Shown here: one piece after another, positions 1 to 64,000 of the stretch | Position numbering within the stretch: position 1 is the first letter of the stretch | Layout: each line of letters opens with the position of its first letter | IMG/VR virus record: IMGVR_UViG_3300028840_004908 | Origin: a virus | DNA length: 64,000 nt | Direction: 5' to 3' (one strand) | Position numbers and translations under genes: made by a program | Notes under the pieces: generated by a model | The model's input: the letters and a program-made list of their open reading frames with translations, nothing else | The model's database searches: none | What the model was told of the DNA's origin: nothing

Positions 1-216
1 ATTTTCTATTGCTTTCATTCTCTTTTTCATCTGCTCGTGTTTCTTGTTACCCTCAACTTCAGGAAATAAATCAACAGCATCAACAAATTCCATTTGAGCC
101 TTGTCCAAATGCGTCATCGCACTTCTCAATTTCTTCAAACAAGGCTTTGCTCCCGGTTTCCCAGATGCCGCTATTCTATTTGCTATCTCCAAAATCTCTC
201 TTGCGATTTTTTCCAT
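1..216 (-). CDS. hypothetical protein, partial (3' end lies before window start)
   Basis: minus-strand ATG at 214-216 preceded by a GGGGATGGGAA SD-like stretch. Open frame MEKIAREILEIANRIAASGKPGAK... runs off the window edge. Not in the ORF track because there is no in-window stop. Confidence 0.3.
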   Translation of the reverse strand, partial: MEKIAREILEIANRIAASGKPGAKPCLKKLRSAMTHLDKAQMEFVDAVDLFPEVEGNKKHEQMKKRMKAIEN

Positions 217-326
217 TTCCCATCCCCTTTTTTGCTTCAAAAAAGCAATGTTATGCGTCAAAACGAATATATCAAACCAAAATCTACTCTGCCGTATTTT
301 CTCGCATATAGGCTTTAACGAACTTC

Positions 327-521
327 CTACACGCCCTGAATGATAACCGTTCTATTTTTAATGTCCCTATCAGTGTCATCTGTATCAATGGTGCCAAAAA
401 AACGTGATCGAAATATCATTGTATTTTTCCATTCTCGAATATTTGATGCTCGAAGACCATTGTAAAAAACCATTCTCGAATATTCTGCCGCAAATCGTGT
501 TACGTCAATCTGTTGTGCCAA
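327..521 (-). CDS. hypothetical protein (64 aa)
   Basis: minus-strand ORF in line with the neighbouring gene orientation. No recognisable motif. Confidence 0.25.
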   Translation of the reverse strand: MAQQIDVTRFAAEYSRMVFYNGLRASNIREWKNTMIFRSRFFGTIDTDDTDRDIKNRTVIIQGV

Positions 522-550
522 AAAAAAGTAACTAACCTATTTTTTAATGT

Positions 551-925
551 CTAAAGGAACTCCCCCGTGGATAAAAGGCGAGCTACGCGGCGTATCTCAG
601 ATAGGACAGTACAGTGTAATAGAAAGTCCGTTGCCACTTTGTTACAGCAATCATCAGTAGGATGGTCGATCAGCCAGATGTCCCACGGTGAACTTCGACG
701 AGGCTGTTTTATAGACTCTGGGTACTTGCGTGGTCTACGCTGCTTTCTTTTCTTACGCGTTACGCCTCCGGGTCTATCAAGCTTCTCAGGGCCATAGCGG
801 TTATATCTCTTACGTTGTTCACGTTTCATTTTGCTTTTATTCTGTCGGTAATACTTGCGAAGCTTACGACGTTGCGTTGGCGTACGTTTTCCTTTTCCAA
901 ATTGATAGGGCTGCTCTTGTTCCAT
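551..925 (-). CDS. highly basic Lys/Arg-rich hypothetical protein
   Basis: minus ORF 551..991. Internal ATG at 923-925 gives MEQEQPYQFGKGKRTPTQRRKLRKYYRQNKSK... The basic composition suggests nucleic-acid binding. The start is uncertain. Confidence 0.3.
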   Translation of the reverse strand: MEQEQPYQFGKGKRTPTQRRKLRKYYRQNKSKMKREQRKRYNRYGPEKLDRPGGVTRKKRKQRRPRKYPESIKQPRRSSPWDIWLIDHPTDDCCNKVATDFLLHCTVLSEIRRVARLLSTGEFL

Positions 926-1019
926 TCTACTAAACCGCTGAATATAAAAAAATATTTTCGTTGGGGTGGAGGGTTCTTGTAAAGATGGCATTGGCAGGAA
1001 GTTAGAGATATGTGCAATT

Positions 1020-1490
1020 TAGCAGTATTGTGTTACTGCTTAAGGCAGGTCTATTATAGTGCTTAAAGCTTTCTTAATTCGTCGTTATAGTCCTTCGAGT
1101 TCTGCGTCAAGAAGCAATTGGCGATTTTTGAGATGCTCCTCAGCAGTTACTGCTTCCGTAATTACTTCGTACTGCTTAGTTTAGAATCATCTCTACTTCG
1201 ATCCGAAGTGTGTAGTATGCTTCTTGCCGCAGGATTTAGAGAGGGTCGAGGTGTATGACGAGGTGTAATTACCAATAGGTCGTTTTAGGGAGGTTTCGAA
1301 GGGGTGATAAGGGAAAGGGCTTTGGGAGTGGTAAAGTACAACGGAGGGGGCTTTATCGCGGGAATAAGAGGGGTTCTGGGCAGGTAAAGAGAAGCGAGTC
1401 CTCCGGGAAATATTCCTTTTAGCAGCTCTTGGTCACAGAGGTAGCATCAAGGAGGGTTGGTACGTCCCCGAAGGACTCGCAAAGAAAGCT
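1020..1490. other. ORF-free purine-rich structured region (candidate ncRNA, origin or regulatory region)
   Basis: no ORF of 60 aa or more in any frame across about 470 bp. Plus strand carries G-runs GGGG(N6)GGG(N3)GGG(N4)GGG near 1300-1335. Perfect palindrome ACTTCGATCCGAAGT near 1188-1202. Long-range complementary segments GCGAGTCCTCCGGG (about 1395) and CCCGAAGGACTCGC (about 1463). TATAAT on the minus strand near 1053-1058. Confidence 0.3.
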
Positions 1491-1745
1491 TCAGTCACTG
1501 TAGATGATTTTTTTCAGTCGTTTTATCGCATTGAAAAGGACCGTCGCCGAGACATCGTCATTACCCATGAGTAGATTTTTGGCAAGGGTGTCACAGTTCT
1601 GCTTATCTCTGAATTCAAAGACTACCCGTTTGCCATTGCGTTTCGTATCTTGGATGGACTGATCTTTGGCAACAAGGTACGCTGCTGTAAGGAAATCCGA
1701 CGTTTCATACTGCTGCTGTTGTTCCATCGTGGGCCATCCTTTCAT
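1491..1745 (-). CDS. hypothetical protein
   Basis: 84-aa minus ORF directly downstream of the ORF-free region. The start may be an internal MEQQQQ. Confidence 0.45.
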   Translation of the reverse strand: MKGWPTMEQQQQYETSDFLTAAYLVAKDQSIQDTKRNGKRVVFEFRDKQNCDTLAKNLLMGNDDVSATVLFNAIKRLKKIIYSD

Positions 1746-1752
1746 TATAGAC

Positions 1753-2433
1753 TTATATTGCTGTCGTGAGCTTATGTGCTTCTTTCAGGAGTGCGTCGAG
1801 TTCTTCCGGTGACATGGAGGCGATGCGTTTTTTCCGGAAGGTTTTGGGAAGTTCATCCCAGCGTTGGATCAGGGTGTCGACTGACATATCTTTGCCAAAA
1901 ATCGAGTAGACTGTTTCCTCGATTTCTCTTGCTTTGTTGGCTCTCAGCACGGAGGTTTTCATCACAGCTGACTTCACGGGACTTTTTTTGACCAACGCGG
2001 GATGTGTTTTAATCGTCCTTCGTCTTTTTCTTCGCGGGGAGAGTCCAGCGCCCTTATGCAGCAGCACATCGATGACAGTCTTATCGACACCACCTTCGTG
2101 CAGTTCTCGAACGACGACAGGACGCGAGAGTGTCGGAAGTCTTTTATCGACAGCCCTAAAGACTTTGAAGAAGAGCTTGTTGGAAAAAAGCCGATAGCCA
2201 TCGCCATTTTTTCGGACTTTATCAAAGGGAGCCATCATGGATTTATCAGAGAGTTTGCCACAATGGGTCATGGGATAGATGCGAACCCGACGGCCTCCGG
2301 GCGAGACTCCAATGCGAAGGAATTTCGGCTTTTGTGCTGCCAGAATTCTGTACAGCGCAGCAGTCATGTACATTCCTTTTGCTGCTCCGTCATACAGGGA
2401 TACAAAATCAGACCGATTTTTCTTTTTTGCCAT
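1753..2433 (-). CDS. basic hypothetical protein, possibly DNA-binding
   Basis: 226-aa minus ORF MAKKKNRSDF... with Lys/Arg-rich patches (SPRRKRRRTIKTHPALVKK). No family recognised. Confidence 0.5.
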   Translation of the reverse strand: MAKKKNRSDFVSLYDGAAKGMYMTAALYRILAAQKPKFLRIGVSPGGRRVRIYPMTHCGKLSDKSMMAPFDKVRKNGDGYRLFSNKLFFKVFRAVDKRLPTLSRPVVVRELHEGGVDKTVIDVLLHKGAGLSPRRKRRRTIKTHPALVKKSPVKSAVMKTSVLRANKAREIEETVYSIFGKDMSVDTLIQRWDELPKTFRKKRIASMSPEELDALLKEAHKLTTAI

Positions 2434-2496
2434 TACACATCCTCCTTTTCATTGTTAATTCTTTTCAAAAGAGATATTACGCTAACGTCTCTTGTT

Positions 2497-2841
2497 TCAC
2501 ATAAAGAGTTTGACAGCGTATCCAACAATCAACGCCGCTACTGGTTTCATGAATGCCCAGACGCACTGGGCCATGAGTGCTTTTTTGGATTCCTCCAGCT
2601 CTGTCTTTTTTCCGTCGAAGTTCGGCTTGTATGTCAGAAACGATATGATCATTCCAAGACCGATAGCTTGCACGAGGGAAAGAGTTTGAACCTTAAACGT
2701 CGTAGCGATAAACCATTGCCACAGCTTCATCAGGGCATAGCCATTGATGACGTAGCTGATTGGCATTAGGATGACTGCACTAACGACTGTGACGAGGCAT
2801 CCGAGGAGTTCTGTTGCGGTTTTTTCGTCTTTTTCTGTCAT
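2497..2841 (-). CDS. small integral membrane protein
   Basis: start MTEKDEK at 2839-2841 shares ATGA with the stop of the upstream gene. Three hydrophobic helices (LLGCLVTVVSAVILMPISYVI, LSLVQAIGLGMIISFL, VAALIVGYAVKLF). Confidence 0.5.
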   Translation of the reverse strand: MTEKDEKTATELLGCLVTVVSAVILMPISYVINGYALMKLWQWFIATTFKVQTLSLVQAIGLGMIISFLTYKPNFDGKKTELEESKKALMAQCVWAFMKPVAALIVGYAVKLFM

Positions 2842-3173
2842 TGTGTGGTCCCTTCTGTGACGGCGGATTTTCCGTCGATTTTTACATCTTTGAACCATTG
2901 GGACATCAGGTATGCTACGGAAGCTTCTTTGTGCTCGTGCTGCAAATCCCAGCAGCGTTGGACTGTTGCAAGGTGTCGTGTCGCTTTTTTTCCGTCGACA
3001 CCTTCCTTTAGGACAAATTCCGTCGATTTTGGCAGTCCTTCGAAGAACCAGCGTTGTTGGAGTTTTACCCATGGATTGTGTTGTTTCTTGAACTCGTCTG
3101 GGATTTCCTTATACTCCGGAACGATGTCTGCTGTACGAGCCACAAATCCTTTGATTTCCTTGACAGGGTACAT
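2838..3173 (-). CDS. hypothetical protein
   Basis: 111-aa minus ORF. Its TGA overlaps the ATG of the next gene (ATGA). Confidence 0.5.
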   Translation of the reverse strand: MYPVKEIKGFVARTADIVPEYKEIPDEFKKQHNPWVKLQQRWFFEGLPKSTEFVLKEGVDGKKATRHLATVQRCWDLQHEHKEASVAYLMSQWFKDVKIDGKSAVTEGTTQ

Positions 3174-3186
3174 AATTTCATTCCTT

Positions 3187-3393
3187 TCATAGTTCTTTAT
3201 AAGCGATGGTCTCCTTGACCCGAGCGATTCGGGAGTCTGGCCCCGCCAAACCGTCTTTTCTCAATCGGCGCAGGTCTTCGCGGGCTTCTTTGCGCGTATC
3301 GTAGGTATCGGGGGACTCTGGGGGTTCGCCATCGAGTCCGGGGCAGATGAGTCCCCACAGGATTCTGGTCGAGCTGTGTTTGAATTTTTTCAT
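3187..3393 (-). CDS. hypothetical protein (68 aa)
   Basis: ATG at 3391-3393 (MKKFKHSS...) preceded by GGAGAAAAACC. The longer track ORF 3187..3519 starts at TTG and runs through the conserved upstream element. Confidence 0.4.
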   Translation of the reverse strand: MKKFKHSSTRILWGLICPGLDGEPPESPDTYDTRKEAREDLRRLRKDGLAGPDSRIARVKETIAYKEL

Positions 3394-3405
3394 GGTTTTT
3401 CTCCA

Positions 3406-3503
3406 AGAAAAGGTTTGCCTTGCAAAATGCAGGTGTCTCAACCACCCTTCAAAAGACTTAACCGCATGAATCGCCATTTGCCGTGAACTTTCTTCGCATT
3501 TTT
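3406..3503 (-). promoter_or_regulatory. class I conserved upstream element, copy A
   Basis: core CTTAACCGCATGAATCGCCATTTGCCGTGAACTTTCTT (plus-strand spelling) shared with five other copies. It lies 15-50 nt 5' of the 3393 start codon. It is flanked by a duplicated TTGGAGAAAAACCATGAAAAA. Confidence 0.5.
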
Positions 3504-3715
3504 CATGGTTTTTCTCCAATTAGCTCTTTTCGAGCCGTTGCCCGTAATGCGAGGTCTGGGACAGGTGTATCGATTTCGCTCATGAAACGCATTTCAGGGG
3601 ACGTTCGACCTTCGCCAGCACGAAAGCAGCTTCGATAGATTTCAATGGCTTGGTTGCGAAGTCCCGAGTCTCCCGCAGCGAAGCGAAGAATTGTGGTTTT
3701 TTCAGCAGATGTCAT
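3503..3715 (-). CDS. hypothetical protein (70 aa)
   Basis: ATG at 3713-3715 (MTSAEKTTIL...) with GGAGGAG SD. ATGA overlap with the upstream gene stop. Confidence 0.4.
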   Translation of the reverse strand: MTSAEKTTILRFAAGDSGLRNQAIEIYRSCFRAGEGRTSPEMRFMSEIDTPVPDLALRATARKELIGEKP

Positions 3716-4275
3716 TTTCTCTCCTCCGGGTGTCCGCAGAATATGCACCAGTCACCTGATTCGTTCTCTGGGTCGTATTCCTCCGGCAACGGCCAGAGGT
3801 CGTCATTGATAAGCCGTATGTGCTGTTTACCGTCTTTTGGGAACGAGTCGTAGTGGCACACCCCGTCCGGAGAGTAGCGGCAGCGCCATCCGAAAGAAAC
3901 GCCGCAGCCCTTGCACCACGCGCCAACAGACATCCATTTGTCTTTCCAGTCGCTGTCTTTTATTCGCTCGAAGTGATGGTGGCAGTTGGTTTTTAGTTTT
4001 GCGAGATGTTCGTATAATGCTTCGATTTTCGCACGAGTTTTCTTCGCCTTGGCTTGGCTGGTTTGGAACTTCACGCAGGGAAGGGTTGCGAGAGGTCCGC
4101 CGATGCGAAAGGTTTGCGAAGCTTGCGGGGTGGAGTAGACAGTGATGTGTTGAAAGCATTCGCCACAGAAGTTCGCCATGTTGCGGGCTTCAAGCCGTTC
4201 CCATTGGGCTATCTTGTGTCCGTTTTTCTCCGCGAGTTTTTCTGCTTTTTGCATGACCTTATTCAGTGAGTCCAT
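3712..4275 (-). CDS. Cys/His-rich putative zinc-binding protein (HNH-like nuclease fold not excluded)
   Basis: C-terminal half NCHHHFER...CKGCG...CHYDSFPKDGKQHIRLINDD...CIFCGH. Start MDSLNK at 4273-4275 has a better SD spacing than the upstream ATG. Confidence 0.45.
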   Translation of the reverse strand: MDSLNKVMQKAEKLAEKNGHKIAQWERLEARNMANFCGECFQHITVYSTPQASQTFRIGGPLATLPCVKFQTSQAKAKKTRAKIEALYEHLAKLKTNCHHHFERIKDSDWKDKWMSVGAWCKGCGVSFGWRCRYSPDGVCHYDSFPKDGKQHIRLINDDLWPLPEEYDPENESGDWCIFCGHPEERK

Positions 4276-4288
4276 TGTTTGCATCCTT

Positions 4289-4597
4289 TCATCGGACGGG
4301 ATATTTCGCGACATAAGCCGCGACCCGATCCATGTAGCGATGTATTCCCGGTCCGTCAATCCTTGTTGCGTGGAAATGCAATTCGTCAAGCATCTCGTGC
4401 AACGCTTTATAGACCGCTGTAAAGTTATACAATCCTTCGCGTAATACTTTGGGGATTTTTTTGTTTTCGAAGCAGATTTCCAGCGCCCACCCGTCTTTGT
4501 GCAGGGCCAGTGTACTGCGATTCATGCCGTCAGGAGGCGTTAATGGCCCGCCTTCAAGGACCATGTAGTTCGTGCATTCGAGCGCCACGCCGATCAT
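4289..4597 (-). CDS. hypothetical protein
   Basis: 102-aa minus ORF. Start codon abuts the stop of the upstream gene. Confidence 0.45.
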   Translation of the reverse strand: MIGVALECTNYMVLEGGPLTPPDGMNRSTLALHKDGWALEICFENKKIPKVLREGLYNFTAVYKALHEMLDELHFHATRIDGPGIHRYMDRVAAYVAKYPVR

Positions 4598-5380
4598 TTA
4601 CTTCTCTTTCTTCACGAGCCAAATAACGTTGAAGCGAAGAGTAGAGAAACGCGTGGGTCTGTTTGCGTTCAGATTGACAGTCGTCTTCGCTGTACTTTTA
4701 GGGTTGACCCCTGTGAACGTAGCTGACCCTTGCCAACCTCGTGTTGCTGGAGGTATCCAGCCTTTGATTTGCACAGTGCAAAATACGATACGTTTGCTTG
4801 TGCTGTTGCGAAGGGTGACGCTTAACGTCTTCTCGTCCTTCTTTTTAACCGTGGCCGAGAGTCCGCGAATCGGTTTGTATTTTCTCGTCTTCTGATTGAA
4901 TTCGGATTTCTCGCTTTCCCTTTTATACTCCAAGAAGTGTTTCCATCGCTTGTTCACTTTGTTGATCTTCCACCAATTGTCTTCGTTGTAATACTGTTGA
5001 TCTTCTCTTGACGTCTTTTCTGGTTTGTCGGGTTCCTTAACTTCTACTTCGGATTCTTTCTCTTTCGCCTTGTTCGTAACAGCCCTTTGAATCCACGAGG
5101 AGTCCAATCCCTTGCGCAGCGAAGTTACGACGTCCTTGTTCATTTGCAGGATTTCGAGGAGCTGTTCCTTGTTCTTCAGGGTTTCGTCTTTCTTAACAGC
5201 GTTCCGGATTGCAGCGAGTTTGGAGTAGACATCCATCACGCTCTTTTCTTCGGACGTAAAGAAGTGATGGACGGCCAGCTGTGCGTCAGCAAGGTATTGC
5301 TGACCCTCCTTGATAGTAGGCTTTTCTTCGGCGAATGCGAAGCTTGTGCAGCACAACAGTAGCATGATAATCATTCGTTT
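4598..5380 (-). CDS. secreted Lys-rich coiled-coil protein
   Basis: internal start MKRMIIMLLLCCTSFAFA gives a signal peptide. ATGA overlap with the upstream stop at 5380. KE-rich coiled-coil-like sequence follows. Confidence 0.55.
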   Translation of the reverse strand, partial: KRMIIMLLLCCTSFAFAEEKPTIKEGQQYLADAQLAVHHFFTSEEKSVMDVYSKLAAIRNAVKKDETLKNKEQLLEILQMNKDVVTSLRKGLDSSWIQRAVTNKAKEKESEVEVKEPDKPEKTSREDQQYYNEDNWWKINKVNKRWKHFLEYKRESEKSEFNQKTRKYKPIRGLSATVKKKDEKTLSVTLRNSTSKRIVFCTVQIKGWIPPATRGWQGSATFTGVNPKSTAKTTVNLNANRPTRFSTLRFNVIWLVKKEK

Positions 5381-5841
5381 CATTGTTTGTTCTCCCCAAA
5401 GGTTTGATGTACTCTTTCTGTCAACCATTCCTTATTCTTATAGTTAGAAACAATATCTAAGGCTTGTTCCTTACTTAGCTTTTCCAAGCTCTCCAAGGCT
5501 GCTGTTTCATTTTTCATCGAGGTCGCCAACAAAACATTGAGCACATCCTTCTTTCCAGAAGGATAGATTTCCTTGTACCAAAGGTAAGCAAGTGTGATGT
5601 AAATCCAAATCCGAATTTCTTTGTCGGGATGAACATCGCACTTAAAATCGTTTTCCCATTCTTCTGCGGCTTGTGGATACGCATCACTCAAACTGGCTTC
5701 AAACCATTGACACCACTGTTTTTGATTTTCATTGAGTGTGGTGTGGTACCACATGATTGTCAAACCGTCTTTAGTTGTGTGGTCATATATTGCGTTTTGA
5801 ATAATTTTCTGGTCTTCGCCTGACATTGTTTTCTCCTTCAA
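5380..5841 (-). CDS. hypothetical protein
   Basis: 153-aa minus ORF. Its stop TGA overlaps the next ATG. Confidence 0.5.
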   Translation of the reverse strand: MKEKTMSGEDQKIIQNAIYDHTTKDGLTIMWYHTTLNENQKQWCQWFEASLSDAYPQAAEEWENDFKCDVHPDKEIRIWIYITLAYLWYKEIYPSGKKDVLNVLLATSMKNETAALESLEKLSKEQALDIVSNYKNKEWLTERVHQTFGENKQ

Positions 5842-6008
5842 GGGTTCAGCGGGCAGTCACTGCCGCATTCACAGGGACAGTCACCTTCGTATTCTGTCAG
5901 GTATCCGTTTTTCTTGCGATGCGCGCAGCATTGGTCCATCAGCGCTTGTTCCATATCGTCCTGCTGGCGAAGATAAGTATCAAGGCTTGATTGGACAGGA
6001 TCGATCAT
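5838..6008 (-). CDS. small Cys-rich hypothetical protein
   Basis: MIDPVQSS...DQCCAHRKKNGYLTEYEGDCPCECGSDCP. Cys cluster. Start chosen at the internal ATG. Confidence 0.3.
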   Translation of the reverse strand: MIDPVQSSLDTYLRQQDDMEQALMDQCCAHRKKNGYLTEYEGDCPCECGSDCPLNP

Positions 6009-6207
6009 CGGTTTTTTCCTTCCAAGGGTAAAGTAAAGTATCAATCAGCTTGCTATCCAGAACATTCCGGATTTCTTCCTTGGTGATTCTCGCTGACCTT
6101 CCGTACTCCATAGCCCGTTGTACCAGCGAACGGCCCTCGTGGGTTTCGTGAGGCTCCTCGGCGGCGAGAAGCACACATTTGAGGGCGAATAGTAGGCGAT
6201 TTTTCAT
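5980..6207 (-). CDS. hypothetical protein with hydrophobic N-terminus
   Basis: MKNRLLFALKCVLLAAEEP... signal-like N-terminus. Overlaps the next gene by 28 nt. Confidence 0.3.
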   Translation of the reverse strand: MKNRLLFALKCVLLAAEEPHETHEGRSLVQRAMEYGRSARITKEEIRNVLDSKLIDTLLYPWKEKTDDRSCPIKP

Positions 6208-6222
6208 GGTTTTCCCTCACGG

Positions 6223-6513
6223 TTAAGTCGCGATAAAAAGCTGGTCGAATTTAGCTTTGACAATTGCCTCTGCTTTCTTTCTCTCCCCTCCTTTTACGAC
6301 TTCTGATATTCTGACTTTCTTTATGCAACCATCCTCATTTCCCACAACGTAAATCTTGCCGTTATCGGTTACCCATCCCAAGATATCTTGAACAGAGAAG
6401 TTTTTGCGTTTCTCTTCAATCTGTCGGAAGGTGGCTTTGGTCATTTTGTGATTGTCAACGCGAATCACTTTGATTTCGATAGTTGCCGTCTGGATTGTCA
6501 AATTCTTTTTCAT
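6223..6513 (-). CDS. hypothetical protein (96 aa)
   Basis: ATG at 6511-6513 (MKKNLTIQTATIEIKV...) with GGGGAG SD. The track ORF is longer because of an upstream in-frame alternative start. Confidence 0.45.
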   Translation of the reverse strand: MKKNLTIQTATIEIKVIRVDNHKMTKATFRQIEEKRKNFSVQDILGWVTDNGKIYVVGNEDGCIKKVRISEVVKGGERKKAEAIVKAKFDQLFIAT

Positions 6514-6541
6514 GGTTTCTCCCCACTGGGGAATTCCCCAG

Positions 6542-6820
6542 TTAGAAATACTCTTTGTAAGTCTCCCAATTGCTGGCTGCTTTGATCTTGTCAACAGGGA
6601 CACTGTACCAGATTGTCGGGCGCGGGTCAGGCGCTGAGAAGACGTTGAATTCCTCCTCACTGTACGCCACAGCAGCAGCCGTGAAGGGACCGTTGTCCAC
6701 CAGCACGACATACATCTCGCCTTCTGGCGCAGGCCAGACAGGGTTTTCGCCGACTCTTGTGCCGTGCTTGTTCAGGAAGGACTCTTTTTCTTCGGTTGGA
6801 GGGTTGATGTAGCATCCCAT
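6542..6820 (-). CDS. hypothetical protein
   Basis: 92-aa minus ORF. Confidence 0.45.
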   Translation of the reverse strand: MGCYINPPTEEKESFLNKHGTRVGENPVWPAPEGEMYVVLVDNGPFTAAAVAYSEEEFNVFSAPDPRPTIWYSVPVDKIKAASNWETYKEYF

Positions 6821-6831
6821 TGTTTCATCCT

Positions 6832-7017
6832 TTACAGATCATCAAGGGTTGTTCCGAGTTCTTCCAACAGCACGCCCAGCTTGTTGTCTGCAATCCGGTG
6901 ACTGTTCTTCAAATCTTCGTTTGTCGTATTAGGCTCGTAACGCTCCGACAAATCGAACTCGTAGAACAGCCAGTGGATACATTCTCTCGCGGCTTCACGG
7001 AATTGCTTTTCGTCCAT
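6832..7017 (-). CDS. hypothetical acidic protein
   Basis: 61-aa minus ORF. Confidence 0.35.
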   Translation of the reverse strand: MDEKQFREAARECIHWLFYEFDLSERYEPNTTNEDLKNSHRIADNKLGVLLEELGTTLDDL

Positions 7018-7020
7018 TGT

Positions 7021-7260
7021 TTATTTCCTCCCCGCTGCCCTAAGCTTTGACAACATTTTCTTCGTTGCCCCTTCTCTCATAAAAGAACAATCCGGAGAAA
7101 GTGAAACTTCAATGTAATATGTGTTACCAACGCCTTTCTTATAAAATACACCAAAGACGCCACGAGTTTGAATAAGTTGTAATCGTAATTGTGTTACTTC
7201 GTTTTCCGTACAATCCCACATCGTGAAATGAAATGTGGGATAATTGAATAAGAACTTCAT
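7021..7260 (-). CDS. hypothetical protein
   Basis: 79-aa minus ORF. AAGGAGAATGAAGA SD upstream of ATG 7260. Confidence 0.4.
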   Translation of the reverse strand: MKFLFNYPTFHFTMWDCTENEVTQLRLQLIQTRGVFGVFYKKGVGNTYYIEVSLSPDCSFMREGATKKMLSKLRAAGRK

Positions 7261-7564
7261 TCTTCATTCTCCTTATGTGGGCAAACGCTTTCACATTCCC
7301 CGACGCCGAGGATTCTTACAACCGCACATTCATCGGCGCATTCAGGGAACGGGACGTCTTTAAGCTCTTGAGTTGTCTTCACGCTTTCATTCCTTTAGAA
7401 AAGGAGGGCAACTCCCGCTCCCGGCTATTTAACTCCGGTCATGACTAACTCTGAGGCTTCCTCTTTCGAAGGTTTCATCCTATAATTAAGGGCATTGGGA
7501 ATCCAACCCAATCAGAGCAGACTGCGGGAGTTTGGAAGCTTACTGCGCTTCACGGTACGCCCTC

Positions 7565-7747
7565 CTATTGTGGTTCTGTCTTTGAGGTTTCACTTTCCTC
7601 TTTGCTGCAATTCGAACAGAAATCGACACCATCAAAACTGGTCCAGCCTGTAGCCTTTGCCATATCACGCAAGTGCTTTTCGTCGTCACCCTGTCCGAAC
7701 TCATAACAACACTTATCACAGGCTAAAGAATATGTCGCTTCGATCAT
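7565..7747 (-). CDS. small zinc-ribbon protein
   Basis: CDKCCYEF...CSNC pairs of Cys. Acidic C-terminus. Confidence 0.4.
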   Translation of the reverse strand: MIEATYSLACDKCCYEFGQGDDEKHLRDMAKATGWTSFDGVDFCSNCSKEESETSKTEPQ

Positions 7748-7756
7748 GCTTCCTCC

Positions 7757-8068
7757 TTACGGCCAACGGGTCATTTCAGTAAGCTGCTTGCCTTTCAGCA
7801 CGATGGGAACGTCACAGCGAAGGTACGCAATGTCCTCGTCAAGATTTCCGATGTGGATGGCTTCCAACTGCTTGGCAAACTTCTTGAGACCTTCGCGTGC
7901 GCTTTTTACGGTTTCGTTGAAGTCCTTGTCGTCTGAAGCCGGAAGAACTTCCGCCAGCTCCTCCAGATACTGCTGGCCATTATCGATGGCTACAATAGTC
8001 GCGTCGTACTGTCTGAGCAAGAACCGGAACCGTTCCAATGCCTTTCTCTGCTTTTTCGTCATAGCCAT
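7757..8068 (-). CDS. hypothetical protein
   Basis: 103-aa minus ORF. AAGGAG SD. Confidence 0.45.
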   Translation of the reverse strand: MAMTKKQRKALERFRFLLRQYDATIVAIDNGQQYLEELAEVLPASDDKDFNETVKSAREGLKKFAKQLEAIHIGNLDEDIAYLRCDVPIVLKGKQLTEMTRWP

Positions 8069-8081
8069 TTCGCCGCTCCTT

Positions 8082-8345
8082 TCAGTCTTCTGGAAGGTCA
8101 GCTTCTTTGAACTTGTCGCAACTTTCTCCCATCAACTCCACCTGCTCTGCTCCCTTTTTCGCGGCACACGAAATAAGCATGCGCTTATTCTGCCACTGCA
8201 TACAGGCGTCGGAATGTTCACACGCGAAGCAGTGGGCGTTTTCCTTCGAGAATTTGGTATCTGTGTCGCTCATCGGTTCGTCCTCTCGATTGAATAGAGC
8301 CTCACTCGCCGTTTCTTTTTCGTTCAAAGGCCAAGTCCTCTTCAA
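8082..8345 (-). CDS. Cys-rich hypothetical protein
   Basis: CFACEHSDACMQW...CAAKKG...CDKF. Confidence 0.4.
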   Translation of the reverse strand: MKRTWPLNEKETASEALFNREDEPMSDTDTKFSKENAHCFACEHSDACMQWQNKRMLISCAAKKGAEQVELMGESCDKFKEADLPED

Positions 8346-8973
8346 AACCGGAGAACACGGCTAAAAGCTTCTGAACGTGCTCCGCTGAATACTCTCGGGA
8401 CGGGTCGATTCGTATCGTGAATTTGCCCCTCCCTTTCGCGTGAATTCCGAACGTGTGTTTCCCAACGTTGTACGAGCAGCTGGTTGCGTTTTCACGCGGG
8501 TAGGTGGCGTTGGGAAAGTGTTTGTGAAGGTCTGCTACCTGTCCCTTTTCGTAGTTTTTTAGTTTGATCTGCTTGTCAATGAATTCGTGAATTTCATCCA
8601 TCATAGCGTCGCACCGCTCGTGCATGCTTTTCGCAGCCTTATCCAGATTCTTGATCTGGTCAAAATCCGAATTGATGCGGCGTTCTCGGATGCGGTCATC
8701 CCCGTTTCCCACGCGGCTGGGCGTAGCCACGATTTTGTTGGTAACTTGGCTTCTGCTCCAACCGTGGTAAAAACTCTTACGGCGAATGGTGATTTTAACT
8801 TCTTCGCCGTACGTCTCTTTGCGGACAATGTGCCAATGTTGCGGTTTCATCTTGCCCTCATCATTTTCCATGACGAGTTTGTAGACGTTTCCAGACAGGT
8901 TGTTGAGCATGACGTGAAATCGCACCCAGAAGTTCCTGCATTCGTCTTGCTTTTTTGGCAGTAATTCGCTCAT
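8302..8973 (-). CDS. hypothetical protein (weak HUH-like HWHIV motif)
   Basis: start MSELLPKKQ at 8971-8973 with GAGGGAAA SD. Contains HWHIVRK and a later Y-x3-K. Too weak to call a Rep/relaxase. Confidence 0.45.
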   Translation of the reverse strand: MSELLPKKQDECRNFWVRFHVMLNNLSGNVYKLVMENDEGKMKPQHWHIVRKETYGEEVKITIRRKSFYHGWSRSQVTNKIVATPSRVGNGDDRIRERRINSDFDQIKNLDKAAKSMHERCDAMMDEIHEFIDKQIKLKNYEKGQVADLHKHFPNATYPRENATSCSYNVGKHTFGIHAKGRGKFTIRIDPSREYSAEHVQKLLAVFSGFEEDLAFERKRNGE

Positions 8974-9338
8974 GATATTTCCCTCACAAACCGCTCTTGG
9001 CCAAAGAGTTTTGTCCATTCTTCGATTACGTACTCATAGCGGTATGCAGTCCGGCTTTCATTGAATGAAACTCCATTGTTCTCGTCAATCCAATCTCTTT
9101 TCTTTTGAGCTTTTTCAAGCGTAACTACTTTGATCTCCCATGGGCCTTGCGCCGCGCACATGTAATGCGGGTGTTGGCACACTGGCGGCAAATCTTTCGC
9201 TGCGACAAGCTCTCCATTTTGACTATGGTACATTACCGGAACCGCTTTGATCTTGAAGAATGTTGAGTGTTCTGAAAATTCCGGTTCAACAGGCTTTGGT
9301 CTCGGCTTGACCGTTCCATTACACGCATAGTTACTCAT
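8970..9338 (-). CDS. hypothetical protein
   Basis: 122-aa minus ORF. ATGA overlap with the next gene. Confidence 0.45.
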   Translation of the reverse strand: MSNYACNGTVKPRPKPVEPEFSEHSTFFKIKAVPVMYHSQNGELVAAKDLPPVCQHPHYMCAAQGPWEIKVVTLEKAQKKRDWIDENNGVSFNESRTAYRYEYVIEEWTKLFGQERFVREIS

Positions 9339-9494
9339 GATCGCATCCTTTCAATCCGTCAACGGCAGACAGGATTCCCGTACTGGCGAACAGTATGGGC
9401 GACACGCCAGCCGCAAGAGACTTAACGAGGGGACAAACCCCGGCCCATTTCGTGGACGAATCCTGTCGCCGTCGAGGATTTATTCATGTCCCTC

Positions 9495-9547
9495 AAGAAA
9501 AAAATGGGGTGGCTGAATCTCCCGCGCAAAGGAAGACCAGCCACCCC
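9495..9547 (-). terminator. rho-independent terminator downstream of gene 9567..10458
   Basis: minus-strand reading: GGGGTGGCTG (22-nt loop) CAGCCACCCC followed by ATTTTTTTCTTG. The 10-bp perfect stem is at 9506-9515 and 9538-9547. Confidence 0.65.
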
Positions 9548-9566
9548 TGCCGTAGAGGGAGGACGG

Positions 9567-10458
9567 TTACTTTTTACCTTTGGCCGCTTCCACCTCGCCA
9601 ATCCGGTTGGCGATGAGGTTGGCGGCGTCATTGATCTCTTCCAGCAGCTCCTCGAACTGCTCCCCGAAGCCGGTGATCTCTGAGTAAGCCTTGACGAGCG
9701 CTTCGGCTTCCGCCAAGTCCTTCTTGCGTCCCTCAAGCCCACGGACAGTCTTGCTGGGCTTGGCCACCGAGCGCAGGATGTCGGTCAGCTGCTGCTTCAC
9801 GGTGCGCTTGGCGCTGTCCCACACCCACTCCAGCGCATTCTCGGACTCGACCTTGCAGTCGTACCACACGCGTCCGATGCTCAGCGCTGTCGTGAACTTG
9901 TTGAGGCGTTCGATTACCTCAACCTGCGGTTCGGGAACAAAGTACAGCCCACCCGTGGGGATGAGCGCAATGCCCTTGCCCTCGCGCCGAATGATGCGGT
10001 AGATGTAGCTGCGGATGTCGCCAGACGTCAGGCCGACGCTGTACAGGTCGAACTCTTCCTTGAACTCTGCGGCCTTTGAACCTTCGGCCTCAACCTGTCC
10101 CGACTCCTTGTTGAGCCGAATGGTTGTGGTCTGCTCGTACCCGAGGATTTCATTGGCCTCATCACGCGACTCATCGACGATGCCGACAACCGTGCGAATG
10201 CCGTTGTCCAGCACCTTGCGTGCGAGGTGGTCGTTGAAGCGACCCGTCTTGGACTGCCTGCCGTCCTTGAGCGTTTTGCTCACGGCTTTGGCAGCGCGAA
10301 TGAGCGCCGACTTCGTGGACTTCTCCGGCACCAGCGCGTCGGGCAGGCCTGCGTTGCGCGCAGCTTCCTTGACCATATCCGACGGGATGACGGTTTCGGT
10401 CAATTCGGCCTTGACTTCGTAGCCGATCACTTTGACGTTGCTGAGATATGTTGCCATG
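9567..10458 (-). CDS. hypothetical protein, candidate highly expressed (structural?) gene
   Basis: start MATYLSNVKV at 10456-10458 with GGAGGGCAATGAAATC SD. A class I element lies immediately upstream and a strong terminator downstream. No family recognised. Confidence 0.55.
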
Positions 10459-10469
10459 ATTTCATTGCC

Positions 10470-10572
10470 CTCCGCGAAAAGGTTTGCCTTGCAAATGCAG
10501 GTGTCCAAACCACCCTTCAAAAGACTTAACCGCATGAATCGCCATTTGCCGTGAACTTTCTTCGCATTTTAC
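10470..10572 (-). promoter_or_regulatory. class I conserved upstream element, copy B
   Basis: about 100 nt nearly identical to copy A (GAAAAGGTTTGCCTTGCAAATGCAGGTGTC...CTTAACCGCATGAATCGCCATTTGCCGTGAACTTTCTTCGCATTTT). Confidence 0.5.
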
Positions 10573-10999
10573 GCAGTTTTTTTGTGGCCCGTTTCTTGTT
10601 CTCGTTCAACAACTTACGCGTCTTATCTCTTCGGCTTATCTTCTCTTTGGGCGGTTCGGTTAGTTCGAAGGTGATAACGGTGGAAACCTTCGACATGGAT
10701 TTGAAGACCTCGTCAGCGCCGTAGCCTTTCATCGATAGGTTGCGTAGCTGATCGAAAAAGTCATCGTCGGTGTCCGTGTCGATGTCGCCATAGACAAACA
10801 GCACATTGTTTTCTGAGAGCATGATTTCAGTTGGTTCGCGGAACACGTACTTCTTGCTCCTGAAGATTATTTCGATTTCATGCCGGAGCACATCGCGGTA
10901 AACGTCTTCCACGACACCGCGCACTTTGTCGCCACCCATGCGTTGGGGAAGTTTGAACTTGACCACCTTGCCAATCATTTCGTAAATCAGGTAGCGCAT
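10526..10999 (-). CDS. hypothetical protein with basic C-terminus
   Basis: ATG 10997-10999 (MRYLIYEMIGKVV...) with AAGGGGA SD. The reading frame continues through the class I element, so the C-terminal 25 aa are encoded by the element. The upstream CxxC segment may be non-coding. Confidence 0.4.
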   Translation of the reverse strand: MRYLIYEMIGKVVKFKLPQRMGGDKVRGVVEDVYRDVLRHEIEIIFRSKKYVFREPTEIMLSENNVLFVYGDIDTDTDDDFFDQLRNLSMKGYGADEVFKSMSKVSTVITFELTEPPKEKISRRDKTRKLLNENKKRATKKLRKMRRKFTANGDSCG

Positions 11000-11157
11000 T
11001 GAATCCCCTTCTGCTCGTTTTTTGTAACATAAAGGACAAGGCTTATTGTCCAATCGCACTTTGTGCAACACACATAAGCTTGTCCCCACCTTTTGACTTC
11101 AAGTGAAGACTTGCATTGCGGACAATCCTCAAGATTAACTTTTGGCATGACTTCCCC

Positions 11158-11346
11158 TTAGCAGAAAAGCGCCCAAAGAATGTAGCCTACTGACGCGCCA
11201 ATGATAGTGATAGCGCAAATATACACAAAAGCTTCCCAAACAAATTCGAGAAAATCGTCCCAACGATTATTGCGCTCAGGGATGCCTGCTTCCTTCGCCA
11301 GCTTAATGATCCTGCCATACGCCTTATCAAACTCGCGTTTCTCCAT
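11158..11346 (-). CDS. small membrane protein
   Basis: MEKREFDKAY... with C-terminal TM FVYICAITIIGASVGYILWALF. Confidence 0.35.
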   Translation of the reverse strand: MEKREFDKAYGRIIKLAKEAGIPERNNRWDDFLEFVWEAFVYICAITIIGASVGYILWALFC

Positions 11347-11347
11347 C

Positions 11348-12256
11348 TCAACTCTCCTTTTTCTTGCTGAGAAGCTTGATGGCGTATTTGCCCTGAAGCT
11401 CGCCCAGCGCATCGACAAGACCTTGAAGGTTTTCTTCGCTGTCACCCATCATGGAAAGGAATCCCTCAATGGCCAATCCCATGCGCTCGCTGAAATGCTT
11501 CTTCACGGCGTCACTGTCGTTGGACGGGATTTCAAGCTTGGCTTTCGCTTTCGCTTTCTGTTCGTCCGCTTTGCCCAAGACAACAGAGAGAGTCTGCCCT
11601 TCATTAGCAGACTGGACACGCTTCTCCTTTGACGGCGCAGCTGGGGACGCTTCAGGCTCGGAATTGACCGCAGGAAAGTTGTTGGGTTTGATACGCTTCT
11701 GAATGTCGTCAATCATCTCGCCATCGCTGAAACTTGCCGCACTGTAACTTTCTTCTATCTCAACGCCATAACGCTTTTTGTAGTTGATGGCATCACTGCT
11801 GTTTTTGTCTTTCCAATCGTTGCCGTAAGCCTTCTTGTTGTCGGTGTTCCACGAATTTCCAGCCGTGGGAATGTAGCCGCGTAACTGTTTGCCATCCCAG
11901 TAGATGATGAAGAACAGCGGGCACTCCCAGTCGCCACCGGCAGTGACGCCCAGAAACGTAAGGCCGTATGTATGGAAGCCTGCCAAATCGCAACCAGCAT
12001 AGCCTTCCCCTCGCTCGGCCTCAAGGTTCTCCGTGTCGAAATCGACCTTGGCCAAATCCTTTTCGACGGTCTTGGTCAGGTACGGAAGGTTCAAATGGTA
12101 TGCATGTTTTTCGACGTTTTCGCGTGCGCTTTTCTCTGGTGGTTTGTTATTGACCCAGCCTTCATAGTCGCCTTCATAGTCGCGATTAGCGTACGCTGCG
12201 TTCAGGATTTTCTGCGCTAACGCTTCGACTGAGATGGGTGCGTAATACCTTGGCAT
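11348..12256 (-). CDS. hypothetical protein
   Basis: 302-aa minus ORF. C-terminal Ala/Lys-rich low-complexity region. Confidence 0.5.
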   Translation of the reverse strand: MPRYYAPISVEALAQKILNAAYANRDYEGDYEGWVNNKPPEKSARENVEKHAYHLNLPYLTKTVEKDLAKVDFDTENLEAERGEGYAGCDLAGFHTYGLTFLGVTAGGDWECPLFFIIYWDGKQLRGYIPTAGNSWNTDNKKAYGNDWKDKNSSDAINYKKRYGVEIEESYSAASFSDGEMIDDIQKRIKPNNFPAVNSEPEASPAAPSKEKRVQSANEGQTLSVVLGKADEQKAKAKAKLEIPSNDSDAVKKHFSERMGLAIEGFLSMMGDSEENLQGLVDALGELQGKYAIKLLSKKKES

Positions 12257-12265
12257 GATTACTCC

Positions 12266-12604
12266 TTATCCTACTGCCCGTTGTACCATTTTTTGAAAAC
12301 CATCCTCAAGCCGTTCACCGTAAGTTTTTGTAGTACGGCCTGAAAAACCGTACCGCTCGTCTCGCGTTTCTGCTCCCCTTGTAGCGCGATCACTCGCTTT
12401 TTCCTCTGCTTTTGTGTGAGAGCAGAATTGATCACCGTGAACTATCCGTCCGCAAATCTCACAGACATACTTGTGTTTGTGTCCGTACGTTGAAAGTTTC
12501 TGTCCCATTTCCGTTTTCAAGCGGTTTGGCTGTGTTCTACAACTGTAATCAAGGAATCCGGCATCCCATAAAAATCCTTCAAGTTCATGAAATGCTTTTT
12601 TCAT
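12266..12604 (-). CDS. CxxC zinc-finger protein, paralog family with YxERLxDGFQ C-terminal motif
   Basis: YVCEICGRIVHGDQFCSH...RYGFSGRTTKTYGERLEDGFQKM. Paralog of 22408..22713. C-terminal motif is shared with 30164..30382. Confidence 0.45.
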   Translation of the reverse strand: MKKAFHELEGFLWDAGFLDYSCRTQPNRLKTEMGQKLSTYGHKHKYVCEICGRIVHGDQFCSHTKAEEKASDRATRGAETRDERYGFSGRTTKTYGERLEDGFQKMVQRAVG

Positions 12605-12621
12605 CCTTTCATCCTCAGCGC

Positions 12622-12668
12622 CCAAAAGAAAAAAAAGAGGGGCTGGGCTGAGCGGGACCCAGCCCCTC
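12622..12668 (-). terminator. rho-independent terminator downstream of the AAA+ ATPase gene
   Basis: minus-strand reading: GAGGGGCTGGG (10-nt loop) CCCAGCCCCTC then TTTTTTTTCTTTTGGG. A second hairpin GCGCCTC/GAGGCGC lies just upstream. Confidence 0.65.
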
Positions 12669-12714
12669 GCCGCATATGCGCCTCTCCCAATGAGGCGCTA
12701 CGGAGGGTTGACTG

Positions 12715-13944
12715 TTACTTGCGGAACATATCCTGAATGTCCCGCCCAAAGGCCATCATCGCAGCCTCGTTGTAGAGTGCCCGTTCCTCGGGCATCGTCT
12801 TGTTGAGCACGCCGTACTTCACCGCCTTGTTGATATCGCCCCAGATTTCGTACGCGTTGCCAAGGGCGACGACCAACCGTGTGGACAGTGGCGTAGCCGT
12901 GTCACCTTGCTTGAGGTGGTCACGCACCTGATTGCGGAATTTCAGGCACTGCTTGACGATGCGGTCATCCCCGATTTTGAGCCGCAGGATTTCCTCTTCC
13001 GCGTCAACGTTCCAGCTCAGTTCGAAGACAACGTCCACGCGGTCAAGCGTGCTGATGTCGAGCGCGTCGGACTGGGCGACGTAGAGGTCATCGCCTTCGC
13101 CGGTCAATCCACGGCCAATGGTATTGCCCAAGAAGGCAATCCGCATTCCGCTGTGAGCGACGACCTTGCGGCCACCGTCGTTGTCCAAGCGGATGAAGCG
13201 CTCCCCAGTGAAATCGTCGAGCAGGTTGTTCATGCCCATGGCGATGTTCGGGTCGCACTGGTTGAATTCGTCGAAGACCAACAGCGCAGGCTTTACCTTT
13301 TCCTTCACCATCTTCCCGTCGCGCTCAACTTCGATTTCCTCAACCTCATTGCCGTCCTTGTCCTTCCCGCACTGGCAAGCACGGGTCACCGGACCGTCTT
13401 GATAGACAATGTCACCGTTCTCGATGACCTGTTGGCCGTAAAAGTGCTTGGACAGCATATCGCGCTTGCAGTTGATGAGGATCAGTTCCATGTCCAGCAT
13501 CTCAGCGATGCGATGCATCAGGTGCGTTTTGCCGGTTCCCGTCGGGCCGACGATCATGGGCTTGAGGCCACCCTTCAGCGCCTCAACGATGTCGCTCAGC
13601 TCCTTGGGGTCACGGTACTCGTGGCGCGTCCGCTTGCGCTTCTTGGACTTGACTGCATCGTCCTTCTTCGATTTCTTGGTGTCAGTCGTGCCCAGTGTGG
13701 TCGCCGTGGTAGCACCAGCGGCCAGCGCCGTTCGGGACGTCAGCGTGACGGACTTACCGAACGGGTCAAGGCCCACGACCACTTTGTGCGTCCGGACAAG
13801 CTCATTCCGGACCTTGGCTTTGCGCCAGTAGTCGATGTGTCCCTCAACCGCAGGGTCGTCCCACGCGACATCAACCTTGCCATGCTGCTCGGCAAGCTTG
13901 ACGGCAGCATCAACCGCTGCCTGCTCTTTTGCGTTTAAGCTCAT
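12715..13944 (-). CDS. AAA+ ATPase, CobS/MoxR-like
   Basis: Walker A GPTGTGKTH, Walker B LLVFDEFNQ. 409 aa. GGAGGGTAAAA SD. A class I element upstream and a terminator downstream. Confidence 0.85.
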   Translation of the reverse strand: MSLNAKEQAAVDAAVKLAEQHGKVDVAWDDPAVEGHIDYWRKAKVRNELVRTHKVVVGLDPFGKSVTLTSRTALAAGATTATTLGTTDTKKSKKDDAVKSKKRKRTRHEYRDPKELSDIVEALKGGLKPMIVGPTGTGKTHLMHRIAEMLDMELILINCKRDMLSKHFYGQQVIENGDIVYQDGPVTRACQCGKDKDGNEVEEIEVERDGKMVKEKVKPALLVFDEFNQCDPNIAMGMNNLLDDFTGERFIRLDNDGGRKVVAHSGMRIAFLGNTIGRGLTGEGDDLYVAQSDALDISTLDRVDVVFELSWNVDAEEEILRLKIGDDRIVKQCLKFRNQVRDHLKQGDTATPLSTRLVVALGNAYEIWGDINKAVKYGVLNKTMPEERALYNEAAMMAFGRDIQDMFRK

Positions 13945-13989
13945 TTTTACCCTCCGCTCAAGACATAGGACAAAAAGCGCTCATATCAA

Positions 13990-14066
13990 CCTTCAAAAGA
14001 CTTAACCGCATGCAACCCCATTTGCCGTGAACTTTCTTGACATTTTCTTAGGTTTTTTTGGCCACG
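13990..14066 (-). promoter_or_regulatory. class I conserved upstream element, copy C
   Basis: CTTCAAAAGACTTAACCGCATGCAACCCCATTTGCCGTGAACTTTCTTGACATTTTCTTAGGTTTTTTTGGCCAC. The 3' part overlaps the last codons of gene 14048..14740. Confidence 0.5.
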
Positions 14067-14740
14067 TTCGATTGATCCGAATCGTTACTCTCGTTGGGTT
14101 CGAACCACACAAACCGCTTCACGTCGAATTCGCCCACGACGCCACTATCGTCCGCTACGCAAACGAGGTCGCCCTCGCTCGCCACGAGCGGGTAGCCTTT
14201 GGATAGGGTAAGGTTTGCCCCGGTATTATTGACGCAATAGGCGAGGGGGAAGTCCATTACGCTTCCATCACCAATAGCAAGGCGAAAGTCGGTTAGCGTA
14301 TGATAGTCGTCGGGGTTCTCCTCGCTGGAGATATTGAACTTGTCGTCCGTTCGGCTCACCTTGACCCAGCGCCCGGTTTCGATATCGCAGACCAGAATGC
14401 CGGTGCGTAGGTTGGTGCCATCGATGATCTCAAAGCACTCATGATTGTAATAGCCGCCATCCAGAATACCATATTGCGTTTCTGTTGCGCGGTCAATCAC
14501 AACCACCTGTCCAGTTTCGTAATTGCAGGGAATCGTTCCAAGCCATGCGGCGTACACCATCTCGTATTCCCGAAAACATTCGCCCTCAAACTCGAACTTT
14601 TGCCTGTCCTGATTCTCATCAAGGACGTAGAACTTCTTGCGCCCAACTGCATCAACTTCAAGAACATCACGCGCTGCATAGATTTTCTCCTCGATGAAAT
14701 CTCCCTCGTCAGCACCACCCTTGTACTTCATGAAATACAT
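14048..14740 (-). CDS. hypothetical protein
   Basis: 230-aa minus ORF. AAGGAGG SD before ATG 14740. Confidence 0.5.
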   Translation of the reverse strand: MYFMKYKGGADEGDFIEEKIYAARDVLEVDAVGRKKFYVLDENQDRQKFEFEGECFREYEMVYAAWLGTIPCNYETGQVVVIDRATETQYGILDGGYYNHECFEIIDGTNLRTGILVCDIETGRWVKVSRTDDKFNISSEENPDDYHTLTDFRLAIGDGSVMDFPLAYCVNNTGANLTLSKGYPLVASEGDLVCVADDSGVVGEFDVKRFVWFEPNESNDSDQSNVAKKT

Positions 14741-14753
14741 TGGTCATGCCTCC

Positions 14754-15026
14754 TTAATCCTCAACACCCAGTTCAAAACGATTGGTGAAGCATTCCTTCG
14801 GTTCCCCAAAACGGTCATACACGGTGATGAATTCCGGTTCAGGCACAAGCGGAATGTCGTTGAAGTCATAGCCAATGCCTTCGTCGAAGTGATCCTCATA
14901 GCCTTTGTTATTGACGCAGACCATGACAAAACGCGACGACTCTTCCTCCTCATATCCAGAGCACTGCTCGACAGAGTCGCTCTTGAGAAGGCAGTTGTTG
15001 AATCTGTTGCAGCTGGAGCATTTCAT
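14754..15026 (-). CDS. hypothetical protein carrying a shared CxNNKGYED domain
   Basis: CVNNKGYEDHFDEGIGYDF...VYDRFGEPKECFTNRFELGVED. The same roughly 50-aa domain ends two neighbouring genes. Confidence 0.45.
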   Translation of the reverse strand: MKCSSCNRFNNCLLKSDSVEQCSGYEEEESSRFVMVCVNNKGYEDHFDEGIGYDFNDIPLVPEPEFITVYDRFGEPKECFTNRFELGVED

Positions 15027-15027
15027 G

Positions 15028-15945
15028 TTATTCTTCCCTCACAATCTTGAAGCGGTCTTTGAAAACGGACACTTCATTCCCGAATTTATTCGTCACGGTA
15101 AACATGTCCAATTCTGCTGCGGTAACTGTAAAGCAATATGTTACGCCGACGTCAAACTGATCTTCATAGCCTTTGTTATTGATGCATTCCGCGACGAGGG
15201 CTTCTTCAGGCTCCGGTTTCGGTTTGAGCTTGGGCCTCTTTTTCCTGTTGACGCGGGGCATTCCTCCTTTCCATGGATTTTGCTTTTTATATTGCGGGCA
15301 AACCTCGTATTTGATATCCATTTCAGTCATCATGCATGTATTGCCATCGATATGTTTACAATCTTGGCAATCAGCACAGAGTAATTCTTCGCCGTAATCG
15401 GCGTAGTTTTCCTCGATGTAATCTTCCATGTAATCTTCCGTGGGTACATATTCTTTAGCTTCCTTGTACTTCTTTTCGCAGCCCTTTATCTCGTTGTCTT
15501 CCTCCTTTTCTATCGGTGCGCTGCCGGTCAATTGTTTCAGCTGCTTGAGCATGGTTGGGTCGGTTACGTTTTCCCCTAACATGCGGATTACTTTTTTCAG
15601 GTCATTGATGGCAAGGTCGCCTTTCATTTGACTTTCCTCCGGAATAGGAACCCATTCCGTACCAGTAAAAACTTCCATTTCTCGCGTGTCGATATCAAAG
15701 CGTGCTTGCCCTGTTGAATAAACCAAAAGACGTTCGCCATTATCGCCAACCGTCTTCTTCCATTTACCAGCATTGTTCCGAATCGCTTGCAACCGCTTTA
15801 TCAACTTTTGCCTGCGTACATCCTTGCGCAACTTGTTCATGCTGTCCAAATCTGATGCCGCGACACGCTTTTCCTTCGGAGGCTTGCGATCATCGCCAAG
15901 TTCTTTCGCAATCCTTATGAGTCGTTTCTTGAGTTCATCTCGCAT
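15028..15945 (-). CDS. hypothetical protein with C-terminal CxNNKGYED domain
   Basis: 305 aa. C-terminus CINNKGYEDQFDVGVTYCFTV...VTNKFGNEVSVFKDRFKIVREE. Central Cys cluster CADCQDCKHIDGNTC. Confidence 0.5.
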   Translation of the reverse strand: MRDELKKRLIRIAKELGDDRKPPKEKRVAASDLDSMNKLRKDVRRQKLIKRLQAIRNNAGKWKKTVGDNGERLLVYSTGQARFDIDTREMEVFTGTEWVPIPEESQMKGDLAINDLKKVIRMLGENVTDPTMLKQLKQLTGSAPIEKEEDNEIKGCEKKYKEAKEYVPTEDYMEDYIEENYADYGEELLCADCQDCKHIDGNTCMMTEMDIKYEVCPQYKKQNPWKGGMPRVNRKKRPKLKPKPEPEEALVAECINNKGYEDQFDVGVTYCFTVTAAELDMFTVTNKFGNEVSVFKDRFKIVREE

Positions 15946-16196
15946 AGCTTTTTCTCACGCTCTGTGTTGAACATCGGAGAAGAGCAACCAGCGCCAAAAG
16001 CCGGGCTCATCCATTGGTCTGGATGCTTGATGATCTTATCATATTGATGGCAGAGGTTGTCCTCCGTTAAAAACGCGCAACGGTTATTCTTGTGATCCCA
16101 AACGCCAAAAGCGCAAGGTCTTTTGGTGCAGCAATATCCGCACTTGACGCACGGATATTTCTTTGCGTATGCTGCCCAGTCTTCTTTACTCTTCAT
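15915..16196 (-). CDS. putative zinc/iron-chelating CxxCxxCC-domain protein
   Basis: CVKCGYCCTKRPC...NNRCAFL resembles the CxxCGxCC (YkgJ/UPF0153-type) motif. Confidence 0.45.
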   Translation of the reverse strand: MKSKEDWAAYAKKYPCVKCGYCCTKRPCAFGVWDHKNNRCAFLTEDNLCHQYDKIIKHPDQWMSPAFGAGCSSPMFNTEREKKLCEMNSRNDS

Positions 16197-16797
16197 CCGT
16201 CACCTCAAAGCGGTCCGCGAACACCTCACGGTCTTCGCCCATTTTGTCGGTCACCCTGAACATGTCAGGGTCATCCGTTCTCACGGCGAGGTAGGTCACG
16301 CCAACGTCGAACAGGTCTTCGTAGCCCTTGTTATCGGTGCAACGCAGCACCAATTCTTCAGGCTCAACAACCGTCTTGCGAGGACGGCCACGCACGGGCT
16401 TCTTTTTGTAAGGCCGACGCAACGTAGGAGTGGTGTCCATCTTACCACTGCCAGCACGCGGGTCGTCGCCTTCGAGATAATCCTTGACGCTACCGTAGGT
16501 CACCGGCCCAGAGTAGTCAGCGTCGTCAATATTCCTATAGCCGCTGCTCCGCTGCTTCTTTGCGAACAACTCTTGCGCCGCATACATTGCCGCATCGCGG
16601 TTCTTGTAAATCATGACACCTGCGCCCTTGCGCGCTTCCTTTTCCTGCTCCTTGAGCGCGTAACCGCGACGACCCCATTTGCCGACAACTACCCAGCCGC
16701 CCTTGCATCTGCGGATGCATGCCATGTAAATCTTGTCATGCTTGCCGGTATCGCAGTGACCAACAAAATTCGTTTTCTCTTTTGTTTTACCGCTCAT
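16186..16797 (-). CDS. WGR-domain protein with C-terminal CxNNKGYED domain
   Basis: MSGKTKEK start with GGAGGGATTTGAA SD. WVVVGKWGRRG is a WGR signature. C-terminus CTDNKGYEDLFDVGVTY...VTDKMGEDREVFADRFEVTDEE. Confidence 0.5.
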   Translation of the reverse strand: MSGKTKEKTNFVGHCDTGKHDKIYMACIRRCKGGWVVVGKWGRRGYALKEQEKEARKGAGVMIYKNRDAAMYAAQELFAKKQRSSGYRNIDDADYSGPVTYGSVKDYLEGDDPRAGSGKMDTTPTLRRPYKKKPVRGRPRKTVVEPEELVLRCTDNKGYEDLFDVGVTYLAVRTDDPDMFRVTDKMGEDREVFADRFEVTDEE

Positions 16798-16848
16798 TTC
16801 AAATCCCTCCAAAAGACAAAATACAAAAGACAAGACCAAAGGTCGGCG

Positions 16849-18924
16849 CTACTTATGGAACCGACCCTTGGTGATGATCTTCGCAAACGCTTTGAAAAAG
16901 CTGTGACCCATTTCCTCAACCGATTTGAGGAACACGAAATGCTTTTTCCCGTAAAACTCTTCGGGGTCTTCCGTGCCGATTCCAAAACCGTAAACTTCAA
17001 TACCGGCTTTGCGAACCTTTTCGCAAACTTTGATCAGGTTCTTTGCCATTTCCTGATTGTTGCCGTGACCACCGCAAGGCTCCCCATCAGACAGCGACAG
17101 GATGACTTTGCGGCTTTCGCGCCGTTGGCTCAGCCGTCTGGCGCACAGCTCAACTACCTCACCGTCGATGTTGTGGTTCTGCGGACGCATTTTGGTCGTG
17201 CGGACTTTCGTGCGTGCCCACGTTTCGCCAAAGCTTTTGTACAGGCTCAGCACAAGCGGATTGGTGCGGTCGTAGCCATCACGGTAAAGTTTGGAAAGGG
17301 GAGTGGGCAGACTACCGTAGCTGTACTTCGTGGTTGACCCGATCATTTCAAACGGGACATTGATGCGCGTCAGGCACTCGCCCAGCGCGATTGCGAGCAA
17401 ACGCGTGTTGTGCATTTGGCCACCGCCCATCGAGCCGGATTCGTCGATCACGATGCTCACGGCTGTGTCAAGCTTCTGACCTTTGCGCGTTTGGAAGTAA
17501 ACGTCATCGGCCAGTCTTTTCGCAATGTCAACCAGACGGCCAAGGTCAACTTCTCCTGCGCGTTTGCCGTAATCCTTGCGAGTACGGGACAGCGTTCGCA
17601 ACGCCTGCTCCAGCGCACGGGACAGGCCCATGATTTTGCTGGACACGCTGCGGCGCAGTTCATCGTACTCATGGTTGTCGTTAATGGTTGTTTTAGGAAC
17701 GTTGATTTCATCGTTCTCGCGCAGTGAGGTATAGCCACCGCGATTATCAACAGCATCCTCAATCTGGTCCTTCAACTCTTCCTGAAGCGCATGGCCCTCG
17801 TCCTCACCCTTGGCTTCCTCATCCATCTCAGCTTCGTGCTCTTCATCCGACTTTTTGTCGTCATCGCAACCAGAGGGAGCTTCCTTGTCGTCTCTGTGCG
17901 CTTTGCTATCGTTAGCCTTGTCGCTGGCCTTACCTTTACCTTCGTCACCGCTGTCGCTCTCATCGCCCTCAGCGGATTCGCCATCATCCTCATCTTCGCC
18001 CTCACCGTCATCGCCAGCGCCGTTGGCCTCGCTGTCGTCATCGCTTTCCGCGCCATCACTGCCGTTGCCCTCGCCTTCGTCCTCATCCTCAATGTCAGCG
18101 GGAGCTTCGGACTGCGAACCTTCGCCTTCACCAGACTGCTCTTCGCCATCATCCTTGGACTGGCTTTCCTGCGTCTCGCCATCATCCTTGGACTGACCCT
18201 GCTGCTGATTTTCGCTGTCCTGTTCTTCGCCCTCACCGTCATCGCCGTCCTGCGGCTGACCATTGGGCGATTTTTCCTGTTCCTGCTCAAACCCCTGCTT
18301 GGCCTGCTTAAGCAGTTCGTAAATTTCCTTGGCGAGCTTCAGGCAAGCCTTGGTGCTTTTGCAGCGAGTGACTTTGCGATACGCTTCATACGCAGCGTCA
18401 ACATAAACCTGCGCTTTTTCGGTCAGCGTCCAAGCCGGTTGGCGAGCGCGAACCATGAAGCTCATTGCGCAAAGTGCTTCCCACAACGGCGCTTCTGCCT
18501 CACCAGTGGTGATCTGTTTGGCAATGCGCTTGTTGAAGAAATCAGTGGCCCAATTAAAAACGGTTTTGCAACCTTCGTGTTCCGCAGCGCCAGCCCACTC
18601 AATCCGGCAATCCTCAAGCGAGTTGAGAATGCTGAACAGCGCACCCGTGGGCTGTTCACTCTTGCTAAGCTTGGTGAGCAGGCAGTGGAGTGATTCGTGG
18701 AAGTAGAACGCGCGAGCGGTCATGATGTTCGCAATACCATTCATCGGAGGGATGTAGAGAATTCCCTTGTGAATGTCTGCGTGGGGTGCGCCTTGGGGAA
18801 TGGGAACAATCTTGATATCGCGGTTTTTTGCGAGCCACGGAACTATGACCTTGAGGGCAGCTTCGACTTCGCGAGCCGCTTTGTCCTCAATCGCGTTCAT
18901 AGTTGCGGTTTTCGGATTGACCAT
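16849..18924 (-). CDS. von Willebrand factor A protein with long acidic tract, CobT-like
   Basis: MIDAS VSIVIDESGSMGG. About 150 aa of D/E/G/S low complexity (DDGEGEDEDDGESAEGDESDSGDEG...). 691 aa. Lies next to the AAA+ ATPase. Class I element upstream. Confidence 0.8.
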   Translation of the reverse strand: MVNPKTATMNAIEDKAAREVEAALKVIVPWLAKNRDIKIVPIPQGAPHADIHKGILYIPPMNGIANIMTARAFYFHESLHCLLTKLSKSEQPTGALFSILNSLEDCRIEWAGAAEHEGCKTVFNWATDFFNKRIAKQITTGEAEAPLWEALCAMSFMVRARQPAWTLTEKAQVYVDAAYEAYRKVTRCKSTKACLKLAKEIYELLKQAKQGFEQEQEKSPNGQPQDGDDGEGEEQDSENQQQGQSKDDGETQESQSKDDGEEQSGEGEGSQSEAPADIEDEDEGEGNGSDGAESDDDSEANGAGDDGEGEDEDDGESAEGDESDSGDEGKGKASDKANDSKAHRDDKEAPSGCDDDKKSDEEHEAEMDEEAKGEDEGHALQEELKDQIEDAVDNRGGYTSLRENDEINVPKTTINDNHEYDELRRSVSSKIMGLSRALEQALRTLSRTRKDYGKRAGEVDLGRLVDIAKRLADDVYFQTRKGQKLDTAVSIVIDESGSMGGGQMHNTRLLAIALGECLTRINVPFEMIGSTTKYSYGSLPTPLSKLYRDGYDRTNPLVLSLYKSFGETWARTKVRTTKMRPQNHNIDGEVVELCARRLSQRRESRKVILSLSDGEPCGGHGNNQEMAKNLIKVCEKVRKAGIEVYGFGIGTEDPEEFYGKKHFVFLKSVEEMGHSFFKAFAKIITKGRFHK

Positions 18925-18954
18925 TTTTCATCCTTTCATATTACTGAACCTTTT

Positions 18955-19032
18955 CCACCCTTCAAAAGACTTAACCGCATGCAAGCCCACTTGCCGTGAA
19001 CTTTCTTGGTATTTTCCTAAGTTTTTTTGGGT
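18955..19032 (-). promoter_or_regulatory. class I conserved upstream element, copy D
   Basis: CCACCCTTCAAAAGACTTAACCGCATGCAAGCCCACTTGCCGTGAACTTTCTTGGTATTTTCCTAAGTTTTTTTGGG. Contains hairpin GCAAG-CCCA-CTTGC. It precedes the vWA gene start at 18924. Confidence 0.5.
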
Positions 19033-19268
19033 GTCTTTCGGTTGATTATTTTCGCCCGAGCGGTGGCTTCGACTGGTAAGCTTTGGGGGTCGCCCGAGAT
19101 TGGGCCGTAATTCACGTTTATCAGCGTCATTCGAAGCTCTTCGGTCGTTTTCTCGGCCTTTTGACAGTTGGCGAATAGGTCATCGGCTACCTCGTTCTCC
19201 TTATACGCCTGTACCGCTACGGTCCCGTCGGGATACTCCACGATAAACAGGGCCAGCTCGGTCTTCAT
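19017..19268 (-). CDS. hypothetical protein
   Basis: 83-aa minus ORF. Its stop lies inside class I copy D. Confidence 0.4.
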   Translation of the reverse strand: MKTELALFIVEYPDGTVAVQAYKENEVADDLFANCQKAEKTTEELRMTLINVNYGPISGDPQSLPVEATARAKIINRKTPKKT

Positions 19269-19663
19269 GGTTTCTTTCCTTTCGGCCAGACTCGCACGGT
19301 GATGGTTTTCCTTCCCCAGTCAACCGCCTCGTCATGCGTTTCAAAACGGACGTCAACCCTGTATCCCTTCACATCCTTGCCGGTATCGTCCGCATATATC
19401 CACGAACCGTTCTCGTTTGGGCCGCGAGTGTAGCCCGGTATATCCAAATGAGAACGGAGCGGAATCAATTCGGGGTCAACCGCTACGCCAGCTTTGTATG
19501 CGTCACGATTGATTGCGGTCAAGCCGTCGGCATGTTTCCCACAACAGATTTTGCAAGGGCAATAGCCGGTAGAATTGACCTCAATTCGCTCGCCCCAACT
19601 TAGTGGTTTACGCGATGCGCCTCCTGCGAGAAGTAGCAACGCGAAGAAAAGCATGATTTTCAT
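19265..19663 (-). CDS. secreted 3D-domain cell-wall hydrolase (MltA/YuiC-like)
   Basis: ATG 19661-19663 MKIMLFFALLLLAGGASR is a signal peptide. STGYCPCKICCG then AVDPELIPL...YADDTGKDVKGYRVDVRFETHDEAVDWG is the 3D-domain pattern with three Asp. Confidence 0.7.
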   Translation of the reverse strand: MKIMLFFALLLLAGGASRKPLSWGERIEVNSTGYCPCKICCGKHADGLTAINRDAYKAGVAVDPELIPLRSHLDIPGYTRGPNENGSWIYADDTGKDVKGYRVDVRFETHDEAVDWGRKTITVRVWPKGKKP

Positions 19664-19690
19664 TGGTTTATTATACAACGAAGAGGCATG
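19664..19690 (-). promoter_or_regulatory. class II sigma70-like promoter element (TTGTATAAT)
   Basis: minus strand GTTGTATAATAAACCAATG. The -10 box ends about 7 nt before the ATG of the 3D-domain gene, so the transcript could be leaderless. Same motif as five copies inside the mini-gene array. Confidence 0.4.
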
Positions 19691-19694
19691 GATT

Positions 19695-19943
19695 TTATGA
19701 TTTATCTTCAGAAAATTTGCCCATCAGCTTCATCAGCGTCAGGATGTCGGCGGGTAATTCGAGCGGTGGGAGTTTTCCTTCAGGCGTGTTTGTTTCATCA
19801 ATGGAATCGGCCAGCTTGTGAAATCGGTCGCCAATAAGCCGAAGCAACCCTGTATCCAATTTCTCGTTTTCTTCGAGTTGCTCCATAAACTTATCGGTCA
19901 TTGCTGTTATCTGCTTCAGGAACGCTGGGATGTTCTTACTCAT
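19695..19943 (-). CDS. hypothetical protein
   Basis: MSKNIPAFLKQ... start overlapping the upstream stop. Confidence 0.35.
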   Translation of the reverse strand: MSKNIPAFLKQITAMTDKFMEQLEENEKLDTGLLRLIGDRFHKLADSIDETNTPEGKLPPLELPADILTLMKLMGKFSEDKS

Positions 19944-20431
19944 TTGAGATACTCCTTTGCCAAAACTCCGTATGGGCGATTTAGGACAAACCATTCCACC
20001 CAAAGGTCTTCTGGCTCAACAGCTTCATGTTTGCTGAAAAGCTTATGCCATTTCTCTGCGTCTTTCTTCAACATATCAACGAGATGCTTCGATTTGGCGT
20101 GGTACATATTCGGCCCACCAGTGCCATTATTGTTCACGACGATTACCTTCTTGCCGTTCAACGTAATTGCAGCGGAGAATGCTGGGCCGTCGCCCCATGG
20201 ATCAGCAAGCTCTTTGTAGCCGACAACCGCCCATCTGTCCATTACGTTGTCGCTGTCTTTCGGCAAGGGATGGTCGCTTTTGTCGAATGCTGAAACGTCT
20301 CCCCTGACTTGAACGCGGCCACCATCCAGAATGACTTTGATATTCTTTGCGCCGCCCTTGAACACGACACCATACTTAAGTCCGCGCCCGCTGATAAATT
20401 CAACGCGGTCACCCTTCTTGAGTTTGAGCGC
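19940..20431 (-). CDS. hypothetical protein
   Basis: MALKLKKGDRVEFISGRGLKYGVVFKGG... Internal start chosen. Confidence 0.45.
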   Translation of the reverse strand, partial: ALKLKKGDRVEFISGRGLKYGVVFKGGAKNIKVILDGGRVQVRGDVSAFDKSDHPLPKDSDNVMDRWAVVGYKELADPWGDGPAFSAAITLNGKKVIVVNNNGTGGPNMYHAKSKHLVDMLKKDAEKWHKLFSKHEAVEPEDLWVEWFVLNRPYGVLAKEYLK

Positions 20432-20657
20432 CATCGTTTTCCTCCTTGGTACCATCAATCGCGTGTACCGCATTGGCGGACTTTTCGAGCAGTTCTTCAA
20501 AATCGAATTCTGCTACGACATCGGCAGTGAGCCTCACTTCACAGAGTACATCAATGAGCGCGATTCCAACCTGCTCATTTGACGCATTCTCCGGCAAACC
20601 GTAATAGTCCATGAGCACTGCCAAAATGTTTTCTCTCTTCTCTTCTTTGAGGTTCAT
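20409..20657 (-). CDS. acidic hypothetical protein
   Basis: 82-aa minus ORF. Confidence 0.4.
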   Translation of the reverse strand: MNLKEEKRENILAVLMDYYGLPENASNEQVGIALIDVLCEVRLTADVVAEFDFEELLEKSANAVHAIDGTKEENDGAQTQEG

Positions 20658-20921
20658 GATGCACTTCCTTTTGTGTTAAGTATTAGCCACCCCACTTGCC
20701 TCCCCTTCACCGTTGGTTCCATGGCAAGCGGTTTGAACACTGGAACATGGCTGCTGGCAGTTTCCTTATTTGCCCCGCTGATCAGACGGGCGCATTTCAT
20801 CCATACCAACCAATTTTCAACTTTTTACCATCAACAAACTAAATTTTAACATCACTAACCAAATTTAATTTGCCAACAGCTCAGCCGGATCAGCAGACGT
20901 TCGGGTGGCTTATTCCATCAA

Positions 20922-21503
20922 CTACACTTCATTGAACTTCTCCTTGAATGCTTCAAGCGCAAGTTTTCTCTTTTCTTGCATTGGTTTGTATTTGTTCCGA
21001 TCTCTTTCACAACGCTTAAAAAGAGATTTGCCCTGATGATCAAAATCAAAAGACATTCGCAGTATATCCTGCTCTTCTTTTCTCAGTTCACACAACGTGT
21101 CGTGAACTTTCGCGCCTGTCTTTTCTCGTTGGGCAATGACATCATGGTGTAAGTCCAATCGTCGCTGATGCTCGTCAATAACAACTTTATCAGACTGGCT
21201 TCGTTCCATGATGTAAAGTGCCGTGTTTCTCATTACGGTGTATTGCATTCCCTTCTTGTAGTGTTTGTATTCTTTACCGTCCATACTTTTGGCGGCAATA
21301 ATAAGCTCAATCACAGCATCTTCTTTGGAAATGAGTTCTGTTGTCTCAAAGTTGACCCGTGACAAAATCACTTTCGCTTTGCGCTCAAGCTGCTTCCATG
21401 AATACGGTATGTCGTGAGCATCAACAAAGCATCCGCACTTTGTGCAGAAATATTTCGCTGAGAATCGATGCTTGCATTGGGGACAAGTTTTAGCTCCCAT
21501 CAT
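20922..21503 (-). CDS. hypothetical protein with N-terminal zinc ribbon
   Basis: CPQCKHRF...CTKCGC. ATGA overlap with the Pol X gene. Confidence 0.5.
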   Translation of the reverse strand: MMGAKTCPQCKHRFSAKYFCTKCGCFVDAHDIPYSWKQLERKAKVILSRVNFETTELISKEDAVIELIIAAKSMDGKEYKHYKKGMQYTVMRNTALYIMERSQSDKVVIDEHQRRLDLHHDVIAQREKTGAKVHDTLCELRKEEQDILRMSFDFDHQGKSLFKRCERDRNKYKPMQEKRKLALEAFKEKFNEV

Positions 21504-22393
21504 CTATCCTCCGGCTCAACATAGCCCATGCCCAGCGCATCGAAAACATCCTTTTCAGTGCGGCCAGCAATGGCGTCAGTGCCTTTGTATAGCCCGTACT
21601 CATTGAGTTTGAAGCCTTGATCCTTTGCCATCTGGCGCATCTTGATATTGTGATCTTTGCTGCCGGTAAAGTACAAAACACAAGCGCCAAAGCTTTCCGG
21701 CGCAATAAACCTGAAGTCAACCTGTACGCCGTTTTTAATGCCGCTGACTTTCTTCATACCGTCAACCAGAACCGTATCCAGCAGCATACTGCAATGGGCG
21801 ATTACTTTTCCCGGTTTTGTCGTCTCAACGACAATATCGATGTCGCCGATTGTTTCCTTGTAACGTCGGTAACTTCCACAGACTACCACGCGGCCAACGT
21901 GCTTGCATTTTTCAATCTTACGGACCATTGGCGCGGCAATCTTGTCAGCCTCGTTGAACGTGATCCGCTTATCGTGACCGCTCAAAACCGCCTGAACGCC
22001 TTCGCGGATGGACTTGGGCATACCGTACCCTGTCTTGATCAACCCATCAACCTGCTTGGCATTCGTGACGCCATGAACTTCATAAAGCTTAAGCGCCGTT
22101 TTCGGGCCAATGCCGGGAATCTTCATCAGCTCAAGCAGATGGAAAAACCGATCACGCAGTTCCTCAAGCTTTGGGCACGTTCCGGTTTCGACAATCTGCT
22201 TGATTTTCTTCGCAATACTGTCGCCGACGCCATCAATTGATTTGGGGTTGTGCAAATCGACGCCCGGACACTGCTTGATTGTTGACGCTGCCGTGGCGTA
22301 TGACCGTGTTTTGTATGGGCTTTCACCGGCCAGACCAGACAGGCTGGCGAGTTCGTAAAGCGCATCGGCAACCTTGATACGTATGTCGCTCAT
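21500..22393 (-). CDS. DNA polymerase family X (pol beta-like)
   Basis: helix-hairpin-helix IPGIGPKTALKLYE. Nucleotidyltransferase motif GSYRRYKETIGDIDIVV. 297 aa. Confidence 0.85.
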   Translation of the reverse strand: MSDIRIKVADALYELASLSGLAGESPYKTRSYATAASTIKQCPGVDLHNPKSIDGVGDSIAKKIKQIVETGTCPKLEELRDRFFHLLELMKIPGIGPKTALKLYEVHGVTNAKQVDGLIKTGYGMPKSIREGVQAVLSGHDKRITFNEADKIAAPMVRKIEKCKHVGRVVVCGSYRRYKETIGDIDIVVETTKPGKVIAHCSMLLDTVLVDGMKKVSGIKNGVQVDFRFIAPESFGACVLYFTGSKDHNIKMRQMAKDQGFKLNEYGLYKGTDAIAGRTEKDVFDALGMGYVEPEDR

Positions 22394-22407
22394 GGTTCAT
22401 CCTTTCA

Positions 22408-22713
22408 TTAGTTGTGTCTCATCTGCAAAAGCTGAAACCCTTCCTTAAGCCGTTCTGCATATGGCCTTTTAATTGGGCCAGAAAACCCATACCGATCATC
22501 CCTCGTCTCTGCCGCTTTTATCCCCCGTTCTGACCGCTTTTCTCTATCCTCACTATGATTGCAGGTAAGATGACCTTGAACTATTTTCCCACAGATTTCG
22601 CAAACATAGGGATACTTATTTCCGTAAACATTCAAGGGCATTAAGCCGAACAAACCTACGTTTTCTGTGAGTTTAATTTTGTCCAGATTGGTTTTTCTGC
22701 GCCAACGTGCCAT
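22408..22713 (-). CDS. CxxC zinc-finger protein, paralog of 12266..12604
   Basis: YVCEICGKIVQGHLTCNH...RYGFSGPIKRPYAERLKEGFQLL. Confidence 0.45.
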   Translation of the reverse strand: MARWRRKTNLDKIKLTENVGLFGLMPLNVYGNKYPYVCEICGKIVQGHLTCNHSEDREKRSERGIKAAETRDDRYGFSGPIKRPYAERLKEGFQLLQMRHN

Positions 22714-22731
22714 AATTTCATTTTCCTTTCA

Positions 22732-23115
22732 TTAGGCATTTGCCTTCAGGAACATCAGAACGTCCTCATGGTTGAACTTGTACGGTTTGCCGTCCGATTG
22801 ACGCTCAGCCGCGACTGAGAACTTTCGACTACGCGGCAAAAGTCCCGTGATCTTGTAGATGCGGCCTTGGAACTTGAAAGGCCGACCCAAGTCCTTTTTC
22901 TTGAATCCGTATGACTTGTACAGATTGTTCCAATCAACCACCTGCTTGGTCAGCGCTTTGCCGCCAACGACGTCGGACACCTCAAGTTTGAAGCGTGCGT
23001 TTTGTTCGTTGAAGCGTGCCGTGCCGAATTCGATAACGACACTGAATTCCTTCTCAACGCTTTTGAGCGCGGCTTCCATTGCTTCACGCAATGCTCTCAC
23101 TTTCTCTCGTTCCAT
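22732..23115 (-). CDS. hypothetical protein
   Basis: 127-aa minus ORF. Confidence 0.45.
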   Translation of the reverse strand: MEREKVRALREAMEAALKSVEKEFSVVIEFGTARFNEQNARFKLEVSDVVGGKALTKQVVDWNNLYKSYGFKKKDLGRPFKFQGRIYKITGLLPRSRKFSVAAERQSDGKPYKFNHEDVLMFLKANA

Positions 23116-23123
23116 AATCCACC

Positions 23124-23465
23124 CTACCTTTGCATTTTGGTGATGAGCACGAGTTCGCCCTTGTCGATGTTGAAGGCGCGATACACGGGCTTACCGTTTT
23201 CGTCAGCCCGTTCCAACGTGACCAGCAGCGTGAGGATCAAATCCCCAGCTTTGGACTTCCAAATGCGCTCGACCTGTCCCGTGTAGCGGGTCTTCTCAAT
23301 CCCGAGGTCATCTGCGCGTTTGGCTTCCTCAATCGCCTTGGCAGAAGCCACGCGGCCCGGAATGCGATGGTACATGAAATGCACGTAGCTCCCAACGCCG
23401 TGAACGGCATTCTGAGCGCACGTGTCCAGCACCGCTTTGATTTCGTTTGCGTCCATTTTCTTCAT
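23124..23465 (-). CDS. hypothetical protein
   Basis: MKKMDANEIKAV... start abutting the ligase stop. Confidence 0.45.
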   Translation of the reverse strand: MKKMDANEIKAVLDTCAQNAVHGVGSYVHFMYHRIPGRVASAKAIEEAKRADDLGIEKTRYTGQVERIWKSKAGDLILTLLVTLERADENGKPVYRAFNIDKGELVLITKMQR

Positions 23466-24352
23466 TAGTTTTTCCCCTTTCCGACGTTTATCAAGGGCAA
23501 CAGACTTTCCCAAGTGCAATCGTCTGTCTTCTTGTCCGTTCTAAACCGCACAAAGCTGGGATGTCGCAAACTCCCGCTTTTGAAAACCTTGTTGCATTTG
23601 ATCTCAGCAACCTTCCATTTGTATTTCTTGAAGTCAGCCGCAATGTCAATCTTGAGTTGATGCGGCATGCTTCCAACCTTGACCATGCTCACAAGCTTGC
23701 CATCTTTGAGAACGCCGCACAAAATGTACTTGGCGGCTCGCAAGCCCTTTTTCTTGAAGGTCACCGCGCCAGTTTCCTGCCAACCCATGACGATCATATC
23801 CACGGTCATTTCGCGCTTGCACTTGATCCAGTACGGACTACGCGTCCCGCCTTTGTATGGCGTGGGCATACCTTTTACAAGTTTCAGAACCAGCCCTTCA
23901 TCCTCGCGCCCGTAACGGAACCTGAAATTGCTGTTCCAGCGTGGATTGAGCAGAAACCATTCTTTGGCCTCGTCACTCCAACTGTCATAAGCCGATTTCA
24001 AGAAGTTGCGTCGCACAGGATCATCGTGCTCAGTGATGTCTTTGTAATCAATCCGCAGGATGTCGTACACATCCATGAACTCATGCCCGATGGATTTCTG
24101 ACGTTCCAGCGCTGCTTGCTGCCCAATCCCAAGCTCGCCAACGATGACCGTTCCAGCGGGCAGTTGCGGAAATTCAACGGCTTGAGGCAAACCACTGCGG
24201 CCCCAAATGCGCTGTTCACGATCAACTGCCTTGACGATGCCCCAGTTGCCGTCGCGCTTTGGTTCAGCAACGTACTTGCCGGTTTTCTCGTATACGTCAA
24301 GTTCATCTGGGCTGATGTGTCCATCGCAACCCATGTACAAGGGATGGCTCAT
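23465..24352 (-). CDS. ATP-dependent DNA ligase (small, T7/Chlorella-virus-like)
   Basis: motif I KRDGNWG, motif III VIVGELG, motif IV EGLVLK, motif V WIKCKRE. AAGGATG SD before ATG 24352. Confidence 0.9.
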   Translation of the reverse strand: MSHPLYMGCDGHISPDELDVYEKTGKYVAEPKRDGNWGIVKAVDREQRIWGRSGLPQAVEFPQLPAGTVIVGELGIGQQAALERQKSIGHEFMDVYDILRIDYKDITEHDDPVRRNFLKSAYDSWSDEAKEWFLLNPRWNSNFRFRYGREDEGLVLKLVKGMPTPYKGGTRSPYWIKCKREMTVDMIVMGWQETGAVTFKKKGLRAAKYILCGVLKDGKLVSMVKVGSMPHQLKIDIAADFKKYKWKVAEIKCNKVFKSGSLRHPSFVRFRTDKKTDDCTWESLLPLINVGKGKN

Positions 24353-24602
24353 TTTACATCCTTTCATTTTAAGTCAAAGCGACTTTGGATGTCCACTTTG
24401 TCGCGAGTGACGGGGTCTATTCTTCCGGCTACTCCAACAAGTGGAACACCAGAGTGGCTTTAACCACCCAAGCTTCATATCAAACACCTCGCTTCCTTTC
24501 AACAAGGTTTTGTCACGCTGGAACTGGGTCCGCACGGGAAAACGTTCCCCGTGCGGTTGGGTTCTGGGGTCATGTTAGCCCATTGGCAGTGCCCTCCTCA
24601 TT

Positions 24603-24723
24603 AGATTCTATAGGATTTATATTCATCGCGCTCTTCGCGTCGCATGGGCCAAACGAATCGGCGCTGTGCGAGGCTTTTCGTACCCAACCAGAACACAGAG
24701 AAAAGCAAAAATGAGCTTCATCG
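24603..24723 (-). CDS. small hydrophobic hypothetical protein (40 aa)
   Basis: MKLIFAFLCVLVGYEKPRTAP... Below the ORF-track cutoff. Good SD (AAAGGAGGG) and a class I element just upstream. Confidence 0.25.
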
Positions 24724-24732
24724 TTCAGCCCT

Positions 24733-24808
24733 CCTTTCGAAAGACTTAACCGCATGCAAGCCCACTTGCCGTGAACTTTCTTGGTATTTTTCTAAGTTTT
24801 TTTGGCCA
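24733..24808 (-). promoter_or_regulatory. class I conserved upstream element, copy E
   Basis: CCTTTCGAAAGACTTAACCGCATGCAAGCCCACTTGCCGTGAACTTTCTTGGTATTTTTCTAAGTTTTTTTGGCCAC. Followed by AGGAGGG and an ATG at 24721-24723 opening a 40-aa signal-peptide-like ORF. Confidence 0.5.
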
Positions 24809-24834
24809 CTCGAAAAACGAGCCTTCGGTTGGTT

Positions 24835-25260
24835 TTAACCATCTCGGCGGGTTATGGTATAGCCTTGCGCCCGAATCTCACTATCGGACATCAATTTTCC
24901 ATCCTTAAACCACCACGAGCCTTCAAGGGCTTCGCGAACAGGGTCGTCGGACTTCGTGGTACCGCACTTACAGCGGTAATGCCGAATGGCGATGGGACGC
25001 GACTCATCGTGAAGAATGCTGCCTCTCTCAAGACGCGTTATCCCACATACGACAAAGTTGTGACTGCGACAATTCTTTGGTGTGAGCCTTTCCTTGCACC
25101 GCTCGCAAATGCCGTCATCGTTGAACTTGTGCCCAAACTTCCGACAAACGACCTCTGGCGACCATTCAGCAGGATGGTCGCACCGTTCGCAAACTACCAT
25201 GTTGCCGCGTTGAGGTACCATTTTGTGACCAAACAAACTGCACATCAATGGAATTTTCAT
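24835..25260 (-). CDS. zinc-finger protein with duplicated C-x2-FGHK unit
   Basis: CSLFGHKM...CERCDH and CRKFGHKF...CERCKERL. 141 aa. Confidence 0.45.
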   Translation of the reverse strand: MKIPLMCSLFGHKMVPQRGNMVVCERCDHPAEWSPEVVCRKFGHKFNDDGICERCKERLTPKNCRSHNFVVCGITRLERGSILHDESRPIAIRHYRCKCGTTKSDDPVREALEGSWWFKDGKLMSDSEIRAQGYTITRRDG

Positions 25261-26045
25261 GATTTCTTGTCCTTTTTCAAAGCCTTCTTGAGTCCCAACA
25301 GGTCAGGCGCACCGCGACAGATGATTTTGCGCTTATGATTCCTCACTGAATTCCAATGCCAGTAATGCACCAACCCTTCTTTCAACCGACCCTCCCAATA
25401 ATCAGCCTTGCGTTTATCACGCCAATATCGGACAAGCTTGTCGTGATCTTTCTGCGGCAATTGAACGCTGAATTCCACCGCGTGAGTGTGGTCATCATGC
25501 GCGTTGTAGTACGGAATCTCAATGCGCTTGACGTTGGACACGGTTTTATTCTTGCGTAGTATCTTTTCCACCATATCCAAATCGAAATCAGTGTTGCTAA
25601 TGCCGCCAATATAGCCAAAATGGTAAGGCATCGACATTGGCATATCTTTTTCAAACGGATAAAACGTGTGTGAACTGTTTTCAAAGCGCAAAAGCTTGGT
25701 TTTGTCAAAGCCTTTTGAAGCGACAAAACCCAAAGCGTTGTATCTCACCGCTTTTTCCATGACTTTGAACATATCTTCCGTGCCCGAAGCCAACGCTTTG
25801 AGCAATGCGTTCCAAACGCCACCGTAATAATGATAAATCGGCTTGATGTTTCGAATAACGTTGACCATATTCCACTTGGGATGCGTTTTCCAGAACGCTT
25901 TGAAGTCCTTGACGCTGATGAAGTGAGAAGGAACGTCCTTTTTCCCACTGTTGGCTGGCCGATAGCGTACGGCCATCACGCCCTTGTGCGTTTCAGTTTC
26001 AATTCTGTCGATGATCACTCGCCTTCTTGTGTAAGTCTCAACCAT
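25257..26045 (-). CDS. hypothetical protein
   Basis: 262-aa minus ORF. No family recognised. Confidence 0.5.
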   Translation of the reverse strand: MVETYTRRRVIIDRIETETHKGVMAVRYRPANSGKKDVPSHFISVKDFKAFWKTHPKWNMVNVIRNIKPIYHYYGGVWNALLKALASGTEDMFKVMEKAVRYNALGFVASKGFDKTKLLRFENSSHTFYPFEKDMPMSMPYHFGYIGGISNTDFDLDMVEKILRKNKTVSNVKRIEIPYYNAHDDHTHAVEFSVQLPQKDHDKLVRYWRDKRKADYWEGRLKEGLVHYWHWNSVRNHKRKIICRGAPDLLGLKKALKKDKKS

Positions 26046-26115
26046 GCTTTCATCCTCCTTTGATAAAAATGCCGTGGCAGATGTATTTCAACCCACCACG
26101 GCACCGTTCCAACTG

Positions 26116-26586
26116 CTACTGCTCGTCGGAAATATCCACAGGCGGCAGAGGAGCTTTTTCTCCAGCCGGTTTTTCCGGAGCTGACGCTGGCGCAGCGGGT
26201 TCCTTCTTGGGCTTGTTTTTGCTGCCCTTCGGACGGCCACCCTTCTTCTTGGGCTTGGGTCCGCGCTTTTTAACAGCCTTCTTGCCGGGTTTGGGTCCGG
26301 GCTTTGCCTTTTTCGGGCGTCCGGGCTTTGCCTTTTTCTTCGTGACCGTTTTCTTTTTGGCCTTGGGCTTTTTGCCGCTGCCCTTGGGCCTGCCCGGTTT
26401 ACCCTTCTTTTTCGTGGCCACTTTCTTCTTGGTTGCCTTCTTCTTAGCAACCGCTTTGGGCTTGCGCCCCGGTTTTCCCTTCTTGGCCTTCAGCTTGGCG
26501 ACAACCTTTTCCAGCTTTGCCACCTTGCGCGTCAGCACAAGCATTGACTTGGCAACCAGTTTTGCCATTACGACAATTTCTTTCAT
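26116..26586 (-). CDS. histone H1-like / AT-hook-like Lys-Ala-Pro-rich DNA-binding protein
   Basis: repeated KPGRPKGSGKKPKAKKK, KPGRPKKAKPGPKPGKK, GGRPKGSKNKPKK motifs. Confidence 0.55.
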   Translation of the reverse strand: MKEIVVMAKLVAKSMLVLTRKVAKLEKVVAKLKAKKGKPGRKPKAVAKKKATKKKVATKKKGKPGRPKGSGKKPKAKKKTVTKKKAKPGRPKKAKPGPKPGKKAVKKRGPKPKKKGGRPKGSKNKPKKEPAAPASAPEKPAGEKAPLPPVDISDEQ

Positions 26587-26843
26587 TCTTCCTTCTCCTT
26601 GTCCAAAGTGAACGGTATATATTTTCCCTGCTCTAACAAGTAAGCAAGGTCAACCATGCTCAGGAATTCGACCTTATTTGGGACAACTTCTTTTGCGTAG
26701 GCAGTGCCGGAAACGTTTCCATCACTACCGACACTGACACCATAGTAATTGTCAGCATACTCACGTTCAAATTCGAGCTTCCCTCCCATAGCTCGGACTT
26801 TGACTGCTTGGACCATCTGTTCTTTGATTTGCTCATTGGTCAT
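26583..26843 (-). CDS. hypothetical protein
   Basis: 86-aa minus ORF. Confidence 0.4.
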   Translation of the reverse strand: MTNEQIKEQMVQAVKVRAMGGKLEFEREYADNYYGVSVGSDGNVSGTAYAKEVVPNKVEFLSMVDLAYLLEQGKYIPFTLDKEKEE

Positions 26844-27175
26844 TTTCCTTTCATCCTTTCATTATCCTCTTTTCTCTGTCCGATCTCTTCCCACATCTTG
26901 ATAAGTTGTTTTTGTTTTTCTTCAGTTTCCGCTTCCTTTCTTTTTGTGCCTTCGCTGATTTCATCCAATGATAGCCTACACGCTCTCAAAAACGGATGCC
27001 CTGACCAAACCAGAATAGCAACGTTAGCCCAATGATGCCATGCGAATTTGATATGAGCTTTTATTCCAAAATAGAACATGTAGATACGCGTCTTCATTAG
27101 CGACATCTTCCAAATGGTCACTTTGAACCAAAAGAAAAACCAAAGCAAACGTATCCATGTCCATAAATTACGCAT
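26840..27175 (-). CDS. membrane-associated hypothetical protein
   Basis: N-terminus LWTWIRLLWFFFWFKVTIW is hydrophobic. The C-terminus is KE-rich. Confidence 0.4.
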   Translation of the reverse strand: MRNLWTWIRLLWFFFWFKVTIWKMSLMKTRIYMFYFGIKAHIKFAWHHWANVAILVWSGHPFLRACRLSLDEISEGTKRKEAETEEKQKQLIKMWEEIGQRKEDNERMKGK

Positions 27176-27275
27176 AGCTGTCGAATCCCTTCTTGCGCTT
27201 GGCCAACTCGTCTCCAGCCGCCCAACGCAACCTGACGCGCTTCATGAACACTTTGAATTTCGCCCAGATGGTCAT

Positions 27276-27470
27276 TTATTCTTCCTTTGAAGTCACAATG
27301 ACCTGATTAGTGCATTGCGGCTCAATTACTAAGTAGCCGTTTTCCGAATGCACAATGACCTCGCCATTGCGCTCAAAAACCGTGATGTCGCCAATCCGTA
27401 TCTTGGTGCCTTCCTCCAAAGGAGTTTCAACATACTCAGCCCCGATGCGCTTGAATGCTTTCATTGTCAT
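27276..27470 (-). CDS. hypothetical protein
   Basis: 64-aa minus ORF. Confidence 0.35.
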   Translation of the reverse strand: MTMKAFKRIGAEYVETPLEEGTKIRIGDITVFERNGEVIVHSENGYLVIEPQCTNQVIVTSKEE

Positions 27471-27482
27471 AGTAGACTCTCC

Positions 27483-27980
27483 TTAAAGGAACTCGACCTT
27501 GATGGCCACTGCTTTCTCGCCCTCGTATTCGATGAAAACCGGATAGCTGCCATCGCCAACTCCGCTGGATGAAACAACGCCTCCCGGCAAAACGCCGAAC
27601 TGGTCCTTCAATGTCTTTCTGCAAACCAAATCGTACCAGTCCCCTCTGCCGAACTCACCGCTGTCCTCGTCCTCATCGCCCAAGTTGTAGTGGTCAAAGT
27701 CAAAAATCGACATCTGACCGCTGTCGACACCCGCATCGATGTTGGACGGATTGTCACTGAATTCAACGTTCTGGTGGTCTTCGTGTTTGGCGATCAGCTT
27801 GCCAACCCGAATGCCCCAGTCGTCTTCGTCTGACATCACGACAGAGCCAATCCAATTGCCGTTTTTGGCATGGACTTGACCCTGACACCATGTGCCCAAA
27901 CTGTAGCACGGGTCAGAAACAACAACCTCGCCAGAACCAATTTCAAACGTTCCAACCTTGCGTACGCTGTGTTCTTTCAT
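27483..27980 (-). CDS. hypothetical protein
   Basis: 165-aa minus ORF. Confidence 0.45.
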   Translation of the reverse strand: MKEHSVRKVGTFEIGSGEVVVSDPCYSLGTWCQGQVHAKNGNWIGSVVMSDEDDWGIRVGKLIAKHEDHQNVEFSDNPSNIDAGVDSGQMSIFDFDHYNLGDEDEDSGEFGRGDWYDLVCRKTLKDQFGVLPGGVVSSSGVGDGSYPVFIEYEGEKAVAIKVEFL

Positions 27981-27983
27981 CGC

Positions 27984-28286
27984 TCATCCTTTCATTGCGA
28001 ATTCCAAATGTCCCCTGAGCCACGCGGAAATTTCCTGCATGCTCGAAGGAACAAGCCTGTCGTAATATTTGATACTCTTTTCACAAGCCCTCTTTTTGGG
28101 CGTTGTGTCAGTTCGGACTCGAAAAACGATACGCCGGTCATGATTCCAACTGCCGTAAAGAGCAGTGTAGAATCGAAATTGACCATCTTTGAACGTGTAA
28201 ACCATTCTTTCATTCTCCTTCACTATCCATCTTCCAGTATCTTGACTGCATTCTGCTGCCAAGGGCTGTCTTCCGTTTTCCAACAA
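27984..28286 (-). CDS. hypothetical protein
   Basis: 100-aa minus ORF. Confidence 0.35.
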   Translation of the reverse strand: MLENGRQPLAAECSQDTGRWIVKENERMVYTFKDGQFRFYTALYGSWNHDRRIVFRVRTDTTPKKRACEKSIKYYDRLVPSSMQEISAWLRGHLEFAMKG

Positions 28287-28504
28287 TACCTAACACTGTA
28301 ATTTTGTCCCGGACTCAGATTCGCTAAACACCTTCCACAATGCTTGTTCAAATACTCGCAGGAATCTTCATGTATATCAATATCCCCGTACTCACATTTG
28401 CACTTTGGAACGCGCATTGGCTCGCCGCAAGCACAACAAAATGCGCGAAGCCAACGACTGCCTTGAATTGGAGAACCAATCAATCCACGCTCAATGTCGT
28501 TCAT
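28223..28504 (-). CDS. Cys-rich hypothetical protein
   Basis: CCACGEPMRVPKCKCEYGD...CEYLNKHCGRC. Confidence 0.35.
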   Translation of the reverse strand: MNDIERGLIGSPIQGSRWLRAFCCACGEPMRVPKCKCEYGDIDIHEDSCEYLNKHCGRCLANLSPGQNYSVRYCWKTEDSPWQQNAVKILEDG

Positions 28505-28508
28505 TCTT

Positions 28509-28847
28509 TCATCCTCTCATATGATTGAGAGCATCAGCGATAGCAAAAAGTCCTTTGGCAATAGAATCAAGTTTATTAGCGATTCCCGATTCCGAATGAG
28601 TCCGTGGAACAATCTCGTCTTTCAAATGAAGCCCAAAATCAGCAAGTGTTTGATTTATGTATTTGATTGTTCCCGCGCCAATTCCGAATTGTATTTCAAA
28701 ATGTTGAACAGGATGCTTAACGATGTCCCGGACTGTTTTACATTTAAGAAATTTACAAGCTTTTCTAAAACCACACGTTGCTTTGTACTGTTTAGGAACG
28801 AGCTTAAAAAACTCTTCAATAGGGGCGTCAAGATGAATACTTTTCAT
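28509..28847 (-). CDS. hypothetical protein (possible helix-hairpin-helix)
   Basis: FGIGAGTIKYINQTLADFGL is a GxG HhH-like segment. Confidence 0.4.
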   Translation of the reverse strand: MKSIHLDAPIEEFFKLVPKQYKATCGFRKACKFLKCKTVRDIVKHPVQHFEIQFGIGAGTIKYINQTLADFGLHLKDEIVPRTHSESGIANKLDSIAKGLFAIADALNHMRG

Positions 28848-28859
28848 TCTTTCATCCTT

Positions 28860-29234
28860 TCACTTGATGTGCTCGAACTCCCTACGCCAACTGTTACCAA
28901 TTCCAGCGTTGAAGAACTTCCCTGACTCAAGAGCAATGCAGTAATCACCGCTGCGCTCTTTGGTAATCGCCTTGACAACTTCCACGCTGCCGTCATGTTC
29001 CAGTTTCCTCTTACCGCCATTGACAAAATATATCTTCACTTTGTCACCAACCTTGAGATACGTCATCCCACCACCGTGCTTGTAAACCTTCGCACGGATG
29101 CTTTTGGGCTTGACAGTGTCAATATGGTCGACTGTCTTGCCTTGGCCATCGACGAAATTAATGCCCCCGATGCCCATAGCGCCAAACGATTTGGCGATGG
29201 CTTCACGCATTTTTTGATTTTCTGATTTGCTCAT
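28860..29234 (-). CDS. hypothetical protein
   Basis: MSKSENQKMREAIA... Internal start overlapping the upstream stop. Confidence 0.4.
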   Translation of the reverse strand: MSKSENQKMREAIAKSFGAMGIGGINFVDGQGKTVDHIDTVKPKSIRAKVYKHGGGMTYLKVGDKVKIYFVNGGKRKLEHDGSVEVVKAITKERSGDYCIALESGKFFNAGIGNSWRREFEHIK

Positions 29235-29518
29235 TACTTTTGATTCCCTTCTTGGCCTACTCTTGAATAAAACTGCTTGCCGCATTCATCCTTCATGACT
29301 TCCTCCACCGTCCGTTCGCGAGTCAAATCGTTAGCCTTTTTCATAAGCTCACTCTCGTAGACTGAAGCCATGTCAACGTAAGCCTCCATTATGTCCAACA
29401 AAGGTCTCACCAGCTTTGCAGCCTCAAGTAGCGCTTCAATATGCTTGCGCTGCTCATTTGGCATCTTCTGAAGCTCGTGCTCGATGACCTCAACCGCTTT
29501 GTCCAGTTTGCTCTTCAT
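29234..29518 (-). CDS. hypothetical protein
   Basis: 94-aa minus ORF. Confidence 0.4.
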   Translation of the reverse strand: MKSKLDKAVEVIEHELQKMPNEQRKHIEALLEAAKLVRPLLDIMEAYVDMASVYESELMKKANDLTRERTVEEVMKDECGKQFYSRVGQEGNQK

Positions 29519-29684
29519 TATCGTCTTCCTTTACATAGCCAAGCTCTTTGAGTCGTTCCAAAAGCCTTTCAAAACGCCTATAAAGATGTTTTGAAGGTGG
29601 TTTGTGCGCCCGTGCATCCGTGACTATCTTTTCCCTCAAACAATCCAATTCATCCGCAATCATTCTGAGATTTTCGTCCATCAC
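29490..29684 (-). CDS. hypothetical protein
   Basis: 64-aa minus ORF. Confidence 0.35.
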   Translation of the reverse strand: MMDENLRMIADELDCLREKIVTDARAHKPPSKHLYRRFERLLERLKELGYVKEDDNEEQTGQSG

Positions 29685-30025
29685 TCTGCTCCCATGTTCG
29701 TCAAACTCAAAACCGCCTTGCCGTCTTCATTGAAACTCTTGTTCGCAGAAGCCACGGCCCAATTCTGATTCCAAATGGCCCAGCAGCAATTACAACCTTT
29801 GTCTACTTTCCGTTCGCGCAGATACAGCTGCTGGTCGCTCACCAAATGGCCGTCCTTGTACATGCGCTTCTTGATGAAATCCCAACCCTCTGCGTTCAGA
29901 ACCTTTTTGATATGATACAGAAGTCTGGATTCACCAGAACCCCATTCACTGTCGCGGAATTGCGGGTCGCCCTTTTCCCGCTCAATAAGGCATTTCCCTA
30001 CTTTGAAATCTAACGATACTTTCAT
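29681..30025 (-). CDS. hypothetical protein
   Basis: 114-aa minus ORF. Preceded by a 46-aa ORF (30026..30163, CSCCND motif) with ATGA overlap. Confidence 0.45.
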   Translation of the reverse strand: MKVSLDFKVGKCLIEREKGDPQFRDSEWGSGESRLLYHIKKVLNAEGWDFIKKRMYKDGHLVSDQQLYLRERKVDKGCNCCWAIWNQNWAVASANKSFNEDGKAVLSLTNMGAE

Positions 30026-30163
30026 TTTCCTGTTCCTTTCACCTTACGGCGTGTCCACCGGCGCAGCTTTTTCTTCTGTCCATGGAAGTCATTGCAGCAG
30101 CTACAACGCACACCGCCAACAGCGACTTTCTTGAAAGAAGTTTTCTTGTAAATATCTTTCATG

Positions 30164-30382
30164 TTATGCGTCTCCAGCTAAACCCAACAGTTGGAAACCA
30201 TCCTTCAAACGCTCTTCATAAGACAGCGTAGTTTTGGCGCTGAAATGAAACTCGTCATTTGCCTTATCGTAATCGTTATTGTCCCGGTCCTCTTCGTTTC
30301 TGTGAAGCGTCTTGCCAGTGAGCCGTTCAAGACGCTCGGCTGTCGTCCATCTTCTGACTGTTCTGTCATCGTTGATATCCAT
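30164..30382 (-). CDS. hypothetical protein with YEERLKDGFQLL C-terminal motif
   Basis: shares the C-terminal motif with 12266 and 22408. GAGGGAG SD. Class I element copy F upstream. Confidence 0.4.
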   Translation of the reverse strand: MDINDDRTVRRWTTAERLERLTGKTLHRNEEDRDNNDYDKANDEFHFSAKTTLSYEERLKDGFQLLGLAGDA

Positions 30383-30435
30383 CGCTTCGCTCCCTCAAAA
30401 AAAGTCTTACCGGGAGCCTTAACCGCATTTCCAAC

Positions 30436-30490
30436 CATTTGCCGTGAACTTTCTCAGATTTTTCCTCATTTATTGTCTACCACCGGGTGC
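30436..30490 (-). promoter_or_regulatory. class I conserved upstream element, copy F (more divergent)
   Basis: CTTAACCGCATTTCCAACCATTTGCCGTGAACTTTCTCAGATTTTTCC. It lies 55 nt 5' of ATG 30382. Confidence 0.45.
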
Positions 30491-30614
30491 CGGTGCCAAT
30501 ACCACCGCCTGCCGGTGCCATGCTGCGTCATGCTACCCCATTTGCTTCTTGACGCAGTTTTGCGTAGAGCCGGACGAAATCCATGTTTCGTTGGGATTTA
30601 ACTGGTCTGCCTTT

Positions 30615-30863
30615 TCACGCATTTATCCCCTCACTCTGCACGATATGTTCGAGCGAATATGGACAATCCCTCGGCGGACCCTCCAAACTGTACCAAAATC
30701 CGAAGAAAAACTTCCCATGTGCTTGGTTCGAACTCTCGGCCTGTACGCATGGAAACGAGACTCCCTCGCTCCAATCGTCCTCATATACGCCATGTATCTC
30801 CCAAGCTCGATGGAATGAATGCTTTCCTGAAACGCATTTAAGGCAAATCTCTTTGTCCAGCAC
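30615..30863 (-). CDS. Cys4 mini-protein family member
   Basis: MLDKEICLKC...CPYSLEHIVQ. Confidence 0.55.
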   Translation of the reverse strand: MLDKEICLKCVSGKHSFHRAWEIHGVYEDDWSEGVSFPCVQAESSNQAHGKFFFGFWYSLEGPPRDCPYSLEHIVQSEGINA

Positions 30864-31023
30864 GCTTTGCTATCTCCTTGAACTCTTGCTTCATCATCAA
30901 TATCTCAAGCTCATAAGGGCATTCTTCATTCTGCTGCTTCCCGCAAAATACCTGTATCGACCCGAACATCCTCTGTTGTATGAAATGCTTGCACTTGCCA
31001 CAAACTTCAAGAAATGCAATCAT
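30838..31023 (-). CDS. Cys4 mini-protein family member (short-form subfamily)
   Basis: MIAFLEVCGKC...CPYELEILMMKQ. Confidence 0.5.
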   Translation of the reverse strand: MIAFLEVCGKCKHFIQQRMFGSIQVFCGKQQNEECPYELEILMMKQEFKEIAKRAGQRDLP

Positions 31024-31229
31024 CGTCTCTGCCCTGCCATCAAATGCTCCAATTCATAAGGGCACCCTTCGCGAACCTTTGTGTCATCTTCAACCGCATT
31101 CATTCGTCTTTTGACTGCCATGATGCGAGCTATGTTCTCAGCGCCCCATTTCCTCCTGCGCATTATCGTCTCCAAAGTACAAACCGTTTCCTTGCATGAG
31201 TTACATATCTTGTCAATTCTCAAAGTCAT
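31020..31229 (-). CDS. Cys4 mini-protein family member (short-form subfamily)
   Basis: ...KICNSC...CPYELEHLMAGQ. Confidence 0.5.
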   Translation of the reverse strand: MTLRIDKICNSCKETVCTLETIMRRRKWGAENIARIMAVKRRMNAVEDDTKVREGCPYELEHLMAGQRR

Positions 31230-31475
31230 TGCTTTGCCTCATCATCAACAATTCCAACTCAAATGGGCACTCCTCGTCACACCTATTGCAATAAAGGCCA
31301 TCTGGACTGATCCTTGGATGCTGTAACAAATGCTGGCATCTTTTGCAAACCTCAAACGTTATCATCTTGCGCCTTCAAAAGCAACTCAAGCACATAGGGA
31401 CACTTCTTTTCATTCATTTTTAATTCGCAATAATGTGATGCGACCCCTGATCTGCGGACATAATAATGCCGACAG

Positions 31476-31700
31476 TTAGTGCAAATCTCCCAATCCATTT
31501 TCATTCGATTTTTGTTCCTTCATCAATAATTCAAGCAAATATGGACAATCATCTTCCTTCATACAAAACAATCGCCTTGTCTCCCCATGCCATATGAGCG
31601 CCCAATGTTTGCATATTTTGCTGCAAATCTCTTCGTTGTCGTCAATTTCTCTCATTCTGATTTCTGCCTTTTCATAAGCAATTCCAAAACATATGGACAA
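31476..31700 (-). CDS. Cys4 mini-protein family member (short-form subfamily)
   Basis: ...EEICSKIC...CPYLLELLMKEQ. Confidence 0.5.
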   Translation of the reverse strand: MSICFGIAYEKAEIRMREIDDNEEICSKICKHWALIWHGETRRLFCMKEDDCPYLLELLMKEQKSNENGLGDLH

Positions 31701-32388
31701 TCATCAACTGTCCCATGACAACAAAGCTGCTTCTCTTCGTTAGTCCATATGATCGCCCAATGCCTACATCGCTTGCAAATTGATATGTCAACTTGTCTCA
31801 TCGATTTCTTTCTGCTGTATCATCAATAACTCCAACTCGTAAGGACAGTCATCATACTGATCTCGAAAACAGATTCTTAACTCAGAACTATTTTTCTGCT
31901 TAATTCGTGCTAAGTGCTTGCAGTGCTTACAAGCTTTGTAATTTGCTTTCATTCGATTTCCTTCAACATCAATCGTTCCAATTCATATGGACATGGCTTA
32001 TTGAACCGCATGCAAATTATTGCCAATCCCGGTGAAACTGGAAATACGTATTTGCACTTCTTGCAAATCTCATTCGCAATCTGTTGCGCTGTTGATTCCT
32101 TCATTGCTTTGCCTCATCATCAATAACTCCAAATGATATGGACAATCATCTGTTCCGCGCTCTCTGCAAACCCATTGCCATGCAGGGTCACGGGACAATG
32201 TGTATGTATGATTGCCACATCCCTTGCAAATCTCATAAACTGTTTTCATTCGATTTCTTGCTCTTTCATAAGCAATTCAAGCTCATATGGGCATTCATCA
32301 TCGTAACGATTGCAAAAATAAAAAGTTCCGTCAATCCAATGTTCCTGCATCAAATGTTTACATCTTCTGCAAATTACAGTATCAATTT

Positions 32389-32571
32389 TCACCGATTTTT
32401 CCTCTTTTTCGCAGCAGTCTTTTGCAAATGCTCAAACAACCGCTGCACTTCAGGCGGCTGCTTTTTGAGTTCCTCAACGGCCAACCATTGCGCAAATTTT
32501 CGTATCTCAATCTCTGCCACAGGAAGCAAATCGCGCTCAGCAATGTATTTTTCTGTTAAATTTTTAAGCAT
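32389..32571 (-). CDS. hypothetical protein (non-family)
   Basis: 60-aa ORF without family motifs. Confidence 0.3.
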   Translation of the reverse strand: MLKNLTEKYIAERDLLPVAEIEIRKFAQWLAVEELKKQPPEVQRLFEHLQKTAAKKRKNR

Positions 32572-32574
32572 TGC

Positions 32575-32781
32575 TCACATCCCATGTGCGCCCAAATATC
32601 GCACGAAAGTTTCAATAGCAATTGTTCCACATGCCTTGCCGCTCATTCCAATTGCTTGACATTTTTCAAAAGCCGTCACGGACAAATCAATTGCTGTGCT
32701 GATCAAAACGGCATTTGGGTCAGCATCGATCATTGGATTCTTTTTTCCCTTTCCCATTTTCAAAATCCCTTTCTTTTTCAA
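32575..32781 (-). CDS. hypothetical protein (non-family)
   Basis: MKKKGILKMGKGKKNPMIDADPNAVL... Confidence 0.35.
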   Translation of the reverse strand: MKKKGILKMGKGKKNPMIDADPNAVLISTAIDLSVTAFEKCQAIGMSGKACGTIAIETFVRYLGAHGM

Positions 32782-33168
32782 AATTTGAAATTCGTTGAAT
32801 CAAAAAATTCTACGGCGTTTTGCTACACTTCTCAGCTTCTCACAAGCTTTCTCAATTTTGACGCACCCAGAATGCATCCTTCAAAGAACATTATGTATAA
32901 AAATACTACGCATTTCATTTGACGCACCAAAACAAAGCATATATCTCACTTTCAAAAGCATTTGCTTCCTATAATGGCCTTCAGCGTTCGATAATAGCTA
33001 TCATAGATGCTTTCAGAAGCTTCAATCATAGTATGTACACGTTCATTTCCAGAGGCAGCTTCTTTGGTATCGTTTCTGTGTTTTGAGTTTTTGAGCTTGC
33101 ATTAGATGTTCGATAGCACAAACCAGTTCTGTTCCTGTTTGTCCTCCATAATACTTGCACAGCTTTAC

Positions 33169-33354
33169 TTAGCATATTTTGTTCTCTGTTTTTGCAATAC
33201 AATGTTCCAAGGTGTACGGGCAATTATCAGGTGGATTACTTTCACAGTTTGCAGCTCCGAGAGCACGGCAGTACCAGACAGTAGGCCAGTAGTTGCGGTT
33301 GTAGTAGCTATGGAAATAGTATTTGCATTTTTGGCATATTTGTTCGCTTAGCAT
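33169..33354 (-). CDS. Cys4 mini-protein family member
   Basis: MLSEQICQKC...CPYTLEHCIAK. Confidence 0.55.
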   Translation of the reverse strand: MLSEQICQKCKYYFHSYYNRNYWPTVWYCRALGAANCESNPPDNCPYTLEHCIAKTENKIC

Positions 33355-33355
33355 T

Positions 33356-33556
33356 TTATCGCTCGATTTTTGTCATTAGATGTTCAAGGATAAAAGGGCA
33401 CGTTGACGGAGGATTATCTTCTGAGCTAAGGAACACAGGGCTATTATTTGCTTCAGGGTGTTTCACATAACACGTTATTGTTACTTTCAGTGTGTCGGAG
33501 TGCCATTGTCCGCCAGAACACTCTGGGCATTTTTGACATAGCTGTCTATTCAGCAT
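33356..33556 (-). CDS. Cys4 mini-protein family member
   Basis: MLNRQLCQKC...CPFILEHLMTK. Confidence 0.55.
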   Translation of the reverse strand: MLNRQLCQKCPECSGGQWHSDTLKVTITCYVKHPEANNSPVFLSSEDNPPSTCPFILEHLMTKIER

Positions 33557-33751
33557 TTAATTTTGCTCTCGATTTTGCATTAGATGCTCAAGAGTAAACG
33601 GGCAATAACTGTGAGGTAATACAATCCGTTTAGTCAGATTATACCAGCCTTCTGGAAAAAGACACCAGCGTTGTGTCTCTAACATTTTGAACCATTTACA
33701 CTGGTTACAGATTTTTTGCTCGATTTTTATCATTTTGTAAAACATGCTCAA
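33557..33751 (-). CDS. Cys4 mini-protein family member
   Basis: ...KICNQC...CPFTLEHLMQNREQN. Confidence 0.55.
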   Translation of the reverse strand: MSMFYKMIKIEQKICNQCKWFKMLETQRWCLFPEGWYNLTKRIVLPHSYCPFTLEHLMQNREQN

Positions 33752-33905
33752 GGCTAAAGGGGCACCGTTTTGGTATTGGTGTAGCTTTTGTAACCCATCG
33801 GCTGGTTACGGAATTAGGGACAACACAGCAGAGCCATTCCACCCATAGTCTATTGTCAGTATGATATGAATGCTTGCATTTATTACACACCGTTTTGTTT
33901 AGCAT
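33705..33905 (-). CDS. Cys4 mini-protein family member
   Basis: MLNKTVCNKC...CPFSLEHVLQN. Confidence 0.55.
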   Translation of the reverse strand: MLNKTVCNKCKHSYHTDNRLWVEWLCCVVPNSVTSRWVTKATPIPKRCPFSLEHVLQNDKNRAKNL

Positions 33906-33959
33906 TTGGTTTTAGCACCGCTCCTTTGTGCGGGTGGTTGATATAAAAAATTTGAAAGG

Positions 33960-34175
33960 TCACGACGTTTTTTTCTCACGGGTTTCGGTTTTTTGGGTAG
34001 CTACAAGGTGCTCAAGATAGTATGGGCAAGTTGTAGCCACTGTTGCTGCAACGCCTGTTAATGTTGCCCTTTCCGGTGATTTTCCTTTTCTCCAGCACCA
34101 CCAATGATTTTTTTTGAGAAGCACTTTAGCCGGTTCATAATGTTTGCATTTCCTACAGACTTTTTCACTCAGCAT
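33960..34175 (-). CDS. Cys4 mini-protein family member
   Basis: MLSEKVCRKC...CPYYLEHLVATQ. Confidence 0.55.
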   Translation of the reverse strand: MLSEKVCRKCKHYEPAKVLLKKNHWWCWRKGKSPERATLTGVAATVATTCPYYLEHLVATQKTETREKKTS

Positions 34176-34397
34176 TTATTTCGCTCGATTTTTGTTGATT
34201 TGCATAAGGTGTTCAAGGAAATACGGGCAATCATTTGGTGGTAAATCATTGACAGAGTGTTCTACGGTGAGTTTAAGTTTTCTATATCTCACGACACAGA
34301 TAAACTTTCCTTTACCCCATTGTAATTCATCCGCTTTGCTCCAGCGATGGTTTGGCCTTTTTTTAAGACATATTTGACATACCTGTTTACTCAGCAT
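34176..34397 (-). CDS. Cys4 mini-protein family member
   Basis: MLSKQVCQIC...CPYFLEHLMQ. Confidence 0.55.
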   Translation of the reverse strand: MLSKQVCQICLKKRPNHRWSKADELQWGKGKFICVVRYRKLKLTVEHSVNDLPPNDCPYFLEHLMQINKNRAK

Positions 34398-34553
34398 TAT
34401 TTCTCTCGATTTTTGTCATTTTGAATTAAGTGCTCCAAGATAAAAGGGCATTGGTCAGGGGTTTTATCATTGGGCATAGCATAGTGTTTAACGCACAACC
34501 ATCCTACAAGCCCAAATGAGAATCTTGCATGTTCGCATTTTTCGCAGATTTTT

Positions 34554-34760
34554 CTACTCAGCATTGCTTTGCGTTCCCATCAGGTGTTCGAGAGCGAATG
34601 GACAGTCGTTTGGGATTTCGTCATCTGGCATCAGGTGGAAGTTTCCGCACGTCCATCCGACGAACCCAAACGCAGGGTCTTCGTATTGTTTGCATTTTTT
34701 ACAGATTGCTTTGATTGGTTTCATGCCGCACATTTGGGTAGTAAAAATTTGAAAAGTCAC
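34554..34760 (-). CDS. Cys4 mini-protein family member
   Basis: ...AICKKC...CPFALEHLMGTQSNAE. Confidence 0.55.
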   Translation of the reverse strand: MTFQIFTTQMCGMKPIKAICKKCKQYEDPAFGFVGWTCGNFHLMPDDEIPNDCPFALEHLMGTQSNAE

Positions 34761-34987
34761 AGCGGTTTTTTCTCGCGATTACGACATATTGCAACATAGA
34801 TAATTTCTGAAGCATCATGCATTTGCATGGGCCTTTGAAGTTGCATTAGGTGTTCGAGTTCATAAGGGCATCGGTACAATTTACTTCGTTGTTCGATAGT
34901 TCCTATTTTTTCGCATGACCAAGATTTTCCGTTAATTGAACTTCCGTAATAGTACTCACATTTGTTACAGATTTTTTTACTTGGCAT
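34757..34987 (-). CDS. Cys4 mini-protein family member
   Basis: MPSKKICNKC...CPYELEHLMQLQ. Confidence 0.55.
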   Translation of the reverse strand: MPSKKICNKCEYYYGSSINGKSWSCEKIGTIEQRSKLYRCPYELEHLMQLQRPMQMHDASEIIYVAICRNREKKPL

Positions 34988-35168
34988 TTTGCGTTTCCAG
35001 TAGATGCTCTAAAGCGTAAGGGCATCCGTGTTTTGGATTAGCATTGCGATGCATCGCAATACCATAGCTGGAATCATCGACAGTACTACACCACCACTCG
35101 AAACTTTTCGGTTTTCCTCTGACTTTTTGAAAGCACTTACATTTTTGGCAGACTTTTTTACTTAGCAT
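34977..35168 (-). CDS. Cys4 mini-protein family member
   Basis: MLSKKVCQKC...CPYALEHLLETQNAK. Confidence 0.6.
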   Translation of the reverse strand: MLSKKVCQKCKCFQKVRGKPKSFEWWCSTVDDSSYGIAMHRNANPKHGCPYALEHLLETQNAK

Positions 35169-35399
35169 TTAGTTTTTCTCGCGATTTTGCGTTTCCATCA
35201 GGTGTTCTAAACTGTATGGGCACCAATCAGGAATTTCGTTTACTTCGACCGTGTAAAAATCGAACAAATTTCGGGCTTCCTTTATCGGCTTATGATGACA
35301 ATGCACTTTCCCCTGCTCCCACTCTTTCTCAGCCGTGTCATTCCATCTACCCGCTCTGACCCTGTGTTCACACTGCTGGCATATAGCTTTACTCAGCAT
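35169..35399 (-). CDS. Cys4 mini-protein family member
   Basis: MLSKAICQQC...CPYSLEHLMETQN. Confidence 0.6.
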   Translation of the reverse strand: MLSKAICQQCEHRVRAGRWNDTAEKEWEQGKVHCHHKPIKEARNLFDFYTVEVNEIPDWCPYSLEHLMETQNREKN

Positions 35400-35595
35400 T
35401 TATTTTCTCTTGATTTTGCATAAGGTGTTCGAGAGTATAGGGGCACTTATTCGGAGGATTGCTTTCCTTCGTCAAAAACACAATTTCAATGTCCCTTTTC
35501 CAACGGTCGGAGCAACACCATTCTTTTTGTCTATAAGAACCCCATTTTACGCCAATTTTGGCCCAACATTTTTTACAGACTTTTTTACTCAGCAT
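35389..35595 (-). CDS. Cys4 mini-protein family member
   Basis: MLSKKVCKKC...CPYTLEHLMQNQEKINAE. Its stop overlaps the MLSK of the next gene. Confidence 0.6.
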   Translation of the reverse strand: MLSKKVCKKCWAKIGVKWGSYRQKEWCCSDRWKRDIEIVFLTKESNPPNKCPYTLEHLMQNQEKINAE

Positions 35596-35647
35596 TTCTT
35601 TGCTCTCGATTTTGCATATTGGCTTTTATCTTTGAAACGGAGAGACG

Positions 35648-35851
35648 TTATGGCAACTCGTGAAACAGTCCTATAGTTGCATTGTGATGGATGCCATATT
35701 CTTGGATAATTCCTTGAAACGCATTTTCGTCATAAGCCACAGATTGTCCCAAGCGATTGCGTTGCATATTTTCTGAAAAAGCGCCCATCGCCTGAATCAA
35801 GGCACAAGAAGCCTGAGCGAAAATATAAGCAGCTTTTTGTTCATCCGTCAT
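35648..35851 (-). CDS. hypothetical protein (non-family) downstream of a class II promoter
   Basis: MTDEQKAAYIFAQASCALIQAMGAF... AAAGGAGAGAAGT SD. Confidence 0.35.
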   Translation of the reverse strand: MTDEQKAAYIFAQASCALIQAMGAFSENMQRNRLGQSVAYDENAFQGIIQEYGIHHNATIGLFHELP

Positions 35852-35865
35852 ACTTCTCTCCTTTC

Positions 35866-35985
35866 AACTCTTTGAGCCTTTCGTTGAAGACACGATCACT
35901 TGGTTAATTATACAATTAAATCGCTTGATTTTTGCTATTTTTCTTGAGGAGGGTTGAGAAAAATGTTGCTCGATTTTTGGTGATT
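35866..35985 (-). promoter_or_regulatory. class II conserved promoter element (TTGTATAAT), copy 1
   Basis: minus strand CAACATTTTTCTCAACCCTCCTCAAGAAAAATAGCAAAAATCAAGCGATTTAATTGTATAATTAACCAAGTGATCGTGTCTTCAAC. About 90% identical to the copies at 40.7 kb and 46.9 kb. Confidence 0.5.
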
Positions 35986-36159
35986 TTGCATCAAGTGCTC
36001 TAAGATGTACGGGCAGTTATCAGGGATTTCACTGTTGGTATCATATTGAGTATACACTCCAAAGCCACCGGGTTTATCAAGGCGGCAGCTCCATGTTTTA
36101 TCCTTTGTTGAGTTCCATTGCTTTTTCCAGCACTGTTTACAGATTGCTTTGTTCAGCAT
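35935..36159 (-). CDS. Cys4 mini-protein family member
   Basis: MLNKAICKQC...CPYILEHLMQNHQ. The C-terminal tail runs into the class II element. Confidence 0.55.
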   Translation of the reverse strand: MLNKAICKQCWKKQWNSTKDKTWSCRLDKPGGFGVYTQYDTNSEIPDNCPYILEHLMQNHQKSSNIFLNPPQEK

Positions 36160-36334
36160 TTTGTTTTCTCTTGATTTTTGTCATTAGATGCTCCAGAGTA
36201 TATGGGCATTCATTGGGAGGGTCATCGACAGAATCTGCCACTCCAGCAAACCGGCACCACCAGAATTTATCCCAGTGGTACTTTTCCCTGTACAGATAAT
36301 ACGTGCATTGTTTACAGATTTTTCTACTGAGCAT
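36137..36334 (-). CDS. Cys4 mini-protein family member
   Basis: MLSRKICKQC...CPYTLEHLMTK. Confidence 0.55.
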   Translation of the reverse strand: MLSRKICKQCTYYLYREKYHWDKFWWCRFAGVADSVDDPPNECPYTLEHLMTKIKRKQNAEQSNL

Positions 36335-36344
36335 TTTGTTTCGC

Positions 36345-36530
36345 TCAATTTTTCATTAGGTGTTCCAAAGAATATGGGCAGCAGTCAGGTGGCGACTTTG
36401 AGCTATGAAACCAATCAGTCTTACATGGGAACAAGACTCCTCTGGCCCATTCTTTTAGAGTATAATCATACATCCAGTTATCGTAGCCATCATGTTTATT
36501 ACAACGTTGGCAGATTGCTTTACTCAGCAT
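36345..36530 (-). CDS. Cys4 mini-protein family member
   Basis: MLSKAICQRC...CPYSLEHLMKN. Confidence 0.55.
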   Translation of the reverse strand: MLSKAICQRCNKHDGYDNWMYDYTLKEWARGVLFPCKTDWFHSSKSPPDCCPYSLEHLMKN

Positions 36531-37002
36531 TTTTTGTCGCCTTCTGTATTACTTCCCACCAGTCATCACCGAGTTCTTCACCTTCAACGTCAAACTTGCC
36601 GAGGTCAATGAAGTAGCCTTTTAGGAAATTTTTATGGTTCAAATGTTGGACGATATTTGCAACCAAATCTTTTGCTTCCTTGTATGCTTCCTCGCCTTTG
36701 TGCGTGCTTTCCAGCACGTAGGCAGTCGGCAAGTATCCACCATCGCCAATTGTGTCACCCACTGTTATTCTTATGTCCCAAGTATCTCCATGCTTGAAAT
36801 ATCTCTTATCGACGCATCGGGCCATGAAGAATATGCCAACAACAGGATCACGCACTTCGAAGAAAATCATCAGCCGTTCTTTTCCGTGTCCGCAGCAGGA
36901 ACCCGTTGTTCTGATGCCGGGCATACAGTTCATGGCGTCACACAGTTCAATGACTTCTGAATCCATTTGGTTATCATACTGATTTTTCTTGAAGGTTATC
37001 AT
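36520..37002 (-). CDS. hypothetical protein (non-family, 160 aa) embedded in the array
   Basis: MITFKKNQYDNQMDSEVIELCDAMNCMPGIRTTGSCCGHG... It ends in NAE like the family members. Confidence 0.45.
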   Translation of the reverse strand: MITFKKNQYDNQMDSEVIELCDAMNCMPGIRTTGSCCGHGKERLMIFFEVRDPVVGIFFMARCVDKRYFKHGDTWDIRITVGDTIGDGGYLPTAYVLESTHKGEEAYKEAKDLVANIVQHLNHKNFLKGYFIDLGKFDVEGEELGDDWWEVIQKATKNAE

Positions 37003-37253
37003 GTTGTCCTTTCAGCATTTTGCGTTCTCATAAGATGTTCGAGACTATATGGACAATTATCAGGCGGACCTTTTTTTGGGTCTATGCCGTCAAACTCTTT
37101 GTCTTCCGTAAATTCTCCGCTTTCTGAAAACAAGGGGCAATCAAACTCTCCTTTGTTCCAGTATTTTTCATCATACTTGGTCCAACTCTTTCGGCCCATT
37201 TTTCTCCAGCATTTTTTACAGACTTCTTTATTCAACATCATTTTGCGTTTCAA
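36999..37253 (-). CDS. Cys4 mini-protein family member
   Basis: internal MLNKEVCKKC...CPYSLEHLMRTQNAE. Confidence 0.55.
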   Translation of the reverse strand: MKRKMMLNKEVCKKCWRKMGRKSWTKYDEKYWNKGEFDCPLFSESGEFTEDKEFDGIDPKKGPPDNCPYSLEHLMRTQNAERTT

Positions 37254-37416
37254 CTACATGTTCTAAGGCAAAAGGACAATGAGCAGGCGGCAAGGACGTT
37301 TTGTAGCATGTTAAAAGGGAACGTTTGCTTGAGGGTGGACATTCACAAACCCAAAACGTAACTGAATATCTCACTCTGTAATGCTCGCACTTTTCACAGA
37401 TTTTTCTACTGAGCAT
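37228..37416 (-). CDS. Cys4 mini-protein family member
   Basis: MLSRKICEKC...CPFALEHVVETQ. Confidence 0.55.
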   Translation of the reverse strand: MLSRKICEKCEHYRVRYSVTFWVCECPPSSKRSLLTCYKTSLPPAHCPFALEHVVETQNDVE

Positions 37417-37649
37417 TTTTGTTTCGCTCGATTTTTATCATTTTGCATTAGATGCTCTAAGGAATACGGACATTGGTCGGAAACTTCAAAGAATTCAGCA
37501 ACAACAAAATATCCTCCTATGAACCTTCTGGCGACGCCTGTGTTATAACATTTCCAAATTCTACTACTCGGCCAAATTTTCTTTTCCCACGCAGTTAGGA
37601 GCAACTCTCTGTAGTAGTCACATTTCTGGCAGACAGTTTTACTAAGCAT
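37371..37649 (-). CDS. Cys4 mini-protein family member
   Basis: MLSKTVCQKC...CPYSLEHLMQN. Confidence 0.55.
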   Translation of the reverse strand: MLSKTVCQKCDYYRELLLTAWEKKIWPSSRIWKCYNTGVARRFIGGYFVVAEFFEVSDQCPYSLEHLMQNDKNRAKQKCSVEKSVKSASITE

Positions 37650-37652
37650 TGT

Positions 37653-37853
37653 TTATGCTTCCATCAAATGTTCAAGAGAATAATCACACCATTTGGGAGC
37701 AACTTTCACCATGATAGAAGTTGCGCAAGGAGCAATTCCTTTGATCGTATAGGGACAAATAGTAATTCCATTGTTCCATTCTTTATCTGCTTCGCGAGAC
37801 CATTCGCCTCTGGCACTTTTCCAACATGTTTTGCATACGCCTTTGTTCAGCAT
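37653..37853 (-). CDS. Cys4 mini-protein family member
   Basis: MLNKGVCKTC...CDYSLEHLMEA. Confidence 0.55.
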   Translation of the reverse strand: MLNKGVCKTCWKSARGEWSREADKEWNNGITICPYTIKGIAPCATSIMVKVAPKWCDYSLEHLMEA

Positions 37854-38070
37854 TTTGCACCTTCATTAGATGTTCCAAAGAATATGGGCATTCAGTAAGT
37901 GTTTCATTTTCAAGTTCTGTGTTTGTCTTCTTTTCACTTTTGCCCCAAAACCATCGACCTTCAATTGGGCACTGGCCATACCTTTTGCACTTCAAGCATA
38001 TTTTATTACTCAGCATGACTTTGATTTTCCAAAAGGTGTTCGAGACTATATGGACACCAGACGGGTACAT
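37783..38070 (-). CDS. Cys4 mini-protein family member
   Basis: internal MLSNKICLKC...CPYSLEHLMKVQNAE. Confidence 0.55.
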   Translation of the reverse strand: MYPSGVHIVSNTFWKIKVMLSNKICLKCKRYGQCPIEGRWFWGKSEKKTNTELENETLTECPYSLEHLMKVQNAEQRRMQNMLEKCQRRMVSRSR

Positions 38071-38177
38071 ACTCGTCTATTGTTGGGTAACAGACTATGC
38101 CTCCTCTTTCCTTCTTTGGTCGCTTTGTTCCGGTCAAAGGATGATGACTGTGCTCACATTGTTCACAGATTTCTTTA

Positions 38178-38441
38178 CTAAGCATTGCTTTGAGTTTCCA
38201 TCAGATGTTCTAAAACAAAAGGACATCGAACAGGCGGTGAACGCCGAATACTTCTACGATACGTGAAACAAGAAACGAATCCTTGTTTCCAACGCAAATC
38301 AGGCGTCAACGCTTTTCCATTTCCAAAAACCTCATCAATTCTAAACCATTGATGATTGAAAGATTTATAGCACCGTTGACATATCGCTTTGCTTAACATT
38401 GTTTCTGCATTTTCAATAGGTGTTCTAAAGAATATGGACAT
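38178..38441 (-). CDS. Cys4 mini-protein family member
   Basis: internal MLSKAICQRC...CPFVLEHLMETQSNA. Confidence 0.55.
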   Translation of the reverse strand: MSIFFRTPIENAETMLSKAICQRCYKSFNHQWFRIDEVFGNGKALTPDLRWKQGFVSCFTYRRSIRRSPPVRCPFVLEHLMETQSNA

Positions 38442-38590
38442 TGGTCGGAAACTTCAAAGAATTCAGTGACAACAACATATCCTCCTATGAATCTTCTGGC
38501 GACGTTTGTGTTGTGACATCTCCACACTCTACCATCCCACCGCAGGGCTTTTGCATCGGGGCATCGTTTACAGATTGCTTTGCTCAGCAT
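38393..38590 (-). CDS. Cys4 mini-protein family member
   Basis: MLSKAICKRC...CPYSLEHLLKMQ. Confidence 0.55.
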   Translation of the reverse strand: MLSKAICKRCPDAKALRWDGRVWRCHNTNVARRFIGGYVVVTEFFEVSDQCPYSLEHLLKMQKQC

Positions 38591-38672
38591 TCACTTCACC
38601 ATTTCAGTTTTGTGCGGGCAATAGTGTGGCGGCTTATCGACAGATGCTTCTACTCAGCATTTTGCGTTTCCA

Positions 38673-38879
38673 TTAAGTGCTCAAGAGCGTAAGGACACCA
38701 TTGAGGTCTTGCCAGAAACTTTTTCTTCGGCGTAAAACCATGTTAGATGGAAACCTGAATGTAAATTGAATAGGACAGCATATTTCTTGCTTTTCTTCCC
38801 AGTGAGCCTCATCTGTTTTTGTCCAACCTGTGACAGCATGGTTTTTCAGGCATGCTTGACACACTTGTTTACTTAGCAT
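38673..38879 (-). pseudogene. Cys4 mini-gene family member with degenerate C-terminus
   Basis: MLSKQVCQACLKNHAVTGW... keeps the N-terminal CxxC. The CPYxLEHL tail is lost and appears frameshifted. Confidence 0.35.
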
Positions 38880-39106
38880 TGTTGCGTTTCCATTAAGTGC
38901 TCAAGAGCGTAAGGACACCAGTCAGGTGGTGGTCTAAACCTCATCGCCACAGCACCGCCTTGTTTTCGGCTATGGTCGAAAGGGCAATTGACAGACCAGC
39001 GGCCCCACGTATATTTGTTGAAATTCGTTTTGGAAAAATCCCAGAGCGTTATTTTCCCAGACATTATTTTCTTCCAGCATTGTTGACATATCTGTTTGCT
39101 AAGCAT
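38873..39106 (-). CDS. Cys4 mini-protein family member
   Basis: MLSKQICQQC...CPYALEHLMETQ. Confidence 0.55.
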   Translation of the reverse strand: MLSKQICQQCWKKIMSGKITLWDFSKTNFNKYTWGRWSVNCPFDHSRKQGGAVAMRFRPPPDWCPYALEHLMETQQC

Positions 39107-39237
39107 TTCACTCTTTCAAGAATTCAGCAGTCCTTGCAATTTGTCGGGCAAGGGGCTTTTTGTTATGTTCTTCAATCAACGCATCGATCAATTCAGTTTG
39201 TTTGGCTGTTATTCTTTCGAGTTCTTTCACATGCATT

Positions 39238-39444
39238 TCAAGCATTTCGATTCTCATTTCCATCTTGATTCTCCATCAGGTGTTCAAGGACAAAAGGACA
39301 ATAGCTTGGAGCAGTTTTCATCTCGGATATTCGGTTTCTGAGCGTTACGACATTACAAAAAGCTTTTTCAGAAAAAGGCGTCAACCTGTCCCGCGAAGTA
39401 AGGACAAGCCTTTCACAGTTCATACAAATTTCTTTACTCAGCAT
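39238..39444 (-). CDS. Cys4 mini-protein family member
   Basis: MLSKEICMNC...CPFVLEHLMENQ. Confidence 0.55.
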   Translation of the reverse strand: MLSKEICMNCERLVLTSRDRLTPFSEKAFCNVVTLRNRISEMKTAPSYCPFVLEHLMENQDGNENRNA

Positions 39445-39658
39445 TTTGAGCTTCCTTTAACGTTTCAAACCACTTCCAAGGAGTATAACCGTTAGTGTAT
39501 TGTGTTTTGTCACAACGATTGCAAATTCTTTTTGCAATTCCTCCGTGAAGGTCGATGGGCCATTTGCCTTTGATGATCTTTTCTTTCCAGCAATGTAAGA
39601 TGCAAATTTTCATTGTACTTGATTTTCCATCAGGTGCTCCAATTGATAAGGGCACCAA
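39434..39658 (-). CDS. divergent Cys4 mini-protein family member
   Basis: internal KRICNRC and terminal ...LKEAQNAE, but no CPY-LEHL. Confidence 0.35.
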   Translation of the reverse strand: MVPLSIGAPDGKSSTMKICILHCWKEKIIKGKWPIDLHGGIAKRICNRCDKTQYTNGYTPWKWFETLKEAQNAE

Positions 39659-39792
39659 TCGGGAGCCGAGTTAGCCTTTCTACACATTTTGAAGGAATAT
39701 ATGAACGCATTACATTCCCAACTATCCTGCTGTTCCTCGCCCAAGAACTGGCTGAAATGCTGACACCGTTGGCATATCTTTTTGCTAAGCAT
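39610..39792 (-). CDS. Cys4 mini-protein family member
   Basis: MLSKKICQRC...CPYQLEHLMENQ. Confidence 0.55.
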   Translation of the reverse strand: MLSKKICQRCQHFSQFLGEEQQDSWECNAFIYSFKMCRKANSAPDWCPYQLEHLMENQVQ

Positions 39793-40102
39793 TGTTTTGA
39801 GCTTCCATAAAGTGCTCTAAGACAAATGGACATTCATTCGGTGCGTTTTGTTTTGTCGAAACAAACGCTTCATGCCTTTCAGTCGTCTCGCCTCGTTTGA
39901 TATTGTCAGCGTGTCTCCAAAGGCAATAAACCGTTTTGTTGTTCCATTCCTCATCGCTTTCTTCAGTCCATTTGAAAATCAACGCAACGTTTTTAGGCCA
40001 TTCATATTCACATGCTTGTTCGTAGGCTCTGGTGCGGCATTTTTTACAGAAACTTTTGTTCAGCATTGCATTTCCAATATGTGTTCCAAGTGATATGGGC
40101 AC
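39785..40102 (-). CDS. Cys4 mini-protein family member
   Basis: internal MLNKSFCKKC...CPFVLEHFMEAQ. Confidence 0.55.
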   Translation of the reverse strand: MPISLGTHIGNAMLNKSFCKKCRTRAYEQACEYEWPKNVALIFKWTEESDEEWNNKTVYCLWRHADNIKRGETTERHEAFVSTKQNAPNECPFVLEHFMEAQNNA

Positions 40103-40284
40103 TCATCCGAAAGATTTTTCGTATTGCTTGCTTTCCAAGCATAATAGCAATGAGTTTTCCGAAGCCATACCGCTTCAAACCATTGATCATAATCGCAACT
40201 ATCTATCGTCCGGTGATGAATCCTTTCCTTATTTGTTTTAACGCTTTTGCCCCAGCACTTTTTACAGATGTCCTTACTCAGCAT
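40060..40284 (-). CDS. Cys4 mini-protein family member
   Basis: MLSKDICKKC...CPYHLEHILEMQ. Confidence 0.55.
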   Translation of the reverse strand: MLSKDICKKCWGKSVKTNKERIHHRTIDSCDYDQWFEAVWLRKTHCYYAWKASNTKNLSDECPYHLEHILEMQC

Positions 40285-40528
40285 GTTGTGCGTCCATCAA
40301 ATGTTCCAAGCTGTATCCGCAGTGGTCAGGCGGTTTTTGAACCTGTGTATTTTCAACCGCCCCTTTCGGAGTCACGCATAGCACAGCGCCATTCTTCCAC
40401 GTTATGTCATCGATGTCCCGCCATCTGAAAGCAGACAATGCCCCTGTGCAGATTTTATTGCGGCATTTTTCACAAACTGCTTTGCTTAGCATTGAGTTTC
40501 CATCAAATGTTCGAGAGCGAATGGACAT
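40274..40528 (-). CDS. Cys4 mini-protein family member
   Basis: internal MLSKAVCEKC...CGYSLEHLMDAQ. Confidence 0.55.
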   Translation of the reverse strand: MSIRSRTFDGNSMLSKAVCEKCRNKICTGALSAFRWRDIDDITWKNGAVLCVTPKGAVENTQVQKPPDHCGYSLEHLMDAQHAE

Positions 40529-40669
40529 CTACTTCTTGGTTCAGAGTCAGGACGCACCATACAAGCACACTTTGGATCAACTATGAAACTACACAGCCAA
40601 TAGCCGATCTGCTTGTGACCTTCAAAAAAGAATTTGCACTTTTTACAAACTTGTTTACTCAGCATTCCG
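40486..40669 (-). CDS. Cys4 mini-protein family member downstream of a class II promoter
   Basis: MLSKQVCKKC...CPFALEHLMETQ. The track ORF 40486..40779 reads through the promoter element. The true start is MLSK. Confidence 0.55.
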
Positions 40670-40690
40670 AAACTCCGTCTCGCGAGTTTT

Positions 40691-40800
40691 GAAGACACGC
40701 TCGCTTGGTTAATTATACAATTAAATCGCTTGATTTTTGCTGGTTTTTTTGAGGAAGGTTGAGAAAAAATGTTGCTCAATTTTTGCCTTTAATAATCGAG
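40691..40800 (-). promoter_or_regulatory. class II conserved promoter element (TTGTATAAT), copy 2
   Basis: minus strand GAGCAACATTTTTTCTCAACCTTCCTCAAAAAAACCAGCAAAAATCAAGCGATTTAATTGTATAATTAACCAAGCGAGCGTGTCTTCAA. It lies 40 nt before the ATGCTGAGT start. Confidence 0.5.
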
Positions 40801-40812
40801 GAGTGAAAAATT

Positions 40813-41094
40813 TCATTGATTTTGCATCAGATGTTCGAGACAATAAGGGCATTTAGCTTTCCCTCGAAAATCGCAATAGAACGTCGCCCTCAAAGGATTT
40901 TCAATGCACTTGCGGCAATATTCATACATCAATCTTCTCAAGTCTTCGCTTGATCTTTTCATCAACATCTTGGCCCTTGCTTCCACCGTTTCATCTTTTG
41001 GCGATGTTACGCCCTCTTCGTACAGTCTATTGAACGCAATAAAAACTGCCATGCCCGCTTTGTCTCTGATCCTTTTGACTTTCTTATTCGGCAA
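40813..41094 (-). CDS. Cys4 mini-protein family member (divergent N-terminus)
   Basis: ...CRKC...CPYCLEHLMQNQ. Confidence 0.45.
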   Translation of the reverse strand: MPNKKVKRIRDKAGMAVFIAFNRLYEEGVTSPKDETVEARAKMLMKRSSEDLRRLMYEYCRKCIENPLRATFYCDFRGKAKCPYCLEHLMQNQ

Positions 41095-41335
41095 TGACGT
41101 GCTCCAGAGAATACTCGCAATGGTCGGGAACTTTCTTGTTTGAAAATCTGCTTATGAAAATCGGAACATTATCAGGTCGCCTATCCCAAACTTTCTCCGG
41201 AATCGGGCATCGGACTTTCCCTTTCTCCCAAAGCTCATCAGGATAAACTCCGCTGTAAATATCCTCCCAAGGGATATTGTGACGCTCATAACATTTGCTA
41301 CAGATGCTTTTGTTTAGCATTTTGAATCCTGTCAA
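41084..41335 (-). CDS. Cys4 mini-protein family member
   Basis: MLNKSICSKC...CEYSLEHVIAE. Confidence 0.5.
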   Translation of the reverse strand: MTGFKMLNKSICSKCYERHNIPWEDIYSGVYPDELWEKGKVRCPIPEKVWDRRPDNVPIFISRFSNKKVPDHCEYSLEHVIAE

Positions 41336-41727
41336 GCCGTAATCTTCAACGCCTTCCTTACAAGATCAGGAACGTTTCCTTTCCATTCATCAACACCCCA
41401 TTCTTTTGGCACCTGTGACGATGGCTGCTTAAAATCAATGCGCTCATGGGCCGTAACGATTGATCCGTAAGCATGATGATTGTAAGCAGACAGATAGCCC
41501 CCGTCTATCAACGCAACGGTCAGAAGACGTTTTTGTCTTGCGTGCCAGTGCCTCCAGTGTCCATAGCAAAGATGAACAGGTCGGCCATAAACCTCAAAGT
41601 ATTCTTTATCCATAACAAAATGACCAGCAAGAATGTTTGGAATTTGGAAACGGCATCTGTGTGGACAGCGCTGTTTCGTCCCACGTATCAAGGCTTCGCA
41701 TTGTGTGGACCAATCAACTGGTTTCAT
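41332..41727 (-). CDS. hypothetical protein (non-family). Possible metallophosphoesterase-like fragment.
   Basis: YGHWRHWH and LIDGGYLSAYNHHAYG His-rich motifs. 131 aa. Assignment is weak. Confidence 0.4.
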   Translation of the reverse strand: MKPVDWSTQCEALIRGTKQRCPHRCRFQIPNILAGHFVMDKEYFEVYGRPVHLCYGHWRHWHARQKRLLTVALIDGGYLSAYNHHAYGSIVTAHERIDFKQPSSQVPKEWGVDEWKGNVPDLVRKALKITA

Positions 41728-41880
41728 TTCATCTCCATTTTGTTTTGAGTCTCAATCAAATGCTCAAGTTCATAACCGCATTTCATCGGGTTTGCTCTAA
41801 CTATACTGCAATCATACCGATTCCAACGCCACCATTTGTAGATATAGCAGTATGATTTTCTGCATCTTAGACAGATAGTT

Positions 41881-42063
41881 TTACTCACAAACATGCTGTG
41901 TATCCATCAGTTGCTCAAGAATAAAAGGGCAGCTGTCAGGAACTTTGTATTTGATTTTCACCCATCTATATTCCGAATAACGACATCTCCATTCGCTGTT
42001 ATCGTCTTCTGAAATCCACCCTTTACCGCCCCAGCAAGATACGCAGATTCGTTTACTTAGCAT
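41881..42063 (-). CDS. Cys4 mini-protein family member
   Basis: MLSKRICVSC...CPFILEQLMDTQ. Confidence 0.55.
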   Translation of the reverse strand: MLSKRICVSCWGGKGWISEDDNSEWRCRYSEYRWVKIKYKVPDSCPFILEQLMDTQHVCE

Positions 42064-42280
42064 TTTTCTTCACAAGCATGTTGTTATTCCAAGTCAGAAC
42101 AGCAGTGAACTTGGTTTCATAGCAATCTGTTTTCTGATTGCATTTCTCGCACTCCACCCAGTACTTGAGAAGGTCTTCTTTGAGTTCCTCTTGTTTTACC
42201 TTTGGAAAACTGGAGCAACATTTTCTTTGGATTTCATCGTCATTAAACATTTTGATTTTCCAAAAGATGTTCGAGTTCAT
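42053..42280 (-). CDS. hypothetical Cys-containing protein (non-canonical)
   Basis: ...QRKCCSSF...WVECEKCNQKTDC... lacks the family termini. Confidence 0.3.
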   Translation of the reverse strand: MNSNIFWKIKMFNDDEIQRKCCSSFPKVKQEELKEDLLKYWVECEKCNQKTDCYETKFTAVLTWNNNMLVKKNAK

Positions 42281-42419
42281 AAGGACAGCCAGTAGGGAGA
42301 TTGCCCTGTTTGCAAATCAACACGCCCAACCTTTTGCACCAAATATATCCTTTTGCGGCCCAACGGTTTTCCCATTCTGGCTTCTGTTTTTTGCATCTGT
42401 AACAAACAGTTTCACTCAA

Positions 42420-42650
42420 CATTTTGACTTTCTATCAAGTGCTCAAGGCTGTAGGGACAACGAGCAGGCGCGAAACCATCAATACTCGGAAAAGGAGCCA
42501 ATCCACCCCAATTGAACCATCGGTGAGTAATTGGACACGGTGCTTCTTTGCGTTCCCAAAACATTTCAGGACATCCGGTGTCTCGATGTTGCTTGATCCA
42601 TTTGAGTGGCGTATGTTCTTTTTCTCAGCATTTTTTGCAGATAGTTTTAC
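42420..42650 (-). pseudogene. Cys4 mini-gene family member interrupted by an in-frame TGA
   Basis: ATGCTAAGTAAAACTATCTGCAAAAAATGCTGA (MLSKTICKKC-stop). The frame then continues ...PARCPYSLEHLIESQNVE. No intact ORF of 60 aa or more on the minus strand here. Confidence 0.4.
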
Positions 42651-42886
42651 TTAGCATTTTGCACTACATGCTCCAAAGTATAACCACAAAAATCAGGCGG
42701 TGGTTTGTTGATGTCTCGCATCCGTTGCTTCTCTGGATGACCTTTGTGAAAATACCATGGACACATTACCATGTTGTCTTTCCAGCGCTGTTCGTCTTTT
42801 GCTCCGTTTTGTTGCCAGCCCACCCCAAATGTAGTTTTAGGACCAAACCTATCCATGCAAAGTTTACAAGCTTTTTTGCTCAGCAT
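42647..42886 (-). CDS. Cys4 mini-protein family member
   Basis: MLSKKACKLC...CGYTLEHVVQN. Confidence 0.55.
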   Translation of the reverse strand: MLSKKACKLCMDRFGPKTTFGVGWQQNGAKDEQRWKDNMVMCPWYFHKGHPEKQRMRDINKPPPDFCGYTLEHVVQNAK

Positions 42887-42889
42887 TGT

Positions 42890-43336
42890 TCATTCTCCAT
42901 ATAATTCGCACTCAAAGGAGAACGGTTTGACGATGGTGGCGTCAAGCATTATGGGAACAAGCCACGTTATATTATAGACAAGCGGCATAGAATAGAGTTC
43001 TTGAACTGGAACGAATCTGAGTTCTTCATCTGTCATCGTTTTAGGTTTTTTTGAATCACCTTGGATGACGGCGAAGACATGCAAAATCCATTTAGGACTG
43101 TTGATAGTTATTTTATGAATCCAGTTTTCTTCATGAACATCTGTTTCTTCTTTGAACTCGCGTATCATTGCTTGAAGTGGCGTTTCTCCTTCTTCGATAT
43201 GCCCTCCGATACCATTGTAAAGTCCTGCCTGCCATTGTGGTCGTTTCTTTTTTATAAGAAGAACGGATGGCTTTTTTTGGAACATATCAAAGTAAAAGCC
43301 AACAACAAATTTCGTCTTAGCCATTGTTCCCTCCAA
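42890..43336 (-). CDS. Nudix hydrolase
   Basis: Nudix box GHIEEGETPLQAMIREFKEETDV. 148 aa. Confidence 0.75.
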   Translation of the reverse strand: MEGTMAKTKFVVGFYFDMFQKKPSVLLIKKKRPQWQAGLYNGIGGHIEEGETPLQAMIREFKEETDVHEENWIHKITINSPKWILHVFAVIQGDSKKPKTMTDEELRFVPVQELYSMPLVYNITWLVPIMLDATIVKPFSFECELYGE

Positions 43337-43559
43337 AAATTACATGCTCCAAATAATAAGGGCAATTCGGCGGCAGTTCTTCTCTGCCGTTGGGCCATCT
43401 CATGTTCCCATCTTTTTGTTTGATAGCTCTATCGCAATGCCAATCCAACGGTTTTGCTGGATAGTGGAACCCATTAACCCGAAACTCACACCTGTCACAT
43501 ATCGTTTTGTTCAGCACTATTACATCTCCACGAGTAAATGCTCCAAATAATAAGGGCAA
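43317..43559 (-). CDS. Cys4 mini-protein family member
   Basis: ...TICDRC...CPYYLEHVIFG. Confidence 0.5.
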   Translation of the reverse strand: MPLLFGAFTRGDVIVLNKTICDRCEFRVNGFHYPAKPLDWHCDRAIKQKDGNMRWPNGREELPPNCPYYLEHVIFGGNNG

Positions 43560-43876
43560 TTACGAGGCGTTTTCTTTTTGATTTCTCGCATTGACAAAAT
43601 TTTGCGATCTGCTCCTGTTCTACAAAATTCAATCTTGCAAACATCAAAATGTGTCATCCGCCATTTGCATTGCTTGCAGATATCTTCAATCAACATTTTG
43701 AGTATCCAACATATATCATCTATCCAGTCCCCTTCTCCGGCGTCGTCTTGAGGGCGCTGGACGATAGTATAATGGATTCGTTCTCGTTGTCCCAGCTTTA
43801 ACTTCTGGCGGCACTTTGTTTTGATTCTCCATAAGATGTTCAAGCAAGAAATCGCAGTCGTTTGGTGGATCATCAT
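43520..43876 (-). CDS. Cys4 mini-protein family member
   Basis: ...ICKQC...CPYYLEHLLVEM. Confidence 0.5.
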   Translation of the reverse strand: MMIHQTTAISCLNILWRIKTKCRQKLKLGQRERIHYTIVQRPQDDAGEGDWIDDICWILKMLIEDICKQCKWRMTHFDVCKIEFCRTGADRKILSMREIKKKTPRNCPYYLEHLLVEM

Positions 43877-43985
43877 AAAGCAATTTCAACAAACGGCCTG
43901 ACTTGACGCATATTACCGCGACGTTATTCCACGGGTTTTGAAAAGCCGTTTGACTGCATTTCAAACATATGTGTTCGCTCAACAT
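43716..43985 (-). CDS. Cys4 mini-protein family member
   Basis: MLSEHICLKC...CDFLLEHLMENQ. Confidence 0.55.
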   Translation of the reverse strand: MLSEHICLKCSQTAFQNPWNNVAVICVKSGRLLKLLYDDPPNDCDFLLEHLMENQNKVPPEVKAGTTRTNPLYYRPAPSRRRRRRGLDR

Positions 43986-44308
43986 TTCTTTTGCGTTCCT
44001 ACAATGTGTTCAAGCCCATAAGGGCATTTACAAGGTGGCGCATCTTTTCCATGAAACAACCAACTTGATCCCCGGTTTACAACCCCGCACCACACAACGC
44101 CGTCTTTCCAGTTTGTTTCATGCCAACGCCTCCACCTACCCTTTCTATCCAGCGAGTTATTGATGCATTGTTTACAAACTGTTTTACTCAGCATTTTGTG
44201 TTTCCACCACATGTTCAGCTTCATACTCGCAAGACACAGGTATTCTATCCTGCTTGTTGACTTGGCCCCATCGACCACAACGCCACAACCTTGTTTCTTC
44301 TGAACCAT
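43979..44308 (-). CDS. Cys4 mini-protein family member
   Basis: internal MLSKTVCKQC...CPYGLEHIVGTQ. Confidence 0.55.
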   Translation of the reverse strand: MVQKKQGCGVVVDGAKSTSRIEYLCLASMKLNMWWKHKMLSKTVCKQCINNSLDRKGRWRRWHETNWKDGVVWCGVVNRGSSWLFHGKDAPPCKCPYGLEHIVGTQKKC

Positions 44309-44390
44309 CTATTGCTAAAAGGGCTGAATACTTTTTGCATCGTTCACAGATTTTTCTGCTAAGCATTTTGAGTTTCCATAAGTTGCTCAA
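44184..44390 (-). CDS. Cys4 mini-protein family member
   Basis: internal MLSRKICERC...CEYEAEHVVETQNAE. Confidence 0.5.
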   Translation of the reverse strand: MSNLWKLKMLSRKICERCKKYSALLAIDGSEETRLWRCGRWGQVNKQDRIPVSCEYEAEHVVETQNAE

Positions 44391-44583
44391 GAATATAAGG
44401 GCACCATGTTGATACTTTCACATCAATATTTACAAAGTTTGAAAATCCTTCTGGAGAATATGGACAGAAAACTGCTCCATGCTCCCAATCGTAATCATCA
44501 GCTTCGTTCCAACAATCATGATGCGGATTATCTGAATTCAAATATTCCCTCCAACATTTTTGACAGATGCTTTTACTCAGCAT
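44359..44583 (-). CDS. Cys4 mini-protein family member
   Basis: MLSKSICQKC...CPYILEQLMETQNA. Confidence 0.55.
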   Translation of the reverse strand: MLSKSICQKCWREYLNSDNPHHDCWNEADDYDWEHGAVFCPYSPEGFSNFVNIDVKVSTWCPYILEQLMETQNA

Positions 44584-44851
44584 TTTGAACCTTCATAAGA
44601 TGCTCTAAACTGAATGGGCAATCATCAGGGACTCTGAAAGGAGAAGCCAATGGGTCAAAATATCGCGCAATTCGTCCCGTCGCCCTCATGAGACTTATAT
44701 GTTCAATTGCTAAGTAAGTCTCGCATTTCTCTTTGCATTTCTTTTTACAGATGTCCATGTTTGTTAGCATTTTGTTTTCACTACGTGTTCGAGACTGTAT
44801 GGGCAATCGTACGGAATAGTTTTGTCTTCCACGCTGATTGTCGTATTCCAA
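44573..44851 (-). CDS. Cys4 mini-protein family member
   Basis: ...ICKKKC...CPFSLEHLMKVQNAE. Confidence 0.5.
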   Translation of the reverse strand: MEYDNQRGRQNYSVRLPIQSRTRSENKMLTNMDICKKKCKEKCETYLAIEHISLMRATGRIARYFDPLASPFRVPDDCPFSLEHLMKVQNAE

Positions 44852-45036
44852 TTTTTACCACAATGCCACTTGAAGTGACCATCGGAATCCCATTCGCCCC
44901 CGCTGTTGATCCAACATCGTTTACAGACTTCTCTGCTGATCATTTGTTCTTTTGCGTTTCCATCAAGTGCTCCAAAATAAAAGGGCACTTTTTTGGCGGC
45001 TCTATTACTGGCTTGAATTTTTCTTCCAAACAGCAC
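44764..45036 (-). CDS. Cys4 mini-protein family member
   Basis: ...VCKRC...CPYSLEHVVKT. Confidence 0.5.
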   Translation of the reverse strand: MLFGRKIQASNRAAKKVPFYFGALDGNAKEQMISREVCKRCWINSGGEWDSDGHFKWHCGKNWNTTISVEDKTIPYDCPYSLEHVVKTKC

Positions 45037-45221
45037 GGCAACATTCCAAAGTGCTTGAACAAATATTTACCACCATACTGTTCACCGCGAATATACAAGC
45101 CAATACCCTCAATCATACTCGTTACCGTCCAACCTTTTTGTTTGATCCTTTTCTTCCAGCATCTATTGCATGTTTTCTTGTTTAGCATTATTGCACAAAG
45201 TGCTCTAAAAAATAAGGACAT
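44940..45221 (-). CDS. Cys4 mini-protein family member
   Basis: internal MLNKKTCNRC...CPFILEHLMETQ. Confidence 0.55.
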   Translation of the reverse strand: MSLFFRALCAIMLNKKTCNRCWKKRIKQKGWTVTSMIEGIGLYIRGEQYGGKYLFKHFGMLPCCLEEKFKPVIEPPKKCPFILEHLMETQKNK

Positions 45222-45385
45222 TCCACCGGCGCTTTTCCATCACTTTCCAAATGCACTCTTAGCCTTGGACAAAACCATTCATTGTAATCACGATCTGAAC
45301 CAGACATCTCAACTTCATAAATCGTCATTATCATATCATTCATATGAGGATGACAATGTCGACGGCATATGAATTCATCAATCAT
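45188..45385 (-). CDS. Cys4 mini-protein family member (divergent)
   Basis: MIDEFICRRHC...CPYFLEHFVQ. Confidence 0.45.
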   Translation of the reverse strand: MIDEFICRRHCHPHMNDMIMTIYEVEMSGSDRDYNEWFCPRLRVHLESDGKAPVECPYFLEHFVQ

Positions 45386-45746
45386 TTTGCGTTTCCATTA
45401 AATGCTCAAGAGCATAAGGGCATCGTCTGGGTACTTCAGCGTTCACGCTTGCGTTTAGCATGAGACACCAACTTAATCCGTTATCCCAAAGCTTGTCGAA
45501 ATCCAAAGGTGGCGGTTTTATCTCTTTGCTGTTCACCCTGTTGTCAAAACATTTTTTGCAAATCCCTTTGTCAAGCATGATCAAATCCTCTGGGCTTGTC
45601 GCTTGCGTATGAAGGCCAACGTCATAGTATACAAAGACAAATTTTTCATTCCATGAGGAAATCCGTCCAAACTCTATCAGGTTATGATGGGGAGTATAGA
45701 CAACTCTTCGCCCTTTATGATTTTCTTTTAGCCGGCTGATTATCAT
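45378..45746 (-). CDS. Cys4 mini-protein family member
   Basis: internal MLDKGICKKC...CPYALEHLMETQND. Confidence 0.55.
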   Translation of the reverse strand: MIISRLKENHKGRRVVYTPHHNLIEFGRISSWNEKFVFVYYDVGLHTQATSPEDLIMLDKGICKKCFDNRVNSKEIKPPPLDFDKLWDNGLSWCLMLNASVNAEVPRRCPYALEHLMETQND

Positions 45747-46105
45747 TTCTGTACATCCAACAAATGCTCAAGAGCAAAATTACAGTTAGCAGGCGGTTTG
45801 TATTTTATCGGCCACAGACTGTGCGACATAGGGTACATTCCGCAAATCACAACTCCCTCCAACCAAAGCAAATCGTCGAGGTCTGACCATTTCATAGCCA
45901 AACACTTTCTATTTATACACCGCTTGCAGATTTCTTTACTCAACGTTTCTGCAACTCCATTAAGTGTTCCAAAACAAAGGGACACCATTTGGGAGCAGAC
46001 AAGAACGGATGAATCCACCCGCCAAACGGACAAGGCGAAAGGATGCGAGGATTTTCCCATGAATCCACAATGTCTCTCACTTTTGGATAATGCTTTCCAA
46101 CGCAT
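45743..46105 (-). CDS. Cys4 mini-protein family member (probable TTG start)
   Basis: ...(TTG)LSKEICKRC...CNFALEHLLDVQ. Confidence 0.5.
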   Translation of the reverse strand: MRWKALSKSERHCGFMGKSSHPFALSVWRVDSSVLVCSQMVSLCFGTLNGVAETLSKEICKRCINRKCLAMKWSDLDDLLWLEGVVICGMYPMSHSLWPIKYKPPANCNFALEHLLDVQK

Positions 46106-46149
46106 TTTTTACAGATGTCTTTATTCAACATTCTTGGTTTCCAATACAT
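45940..46149 (-). CDS. Cys4 mini-protein family member
   Basis: internal MLNKDICKKC...CPFVLEHLMELQ. Confidence 0.55.
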   Translation of the reverse strand: MYWKPRMLNKDICKKCVGKHYPKVRDIVDSWENPRILSPCPFGGWIHPFLSAPKWCPFVLEHLMELQKR

Positions 46150-46315
46150 GCTCTAAAACATAAGGGCACCACGATGGAATCTCTTGATCGGGACAACTGT
46201 AAAAAGGCTTGAGCACTGGAAAATCTTTCCGCACGCGAAAGCAAGCAAGCCATTTGTACCTTCTACGCTTTGTCTCGCTGTCCATGCATCGTTTACAAAC
46301 AACTTCACTTAACAT
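46121..46315 (-). CDS. Cys4 mini-protein family member
   Basis: MLSEVVCKRC...CPYVLEHVLETKNVE. Confidence 0.55.
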   Translation of the reverse strand: MLSEVVCKRCMDSETKRRRYKWLACFRVRKDFPVLKPFYSCPDQEIPSWCPYVLEHVLETKNVE

Positions 46316-46577
46316 TGGGCCTTCTTCTGCGCCGTCGTTTTGAGAAGATCGGATGAGAAAACAACGGATGCGTTTTTTGAGAACTTACTTTCACTTCTGG
46401 CGGTGTCTTATCTTGATTTTCCATCAGATGTTCAAGCAAGAAATCGCAATCATCTGGCGGGTCGTCATAAAATATTTTCAACAACCGGCCCGACTTGATA
46501 CACATCACCGCAACTTCTTTCCACGGGTTTTGAAAAACCATTTTACTGCACTTGATACAAATTTCTTTACTCAACAT
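46305..46577 (-). CDS. Cys4 mini-protein family member
   Basis: MLSKEICIKC...CDFLLEHLMENQ. Confidence 0.55.
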   Translation of the reverse strand: MLSKEICIKCSKMVFQNPWKEVAVMCIKSGRLLKIFYDDPPDDCDFLLEHLMENQDKTPPEVKVSSQKTHPLFSHPIFSKRRRRRRPNVK

Positions 46578-46583
46578 TTTCTT

Positions 46584-46850
<267 letters not shown>

Positions 46851-46865
46851 ACGACCTCAAAACAT

Positions 46866-46940
46866 ATTTTCACTGGTTAATTATACAACTAAAAATCTTG
46901 ATTTTTGCGGTTTTTATTGAGAAGAAGTGAGAAAAATTTA
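46866..46940 (-). promoter_or_regulatory. class II conserved promoter element (TTGTATAAT), copy 3
   Basis: minus strand AAAAACCGCAAAAATCAAGATTTTTAGTTGTATAATTAACCAGTG. Confidence 0.45.
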
Positions 46941-47195
46941 CTGACTTTTCATCAAATGTTCGAGCGCGTAAGGACATTGCTTATTCTTCAAATACAACCT
47001 TGTTTCCACGTGACCATCTGCATAGTTACTCGCGTAGCTCTCGATGATGTTTTGCCCTTGACTCAGCACGTACAGCAAGCACTTCTTTTGGCAACGCTCG
47101 CAGATTTCAACCTGTATTTCAACCCACTCTTGACCTTTTTCGTCAACGTTTATCGACATCACGCTTCCATCAAATGTTCGAGAACGAAAGGGCAC
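46938..47195 (-). CDS. Cys4 mini-protein family member
   Basis: ...ICERCQKKC...CPYALEHLMKSQ. Confidence 0.5.
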   Translation of the reverse strand: MPFRSRTFDGSVMSINVDEKGQEWVEIQVEICERCQKKCLLYVLSQGQNIIESYASNYADGHVETRLYLKNKQCPYALEHLMKSQ

Positions 47196-47404
47196 TTTTC
47201 AGGAACTTCAATATTGCCAGTTACCCATGACAATTCAATATTGCTATATTTCCGCTTCTGTTTTGGTCCAACGGTTAACGCAATACCTTTGAAACAAATA
47301 CCTTTCCCTTCGTCCCAAAGCTTGTTGAAATCTTCAAGCTCATATTTGCCCCGAAACTTGGCTTGCTTGAAATGCTTTAGACAGATGGTCTTATTTCGCA
47401 ACAC
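47159..47404 (-). CDS. Cys4 mini-protein family member
   Basis: MLRNKTICLKH...CPFVLEHLMEA. Confidence 0.5.
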   Translation of the reverse strand: MLRNKTICLKHFKQAKFRGKYELEDFNKLWDEGKGICFKGIALTVGPKQKRKYSNIELSWVTGNIEVPEKCPFVLEHLMEA

Positions 47405-47654
47405 TTTTCAACAAATCCTTTATCTGATACGCAGGGCCATCATATGGAACTATCCAAGCTTCGGAATGTTTCTGCAACGTCAATAGCTGCTCCAAATAAT
47501 AAGGGCATGTATCTGGCGACAAACTTTTTGGGTCGCTTCCGACAGCGCACCAAATTCCCAAATCGACTCGCCCTTGAAAGCACGCCTTGCAAGCATTGTG
47601 ATTTAGATAATTCAGCATTGTGTTTCCATCAAGTGTTCTAAATGAAATGGGCAA
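47391..47654 (-). CDS. Cys4 mini-protein family member with C-terminal extension
   Basis: ...NACKAC...CPYYLEQLLTLQ + 25 aa. Confidence 0.5.
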   Translation of the reverse strand: MPISFRTLDGNTMLNYLNHNACKACFQGRVDLGIWCAVGSDPKSLSPDTCPYYLEQLLTLQKHSEAWIVPYDGPAYQIKDLLKSVAK

Positions 47655-47839
47655 TCTTTAGGAATCCGATCGCCTTCTGTCATGAATCTTATATAACCGT
47701 CACGCGGCAGAAAGCAACCCCAATCAAGATTGAAGCCAAAAGCTTTTCGATGGCTACACCATTTACAAGACGCGCAAACTTTCTGATTGACTTTTATCAT
47801 CCCTGCGTTTCCACTAAATGTTCCAAAGTATAAGGGCAA
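47612..47839 (-). CDS. Cys4 mini-protein family member
   Basis: ...VCASC...CPFHLEHLMETQ. Confidence 0.5.
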   Translation of the reverse strand: MPLYFGTFSGNAGMIKVNQKVCASCKWCSHRKAFGFNLDWGCFLPRDGYIRFMTEGDRIPKDCPFHLEHLMETQC

Positions 47840-47956
47840 TTTTTTGGCATGCGTTTTTCCTCTTTACTAACCAAATACCACGGCCCAGCGACACAGTACC
47901 AACTATCGTGATCGTTCCACTCTCTGTAATGCTTACATTTTTCGCAAACTTCTTCG

Positions 47957-48145
47957 CTAAGCATTTTGCATTTCCATTAAATGTTCGAGCCGGAACGGAC
48001 ATCGCGTCGGGACAATTGCCCGATTGAACCATGTGTTCATTTTCGGACAGTAAGCGCGATAATACGAACACTCCTTGAAATGTTCATCAACGTTTTGTCT
48101 TGAACAACTTTCACAAACTCTTTTGCTTATTCTTTCTCTCAGCAT
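47957..48145 (-). CDS. Cys4 mini-protein family member
   Basis: ...VCESC...CPFRLEHLMEMQNA. Confidence 0.5.
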   Translation of the reverse strand: MLRERISKRVCESCSRQNVDEHFKECSYYRAYCPKMNTWFNRAIVPTRCPFRLEHLMEMQNA

Positions 48146-48444
48146 TGATCTCTTTCACTTTCTTCCAAACGCGATTCGCGAACTCTTCTGCTTGCTTTTC
48201 TAATTTCAACTGCCATATTGCCGCTTCCAATGACGTCGGGCGATTTTTCATTTTGCGTCTCCACCAAATGCTCCAAACGATAAGAGCAATAGTCAGGAAC
48301 AGGATCATCCTTCACAACCCACTGATATGCACGTTCCCAGCCGCACCACCATTTCTTTCCGTCGTAATTACGATAGCCTGAACGTTCCTCAATTGGATTT
48401 CCCCGGCTCACAAAACATTGCATACAAATCACTTCACTCAGCAT
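48139..48444 (-). CDS. Cys4 mini-protein family member
   Basis: MLSEVICMQC...CSYRLEHLVETQ + 30-aa tail. Confidence 0.55.
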   Translation of the reverse strand: MLSEVICMQCFVSRGNPIEERSGYRNYDGKKWWCGWERAYQWVVKDDPVPDYCSYRLEHLVETQNEKSPDVIGSGNMAVEIRKASRRVRESRLEESERDQC

Positions 48445-48626
48445 TATACCCTCACAGCTTTTAATTTGCTCCCTTTGAGTTTTCCTGCCAACCGCCCGAC
48501 TGCTTTTTCAGCACCGCTTTTTGTGGACCACGTTCTGGCCCACGCTTTATCATCAACTGCGTTCTTGAGCTTTTCGTCATGAGCGAGATACTTTTCTCCA
48601 TCAATCTGAATCGCATAAAATGCCAT
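48444..48626 (-). CDS. hypothetical protein (non-family)
   Basis: MAFYAIQIDGEKYLAHDEKLKNAVDDKAWARTW... Confidence 0.3.
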   Translation of the reverse strand: MAFYAIQIDGEKYLAHDEKLKNAVDDKAWARTWSTKSGAEKAVGRLAGKLKGSKLKAVRV

Positions 48627-48638
48627 GAAGTTGTCTCC

Positions 48639-48938
48639 TTAGTTGTTCTTACTCACTATCAACGCAACAATTGCGAAAATTGCAGACCCAATAAGCGATC
48701 CAAAAATACAAAAATAAAACAATATTGCACATCCTTGTTCTACCGCCCACGCATCCACGTTGCTCCATTTGTGACGTTTTAGAACATGCTCAAGCTGAAA
48801 GGGACATTGGTCTGGGACATCCGCGTGAATGTGAACAGATACCCCTATTTTTGAGCACTCAACGCTGTTTAGCACATACCAATTGTATTTTTTGAAGTCA
48901 TCTTTTTGGCAGCGTTGACAGATTTCTTTACTCAGCAC
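48639..48938 (-). CDS. Cys4 mini-protein family member fused to a C-terminal transmembrane helix
   Basis: MLSKEICQRC...CPFQLEHVLKR...ILFYFCIFGSLIGSAIFAIVALIV. Confidence 0.55.
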   Translation of the reverse strand: MLSKEICQRCQKDDFKKYNWYVLNSVECSKIGVSVHIHADVPDQCPFQLEHVLKRHKWSNVDAWAVEQGCAILFYFCIFGSLIGSAIFAIVALIVSKNN

Positions 48939-48959
48939 TTTTACAAACCCTTTCGCTCA

Positions 48960-49250
48960 TCACTTTGTCGCACCGCTTGCTTGCGTTTTCATGAGATGTT
49001 CGAGCGCATAAGGACAGCCCTTTGGAACATCGAAATCCCTTTGAAGAGTATGACTTGTTCCTTTACAAGCCCAACAGTTGTCCCTTTGACAATTCAAACA
49101 CTTGGTCTTGAACATTTCACACTTTTGGCAAACTGATTTACTCAGCATAGCTTGCTTTGAACTCCTTGATTTTCTGTTCACGATACTTCCTGATGTCGTC
49201 ATCACTACCACAACGAACGACTTTCCCCTTGTCGTCCACAATAACATCAT
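48960..49250 (-). CDS. Cys4 mini-protein family member
   Basis: internal MLSKSVCQKC...CPYALEHLMKTQ. Confidence 0.55.
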   Translation of the reverse strand: MMLLWTTRGKSFVVVVMTTSGSIVNRKSRSSKQAMLSKSVCQKCEMFKTKCLNCQRDNCWACKGTSHTLQRDFDVPKGCPYALEHLMKTQASGATK

Positions 49251-49647
49251 CCTTGTTGAAATTCGCAGTCCATTTGTACGAGTTAGTATTTACAACAGAA
49301 ACAGGATTATCATTACACCGCATATTTGACCGCAAAATGTGATTGTCTTCATTTTCTGGGATGTCATCGTATTTCAAAATTTCACCAGTGAGATAATACA
49401 TCCCACTTCGTTCAACTTCTTTCGGCTTCACTTCCATTTTGCCGCCTTCACCGTCTGAAACTGGATCAGCGCAAATATACGTTACAAAGCAAAAGCAATA
49501 TGGCACTGCGCCATGACGCTCTTTAATCTTTTTTGCTATCTTGACTGCCTTTGCGGTATCCCAAGAAGGAATTGATCGTCTGCTACCTTCAGCCGCAAAC
49601 GTTCCGGGACTGAAGAAATCAACAAAGTGTTTTCGCTTAGCCGCCAT
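49138..49647 (-). CDS. hypothetical protein (non-family, 169 aa)
   Basis: MAAKRKHFVDFFSPGTFAAEGSRRSIPSWDTAKAV... No family recognised. Confidence 0.45.
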   Translation of the reverse strand: MAAKRKHFVDFFSPGTFAAEGSRRSIPSWDTAKAVKIAKKIKERHGAVPYCFCFVTYICADPVSDGEGGKMEVKPKEVERSGMYYLTGEILKYDDIPENEDNHILRSNMRCNDNPVSVVNTNSYKWTANFNKDDVIVDDKGKVVRCGSDDDIRKYREQKIKEFKASYAE

Positions 49648-49918
49648 TTGAACTTCCTTTCTGAGTCATCAAGTGCTCCAAAACGTAAGGGCAGTAACAA
49701 GGTATTTCTGAATCAGTTCCAATGGGCCTGCTTTCTTTTATTCTATAGCTACATAAGGTACCCGTATATCCTGATAAACGATTGGATTTTTCCCAATGTG
49801 AATGATCCCACATCTGATCAAATTTTTTCAACCACTTCTCAGGGGTATGGTCTGGTATCAACTCGCTTCCTTTGGTGCGCGCCCACGGGCATTTGATACA
49901 GATGCTTTTACTCAACAC
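49637..49918 (-). CDS. Cys4 mini-protein family member
   Basis: MLSKSICIKC...CPYVLEHLMTQ. Confidence 0.55.
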   Translation of the reverse strand: MLSKSICIKCPWARTKGSELIPDHTPEKWLKKFDQMWDHSHWEKSNRLSGYTGTLCSYRIKESRPIGTDSEIPCYCPYVLEHLMTQKGSSNGG

Positions 49919-50762
49919 TGATCTTTCCTTCTGCTTTCAATTTTTTAAGCGCAAAATAGATCGTGCAATTCGAAAGGTTCACCCGTTTGGCAATCCAACG
50001 GGCAGTCTTTCCAGCCTGCCAGTGTTTCTGAATAGTCCTCATTTTTCTTGGCGTCAATTTGATATCTTGCTTTTTGAAACCGAGTTTTCTGCACCACCTA
50101 CTAACAGCCGCTTCAGTCACGCTCAAATGATCAGCAATTTCCTTTTGTGATTTTCCTGCTTTTCTCATCTCATAAACTTCACGGATTTCTGATTCACAAA
50201 GGCGTTTATACTTTGATTTTTGCAGCCGTTCCATTTTCGTGCTTGGCTTCTTCGGCGCTCCAATGTTAGGGACAAACAACTTTAAGAAATCAGACCGTGT
50301 ACAACATAGCAAATGATCTGGCCTTACACATCTTTTGTTCCCACATACCTGTGTCAGAATATAATTCTTTGGAATAGGGCCGCGCAACATTTCCCAAGCA
50401 ATCCGGCTGGGGCGCGAAGTTTTCCCCCCGATCCGTATGAATCTCATCGTCTTATCAGTCCAAACCCAACAATCATTTTCCTTTTCAACCTTTTCCCAAA
50501 AATCTTTTTCAATATTTTCGTTGCCAAAACGCATATGCTCTGGTCGTATGCAATTTGAATTCTTACACGTGATGAAAAACTTTCTGTTATTGATTTTTTT
50601 ACCTGTTACAAGTTCAAAAAGAACATTCCTTGGTCTTCTGATTACGCTGTTCCCTCTTTCGCTTTGAAAGAAAAAGTGATTGGGCCTCCCAGTCCAGATC
50701 AAACATTCCCCTTGAGGCTTGACTTTTGATAAGAATCGTTTTCTATCTTTCTCTGGAATCAT
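49908..50762 (-). CDS. HNH homing-endonuclease-like protein (two HNH_3-type modules + C-terminal HTH)
   Basis: GECLIWTG...SNCIRPEHMRFG and NDCWVWTD...RIAWEML...CGNKRCVRPDHLL. C-terminal HTH SQKEIADHLSVTEAAVSRWCRK. Confidence 0.75.
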   Translation of the reverse strand: MIPEKDRKRFLSKVKPQGECLIWTGRPNHFFFQSERGNSVIRRPRNVLFELVTGKKINNRKFFITCKNSNCIRPEHMRFGNENIEKDFWEKVEKENDCWVWTDKTMRFIRIGGKTSRPSRIAWEMLRGPIPKNYILTQVCGNKRCVRPDHLLCCTRSDFLKLFVPNIGAPKKPSTKMERLQKSKYKRLCESEIREVYEMRKAGKSQKEIADHLSVTEAAVSRWCRKLGFKKQDIKLTPRKMRTIQKHWQAGKTARWIAKRVNLSNCTIYFALKKLKAEGKISVE

Positions 50763-51031
50763 CTTTGTGTTTTCATCAAGTGCTCAAGTTGATATTGACA
50801 CCACTCTGGAGGAGGTTTTTCAACATCTGTATGTCGCGCACCGCCTTTTTTTCTAAGTGGACACCAAACTATTTTATCAAACACCCACATACGGTTAGAA
50901 GCTTCGCCATATTTATTATGAACAGTAGAATTCTTACAATGTTTGCAAACTTGTTTACTGAGCACCTTGATTCTCCATGAAATGCTCCAGCCAGTATTCG
51001 CACTTCTCTGGCGGAGGCTTATCAATATCAA
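50759..51031 (-). CDS. Cys4 mini-protein family member
   Basis: internal LSKQVCKHC...CQYQLEHLMKTQ. Confidence 0.5.
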   Translation of the reverse strand: MILISLRQRSANTGWSISWRIKVLSKQVCKHCKNSTVHNKYGEASNRMWVFDKIVWCPLRKKGGARHTDVEKPPPEWCQYQLEHLMKTQR

Positions 51032-51155
51032 TCAAATTGTTACAATTGCCTTTGGGAATATACCGACAAGTCATGTGGCCTGTTTGCCACCAATATTCGT
51101 CGTGCTTATCCCAAAAATCTCCGCGACAAGTTTTACAAGCCTTTTTGTTTAGCAT
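50955..51155 (-). CDS. Cys4 mini-protein family member
   Basis: MLNKKACKTC...CEYWLEHFMENQ. Confidence 0.55.
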   Translation of the reverse strand: MLNKKACKTCRGDFWDKHDEYWWQTGHMTCRYIPKGNCNNLIDIDKPPPEKCEYWLEHFMENQGAQ

Positions 51156-51409
51156 CGTTCAATCCGCTTTGGCTTTGGCCGACTGTTTTCCATCAGGTGC
51201 TCCAAATGATAAGGGCACTCATCCGGTATTTTGTCAATGGGCGTTTTTGGCCATGCCCACGTTCCGTTGTTTGACAAGCCACCCCTCAACTTCATTTCTG
51301 GACATCTGATCATTTCAAAAGTACGCCAACTCAGATCATCACACGCCTGCCACTTCCAAACAGGGCTATATTTGCTGCGGCAATATTTACAAACCGCTTT
51401 ACTCAACAA
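51149..51409 (-). CDS. Cys4 mini-protein family member
   Basis: MLSKAVCKYC...CPYHLEHLMEN. Confidence 0.55.
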   Translation of the reverse strand: MLSKAVCKYCRSKYSPVWKWQACDDLSWRTFEMIRCPEMKLRGGLSNNGTWAWPKTPIDKIPDECPYHLEHLMENSRPKPKRIERC

Positions 51410-51629
51410 CTTGCGACTCCATCAAGTGCTCAAGATGATAAGGGCAGTGTTTAGGCGACGACGTTGTTGTATGGAACGTAAGCGGAATCTTCCAAAAGAA
51501 AAACCGACAATAGATTTCACCGTTTGCCCATCGTGTTTCATCGCTGTTGCTCCACACGTTCCAATTGCGAATTTTGGAACGTCGCTGTTGTTCGTTGCAG
51601 CATTGTTTACAAATCTCTTTACTTAACAT
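51399..51629 (-). CDS. Cys4 mini-protein family member
   Basis: MLSKEICKQC...CPYHLEHLMESQ. Confidence 0.55.
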   Translation of the reverse strand: MLSKEICKQCCNEQQRRSKIRNWNVWSNSDETRWANGEIYCRFFFWKIPLTFHTTTSSPKHCPYHLEHLMESQVVE

Positions 51630-51834
51630 CTACTAAGTGCTCCAGAATGTATTCGCATTCCTTCGGCGGTTTTCCTTTCCGAAAAATCCACCGTTCGCAG
51701 ATATAGCAATACCATTTGGGCGTTTTTAACCACCATTCTTCGTAACAGTCTTTTTCAAGGCTGTCTGTGGAAATATCAAAACCAAGACCCCTTTTGATAC
51801 AAGCTATGCAAACCTTTTTACTTAACATTTCCAC
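51619..51834 (-). CDS. Cys4 mini-protein family member
   Basis: MEMLSKKVCIAC...CEYILEHLVDVK. Confidence 0.55.
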   Translation of the reverse strand: MEMLSKKVCIACIKRGLGFDISTDSLEKDCYEEWWLKTPKWYCYICERWIFRKGKPPKECEYILEHLVDVK

Positions 51835-52144
51835 TCACCAAATGCTCCAAATGATAATCACAAAGCACATGCATTACCTCTGGCCTCAAGCTGGTTGGCC
51901 ATTTGAACACAGTGCAATCTTTGACTTCACATTTCTTACAAACCGTTTTGTTGAGTTCAAATTTTGGAAACATGTTTTGCATAGCTATCAAATGCTCCAA
52001 ATGATAATCACACTCTTTCACATTAGGTGGCCCATATGTGTCGTCCCCGCAGGGCGACCGGCCAAAATGAAACCAACGATGAATCATCTCGCTTGAATCA
52101 TCATCGCAGTCTCGGCATTTTCTACAAACTTTCATGCTCAGCAT
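51818..52144 (-). CDS. tandem fusion of two Cys4 mini-protein units
   Basis: MLSMKVCRKC...CDYHLEHLIAMQ then ...KTVCKKC...CDYHLEHLVSG in one ORF. Confidence 0.5.
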   Translation of the reverse strand: MLSMKVCRKCRDCDDDSSEMIHRWFHFGRSPCGDDTYGPPNVKECDYHLEHLIAMQNMFPKFELNKTVCKKCEVKDCTVFKWPTSLRPEVMHVLCDYHLEHLVSGNVK

Positions 52145-52419
52145 TTTTGTCTTTTCATCAGATGCTCAAGGAGATAAGGGCAATTCTTTGGCGGCTTCTT
52201 TTTGTATTCATACCACCCGCCCGCAGCATCGCACCGCACTGACTTCCACTTGCGCCAGATTTCTTCGTCCAGTCCGCGCCAACCCGGAGGCAGCATATGT
52301 TCGCTTTTCTCAACACATTGCATACAAATCTCTTTATTCAGCATCCTGCGTATCCAACAAATGTTCCAAAGGAAACGGGCATTCAGGCGGTGGATTACCT
52401 TGAATACTGACTCCTGCAT
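52138..52419 (-). CDS. Cys4 mini-protein family member
   Basis: internal MLNKEICMQC...CPYLLEHLMKRQ. Confidence 0.55.
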   Translation of the reverse strand: MQESVFKVIHRLNARFLWNICWIRRMLNKEICMQCVEKSEHMLPPGWRGLDEEIWRKWKSVRCDAAGGWYEYKKKPPKNCPYLLEHLMKRQKC

Positions 52420-52564
52420 CCCCTATCCAACGGTGTATTGCGGCTCGGCAATTGACGCTTCCGTGTTTCCAGTTGAATTCGTCATATTCGACGTTCCAAT
52501 GTCGCAATATTTCCTTTTCAGCATTGAAACATCTTTTACAGACTTCTTTACTCAGCATTTTCAA
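52334..52564 (-). CDS. Cys4 mini-protein family member
   Basis: MKMLSKEVCKRC...CPFPLEHLLDTQDAE. Confidence 0.55.
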   Translation of the reverse strand: MKMLSKEVCKRCFNAEKEILRHWNVEYDEFNWKHGSVNCRAAIHRWIGDAGVSIQGNPPPECPFPLEHLLDTQDAE

Positions 52565-53439
52565 AACCTATAAGCTTGTCCTTCGCGAGCAAACCCCGCA
52601 AAGTCTGTGATGTCTTGTTCTTTCCAATTATCCGCGTAATGTATGAGCATCATCTTGCTCTTGTACTTTCCCGGCAACGTTTTGATATCAGCCAACGGAG
52701 CGTGTACGGCTCCCGGAAAGAACTGCACATCATGAAACATCGCTTCTGACCTGTCGCCATACATCTCGACGAGTTCCGGGTCAAAACGTGTATCGCCTGA
52801 AATGAAAATGCGGTCATCAATAAACAGCCCGTAGCTGATGAATGACTCTTCCCACGAGCCAGATTGTTCTGGAATATGTTTCGTGCGGAAAAGCTCAATC
52901 TTGAGTTTTGTACCAAGACCCGTGTCCATCTCAACCTCAAAAATCTCGCGTGGTTGCTTCTTCTTCCACGTTGGACGAATGACGTCGAAGAAGTCGGTGA
53001 AGTCCAACTTCTGACCGGAATTATCATCCATCTCGTTCCACTCAAGACCACCGCGTAGCGTTTGATCCCAAAGCGTGTTCTGATACGCTTCAGTGACAAT
53101 CATACGTAGCTTGCGCTTCTTCAGATGCCTGCGGCCAACGTAACGATTCATCAACGCAAGACATTCAATACCCCCAACGTGGTCTGCGTGCGAATGAGTT
53201 GGCAACAGCAATTCAATGTCAGAAGGGTCAAGGAAAGCAGATTCTCGCAACGCCCGAGGGCCAGTCATCCCAAAATCAACGAGGATATGCCTGTTGCCTT
53301 TGACGATGATAAAGTTGGTTTGGTGCATCGTCTTTGCAAAAGCAGCTCCCACGCCTATGAAACAGATGTCCAAGTCGCCTTTGTTAGACAATGGAAACCT
53401 TTTCATGCCAATGTCCGTAGCGTCCATTCTATCAGTCAT
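52561..53439 (-). CDS. metallo-beta-lactamase-fold hydrolase
   Basis: HxHxDH motif LLPTHSHADHVGG. 292 aa. Confidence 0.75.
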   Translation of the reverse strand: MTDRMDATDIGMKRFPLSNKGDLDICFIGVGAAFAKTMHQTNFIIVKGNRHILVDFGMTGPRALRESAFLDPSDIELLLPTHSHADHVGGIECLALMNRYVGRRHLKKRKLRMIVTEAYQNTLWDQTLRGGLEWNEMDDNSGQKLDFTDFFDVIRPTWKKKQPREIFEVEMDTGLGTKLKIELFRTKHIPEQSGSWEESFISYGLFIDDRIFISGDTRFDPELVEMYGDRSEAMFHDVQFFPGAVHAPLADIKTLPGKYKSKMMLIHYADNWKEQDITDFAGFAREGQAYRF

Positions 53440-53623
53440 TTTGAGTCTCCATCAAGTGTTCCAAAAGGAAGCTACACTTAACAGCATCGAATCTCCAAGG
53501 CCAAAGCGCATGATACAAACGCCTCAAGTATGACGCGCTGTATTTCTTCTCACAATGCGGGCATAACCAAAAACCGCATACTTGCTTTTCAGATTCACAA
53601 TCGCAAAAATAACATCTATCCAT
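53432..53623 (-). CDS. Cys4 mini-protein family member (divergent N-terminus)
   Basis: MDRCYFCDC...CSFLLEHLMETQND. Confidence 0.45.
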   Translation of the reverse strand: MDRCYFCDCESEKQVCGFWLCPHCEKKYSASYLRRLYHALWPWRFDAVKCSFLLEHLMETQND

Positions 53624-53834
53624 TTTGTTTGCTCAACAAATGTTCGAGAACAAATGGACACCACTTTGGCGGGTTTGTAAACGGCTCATCATATTCCATG
53701 TAATAAGAAGTTGAAGAATCTTCAACACAAATCACTCCTGAAAATGGCCGCACTTTCAAACTGCGCTTACATTTGCTGTAACAAATCAACAAGTCCAAAT
53801 CAAGATGAACTTGTTTTGGTATTTGATACGTCAT
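53616..53834 (-). CDS. Cys4 mini-protein family member (divergent N-terminus)
   Basis: ...CYSKCKRS...CPFVLEHLLSKQ. Confidence 0.45.
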   Translation of the reverse strand: MTYQIPKQVHLDLDLLICYSKCKRSLKVRPFSGVICVEDSSTSYYMEYDEPFTNPPKWCPFVLEHLLSKQNG

Positions 53835-54163
53835 TTCTTTCTCTCAGCCAAAAGCTTTTGAACAAACCGTTTTGAAAGCACGCAATGTTTTGGCGGTTCC
53901 CAATTGGTCAAATGATTACAAGCCGGACATCCGTAAGGGATTCCAAGCAACATTGGATTCCAAATAAGTATAAAGAGCAAGCTTTCCTTTGTAGCTTTTG
54001 TTTGCGGTTTTATTACTGTCTTTTCCGCAAAACAATTCTTACATGCTTCCGCGCAATAGGCTTTGCGCCTGATTTCGCATTCGTCATAATGTTTTTGAAG
54101 GTCGTGAAACTTCTCTTTGCAATAATGACACTCGTGTTGTTTCCAAGGGTCGTACATTACCAT
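53831..54163 (-). CDS. Cys/His-rich zinc-finger protein (non-family)
   Basis: HECHYCKEKFHDLQKHYDECE...CAEACKNC...CPACNH. Confidence 0.4.
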   Translation of the reverse strand: MVMYDPWKQHECHYCKEKFHDLQKHYDECEIRRKAYCAEACKNCFAEKTVIKPQTKATKESLLFILIWNPMLLGIPYGCPACNHLTNWEPPKHCVLSKRFVQKLLAERKK

Positions 54164-54468
54164 TCTGCTTCCATTGGTGGTATATTCTCAATTGGCAACT
54201 TGGGGTCATAATGCCCTGTAGCTATAATATGCTCCATAGCATAAACGCAATGCTCTGGTGGATTTCCTTCAATGCTAAATTTCCCTGCAATGGGCTTGTA
54301 TCCTTCTGGGTCATCTTTGTGGCGACACGGACACTTGACCGCACTCTCTTTCTTCCAATATTTTTCAGCATCATGATGTCGAGGAAATCTGACTCCCCTG
54401 ATCCACGACACTTCCCAAATATAACCTTGCCGTTCGTAACAGCGTTTACAGATGTCTTTGCTCAGCAT
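54157..54468 (-). CDS. Cys4 mini-protein family member
   Basis: MLSKDICKRC...CVYAMEHIIATG. Confidence 0.5.
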   Translation of the reverse strand: MLSKDICKRCYERQGYIWEVSWIRGVRFPRHHDAEKYWKKESAVKCPCRHKDDPEGYKPIAGKFSIEGNPPEHCVYAMEHIIATGHYDPKLPIENIPPMEAEW

Positions 54469-54691
54469 CTCTTTTCTCTTTCAGCATCAACAATTCAAGA
54501 GCATATGGACAATGCTTTTCAAACACCGGACACGAAATGGCAATTTCCATGCCTCCACGATGAAGTTTGAACACATTTTTACAGCTTCCGCAAATCTTTC
54601 TATCAATTTTGTCATGATCCATCTTGCATTTCCAAAACATGTTCCAAAGAAAACGGGCACCATTCCGGTGGCGGCTCGTTTGTCCGCGCAA
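54446..54691 (-). CDS. Cys4 mini-protein family member (divergent)
   Basis: ...KICGSC...CPYALELLMLKE. Confidence 0.45.
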   Translation of the reverse strand: MRGQTSRHRNGARFLWNMFWKCKMDHDKIDRKICGSCKNVFKLHRGGMEIAISCPVFEKHCPYALELLMLKEKRDAEQRHL

Positions 54692-54848
54692 TATGTAGTG
54701 GCAACGTTTCTCTTGAAAGACACATTATTCTTTGACTTGTGCGCCACGGTGGACCATCGTCTCTTGGAACCATCAAATTGTTTTGTGCGCTTTCCCAAGG
54801 CCAATCGTAATATTCGTAACACTTCTGACATATCTTTTTACTCAGCAT
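54612..54848 (-). CDS. Cys4 mini-protein family member
   Basis: MLSKKICQKC...CPFSLEHVLEMQ. Confidence 0.55.
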   Translation of the reverse strand: MLSKKICQKCYEYYDWPWESAQNNLMVPRDDGPPWRTSQRIMCLSRETLPLHIARTNEPPPEWCPFSLEHVLEMQDGS

Positions 54849-55158
54849 TTTTCTTACTCATAAATTGCTCAAGGAAAAACGGACAATCACGCGGAATAGT
54901 ATCCAAGTCAGCAACGTAGCAATGCATCCAGCAATTGTAAGTCATTTTCGTTTCTTCACACTTCTTGCAAATTTCTATATTCCGCTCAGCGCTTTCAAAA
55001 AAATCTTTGTTTGACCATTCAAGACAACTTCCGCCGACCCTCGTCCAGTCAGTATGTTTTATATAGTTTCTTGCAATAGCGCAAGTTGGAAACATGTCAC
55101 ATGTTGCACAGCAGCGTTTCATTGCGTTTCCATAATATGTTCCAAAGTAAAAGGACAA
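54838..55158 (-). CDS. Cys4 mini-protein family member (divergent N-terminus)
   Basis: ...CCATC...CPFFLEQFMSKKNAE. Confidence 0.45.
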   Translation of the reverse strand: MSFYFGTYYGNAMKRCCATCDMFPTCAIARNYIKHTDWTRVGGSCLEWSNKDFFESAERNIEICKKCEETKMTYNCWMHCYVADLDTIPRDCPFFLEQFMSKKNAE

Positions 55159-55316
55159 TTCTCCGGCGGTTCCTCTTTTATGCTTATATTATCAGGGCGT
55201 CCTTCGTGGCCTATCAGACAAATTACTTCGCAAAATTTCTTCCAATTCTTTTCATCATATTTGTCCCATTTGTCTTCTGAATTTATGCACTTTTTACAAA
55301 TCTCCTTGCTTAACAT
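55119..55316 (-). CDS. Cys4 mini-protein family member
   Basis: MLSKEICKKC...CPFTLEHIMETQ. Confidence 0.55.
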   Translation of the reverse strand: MLSKEICKKCINSEDKWDKYDEKNWKKFCEVICLIGHEGRPDNISIKEEPPENCPFTLEHIMETQ

Positions 55317-55585
55317 CTTTGAGCTTCCATCAAATGTTCAAGAGCAAAAGGACACCAATCTGGAGCTGGCCCTTTTACATTTGTTCCAAAATAATTTTCA
55401 AGCGTTCTCCTTTGGGGCATACAATGAACCGTTTCATGCTTCCTCCAACACATGTCGTCATAGTCGAACCAATCATCCCCTTGACATTGTATGCAAATCT
55501 TTCTACTTAACATCTTGCAATTCCAACAAGTGTTCGAGAACAAACGGACAAAACTCAGGCGGTCCTTCAGAAATATCATTTGCAT
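55310..55585 (-). CDS. Cys4 mini-protein family member
   Basis: internal MLSRKICIQC...CPFALEHLMEAQ. Confidence 0.55.
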   Translation of the reverse strand: MQMIFLKDRLSFVRLFSNTCWNCKMLSRKICIQCQGDDWFDYDDMCWRKHETVHCMPQRRTLENYFGTNVKGPAPDWCPFALEHLMEAQRC

Positions 55586-55721
55586 GAGGGTCGTCTGGCC
55601 TTAAGGTCGCAGGACAAACTATTTTCCCTTCCTTGTTCCAAGCCCTTTCAATGTCTTCATACCACGCCCAGCCATATTGTTTGCGGCAACCTTTGCAAAC
55701 CTTTTTGCTCAATTGTCTCAC
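55503..55721 (-). CDS. Cys4 mini-protein family member
   Basis: MRQLSKKVCKGC...CPFVLEHLLELQ. Confidence 0.55.
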   Translation of the reverse strand: MRQLSKKVCKGCRKQYGWAWYEDIERAWNKEGKIVCPATLRPDDPHANDISEGPPEFCPFVLEHLLELQDVK

Positions 55722-55960
55722 AACAAATCCTTCCGCGAACCATGTGTATACATTGCAGCAATAGCAAACGCAACCATTACCATTGCTTGTACTTTGATTT
55801 CAGCAAAAGCTTCTGCTCTGGTCGTTTCCAACATATCAAGGCTGTTTGGAATCATGAATAGGTAGAAAATAATCTTCAAAGCGCTGATAGCGAGAATGAT
55901 CACGCAGAAAAGCTCAAGGAAAATCAAAACCTTTTCAATAGTTTCTCTTTGTACTTTCAT
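55718..55960 (-). CDS. small two-helix membrane protein
   Basis: VLIFLELFCVIILAISALKIIFYLFMI and AMVMVAFAIAAMY hydrophobic segments. 80 aa. Confidence 0.4.
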   Translation of the reverse strand: MKVQRETIEKVLIFLELFCVIILAISALKIIFYLFMIPNSLDMLETTRAEAFAEIKVQAMVMVAFAIAAMYTHGSRKDLL

Positions 55961-56541
55961 ACCTTGAAACCTTTCCCCAAAAAGTAACTCAGCATTCTGC
56001 CGCTCAATACACAGCCTTTCTCTCTGGCTGCTTTCAAAAACTTTTCTACGTCTATTACGATGTGAACCTCAATGCGTTCGCCAAGATCAAGGTCTTGTTT
56101 GGGCGCTTTCCGGTTCGCATAAAACTTTTCGTCAATTGTGACCAACGTCGTATAAACCTGCTCTCCGCTCATCCCCGGAGAACTGAACGAAGGTGGAGAA
56201 ACATGGTCAACAACCCCTTCATAACCTGTTTCCTCTTTGAGTTCTCTCAACGCGGCTTGTTCAATCGTTTCGCCCTTATCGATCAACCCCGCAGGAAATT
56301 CAATCACACTTCCAAGAGCAGGTGGGCGAAATTGCTGTACCAAAAGGTAATGGCCAGACGGCTGAAATTGAGAAATGACGTTCACCGCCTTGACTTGGTT
56401 CTTTCTATCAGCGCTTTCCCACTCCCGCTGTTTTTCACCGTCGTGATATTTCAACCGCTTCAAAACAAGATGATCGCCTTGTCCAATAATTTCTTCACTT
56501 TCCATTTTCATCGCAAACCTCTTCATCGTTTTCCTCCACAA
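55957..56541 (-). CDS. Nudix hydrolase (ADP-ribose pyrophosphatase-like)
   Basis: canonical Nudix box GLIDKGETIEQAALRELKEETGYEG. The start is probably the internal MKRFAMKMESEE. Confidence 0.75.
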   Translation of the reverse strand: MWRKTMKRFAMKMESEEIIGQGDHLVLKRLKYHDGEKQREWESADRKNQVKAVNVISQFQPSGHYLLVQQFRPPALGSVIEFPAGLIDKGETIEQAALRELKEETGYEGVVDHVSPPSFSSPGMSGEQVYTTLVTIDEKFYANRKAPKQDLDLGERIEVHIVIDVEKFLKAAREKGCVLSGRMLSYFLGKGFKV

Positions 56542-56689
56542 TAGGAACGTCCCGCCATTGGATTTCTTGCTTTATGAATCTTCCTTGTATGGCGTAAGCC
56601 TGTTGCAATACAATCTTTCCATCCTTGACCAACCAGCGCAACTGATTGGTTGCTGAGTAGACAGGCATCACGTTCTCCCGATACGTTTC

Positions 56690-56712
56690 CTTGTTAAATT
56701 ATACAATTTCGA
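56690..56712 (-). promoter_or_regulatory. class II promoter element (TTGTATAAT), copy 4 (short)
   Basis: minus strand GGCGTCGAAATTGTATAATTTAACAAG. A sub-60-aa ORF MPVYSATNQLRW... (about 56497..56652) follows. Confidence 0.4.
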
Positions 56713-56775
56713 CGCCCAAATTTTGCTGAAATTCAATTGGTTTTGTCTTTTAATTTAGGCCGGAAGGCATGATGT

Positions 56776-57333
56776 TCATGAATACATTTCCCCCGCAAGA
56801 CATTCGCGGATGAAATTCTTATCGTACTTCGAAAGGTAGCCACGAAATTCTCCGTGGTGAAATTTCAAATTCGGAGCATGCTGTTTAGCGAGAAAATATC
56901 CCAGCCGTTCAGCCGTTCTCTCGTAAAGAAAGTTTTCTTCAAACGACGTCTTTTTTGGATACTGTCCGGTCACAACTCGAATATTCGTCTGAACGAGATG
57001 AGCAAGCTCATGAAAATACGTTGATACGAGCGAACGTATCTTCCAAGGCTTTCCATGAAGTTTGATCCTTGCCTCGTCCGTGATGATAATGATCGTCCCC
57101 GTTCTTGGATCAAGCTCCGCTGATCCATTCAGTCGCGTTTTCTTTCGTAGCTGAAACTTTCCTCGGTATAGGAATGTCAACCAACTCATTTGCTTATGCC
57201 AAAGAGCAGGAAAGCAACGAATGTATCTTGATTTCTTTTTCTTGAGGTCGCTTTTGTAGAAAAACGTATTGGTTCCAACGATATGTGTCTTTAGTAATTC
57301 CAAATCAGCCCAATGTGGTAATTTTCTTACCAT
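56776..57333 (-). CDS. putative zinc metalloprotease (HExxH, SprT/DUF45-like)
   Basis: YFHELAHLVQ HExxH motif. 185 aa. Confidence 0.45.
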   Translation of the reverse strand: MVRKLPHWADLELLKTHIVGTNTFFYKSDLKKKKSRYIRCFPALWHKQMSWLTFLYRGKFQLRKKTRLNGSAELDPRTGTIIIITDEARIKLHGKPWKIRSLVSTYFHELAHLVQTNIRVVTGQYPKKTSFEENFLYERTAERLGYFLAKQHAPNLKFHHGEFRGYLSKYDKNFIRECLAGEMYS

Positions 57334-57650
57334 GAACCCTTCTTATCGGAAATTCTCGCAAGACTCCTGAGTATATCCGTCATAGGCTGACAGTTTGCTT
57401 TCTTGGCTACAATATCAGCAATCTTGTTCCAACCAGACGACGTTGTACCTGCCGCAATTCCCATCATCTCATTTAACTTTTTGATTTCAGCAAGAGCGTT
57501 ATGCAACGCGACAACGTCAGATTTAATTCGCCGTTTGAGCCTCAAATTCTCGTCAACAAGCTTTCCAATTTCTTTGTGGAGCATCTTGATGCGACTTTCC
57601 CGTTCGGAAAGCTTCTCTTCAATCTCATCAATTATATCTTGCTGTTTCAT
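57327..57650 (-). CDS. coiled-coil hypothetical protein
   Basis: MKQQDIIDEIEEKLSERESRIKMLHKEIGKLVDENLRLKRRIK heptad-like sequence. Confidence 0.45.
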   Translation of the reverse strand: MKQQDIIDEIEEKLSERESRIKMLHKEIGKLVDENLRLKRRIKSDVVALHNALAEIKKLNEMMGIAAGTTSSGWNKIADIVAKKANCQPMTDILRSLARISDKKGSW

Positions 57651-58333
57651 TTTGAACTCCCAGCAAGCCAGCGTTCATAAACCGTAAGCAAGTTAATATA
57701 ATCTACACTGGGCGCGCCAATTCTGACATAACTCGTCGCCTTCTTAACGGCATCCGTTACGTTCAAACTTTCTGTCTTCATCAAATATCCAGCGTGTAAC
57801 GCGCCAGTTCTATCAGCACCAGACATGCAATGAAAAGCGACAGCCGTCTTTTTCTTGTTTTGAAACAACTCAATTAGATAGTCAACACAACCCGAAAAGT
57901 TCCAACCGTCTGGCGCAACGGCGTTGTGCGCTTCCGTTTTGTCTGATGGGTTGTGAACTCCGGTCAAAGGCCACCAGACAAAAGAACCGTCGTGCTCTTT
58001 TCCTTCAACTTTGAATTGTGTTCCGTAAAACGTTTTTGGGTTCCAAATTTTTGAATAACTCCACGGTGGGAATTTATCGCTCGGGAAATGGTCATCAATC
58101 CATTGCTTTGAAATTCCAAAAGACTGAAACTCAGTTTTCCAAACAAAACGTTCACCAGTATCTTCGAGCAAGCAGAAATCAACGAATGTATATTTTGTCA
58201 AGTCAGTTTTAAGAATGGTTTGAAGTTCATCCAAAGCAATTGCGCTATCTTCTATCAAATTGGGGCACCGCATGAGCAAATTGGTTTTGTTCTGAGCAAT
58301 GATCGCAGTATTGTTGGATGTGATATTACTCAT
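57647..58333 (-). CDS. Cys-based protein-tyrosine/dual-specificity phosphatase family protein
   Basis: CX5R P-loop VAFHCMSGADRTGALHAGYLM. 228 aa. Confidence 0.7.
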   Translation of the reverse strand: MSNITSNNTAIIAQNKTNLLMRCPNLIEDSAIALDELQTILKTDLTKYTFVDFCLLEDTGERFVWKTEFQSFGISKQWIDDHFPSDKFPPWSYSKIWNPKTFYGTQFKVEGKEHDGSFVWWPLTGVHNPSDKTEAHNAVAPDGWNFSGCVDYLIELFQNKKKTAVAFHCMSGADRTGALHAGYLMKTESLNVTDAVKKATSYVRIGAPSVDYINLLTVYERWLAGSSK

Positions 58334-58559
58334 TGTTGTTCCTTCATTAAATGCTCAAGATGAAAAGGGCACCATTCTGGCGGTGGTTCCTCAACGCCTG
58401 TTGAACCGCCCCAGCAAGTAACGTGATGCCACTCGGGGTCAATCCATTTTTCCTCATCTGATTCCTTCCAATCATGAGTTCCCGGACCGCACGCTTTATG
58501 CTCTTCATTGCACTTTCTTTGAATATAAGTACCATGGCAATGAATACAAATTTCTTTGC

Positions 58560-58841
58560 TTAAAATTGGTCGTACTCCTTGTTGTTCTGAGTTTCAATAA
58601 GATGTTCCAAACCAAAGCGACATTCCTCTGGCGGTTCGTCTAAAAACCGAGCAGAACCCCAAAGCCTTGTAAATGCGGCATGACACAAGACGCCCTTGCC
58701 TTTGGAAAACCCGCAATAATGCTTACATTTGATACAGACTTTTCTGCTAAGCACTTTGCTTCCTTGATCGTTTTGCCTTTGTCTTTTCGGGAGAAACGTT
58801 CCATCTACAACTACATTCTGTACAAAAGAAATCAATATCAT
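58560..58841 (-). CDS. Cys4 mini-protein family member
   Basis: ...VCIKC...CRFGLEHLIETQ. The next member (about 58341..58560) lacks an ATG (ILSK...CPFHLEHLMKEQQ). Confidence 0.5.
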   Translation of the reverse strand: MILISFVQNVVVDGTFLPKRQRQNDQGSKVLSRKVCIKCKHYCGFSKGKGVLCHAAFTRLWGSARFLDEPPEECRFGLEHLIETQNNKEYDQF

Positions 58842-58971
58842 CTTCGTGAACAGTAAAACCGCAATCCTTACTTCCGCACTCAGGACATTTGCTATGCTTC
58901 TTTTGCTTCTTCTTGCTCATGAATTTTCTGATCCCATGAGCGACGATTTTTCTTTCGAGTTTCATTTTCAT
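58747..58971 (-). CDS. zinc-ribbon protein (non-family)
   Basis: CPECGSKDCGF...CTECSCRW. Confidence 0.4.
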   Translation of the reverse strand: MKMKLERKIVAHGIRKFMSKKKQKKHSKCPECGSKDCGFTVHEDDIDFFCTECSCRWNVSPEKTKAKRSRKQSA

Positions 58972-59251
58972 CTCCTTGCAAATCCATCATGTGTTCAAGC
59001 CGATATTGACACCAAAGCGGAAACTGTTTTTGCCTCAGCTGTTCTCTGACGATGTACGACCAATAATCGTCATGCGTTACGCAGGGCGCGTCAATTGCTT
59101 TTTCATTACGCCAGCACTTCTCGCTATCGCTATTCCAATCAACGATGAATTTTCTTCTGTCCATACATGATTTACAAACACGTTTACTCAGCATCAAACT
59201 TAACCTTTTCAACTTTGACGCCTTCAAGCTCAACGGATAAATTTGTACCAT
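58892..59251 (-). CDS. Cys4 mini-protein family member with C-terminal acidic extension
   Basis: internal MLSKRVCKSC...CQYRLEHMMDLQ...EEAKEA. Confidence 0.55.
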   Translation of the reverse strand: MVQIYPLSLKASKLKRLSLMLSKRVCKSCMDRRKFIVDWNSDSEKCWRNEKAIDAPCVTHDDYWSYIVREQLRQKQFPLWCQYRLEHMMDLQGDENETRKKNRRSWDQKIHEQEEAKEA

Positions 59252-59768
59252 AAGTCAATAAGTTAAATTTCGCAGCCGCTATTTTTCCCCTTACGCGTAC
59301 TTTGTCTCCGCGTTTGAGGCTCAAAGCTACAGTTTTATCCTGAACAAAAACGCTCCAGACAGACAGATTCAAGTTGGGCAACACTTCCACAGAATCAATG
59401 TTGAGCTTGTATTTCCCGTTCCTATCTTCAACGTCGAAAAGAACAAACGTTCCATCCAGTTGTTTACCAACAGCGGTCTCTACTATGCCTGCGCTATTCC
59501 CTTTGGCGCTTGTAATTGTCTTGAAATCCAAAACGCTCAAAACGGAAAGGTCCGGTTCGATAATTTTCCCCCGAGACTTTTTGAATTCCTCTTTGGCTTC
59601 CTTTTTGATTTTCTTGACTTCTTCAGCAGAAACTGTTTCAACTGGTTTCCACCCAAGCTTCTTTCTTTCTTGTTTTGCAGCATATTCTGCAATAATATTA
59701 ACTATCTGAGCAAGCGCCATAAGAACGATTAAGACAATAATGACAAGAAGGGCTTTCCCCGAATTCAT
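59184..59768 (-). CDS. membrane-anchored hypothetical protein
   Basis: N-terminal TM ALLVIIVLIVLMALAQIVNII. Probable exported beta-rich domain. Confidence 0.45.
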   Translation of the reverse strand: MNSGKALLVIIVLIVLMALAQIVNIIAEYAAKQERKKLGWKPVETVSAEEVKKIKKEAKEEFKKSRGKIIEPDLSVLSVLDFKTITSAKGNSAGIVETAVGKQLDGTFVLFDVEDRNGKYKLNIDSVEVLPNLNLSVWSVFVQDKTVALSLKRGDKVRVRGKIAAAKFNLLTYGTNLSVELEGVKVEKVKFDAE

Positions 59769-59980
59769 TTTTTCTCCTTTTGTGTATCAACTACATGTTC
59801 AAGCTCAAACGGGCAATGGGGCGGGACTTCTGAATACTTGAACAAAACCCGATTCAAACGCACCCGACCAAAATCAGCAAGCTCCTGATTCGCTTTACAT
59901 TCCCAACGAGGATGTGTGAGAAATCCAAAAGGCCGGTCCTTGTAACTTTTACAACGTTTGCAAATCTCTAAGCTCAACAT
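59765..59980 (-). CDS. Cys4 mini-protein family member
   Basis: MLSLEICKRC...CPFELEHVVDTQ. Confidence 0.55.
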   Translation of the reverse strand: MLSLEICKRCKSYKDRPFGFLTHPRWECKANQELADFGRVRLNRVLFKYSEVPPHCPFELEHVVDTQKEKK

Positions 59981-60137
59981 TTATTCGCTCATCAGCCGTT
60001 CCAAATACTCTTCCTCTTCATCGCATCATTTAAGCAAATTTTTTCTGACTTTCTTAGCCACCACTACATGTTCCAGTCCAGTACGGATGACTTTGATGAC
60101 CTCGTCAAGACTTTCTTCAGGCATGGCAAGAATTTCA

Positions 60138-60347
60138 TTAGCCATCTTGCATCTCCAAAAGATGTTCCAAATCGTAAGGACACCCTTCTGGGGTAGGATT
60201 TGTATAGCAAATATCGTCTGTACTTGTTTGGGGTGGTGTGATGATCATGTATGCACTTTTATCACATTTCAGCAGCCAATGAATTGGACCATAAAAGACC
60301 GCTGACTTGCAATGCCTACATTGTTCACAAACCCTCTTGCTCAGCAT
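60138..60347 (-). CDS. Cys4 mini-protein family member
   Basis: MLSKRVCEQC...CPYDLEHLLEMQ. Confidence 0.55.
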   Translation of the reverse strand: MLSKRVCEQCRHCKSAVFYGPIHWLLKCDKSAYMIITPPQTSTDDICYTNPTPEGCPYDLEHLLEMQDG

Positions 60348-60546
60348 CAGGTATCACCGCCTTCACCAATTGTCTATAAGGCGAATATCCTTCTGGACGA
60401 ATGTTTTTGCATATTTGCTTTGCGGTAATTTTCTCTTTTGGTTGGATACAACTGGAACAATACTCTATGATTGTACTTTCTGGGAAGGCTCTCTCAAGTT
60501 GAACCGGCTTGCCGCAACGTTTACATTCAAAATCATGTTTTAACAT
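60325..60546 (-). CDS. zinc-ribbon protein (non-family)
   Basis: CKRCGKP...CSSC. Confidence 0.4.
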   Translation of the reverse strand: MLKHDFECKRCGKPVQLERAFPESTIIEYCSSCIQPKEKITAKQICKNIRPEGYSPYRQLVKAVIPDAEQEGL

Positions 60547-60548
60547 TT

Positions 60549-60782
60549 CTATTTCCCTTTTGAGTTTTCGTCTTGCTCCTTGAAATGCTTTTCCATTGAA
60601 TCAAGGAACGTCTTAAACGGTTTTCCAACCTTGTTGTTGATTGCTTTCCCGATGTCAGTCTTTGTTTCTTTCGTCATCATCGTATAGCCACAACACTTTG
60701 GCCAACCGTTGACAAGACATTCTTCAAACACCACAGCTTTCTCATTGCCGCATTCTTTGCATTGAACTGTCGTGTCATTCAT
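60549..60782 (-). CDS. zinc-ribbon protein (non-family)
   Basis: CKECGNE...CCGYTM. Confidence 0.4.
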   Translation of the reverse strand: MNDTTVQCKECGNEKAVVFEECLVNGWPKCCGYTMMTKETKTDIGKAINNKVGKPFKTFLDSMEKHFKEQDENSKGK

Positions 60783-61065
60783 TTTGCAAATCCAATAATT
60801 GCTCCAAGCGGAAAGGACATTTCGCAGGCGGTGAATACCGCGTGAAAACTATCTTGTCTTTGTAACGGCTGCATTGAACCGAAATTTCACAATTGGAACA
60901 CCAGTAGCTAACTTTTTTCCAATCTCCAAAACAACGCGGGGCATCTTCCGGCATGCCCATAAATTTGCATTTCACACGACCTTCGCCCCAAAGTTTATCA
61001 TCATGATGGTTCCAATAATGATGGTATACCTTATGACACTGATAACAAATACGTTTGCTCAGCAC
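60775..61065 (-). CDS. Cys4 mini-protein family member
   Basis: MLSKRICYQC...CPFRLEQLLDLQ. Confidence 0.55.
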   Translation of the reverse strand: MLSKRICYQCHKVYHHYWNHHDDKLWGEGRVKCKFMGMPEDAPRCFGDWKKVSYWCSNCEISVQCSRYKDKIVFTRYSPPAKCPFRLEQLLDLQNE

Positions 61066-61295
61066 AGAGAATCCCTGTTAGCTCGTTTAGCAAAAACAAC
61101 TTCAAAAGTTATTCGTCGTCGTCTTCAGCTTCTTCGCCAGAACACAATTTCCAACACTGACAGTCATCACCCCGACAGAGCAATGACGTCCATTTGTCTT
61201 CTGGAATACCTTGTTTTGCAACAAGACCAGCGGTCAAGATAGGACACATCTTCCGTTGCTCGTCAGCCATTACATTCCTCCTTTAGAAAAATAGA

Positions 61296-61316
61296 TTGCT
61301 AAATTATACAATCTCA
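61296..61316 (-). promoter_or_regulatory. class II promoter element (TTGTATAAT), copy 5 (short)
   Basis: minus strand GAGATTGTATAATTTAGCAATC. Followed by AAAGGAGGAATGTA SD and a 53-aa acidic ORF starting at ATG 61268-61270. Confidence 0.4.
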
Positions 61317-61522
61317 GTCTGTAAAATTTCCTGATTTTCAAAAAATTGTTCAAGATAATACGGGCAATCATCTGGAACATGCGCCGCATAATGCTCAATC
61401 TCCGCCGTGTAATCGGCTTTCCTGTTGCGCCAATAACTACGAATAAGATTTACCGTGCTGATACAAGCCCATTGCTCTGTCGCTGGGCACCGTTTTCTAC
61501 AGAAGTCTTTACACTTCAACAC
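61304..61522 (-). CDS. Cys4 mini-protein family member (divergent)
   Basis: ...FCRKRC...CPYYLEQFFENQ. Confidence 0.45.
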   Translation of the reverse strand: MLKCKDFCRKRCPATEQWACISTVNLIRSYWRNRKADYTAEIEHYAAHVPDDCPYYLEQFFENQEILQTEIV

Positions 61523-61760
61523 TTTTCATCTCCACCAAATGTTCAAGAGCGTATCTACAATGCTTTGGCGGCAACTTGCGTATATCCTGCTTCTGATTTA
61601 CAATTGGCCTTTCTCGGCGAATGAAATAAAATGGGCACGTCACCCTATTGTTTTTCCAAGCTCCCTCATCGTCCATCTTTTGACTTTGCCACTTCGTCCC
61701 TGCGCCCATTTTGGGACCGAATTTATTGATACACGTTTTGCAAACTTCTTTGTTCAACAT
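61509..61760 (-). CDS. Cys4 mini-protein family member
   Basis: MLNKEVCKTC...CRYALEHLVEMK. Confidence 0.55.
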   Translation of the reverse strand: MLNKEVCKTCINKFGPKMGAGTKWQSQKMDDEGAWKNNRVTCPFYFIRRERPIVNQKQDIRKLPPKHCRYALEHLVEMKSVEV

Positions 61761-61763
61761 TTG

Positions 61764-62186
61764 TCAACCTAATGCATGATTAACCCAAATGCCTTTCGGA
61801 AAGTCTGGGTTCAAATAGAAAACAAGGTCGCTCCATTTCCTTCCACGCCTATCCCGTCTCCTTCTGAACATCTGTAAAAAAGCATCTTCATCCTTGAACG
61901 GACGCCAAGGGAGTTTTGCAACTTCTGATTTAAGAAATTCTCCAACGTCTCTTAGTTCACTTTCCGATAGTGTATTTTGATAAATACACGCTATCCAAAC
62001 CGTCCTTGCTTTTTCCCGGTCCTTTGTCCAAAAATACATCAACTCTGGAGCAAACACAAGAAAAACATCAACAGGAGTTTTCAATGAAACCGCATCAAAC
62101 TGTTCCCGTTTCCAACCAATATCTATAAATGCTTTTGAAACAGTTATCAAATCTTTTTCAATATGCGGGAGCAAATCGTGCTTCAT
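61764..62186 (-). CDS. hypothetical protein (non-family, 140 aa)
   Basis: MKHDLLPHIEKDLITVSKAFIDIGWKREQF... Confidence 0.45.
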   Translation of the reverse strand: MKHDLLPHIEKDLITVSKAFIDIGWKREQFDAVSLKTPVDVFLVFAPELMYFWTKDREKARTVWIACIYQNTLSESELRDVGEFLKSEVAKLPWRPFKDEDAFLQMFRRRRDRRGRKWSDLVFYLNPDFPKGIWVNHALG

Positions 62187-62188
62187 TG

Positions 62189-62377
62189 CTACACTCCAAC
62201 CACTGTCTCAATCCCGCCCGAGATCGTAATGAGCGTATTCTTTACTGCCTCCGCCAATTTGGTATTCACCGCAGCTTTGGATATAACATCTTTGGCTTCC
62301 TTCAACGTTTCAAAATCACCCTTTGTCTTGGCGTTGATCGTAATCACAATTTGAGTCTGGGTCTCTATTGTAATCAT
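62189..62377 (-). CDS. hypothetical protein
   Basis: 62-aa ORF MITIETQTQIVITINAKTKGDFETLKEAKD... Confidence 0.35.
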   Translation of the reverse strand: MITIETQTQIVITINAKTKGDFETLKEAKDVISKAAVNTKLAEAVKNTLITISGGIETVVGV

Positions 62378-62586
62378 TTTTCTCCCTTTTGCAACAAAAA
62401 TTGTTCCAAATAATAATTACACCATTCTGGAGGTTCGCCCTCAACAAACGCAAACCTGCTTTGCCACTCAGAAAAGCAATGGACATGCGGGTTGTATTCT
62501 TCCCCGTTCCAATCGTTTTCGTCTTCAAAATCCCATTCAACGTTGCGTCGTTTGAAACATTGTTGGCATATTTTCTTATTAAGCAT
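62374..62586 (-). CDS. Cys4 mini-protein family member
   Basis: MLNKKICQQC...CNYYLEQFLLQK. Confidence 0.55.
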   Translation of the reverse strand: MLNKKICQQCFKRRNVEWDFEDENDWNGEEYNPHVHCFSEWQSRFAFVEGEPPEWCNYYLEQFLLQKGEK

Positions 62587-62589
62587 CTA

Positions 62590-62793
62590 TTACCACCAAA
62601 GCTTTTTGCCTTCAACCAGCATGTGCTCCATAGCATAAGGGCAATCAAATTCAAAAGGGCTGTCTTTCTTTTCCCGCGAATCCATAAAAGCCGTCCAATG
62701 TTTCGCTTCAGGATGTTTCAACCAACACCCCCATCTGCGCATGCAGAGTGCTTCAAAGTGCTTACATTTTTTGCAAATGCGCCTACTCAACAT
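62590..62793 (-). CDS. Cys4 mini-protein family member
   Basis: MLSRRICKKC...CPYAMEHMLVEG. Confidence 0.55.
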   Translation of the reverse strand: MLSRRICKKCKHFEALCMRRWGCWLKHPEAKHWTAFMDSREKKDSPFEFDCPYAMEHMLVEGKKLWW

Positions 62794-63200
62794 GTTTGAA
62801 ACTCAACCATCTTTTCCATTTTGTATTCACAAAATTTTGGATACGATGAATGATAACAATACAACCGTATCAAGCAATGCCAATGTGAGTTCTCGTTATT
62901 CTTCATACAACTTTGACACGTTTTACTTAATCGCAATTCTGTCGGAAGCTTTTTCGGAACAACCCACCAACGTAATTTTTCTTTTTCATTTCCACCAACA
63001 CAAGCCGCGTGCCTTTCCAACTTTGTCCGATTGCTTCGCTGATTCCATTTGCTGTCTTTGTGGTTCTCAATCACAGCATCTTCAACGTTGAATTTCCAAA
63101 CTTCCAAAACACGCTGAATGTTATGAAGACAAACTCTCGCATGCTTAACTTTTTTGCCAGTCTGTTCCTCATAAAACCGTTTGACTTGTTCTGTGATCAT
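62787..63200 (-). CDS. hypothetical Cys-rich protein with degenerate family-like C-terminus
   Basis: ...CQSCMKNNENSHWHC...FCEYKMEKMVEFQTC. No MLSK start. Confidence 0.4.
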   Translation of the reverse strand: MITEQVKRFYEEQTGKKVKHARVCLHNIQRVLEVWKFNVEDAVIENHKDSKWNQRSNRTKLERHAACVGGNEKEKLRWWVVPKKLPTELRLSKTCQSCMKNNENSHWHCLIRLYCYHSSYPKFCEYKMEKMVEFQTC

Positions 63201-63415
63201 TCGTTCACCGTGAAGGTTTCTGGATCACCTGAGATTCTCCAACAGTCATCGTTCTTGCCACAATTGGGACAAGGGCTTCGCGTAATCATTTGAAGGCTTT
63301 CATCTGGCATAATAACGCTTTTAGCATGACTTCTGAAAACTGCATCACAGCGGCAATAACAAGTGTTTTCTGGATATTTGTCAAAAACCGCCCAATCAAT
63401 TTCCGGTTGTTCCAT
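63197..63415 (-). CDS. zinc-ribbon protein (non-family)
   Basis: CYCRC...CPNCGKNDDC. Confidence 0.35.
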   Translation of the reverse strand: MEQPEIDWAVFDKYPENTCYCRCDAVFRSHAKSVIMPDESLQMITRSPCPNCGKNDDCWRISGDPETFTVNE

Positions 63416-63878
63416 CTTTCATCTCCTGAATTACCTTTTTCAATTTTTCAACTTCATTTTCAAGCTGACTGATTTTGCCCCGCGAAACAACTGAATCAGT
63501 CCGTGCTAATTTTGGTCGAAATTCTTCTCGATAATATTTCGTAACTTTATCTTCCCTATATGGTCTCATGGTAACTTCATCTTCGGTAACTATCCGCACA
63601 AAACCAAAAATAATTATGATGATTGCGATACAAGCAAAGGTCCACAAAGCTGGTCTTGCAACATAAGCAATCCCGCGTTTGAGCCGTTCTTTAAACCGTT
63701 TACCTTCAATAGTCTGCTCCAAGTGAAAAGGGCATTCCTTCGGAACAAGGCTTTCAATTCCCAATCGGAGGCCCAGCTCTGCACAAGACAATTCTTTATC
63801 CAAATACCATTCAACATGGCTGATGCGCGGAATGTTCTTCTTTTTCAGACATTGGTCACAAATGCCTTTGCTCAACAT
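63396..63878 (-). CDS. Cys4 mini-protein family member fused to a TM + coiled-coil extension
   Basis: MLSKGICDQC...CPFHLEQTIEG...WTFACIAIIIIIFGFV...ISQLENEVEKLKKVIQEMK. Confidence 0.55.
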   Translation of the reverse strand: MLSKGICDQCLKKKNIPRISHVEWYLDKELSCAELGLRLGIESLVPKECPFHLEQTIEGKRFKERLKRGIAYVARPALWTFACIAIIIIIFGFVRIVTEDEVTMRPYREDKVTKYYREEFRPKLARTDSVVSRGKISQLENEVEKLKKVIQEMKDGTTGN

Positions 63879-63879
63879 T

Positions 63880-64000
63880 GCTTGTCCTCATTAAATGCTC
63901 AAGTTTATATGGACATTCTTTTGGCGCATCATCTGTATGTGAAAGCAACCCTCCTTTTGGACACATCACCCAATGTTTTCCTTCCTCCCATTCTGGCAAT
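63880..64000 (-). CDS. Cys4 mini-protein family member, partial (start beyond window end)
   Basis: C-terminal ...CPYKLEHLMR tail encoded at about 63885-63930. The array therefore continues past 64000. Confidence 0.4.

Follow-up and report, generated by a model that had tools for sequence, protein, structure and literature searches.

The class I element in the window

The window, a 64,000-nt stretch of DNA from a huge uncultured phage (IMG/VR record IMGVR_UViG_3300028840_004908), carries six copies of an element of about 75 nt (60-80 nt), here called class I. All six are on the minus strand, the coding strand throughout the window, and each has a stop codon upstream and, as the first-pass annotation described, a Shine-Dalgarno (SD) sequence and start codon downstream. 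GTTAAG ends 63, 67, 56, 45, 23, and 35 nt before the start codon in copies A to F, respectively. The copies, the genes that follow four of them and a possible decayed relative are as follows.

3440-3520 (40-nt core 3455-3494; exact 38-nt core 3457-3494), minus strand: copy A, HMM E 8.6e-23
3393-3187, minus strand: 68-aa ORF after copy A, ATG at 3393
9414-9457, minus strand: possible decayed relative, HMM E 11, not significant
10508-10588 (core 10523-10562; exact 38-nt core 10525-10562), minus strand: copy B, HMM E 5.8e-24
10457-9567, minus strand: DUF6744 gene after copy B
13984-14064 (core 13999-14038; exact 38-nt core 14001-14038), minus strand: copy C, HMM E 1.3e-22
13944-12715, minus strand: CobS-like AAA_5 ATPase gene after copy C
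18953-19033 (core 18968-19007; exact 38-nt core 18970-19007), minus strand: copy D, HMM E 2.3e-24
18924-16849, minus strand: CobT-like vWA gene after copy D
24728-24808 (core 24743-24782; exact 38-nt core 24745-24782), minus strand: copy E, HMM E 2e-23
30401-30481 (core 30416-30455), minus strand: copy F, the most diverged, HMM E 3.6e-18

The 38-nt core described previously occurs without mismatch at five sites, against 0.00 expected from 100 shuffles, and copy F differs from it at a few positions. An HMM of the six copies (nhmmer) recovers them with E values of 3.6e-18 to 2.3e-24, while the runner-up in the window reaches 0.37, bearing out the claim of a real and repeated element; for copy F the existence of the element was correctly called, but the range given (30436-30490) takes in its upstream half only. 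Directly 3' of copy E lie the SD AAAGGAGGG and a 32-aa ORF (24721-24623), and the downstream unit includes genes for an ATP-dependent DNA ligase and Pol X. Copy F precedes an ORF starting at 30382 and lies at the boundary between a 41%-GC small-gene array and a module of ~50% GC. The element is not strictly non-coding at copy B, since the upstream ORF (10999-10526) runs into it and ends at the TAA of GGTTAAG.

Class I is bipartite, consisting of AAGAAAGTTCACGGCAA, a variable stretch and TGCGGTTAAG, with an A-rich tract upstream and TTGAAGG downstream; in copy A the core reads AAGAAAGTTCACGGCAA-ATGGCGATTCA-TGCGGTTAAGTC. Across the 40-nt core, columns 18 and 22-27 vary, and the remaining columns are identical in at least five of the six. 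Block 1 spans 17 nt, and GG(C/G)AA is 15 nt from GT. Longer shared flanks are present as first reported, downstream in A and B (about 45 nt of extra leader, in a cassette of about 3407-3498 at copy A and reaching about 10470 at copy B) and upstream in C, D, and E (CCAAAAAAAC(T/C)TA(G/A)). Identity is about 97% between copies A and B and nearly complete between D and E, so that near-identity over 60-110 nt, being partly the product of recent duplication, overstates functional constraint. Reading frames differ among the copies and substitutions have no synonymous bias, which argues, as the first reading did, for a nucleic-acid signal rather than a peptide.

The seventh, degenerate copy proposed earlier (GTCCACGAAATGG...GGGG-TTTGT-CCCC...GTTAAGTCTCTTG) lacks statistical support: its match covers the GTTAAGTCT piece only, and its blocks are separated by 5 nt more than those of copies A to F. 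Because a terminator precedes it and gene 9338 follows, it may nevertheless be a relic of the element.

Transcription units, a phage sigma factor and related lineages

Two of the genes served by class I are directly followed by intrinsic terminators.

9498-9547, minus strand: terminator after the DUF6744 gene (copy B), 10-bp GC stem and U-run
12629-12668, minus strand: terminator after the CobS-like gene (copy C), 12-bp stem, then eight T

The former folds at -39.4 kcal/mol (z -4.28; 0 of 200 shuffles as stable) and the latter, the top match of the terminator search, at -41.2 kcal/mol (z -3.40). Element, leader, gene and terminator together form complete units, and terminators of this strength make the genes behind B and C self-contained, requiring a promoter exactly at the element. 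No sigma-70-type hexamer pair is found inside the elements. Six instances of the canonical sigma-70 promoter TTGTATAATTAAC were counted, with 1.19 expected, and TTGACT-16-TATAAT (11 of 12 consensus matches) lies directly upstream of a sigma gene, suggesting that the host machinery uses standard promoters elsewhere in the genome and that class I is a separate class.

This sigma gene encodes P0005, which matches Pfam Sigma70_r2 (E 1.7e-9) and, as its best family, TIGR02937 sigma70-ECF (E 1.5e-8). Its AF2 model has two helical domains, and all 50 of the PDB matches listed by Foldseek are either sigma factors or RNA-polymerase complexes that contain one; P0005 is a sigma-70-family, ECF-like protein, and one weak match is its only detectable homologue in deposited phage genomes. 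Extending the search beyond the window, as had been advised, revealed a further class I copy upstream of a primase gene on L001, L002, and L013, with an inter-block stretch that is different and 1 nt shorter and with flanks that have no detectable homology to the window. The primase gene with this copy is immediately upstream of the P0005 gene. L013 apparently belongs to the same ~338-kb genome as the window, since two proteins of the window, P0007 and P0013, and the sigma factor each have a longest contig of exactly 338,319 nt and share samples. About 90 kb of this genome was inspected and no anti-sigma gene was seen there; the rest may encode other sigma factors or an RNA polymerase of its own.

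Three related uncultured phage lineages have the same two-block architecture, A.AAAGT...GG.AA, N14-16, C.GTWWA. L047, which is syntenic with the window and whose DUF6744 protein is 53% identical, has three sites (for example AAGAAAGTCGCCGACAA-N16-GTTAAATAATTGAAGG), two of them preceding the orthologues of CobT and CobS. The sites in L009, L017, and L023 read (A)AAGTCGTCGGGAA-N15-GTATAGGG, and one of the two copies in L009 is upstream of CobS. Aligning 14 sites leaves A.AAA...GG.A and C.GT..A around free stretches of 14-16 nt, with the -10-side block (C.GTWWA) as conserved across lineages as the upstream block. The retention of this architecture before orthologous genes in phages with protein identities of only about 40-53% indicates long-term selection rather than recent selfish spread.

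A probable promoter cassette and its alternatives

Collectively, and as indirect evidence, the two-block anatomy, the architecture and spacing kept by relatives, the complete units, the lack of sigma-70 hexamers and a phage sigma gene apparently in the same genome lead us to favor, with moderate confidence, class I as a promoter cassette of the middle class, serving a holoenzyme with an alternative sigma factor that is probably the phage's own. Signals of this kind are already well known, and the present instance is new. The element would act as DNA on the minus strand, with an A-rich UP-like tract (CAAAAAAAC..AAAAT), AAGAAAGTTCACGGCAA as the -35-side block, a stretch with freely varying central bases, (T)GCGGTTAAG as the -10-side block, and TTGAAGG(G/A) as a start-site or SD-like box, followed by a variable leader, SD and start codon. 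Its putative reader is bacterial RNA polymerase carrying an alternative sigma factor, for which P0005 is the likeliest candidate, although that assignment is a guess; no known sigma consensus agrees with the two blocks in both sequence and spacing. Since its gene has a canonical host-type promoter, P0005 could be made early and then activate the units headed by class I, those of the primase, ligase/Pol X, CobT-like, CobS-like, and DUF6744 genes and of small ORFs, which would make class I a middle, DNA-metabolism class. Within the genome the cassette has also multiplied by duplication and insertion, as seen in the duplicated gene junction around copy A and the close identity of A and B. We infer the transcription start at the element, the sigma factor that reads it and the timing. 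The virus-specific promoter with a leader was among the mechanisms first offered and fits these observations, whereas the processing site is not supported; the operator is retained as a rival.

That rival, in which a phage DNA-binding regulator binds the blocks and host sigma-70 uses a weak -10 (TTAAGT or TAAGTC), is unlikely, though less so than the other alternatives. T4 MotA is an activator at middle promoters and mycobacteriophage stoperators are repressor sites, and class I resembles both in being an asymmetric, one-orientation element before many units. The absence of a sigma-70 -35 is typical of activator-dependent promoters, and conservation exceeds what sigma contacts need: the 17-nt block 1 is longer than a -35 and may harbor a binding site for an activator or repressor. 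However, the equally conserved -10-side block is not TAnnnT-like, strong canonical sigma-70 promoters serve elsewhere in the genome, the blocks are neither repeats of each other nor a palindrome, and no candidate regulator gene was found, the sole helix-turn-helix protein found in the window being an HNH homing endonuclease.

It is improbable that the element acts as RNA, whether as a 5'-UTR leader, an RNase processing site or a nut/put-like antitermination signal, although its copies are specific to the transcribed strand just upstream of the SD and A and B have the additional common leader. The hairpin GCAAG-N4-CTTGC noted in the first-pass annotation can form between the blocks of D and E (4-5 bp) and, less well, in C, whereas A, B, and F lack it. 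The check for compensatory changes gave no covariation: the proposed hairpin is paired in 60% of cells across copies, which 123 of 500 shuffles equal. Predicted folds differ among copies A to F (z -0.6, +1.2, +1.4, -1.9, -2.5, and +1.2), with no conserved RNA fold, and Rfam has no match to the element at gathering thresholds. Moreover, the hairpin-forming bases coincide exactly with the non-conserved positions, and the related lineages keep the two flanking blocks only.

Mobility offers a similarly improbable explanation, namely an intergenic repeat, selfish or neutral, that could be MITE-like or a tract of recombination or gene conversion, would have no regulatory role and would resemble a promoter only incidentally. 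A perfect direct repeat of 21 nt, TTGGAGAAAAACCATGAAAAA, stands on either side of copy A; its two copies are 100% identical, have a spacing of 113 and duplicate a gene junction.

3386-3406, minus strand: downstream repeat copy, carrying the SD and ATG of gene 3393
3499-3519, minus strand: upstream repeat copy, whose ATGA gives the TGA stop of gene 3715-3503 (gene end from independent gene calls)

This arrangement marks the copy A cassette as an insertion into a former ATGA stop/start overlap and shows that the cassette has spread in this way. The near-identity within the A/B and D/E pairs and the short-read assemblies L005 and L011, which start or stop within an element, also favor a repeat. 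On the other hand, only one of the six copies has a target duplication, the copies have no common terminal inverted repeats, they keep one orientation and one kind of position with respect to genes, and the same two-block architecture stands before diverged orthologues.

The least probable reading is that the element serves an RNA polymerase encoded by the phage, of the single-subunit T7/N4-like or the multisubunit phiKZ-like type: phage RNA polymerases typically have long, nearly identical promoters (about 23 nt in T7), the L009-type ending GTATAGGG is reminiscent of the T7 start-site TATAGGG and a polymerase gene could lie beyond the ~90 kb inspected, but the free bases split the conserved region about where T7-like specificity contacts fall, the inter-block length is flexible (14-16 nt), the hairpin needed by N4-type promoters is not conserved, and the window, L010, and L013 hold a sigma gene and no such polymerase gene.

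Comparison with known systems

The promoter-early stem-loop (PeSL) cassettes of T4-type phages are repeated intergenic elements with strong sigma-70-type -35/-10 boxes, early use, stem-loops that act as terminators and an association with ORFan clusters (Arbiol et al., 2010, PMC2839356; Comeau et al., 2014, PMC4122927). Class I resembles them as a conserved cassette of ~100 bp that follows a stop codon and precedes the next ATG, with two promoter boxes preceded by AT-rich DNA, in many cases a short stem-loop between or over the boxes (even the degenerate copy has a GGGG...CCCC stem), and an SD and start codon at its 3' end; both are implicated in recombination and insertion, here through the duplicated gene junction at copy A. 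Class I differs in that its boxes are not sigma-70-like, its stem-loop is short and not conserved, and it heads DNA-metabolism units instead of ORFan clusters.

Mycobacteriophage stoperators and start-associated sequences are 13-17-bp single-block sites that are repressor-bound or translation-linked. Like class I they are numerous, asymmetric, same-orientation repeats in short intergenic spaces just before phage genes, but class I is 40-75 nt long, has two blocks with a variable stretch, and is accompanied by no known repressor gene.

Phage sigma-dependent middle and late promoters include those of Bacillus phage SPO1 (gp28, gp33/34) and the T4 gp55 late promoters. There, as here, the phage has its own sigma-70-family protein, and one set of genes has a conserved promoter that departs from the host consensus; host-type promoters serve other genes, among them the sigma gene, in what would be a temporal cascade. 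A.AAAGT...GG.AA-N15-C.GTWWA matches none of their consensus sequences, however, and the sigma factor here is ECF-like, with a timing and dependence that we infer.

ECF (group 4) promoters are bipartite with a spacing of roughly 16-18 nt, and the 15 nt from GG.AA to GT in class I is shorter. Class I also lacks the AAC triplet and has a further conserved AAGAAAGT upstream, and the sigma gene here has its own sigma-70-type promoter, and no anti-sigma gene was seen. Nevertheless, the 3' half of block 1 (GGCAA/GGGAA) resembles GGAAC-type -35 elements, block 2 (CGGTT, CCGTATA) resembles CGT/GTT-type -10 elements, and P0005 has sigma70-ECF as its best family match. The class I copy heading the primase gene next to the sigma gene is, loosely, also reminiscent of ECF autoregulation.

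Copies, layout and position of the class I element

Nearly all genes of the window lie on the minus strand, as judged from strand skew (GC and AT) together with an ORF map, and the class I element, an intergenic repeat of about 75 nt, occurs in six copies (A-F) on this same strand. The 38-nt core proposed in the first-pass annotation is found exactly at five sites and at none in shuffled sequence, and the core of copy F differs from the other five at a few positions. A profile of the six copies recovered them from the 64-kb window at E 3.6e-18 to 2.3e-24, with the next match at E 0.37, which bears out the claim of a repeated, same-orientation element upstream of genes. The cores, the genes that they precede and the distance from the end of the GTTAAG motif to the start codon are:

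Copy A, 3455-3494, minus strand: ORF 3393; 63 nt
Copy B, 10523-10562, minus strand: DUF6744 protein; 67 nt
Copy C, 13999-14038, minus strand: CobS-like AAA_5 ATPase; 56 nt
Copy D, 18968-19007, minus strand: CobT-like vWA protein; 45 nt
Copy E, 24743-24782, minus strand: 32-aa ORF heading a unit with an ATP-dependent DNA ligase and a Pol X enzyme; 23 nt
Copy F, 30416-30455, minus strand: ORF 30382; 35 nt

Copy F is real, although the range previously assigned to it takes in its upstream half only; directly upstream of it lies a tandem 21-22-nt repeat (30478-30520, minus strand; TGGCACCGGCAGGCGGTGGTA / TGGCACCGGCACCCGGTGGTA). The proposed degenerate seventh copy (9414-9457) did not hold up: it matches at E 11 over a 13-nt piece, the gap between its blocks is 5 nt too long, and a 14-site HMM run on the window neither recovered it nor found further sites. 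It may be a relic of a class I element, since it falls between a terminator and a gene.

The coding-strand consensus reads CAAAAAAAC-TTAG-AAAAT-nCn-AAGAAAGTTCACGGCAA-[nTGGnnnTnCA]-TGCGGTTAAGTC-TTTTGAAGGGTGG; between it and the start codon lie a leader that varies and an SD. Conservation is concentrated in two blocks, block 1 on the -35 side and block 2, holding GTTAAG, on the -10 side, with freely varying bases between them. Seven copies have this promoter-class layout, six in the window and one on the locus L013, all on the coding strand, intergenic and 5' of an SD and start codon; the ORF upstream of copy B extends into the element. Strong intrinsic terminators, both with a U-run, directly follow the genes of copy B (-39.4 kcal/mol, z -4.3) and copy C (-41.2 kcal/mol, z -3.4). 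From element through leader and gene to terminator, these are thus complete units, in which a promoter is needed just at the place of the element.

Host-type promoters, class I and a phage sigma factor

A scan for sigma-70 consensus sites (TTGACA- and TATAAT-like hexamers 16-18 nt apart, or the extended -10 TGnTATAAT) found none in the six elements, while the same scan or a pattern search found good sites elsewhere in the genome; with no hexamer pair in any copy, a housekeeping sigma-70 promoter was rejected. Six coding-strand sites match the extended -10 motif TTGTATAATTAAC, against 1.19 expected (0/100 shuffles); five of them fall in the small-gene array, and two carry AAAAATCAAG 10 nt upstream. 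This motif probably represents the host-sigma (early) promoter class of the phage.

19666-19678, minus strand: TTGTATAATTAAC, intergenic pattern match
35903-35915, minus strand: same
40708-40720, minus strand: same
46876-46888, minus strand: same
56694-56706, minus strand: same
61299-61311, minus strand: same

Sites of the TTGACA-N17-TATAAT type also occur in other gaps of related loci. Because the elements lack a sigma-70 pair while the genome has canonical promoters elsewhere, class I is, by its sequence, a class distinct from the host-type promoters and standing beside them. Two minus-strand stretches, 992-1490 (499 nt) and 7261-7564 (304 nt), have no gene in the ORF set or in the independent JGI calls on contig L010, and could be non-coding RNA or regulatory regions; the former has a pyrimidine-rich coding strand and a TATAAT-containing stretch at its end.

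Two other sigma classes were compared and rejected for their sequence or spacing. In sigma-54 promoters (TGGCAC-N5-TTGC) a GG and a GC doublet are separated by exactly 10 nt; GGCA is present in class I, but TTGC is limited to C, D and E, where it lies 1 nt too far off, and A, B and F lack the GC. The sigma-28 (FliA) consensus is TAAAGTTT-N11-GCCGATAA, and the class I blocks look alike (GAAAGTTC; GCGGTTAA, 6/8) but lie 17-18 nt apart, not 11, which makes this likeness a lead only. We find that the element fits no known sigma consensus and file it under none.

Scanned with the strict two-block pattern, IMG/VR yielded only two contigs, L001 and L002, which carry AAAGTTCACGGCAA-ACGCTGCCGG-TGCGGTTAAGG 5' of the gene for a Toprim primase; the inter-block stretch is different there and 1 nt shorter than in the window copies, and no homology is detectable between these loci and the window. 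This is very probably another class I copy in the same genome, because P0005, a protein encoded beside the primase, and the window proteins share the same longest contig (338,319 nt) and the same samples. P0005 is a sigma-70-family protein: it matches Pfam Sigma70_r2 (E 1.7e-9) and TIGR02937 sigma70-ECF (E 1.5e-8), its AF2 model has two domains (pLDDT 62.7), and all 50 listed Foldseek matches in the PDB are sigma factors or sigma-containing RNA-polymerase complexes, with weak E-values. Deposited phage genomes gave one weak match to P0005, and L016, the locus of its homologue P0006, is too short and AT-rich to inform. The best sigma-70-type site of the 15.5-kb P0005 locus (11/12) lies directly upstream of the sigma gene:

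L013 9889-9916: near-consensus TTGACT-16-TATAAT promoter upstream of the sigma gene (10001-10681)
L013 8733-8747: small terminator-like hairpin and T-run directly before the class I copy of the primase gene

A host-type promoter at the gene of a sigma-family protein suggests a cascade: the phage sigma gene would be transcribed with host sigma-70, and its product would in turn switch on the class I units. The window itself may encode a second, highly diverged sigma-like factor (20922-21503, minus strand; 193 aa), which begins with a zinc ribbon of the TFIIB-like type (Pfam E 3e-4) and at residues 62-152 faintly matches the sigma70-ECF superfamily (E 0.046); its single-sequence AF2 model (pLDDT 45.8) is too poor for use, and BLASTP against P0005 found nothing.

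Two hallmarks of a phage-specific (alternative-sigma) promoter class are present, namely a repeated non-host motif upstream of genes and a sigma-family gene in what appears to be the same genome. We consider it reasonably probable that class I is a promoter cassette of the middle class, read by RNA polymerase together with an alternative sigma, which is probably the ECF-like sigma of the phage. Among the functions put forward in the first-pass annotation, a virus-specific promoter with a leader is the best supported, by the two blocks, the terminated units, the missing sigma-70 pair and the relatives. An activator or operator site embedded in the element is a rather unlikely account of the same repeated motif.

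Related phages and the source genome

The nearest homologues of the CobS-like protein are only 36-40% identical, and viral contigs hold no close relatives of it. Similar sites occur in related uncultured phages. In locus L009, GCAnAAAGTCGTCGGGAA-N15-GTATAGGG stands in two gaps between genes, in one case upstream of CobS, and L017 and L023 have the same site type. The syntenic 77.7-kb contig L047, whose DUF6744 protein is 53% identical, has three sites (e.g., AAGAAAGTCGCCGACAA-N16-GTTAAATAATTGAAGG), two of which lie upstream of the CobT and CobS orthologues, that is, at the positions of copies D and C. An alignment of 14 sites keeps A.AAA...GG.A and C.GT..A, while the stretches between vary freely at 14-16 nt; that blocks and spacing are kept, and the bases between are not, across such diverged proteins is as a sigma-recognised promoter predicts. 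Locus L008, which is more distantly related (CobS 36% identical), has a different repeated intergenic motif, GGTACTTTT-N16-GATATGATG(R)TGA:

L008 ~3930-3965 and ~7215-7250: one site upstream of the CobS orthologue, one upstream of another gene

This separate motif suggests that promoter/sigma pairs may be lineage-specific. Scans of metagenome and reference-genome collections with the class I pattern gave no exact match, and viral contigs gave nothing for the L009-type motif; among metagenome contigs this motif hit 29 loci, nearly all chance or coding matches, of which only L023 looks genuine. Deposited phage genomes match neither 11 kb of the window nor the element, and no cultured phage matches the window DNA.

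By exact look-up, window proteins were traced to metagenomic contigs in ENA, JGI and Logan assemblies, the longest of 338,319 nt, and the source is therefore an uncultured huge phage, a megaplasmid being formally possible in its place. Its source samples are JGI 3300017960, 3300017991, 3300017992 and 3300018080 and ENA ERZ27256790, ERZ27256791 and ERZ27256796. IMG/VR lists fragments of apparently the same genome, and Logan short-read contigs start or stop inside class I copies (L005 1-40 and 8410-8454; L011 2-28); assemblers break at these repeats and may thereby leave the genome in pieces in many assemblies. The right half of the window (~30.6-64 kb) has 41% GC against ~50% on the left and holds the small-gene array, with genes of counter-defence or host-takeover style:

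52561-53439, minus strand: Apyc1 (anti-Pycsar) homologue, E 3.6e-32
42890-43324 and 55957-56526, minus strand: two NUDIX proteins
57647-58333, minus strand: dual-specificity phosphatase
49908-50762, minus strand: HNH endonuclease with HTH domains

In the same region (30600-64000, minus strand), diverged paralogues for small Cys-rich proteins (~50-95 aa) form a very large tandem array; at least 24 crude ORF calls match MLSK.IC.KC...W.C...P..CP(Y/F).LEHLM..Q, the DNA repeat families number 40-56 copies, and the paralogues have no Pfam family in common.

Copy gain, weaker readings and comparison with known systems

A perfect direct repeat of 21 nt, TTGGAGAAAAACCATGAAAAA, stands on either side of copy A (3386-3406 and 3499-3519) and contains an SD and ATGA; the ATGA of the upstream repeat is the stop codon of gene 3715-3503, and that of the downstream repeat is the start codon of gene 3393. 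Copies A and B are ~97% identical over the core region and similar for ~110 nt across a 1-nt indel. On the simplest reading, a B-like cassette of ~92 nt would have entered a site where stop and start codons once overlapped, with duplication of the junction, and the empty junction would have read ...GCTAATTGGAGAAAAACCATGAAAAAATTC.... Copy A sits in a duplicated ATGA junction, and the DUF6744 gene has class I here versus a TATAAT-type promoter at its L047 orthologue. Class I could be a self-propagating regulatory cassette (UP-like tract, phage ECF-like sigma promoter and SD) that huge phages of this group would place in gene junctions, moving genes from host-sigma to phage-sigma control, its long block 1 reflecting an undescribed extended recognition by the sigma or a co-factor; we hold this to be unlikely. 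A neutral mobile repeat, to which the duplicated junction might also point, is quite improbable: no terminal inverted repeats are common to the copies, and flanking direct repeats occur at copy A and at none of the others, on which grounds a MITE-like element was rejected.

A signal acting in RNA, as leader or processing site, is very unlikely as well. Rfam at gathering thresholds and a tRNA scan found nothing in the window, and the predicted folds differ among the copies (z for the six: -0.6, +1.2, +1.4, -1.9, -2.5 and +1.2). The hairpin GCAAG-CCCA-CTTGC that had been singled out does exist in D and E, but it is not conserved, being weaker in C and broken in A, B and F (stem of 4-5 bp). Its hairpin-capable bases are precisely the variable positions, and the compensatory changes looked for receive no support (60% of cells paired; 123/500 shuffles equally good). 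A functional hairpin or RNA processing site thus lacks a common fold, covariation and an Rfam match, and a structured RNA element, be it an Rfam family, an RNase III site or a nut/put signal, was rejected for want of conserved structure and covariation. A leader peptide from the conserved block 2 ATG (MRLSLLKGG...) was also rejected: it has no SD, varies from 9 to >60 aa, carries non-synonymous changes and loses its ATG in the L009-type sites. Given these results, we read the signal as DNA.

A promoter for a phage RNA polymerase is the least probable reading: promoters for T7-like single-subunit RNA polymerases have a contiguous conserved block of ~20-23 nt (about -17 to +6) and go with a polymerase gene in the same genome, whereas class I conservation is interrupted by 14-16 nt of variable inter-block bases and no such gene was seen in the ~90 kb of genome inspected.

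To our knowledge, huge phages recovered from metagenomes alone have almost no experimentally grounded regulatory annotation, and a well-defined promoter class is a direct handle on their temporal programme. For class I there are a candidate cognate sigma, clear transcription units and counterparts conserved in related genomes. Sigma and promoter together are a candidate orthogonal pair suited to in vitro work, and with the motif operons and expression classes can be annotated throughout the phage group. In a small and clean case, the duplicated junction of copy A shows how promoters are added to phage genomes. The sequence motif is new and its kind is known; it is not conceptually surprising and leaves current concepts of phage transcription unchanged.

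Among known systems, class I resembles ECF promoters in its block 2, which is like an ECF-type -10 (CGT/GTT), and in GG(C/G)AA, which is like an ECF-type -35. ECF promoter blocks are spaced more widely, however, and class I conserves an extra AAGAAAGT upstream. The PeSL cassettes of T4-type phages, intergenic and ~100 bp long, combine an AT-rich part and promoter boxes with an SD and ATG at the 3' end (PMC2839356). Class I shares this layout as a conserved intergenic cassette of ~100 bp, but its boxes are not sigma-70-like early promoter boxes, and in place of a conserved stable terminator or attenuator stem-loop it has a 4-5-bp stem in C, D and E only. PeSLs are linked with insertion, deletion or recombination; for class I one event that may be of this kind was observed, the perfect 21-nt duplicated junction at copy A, and the DUF6744 orthologue in L047 has a TATAAT-type promoter in its place.
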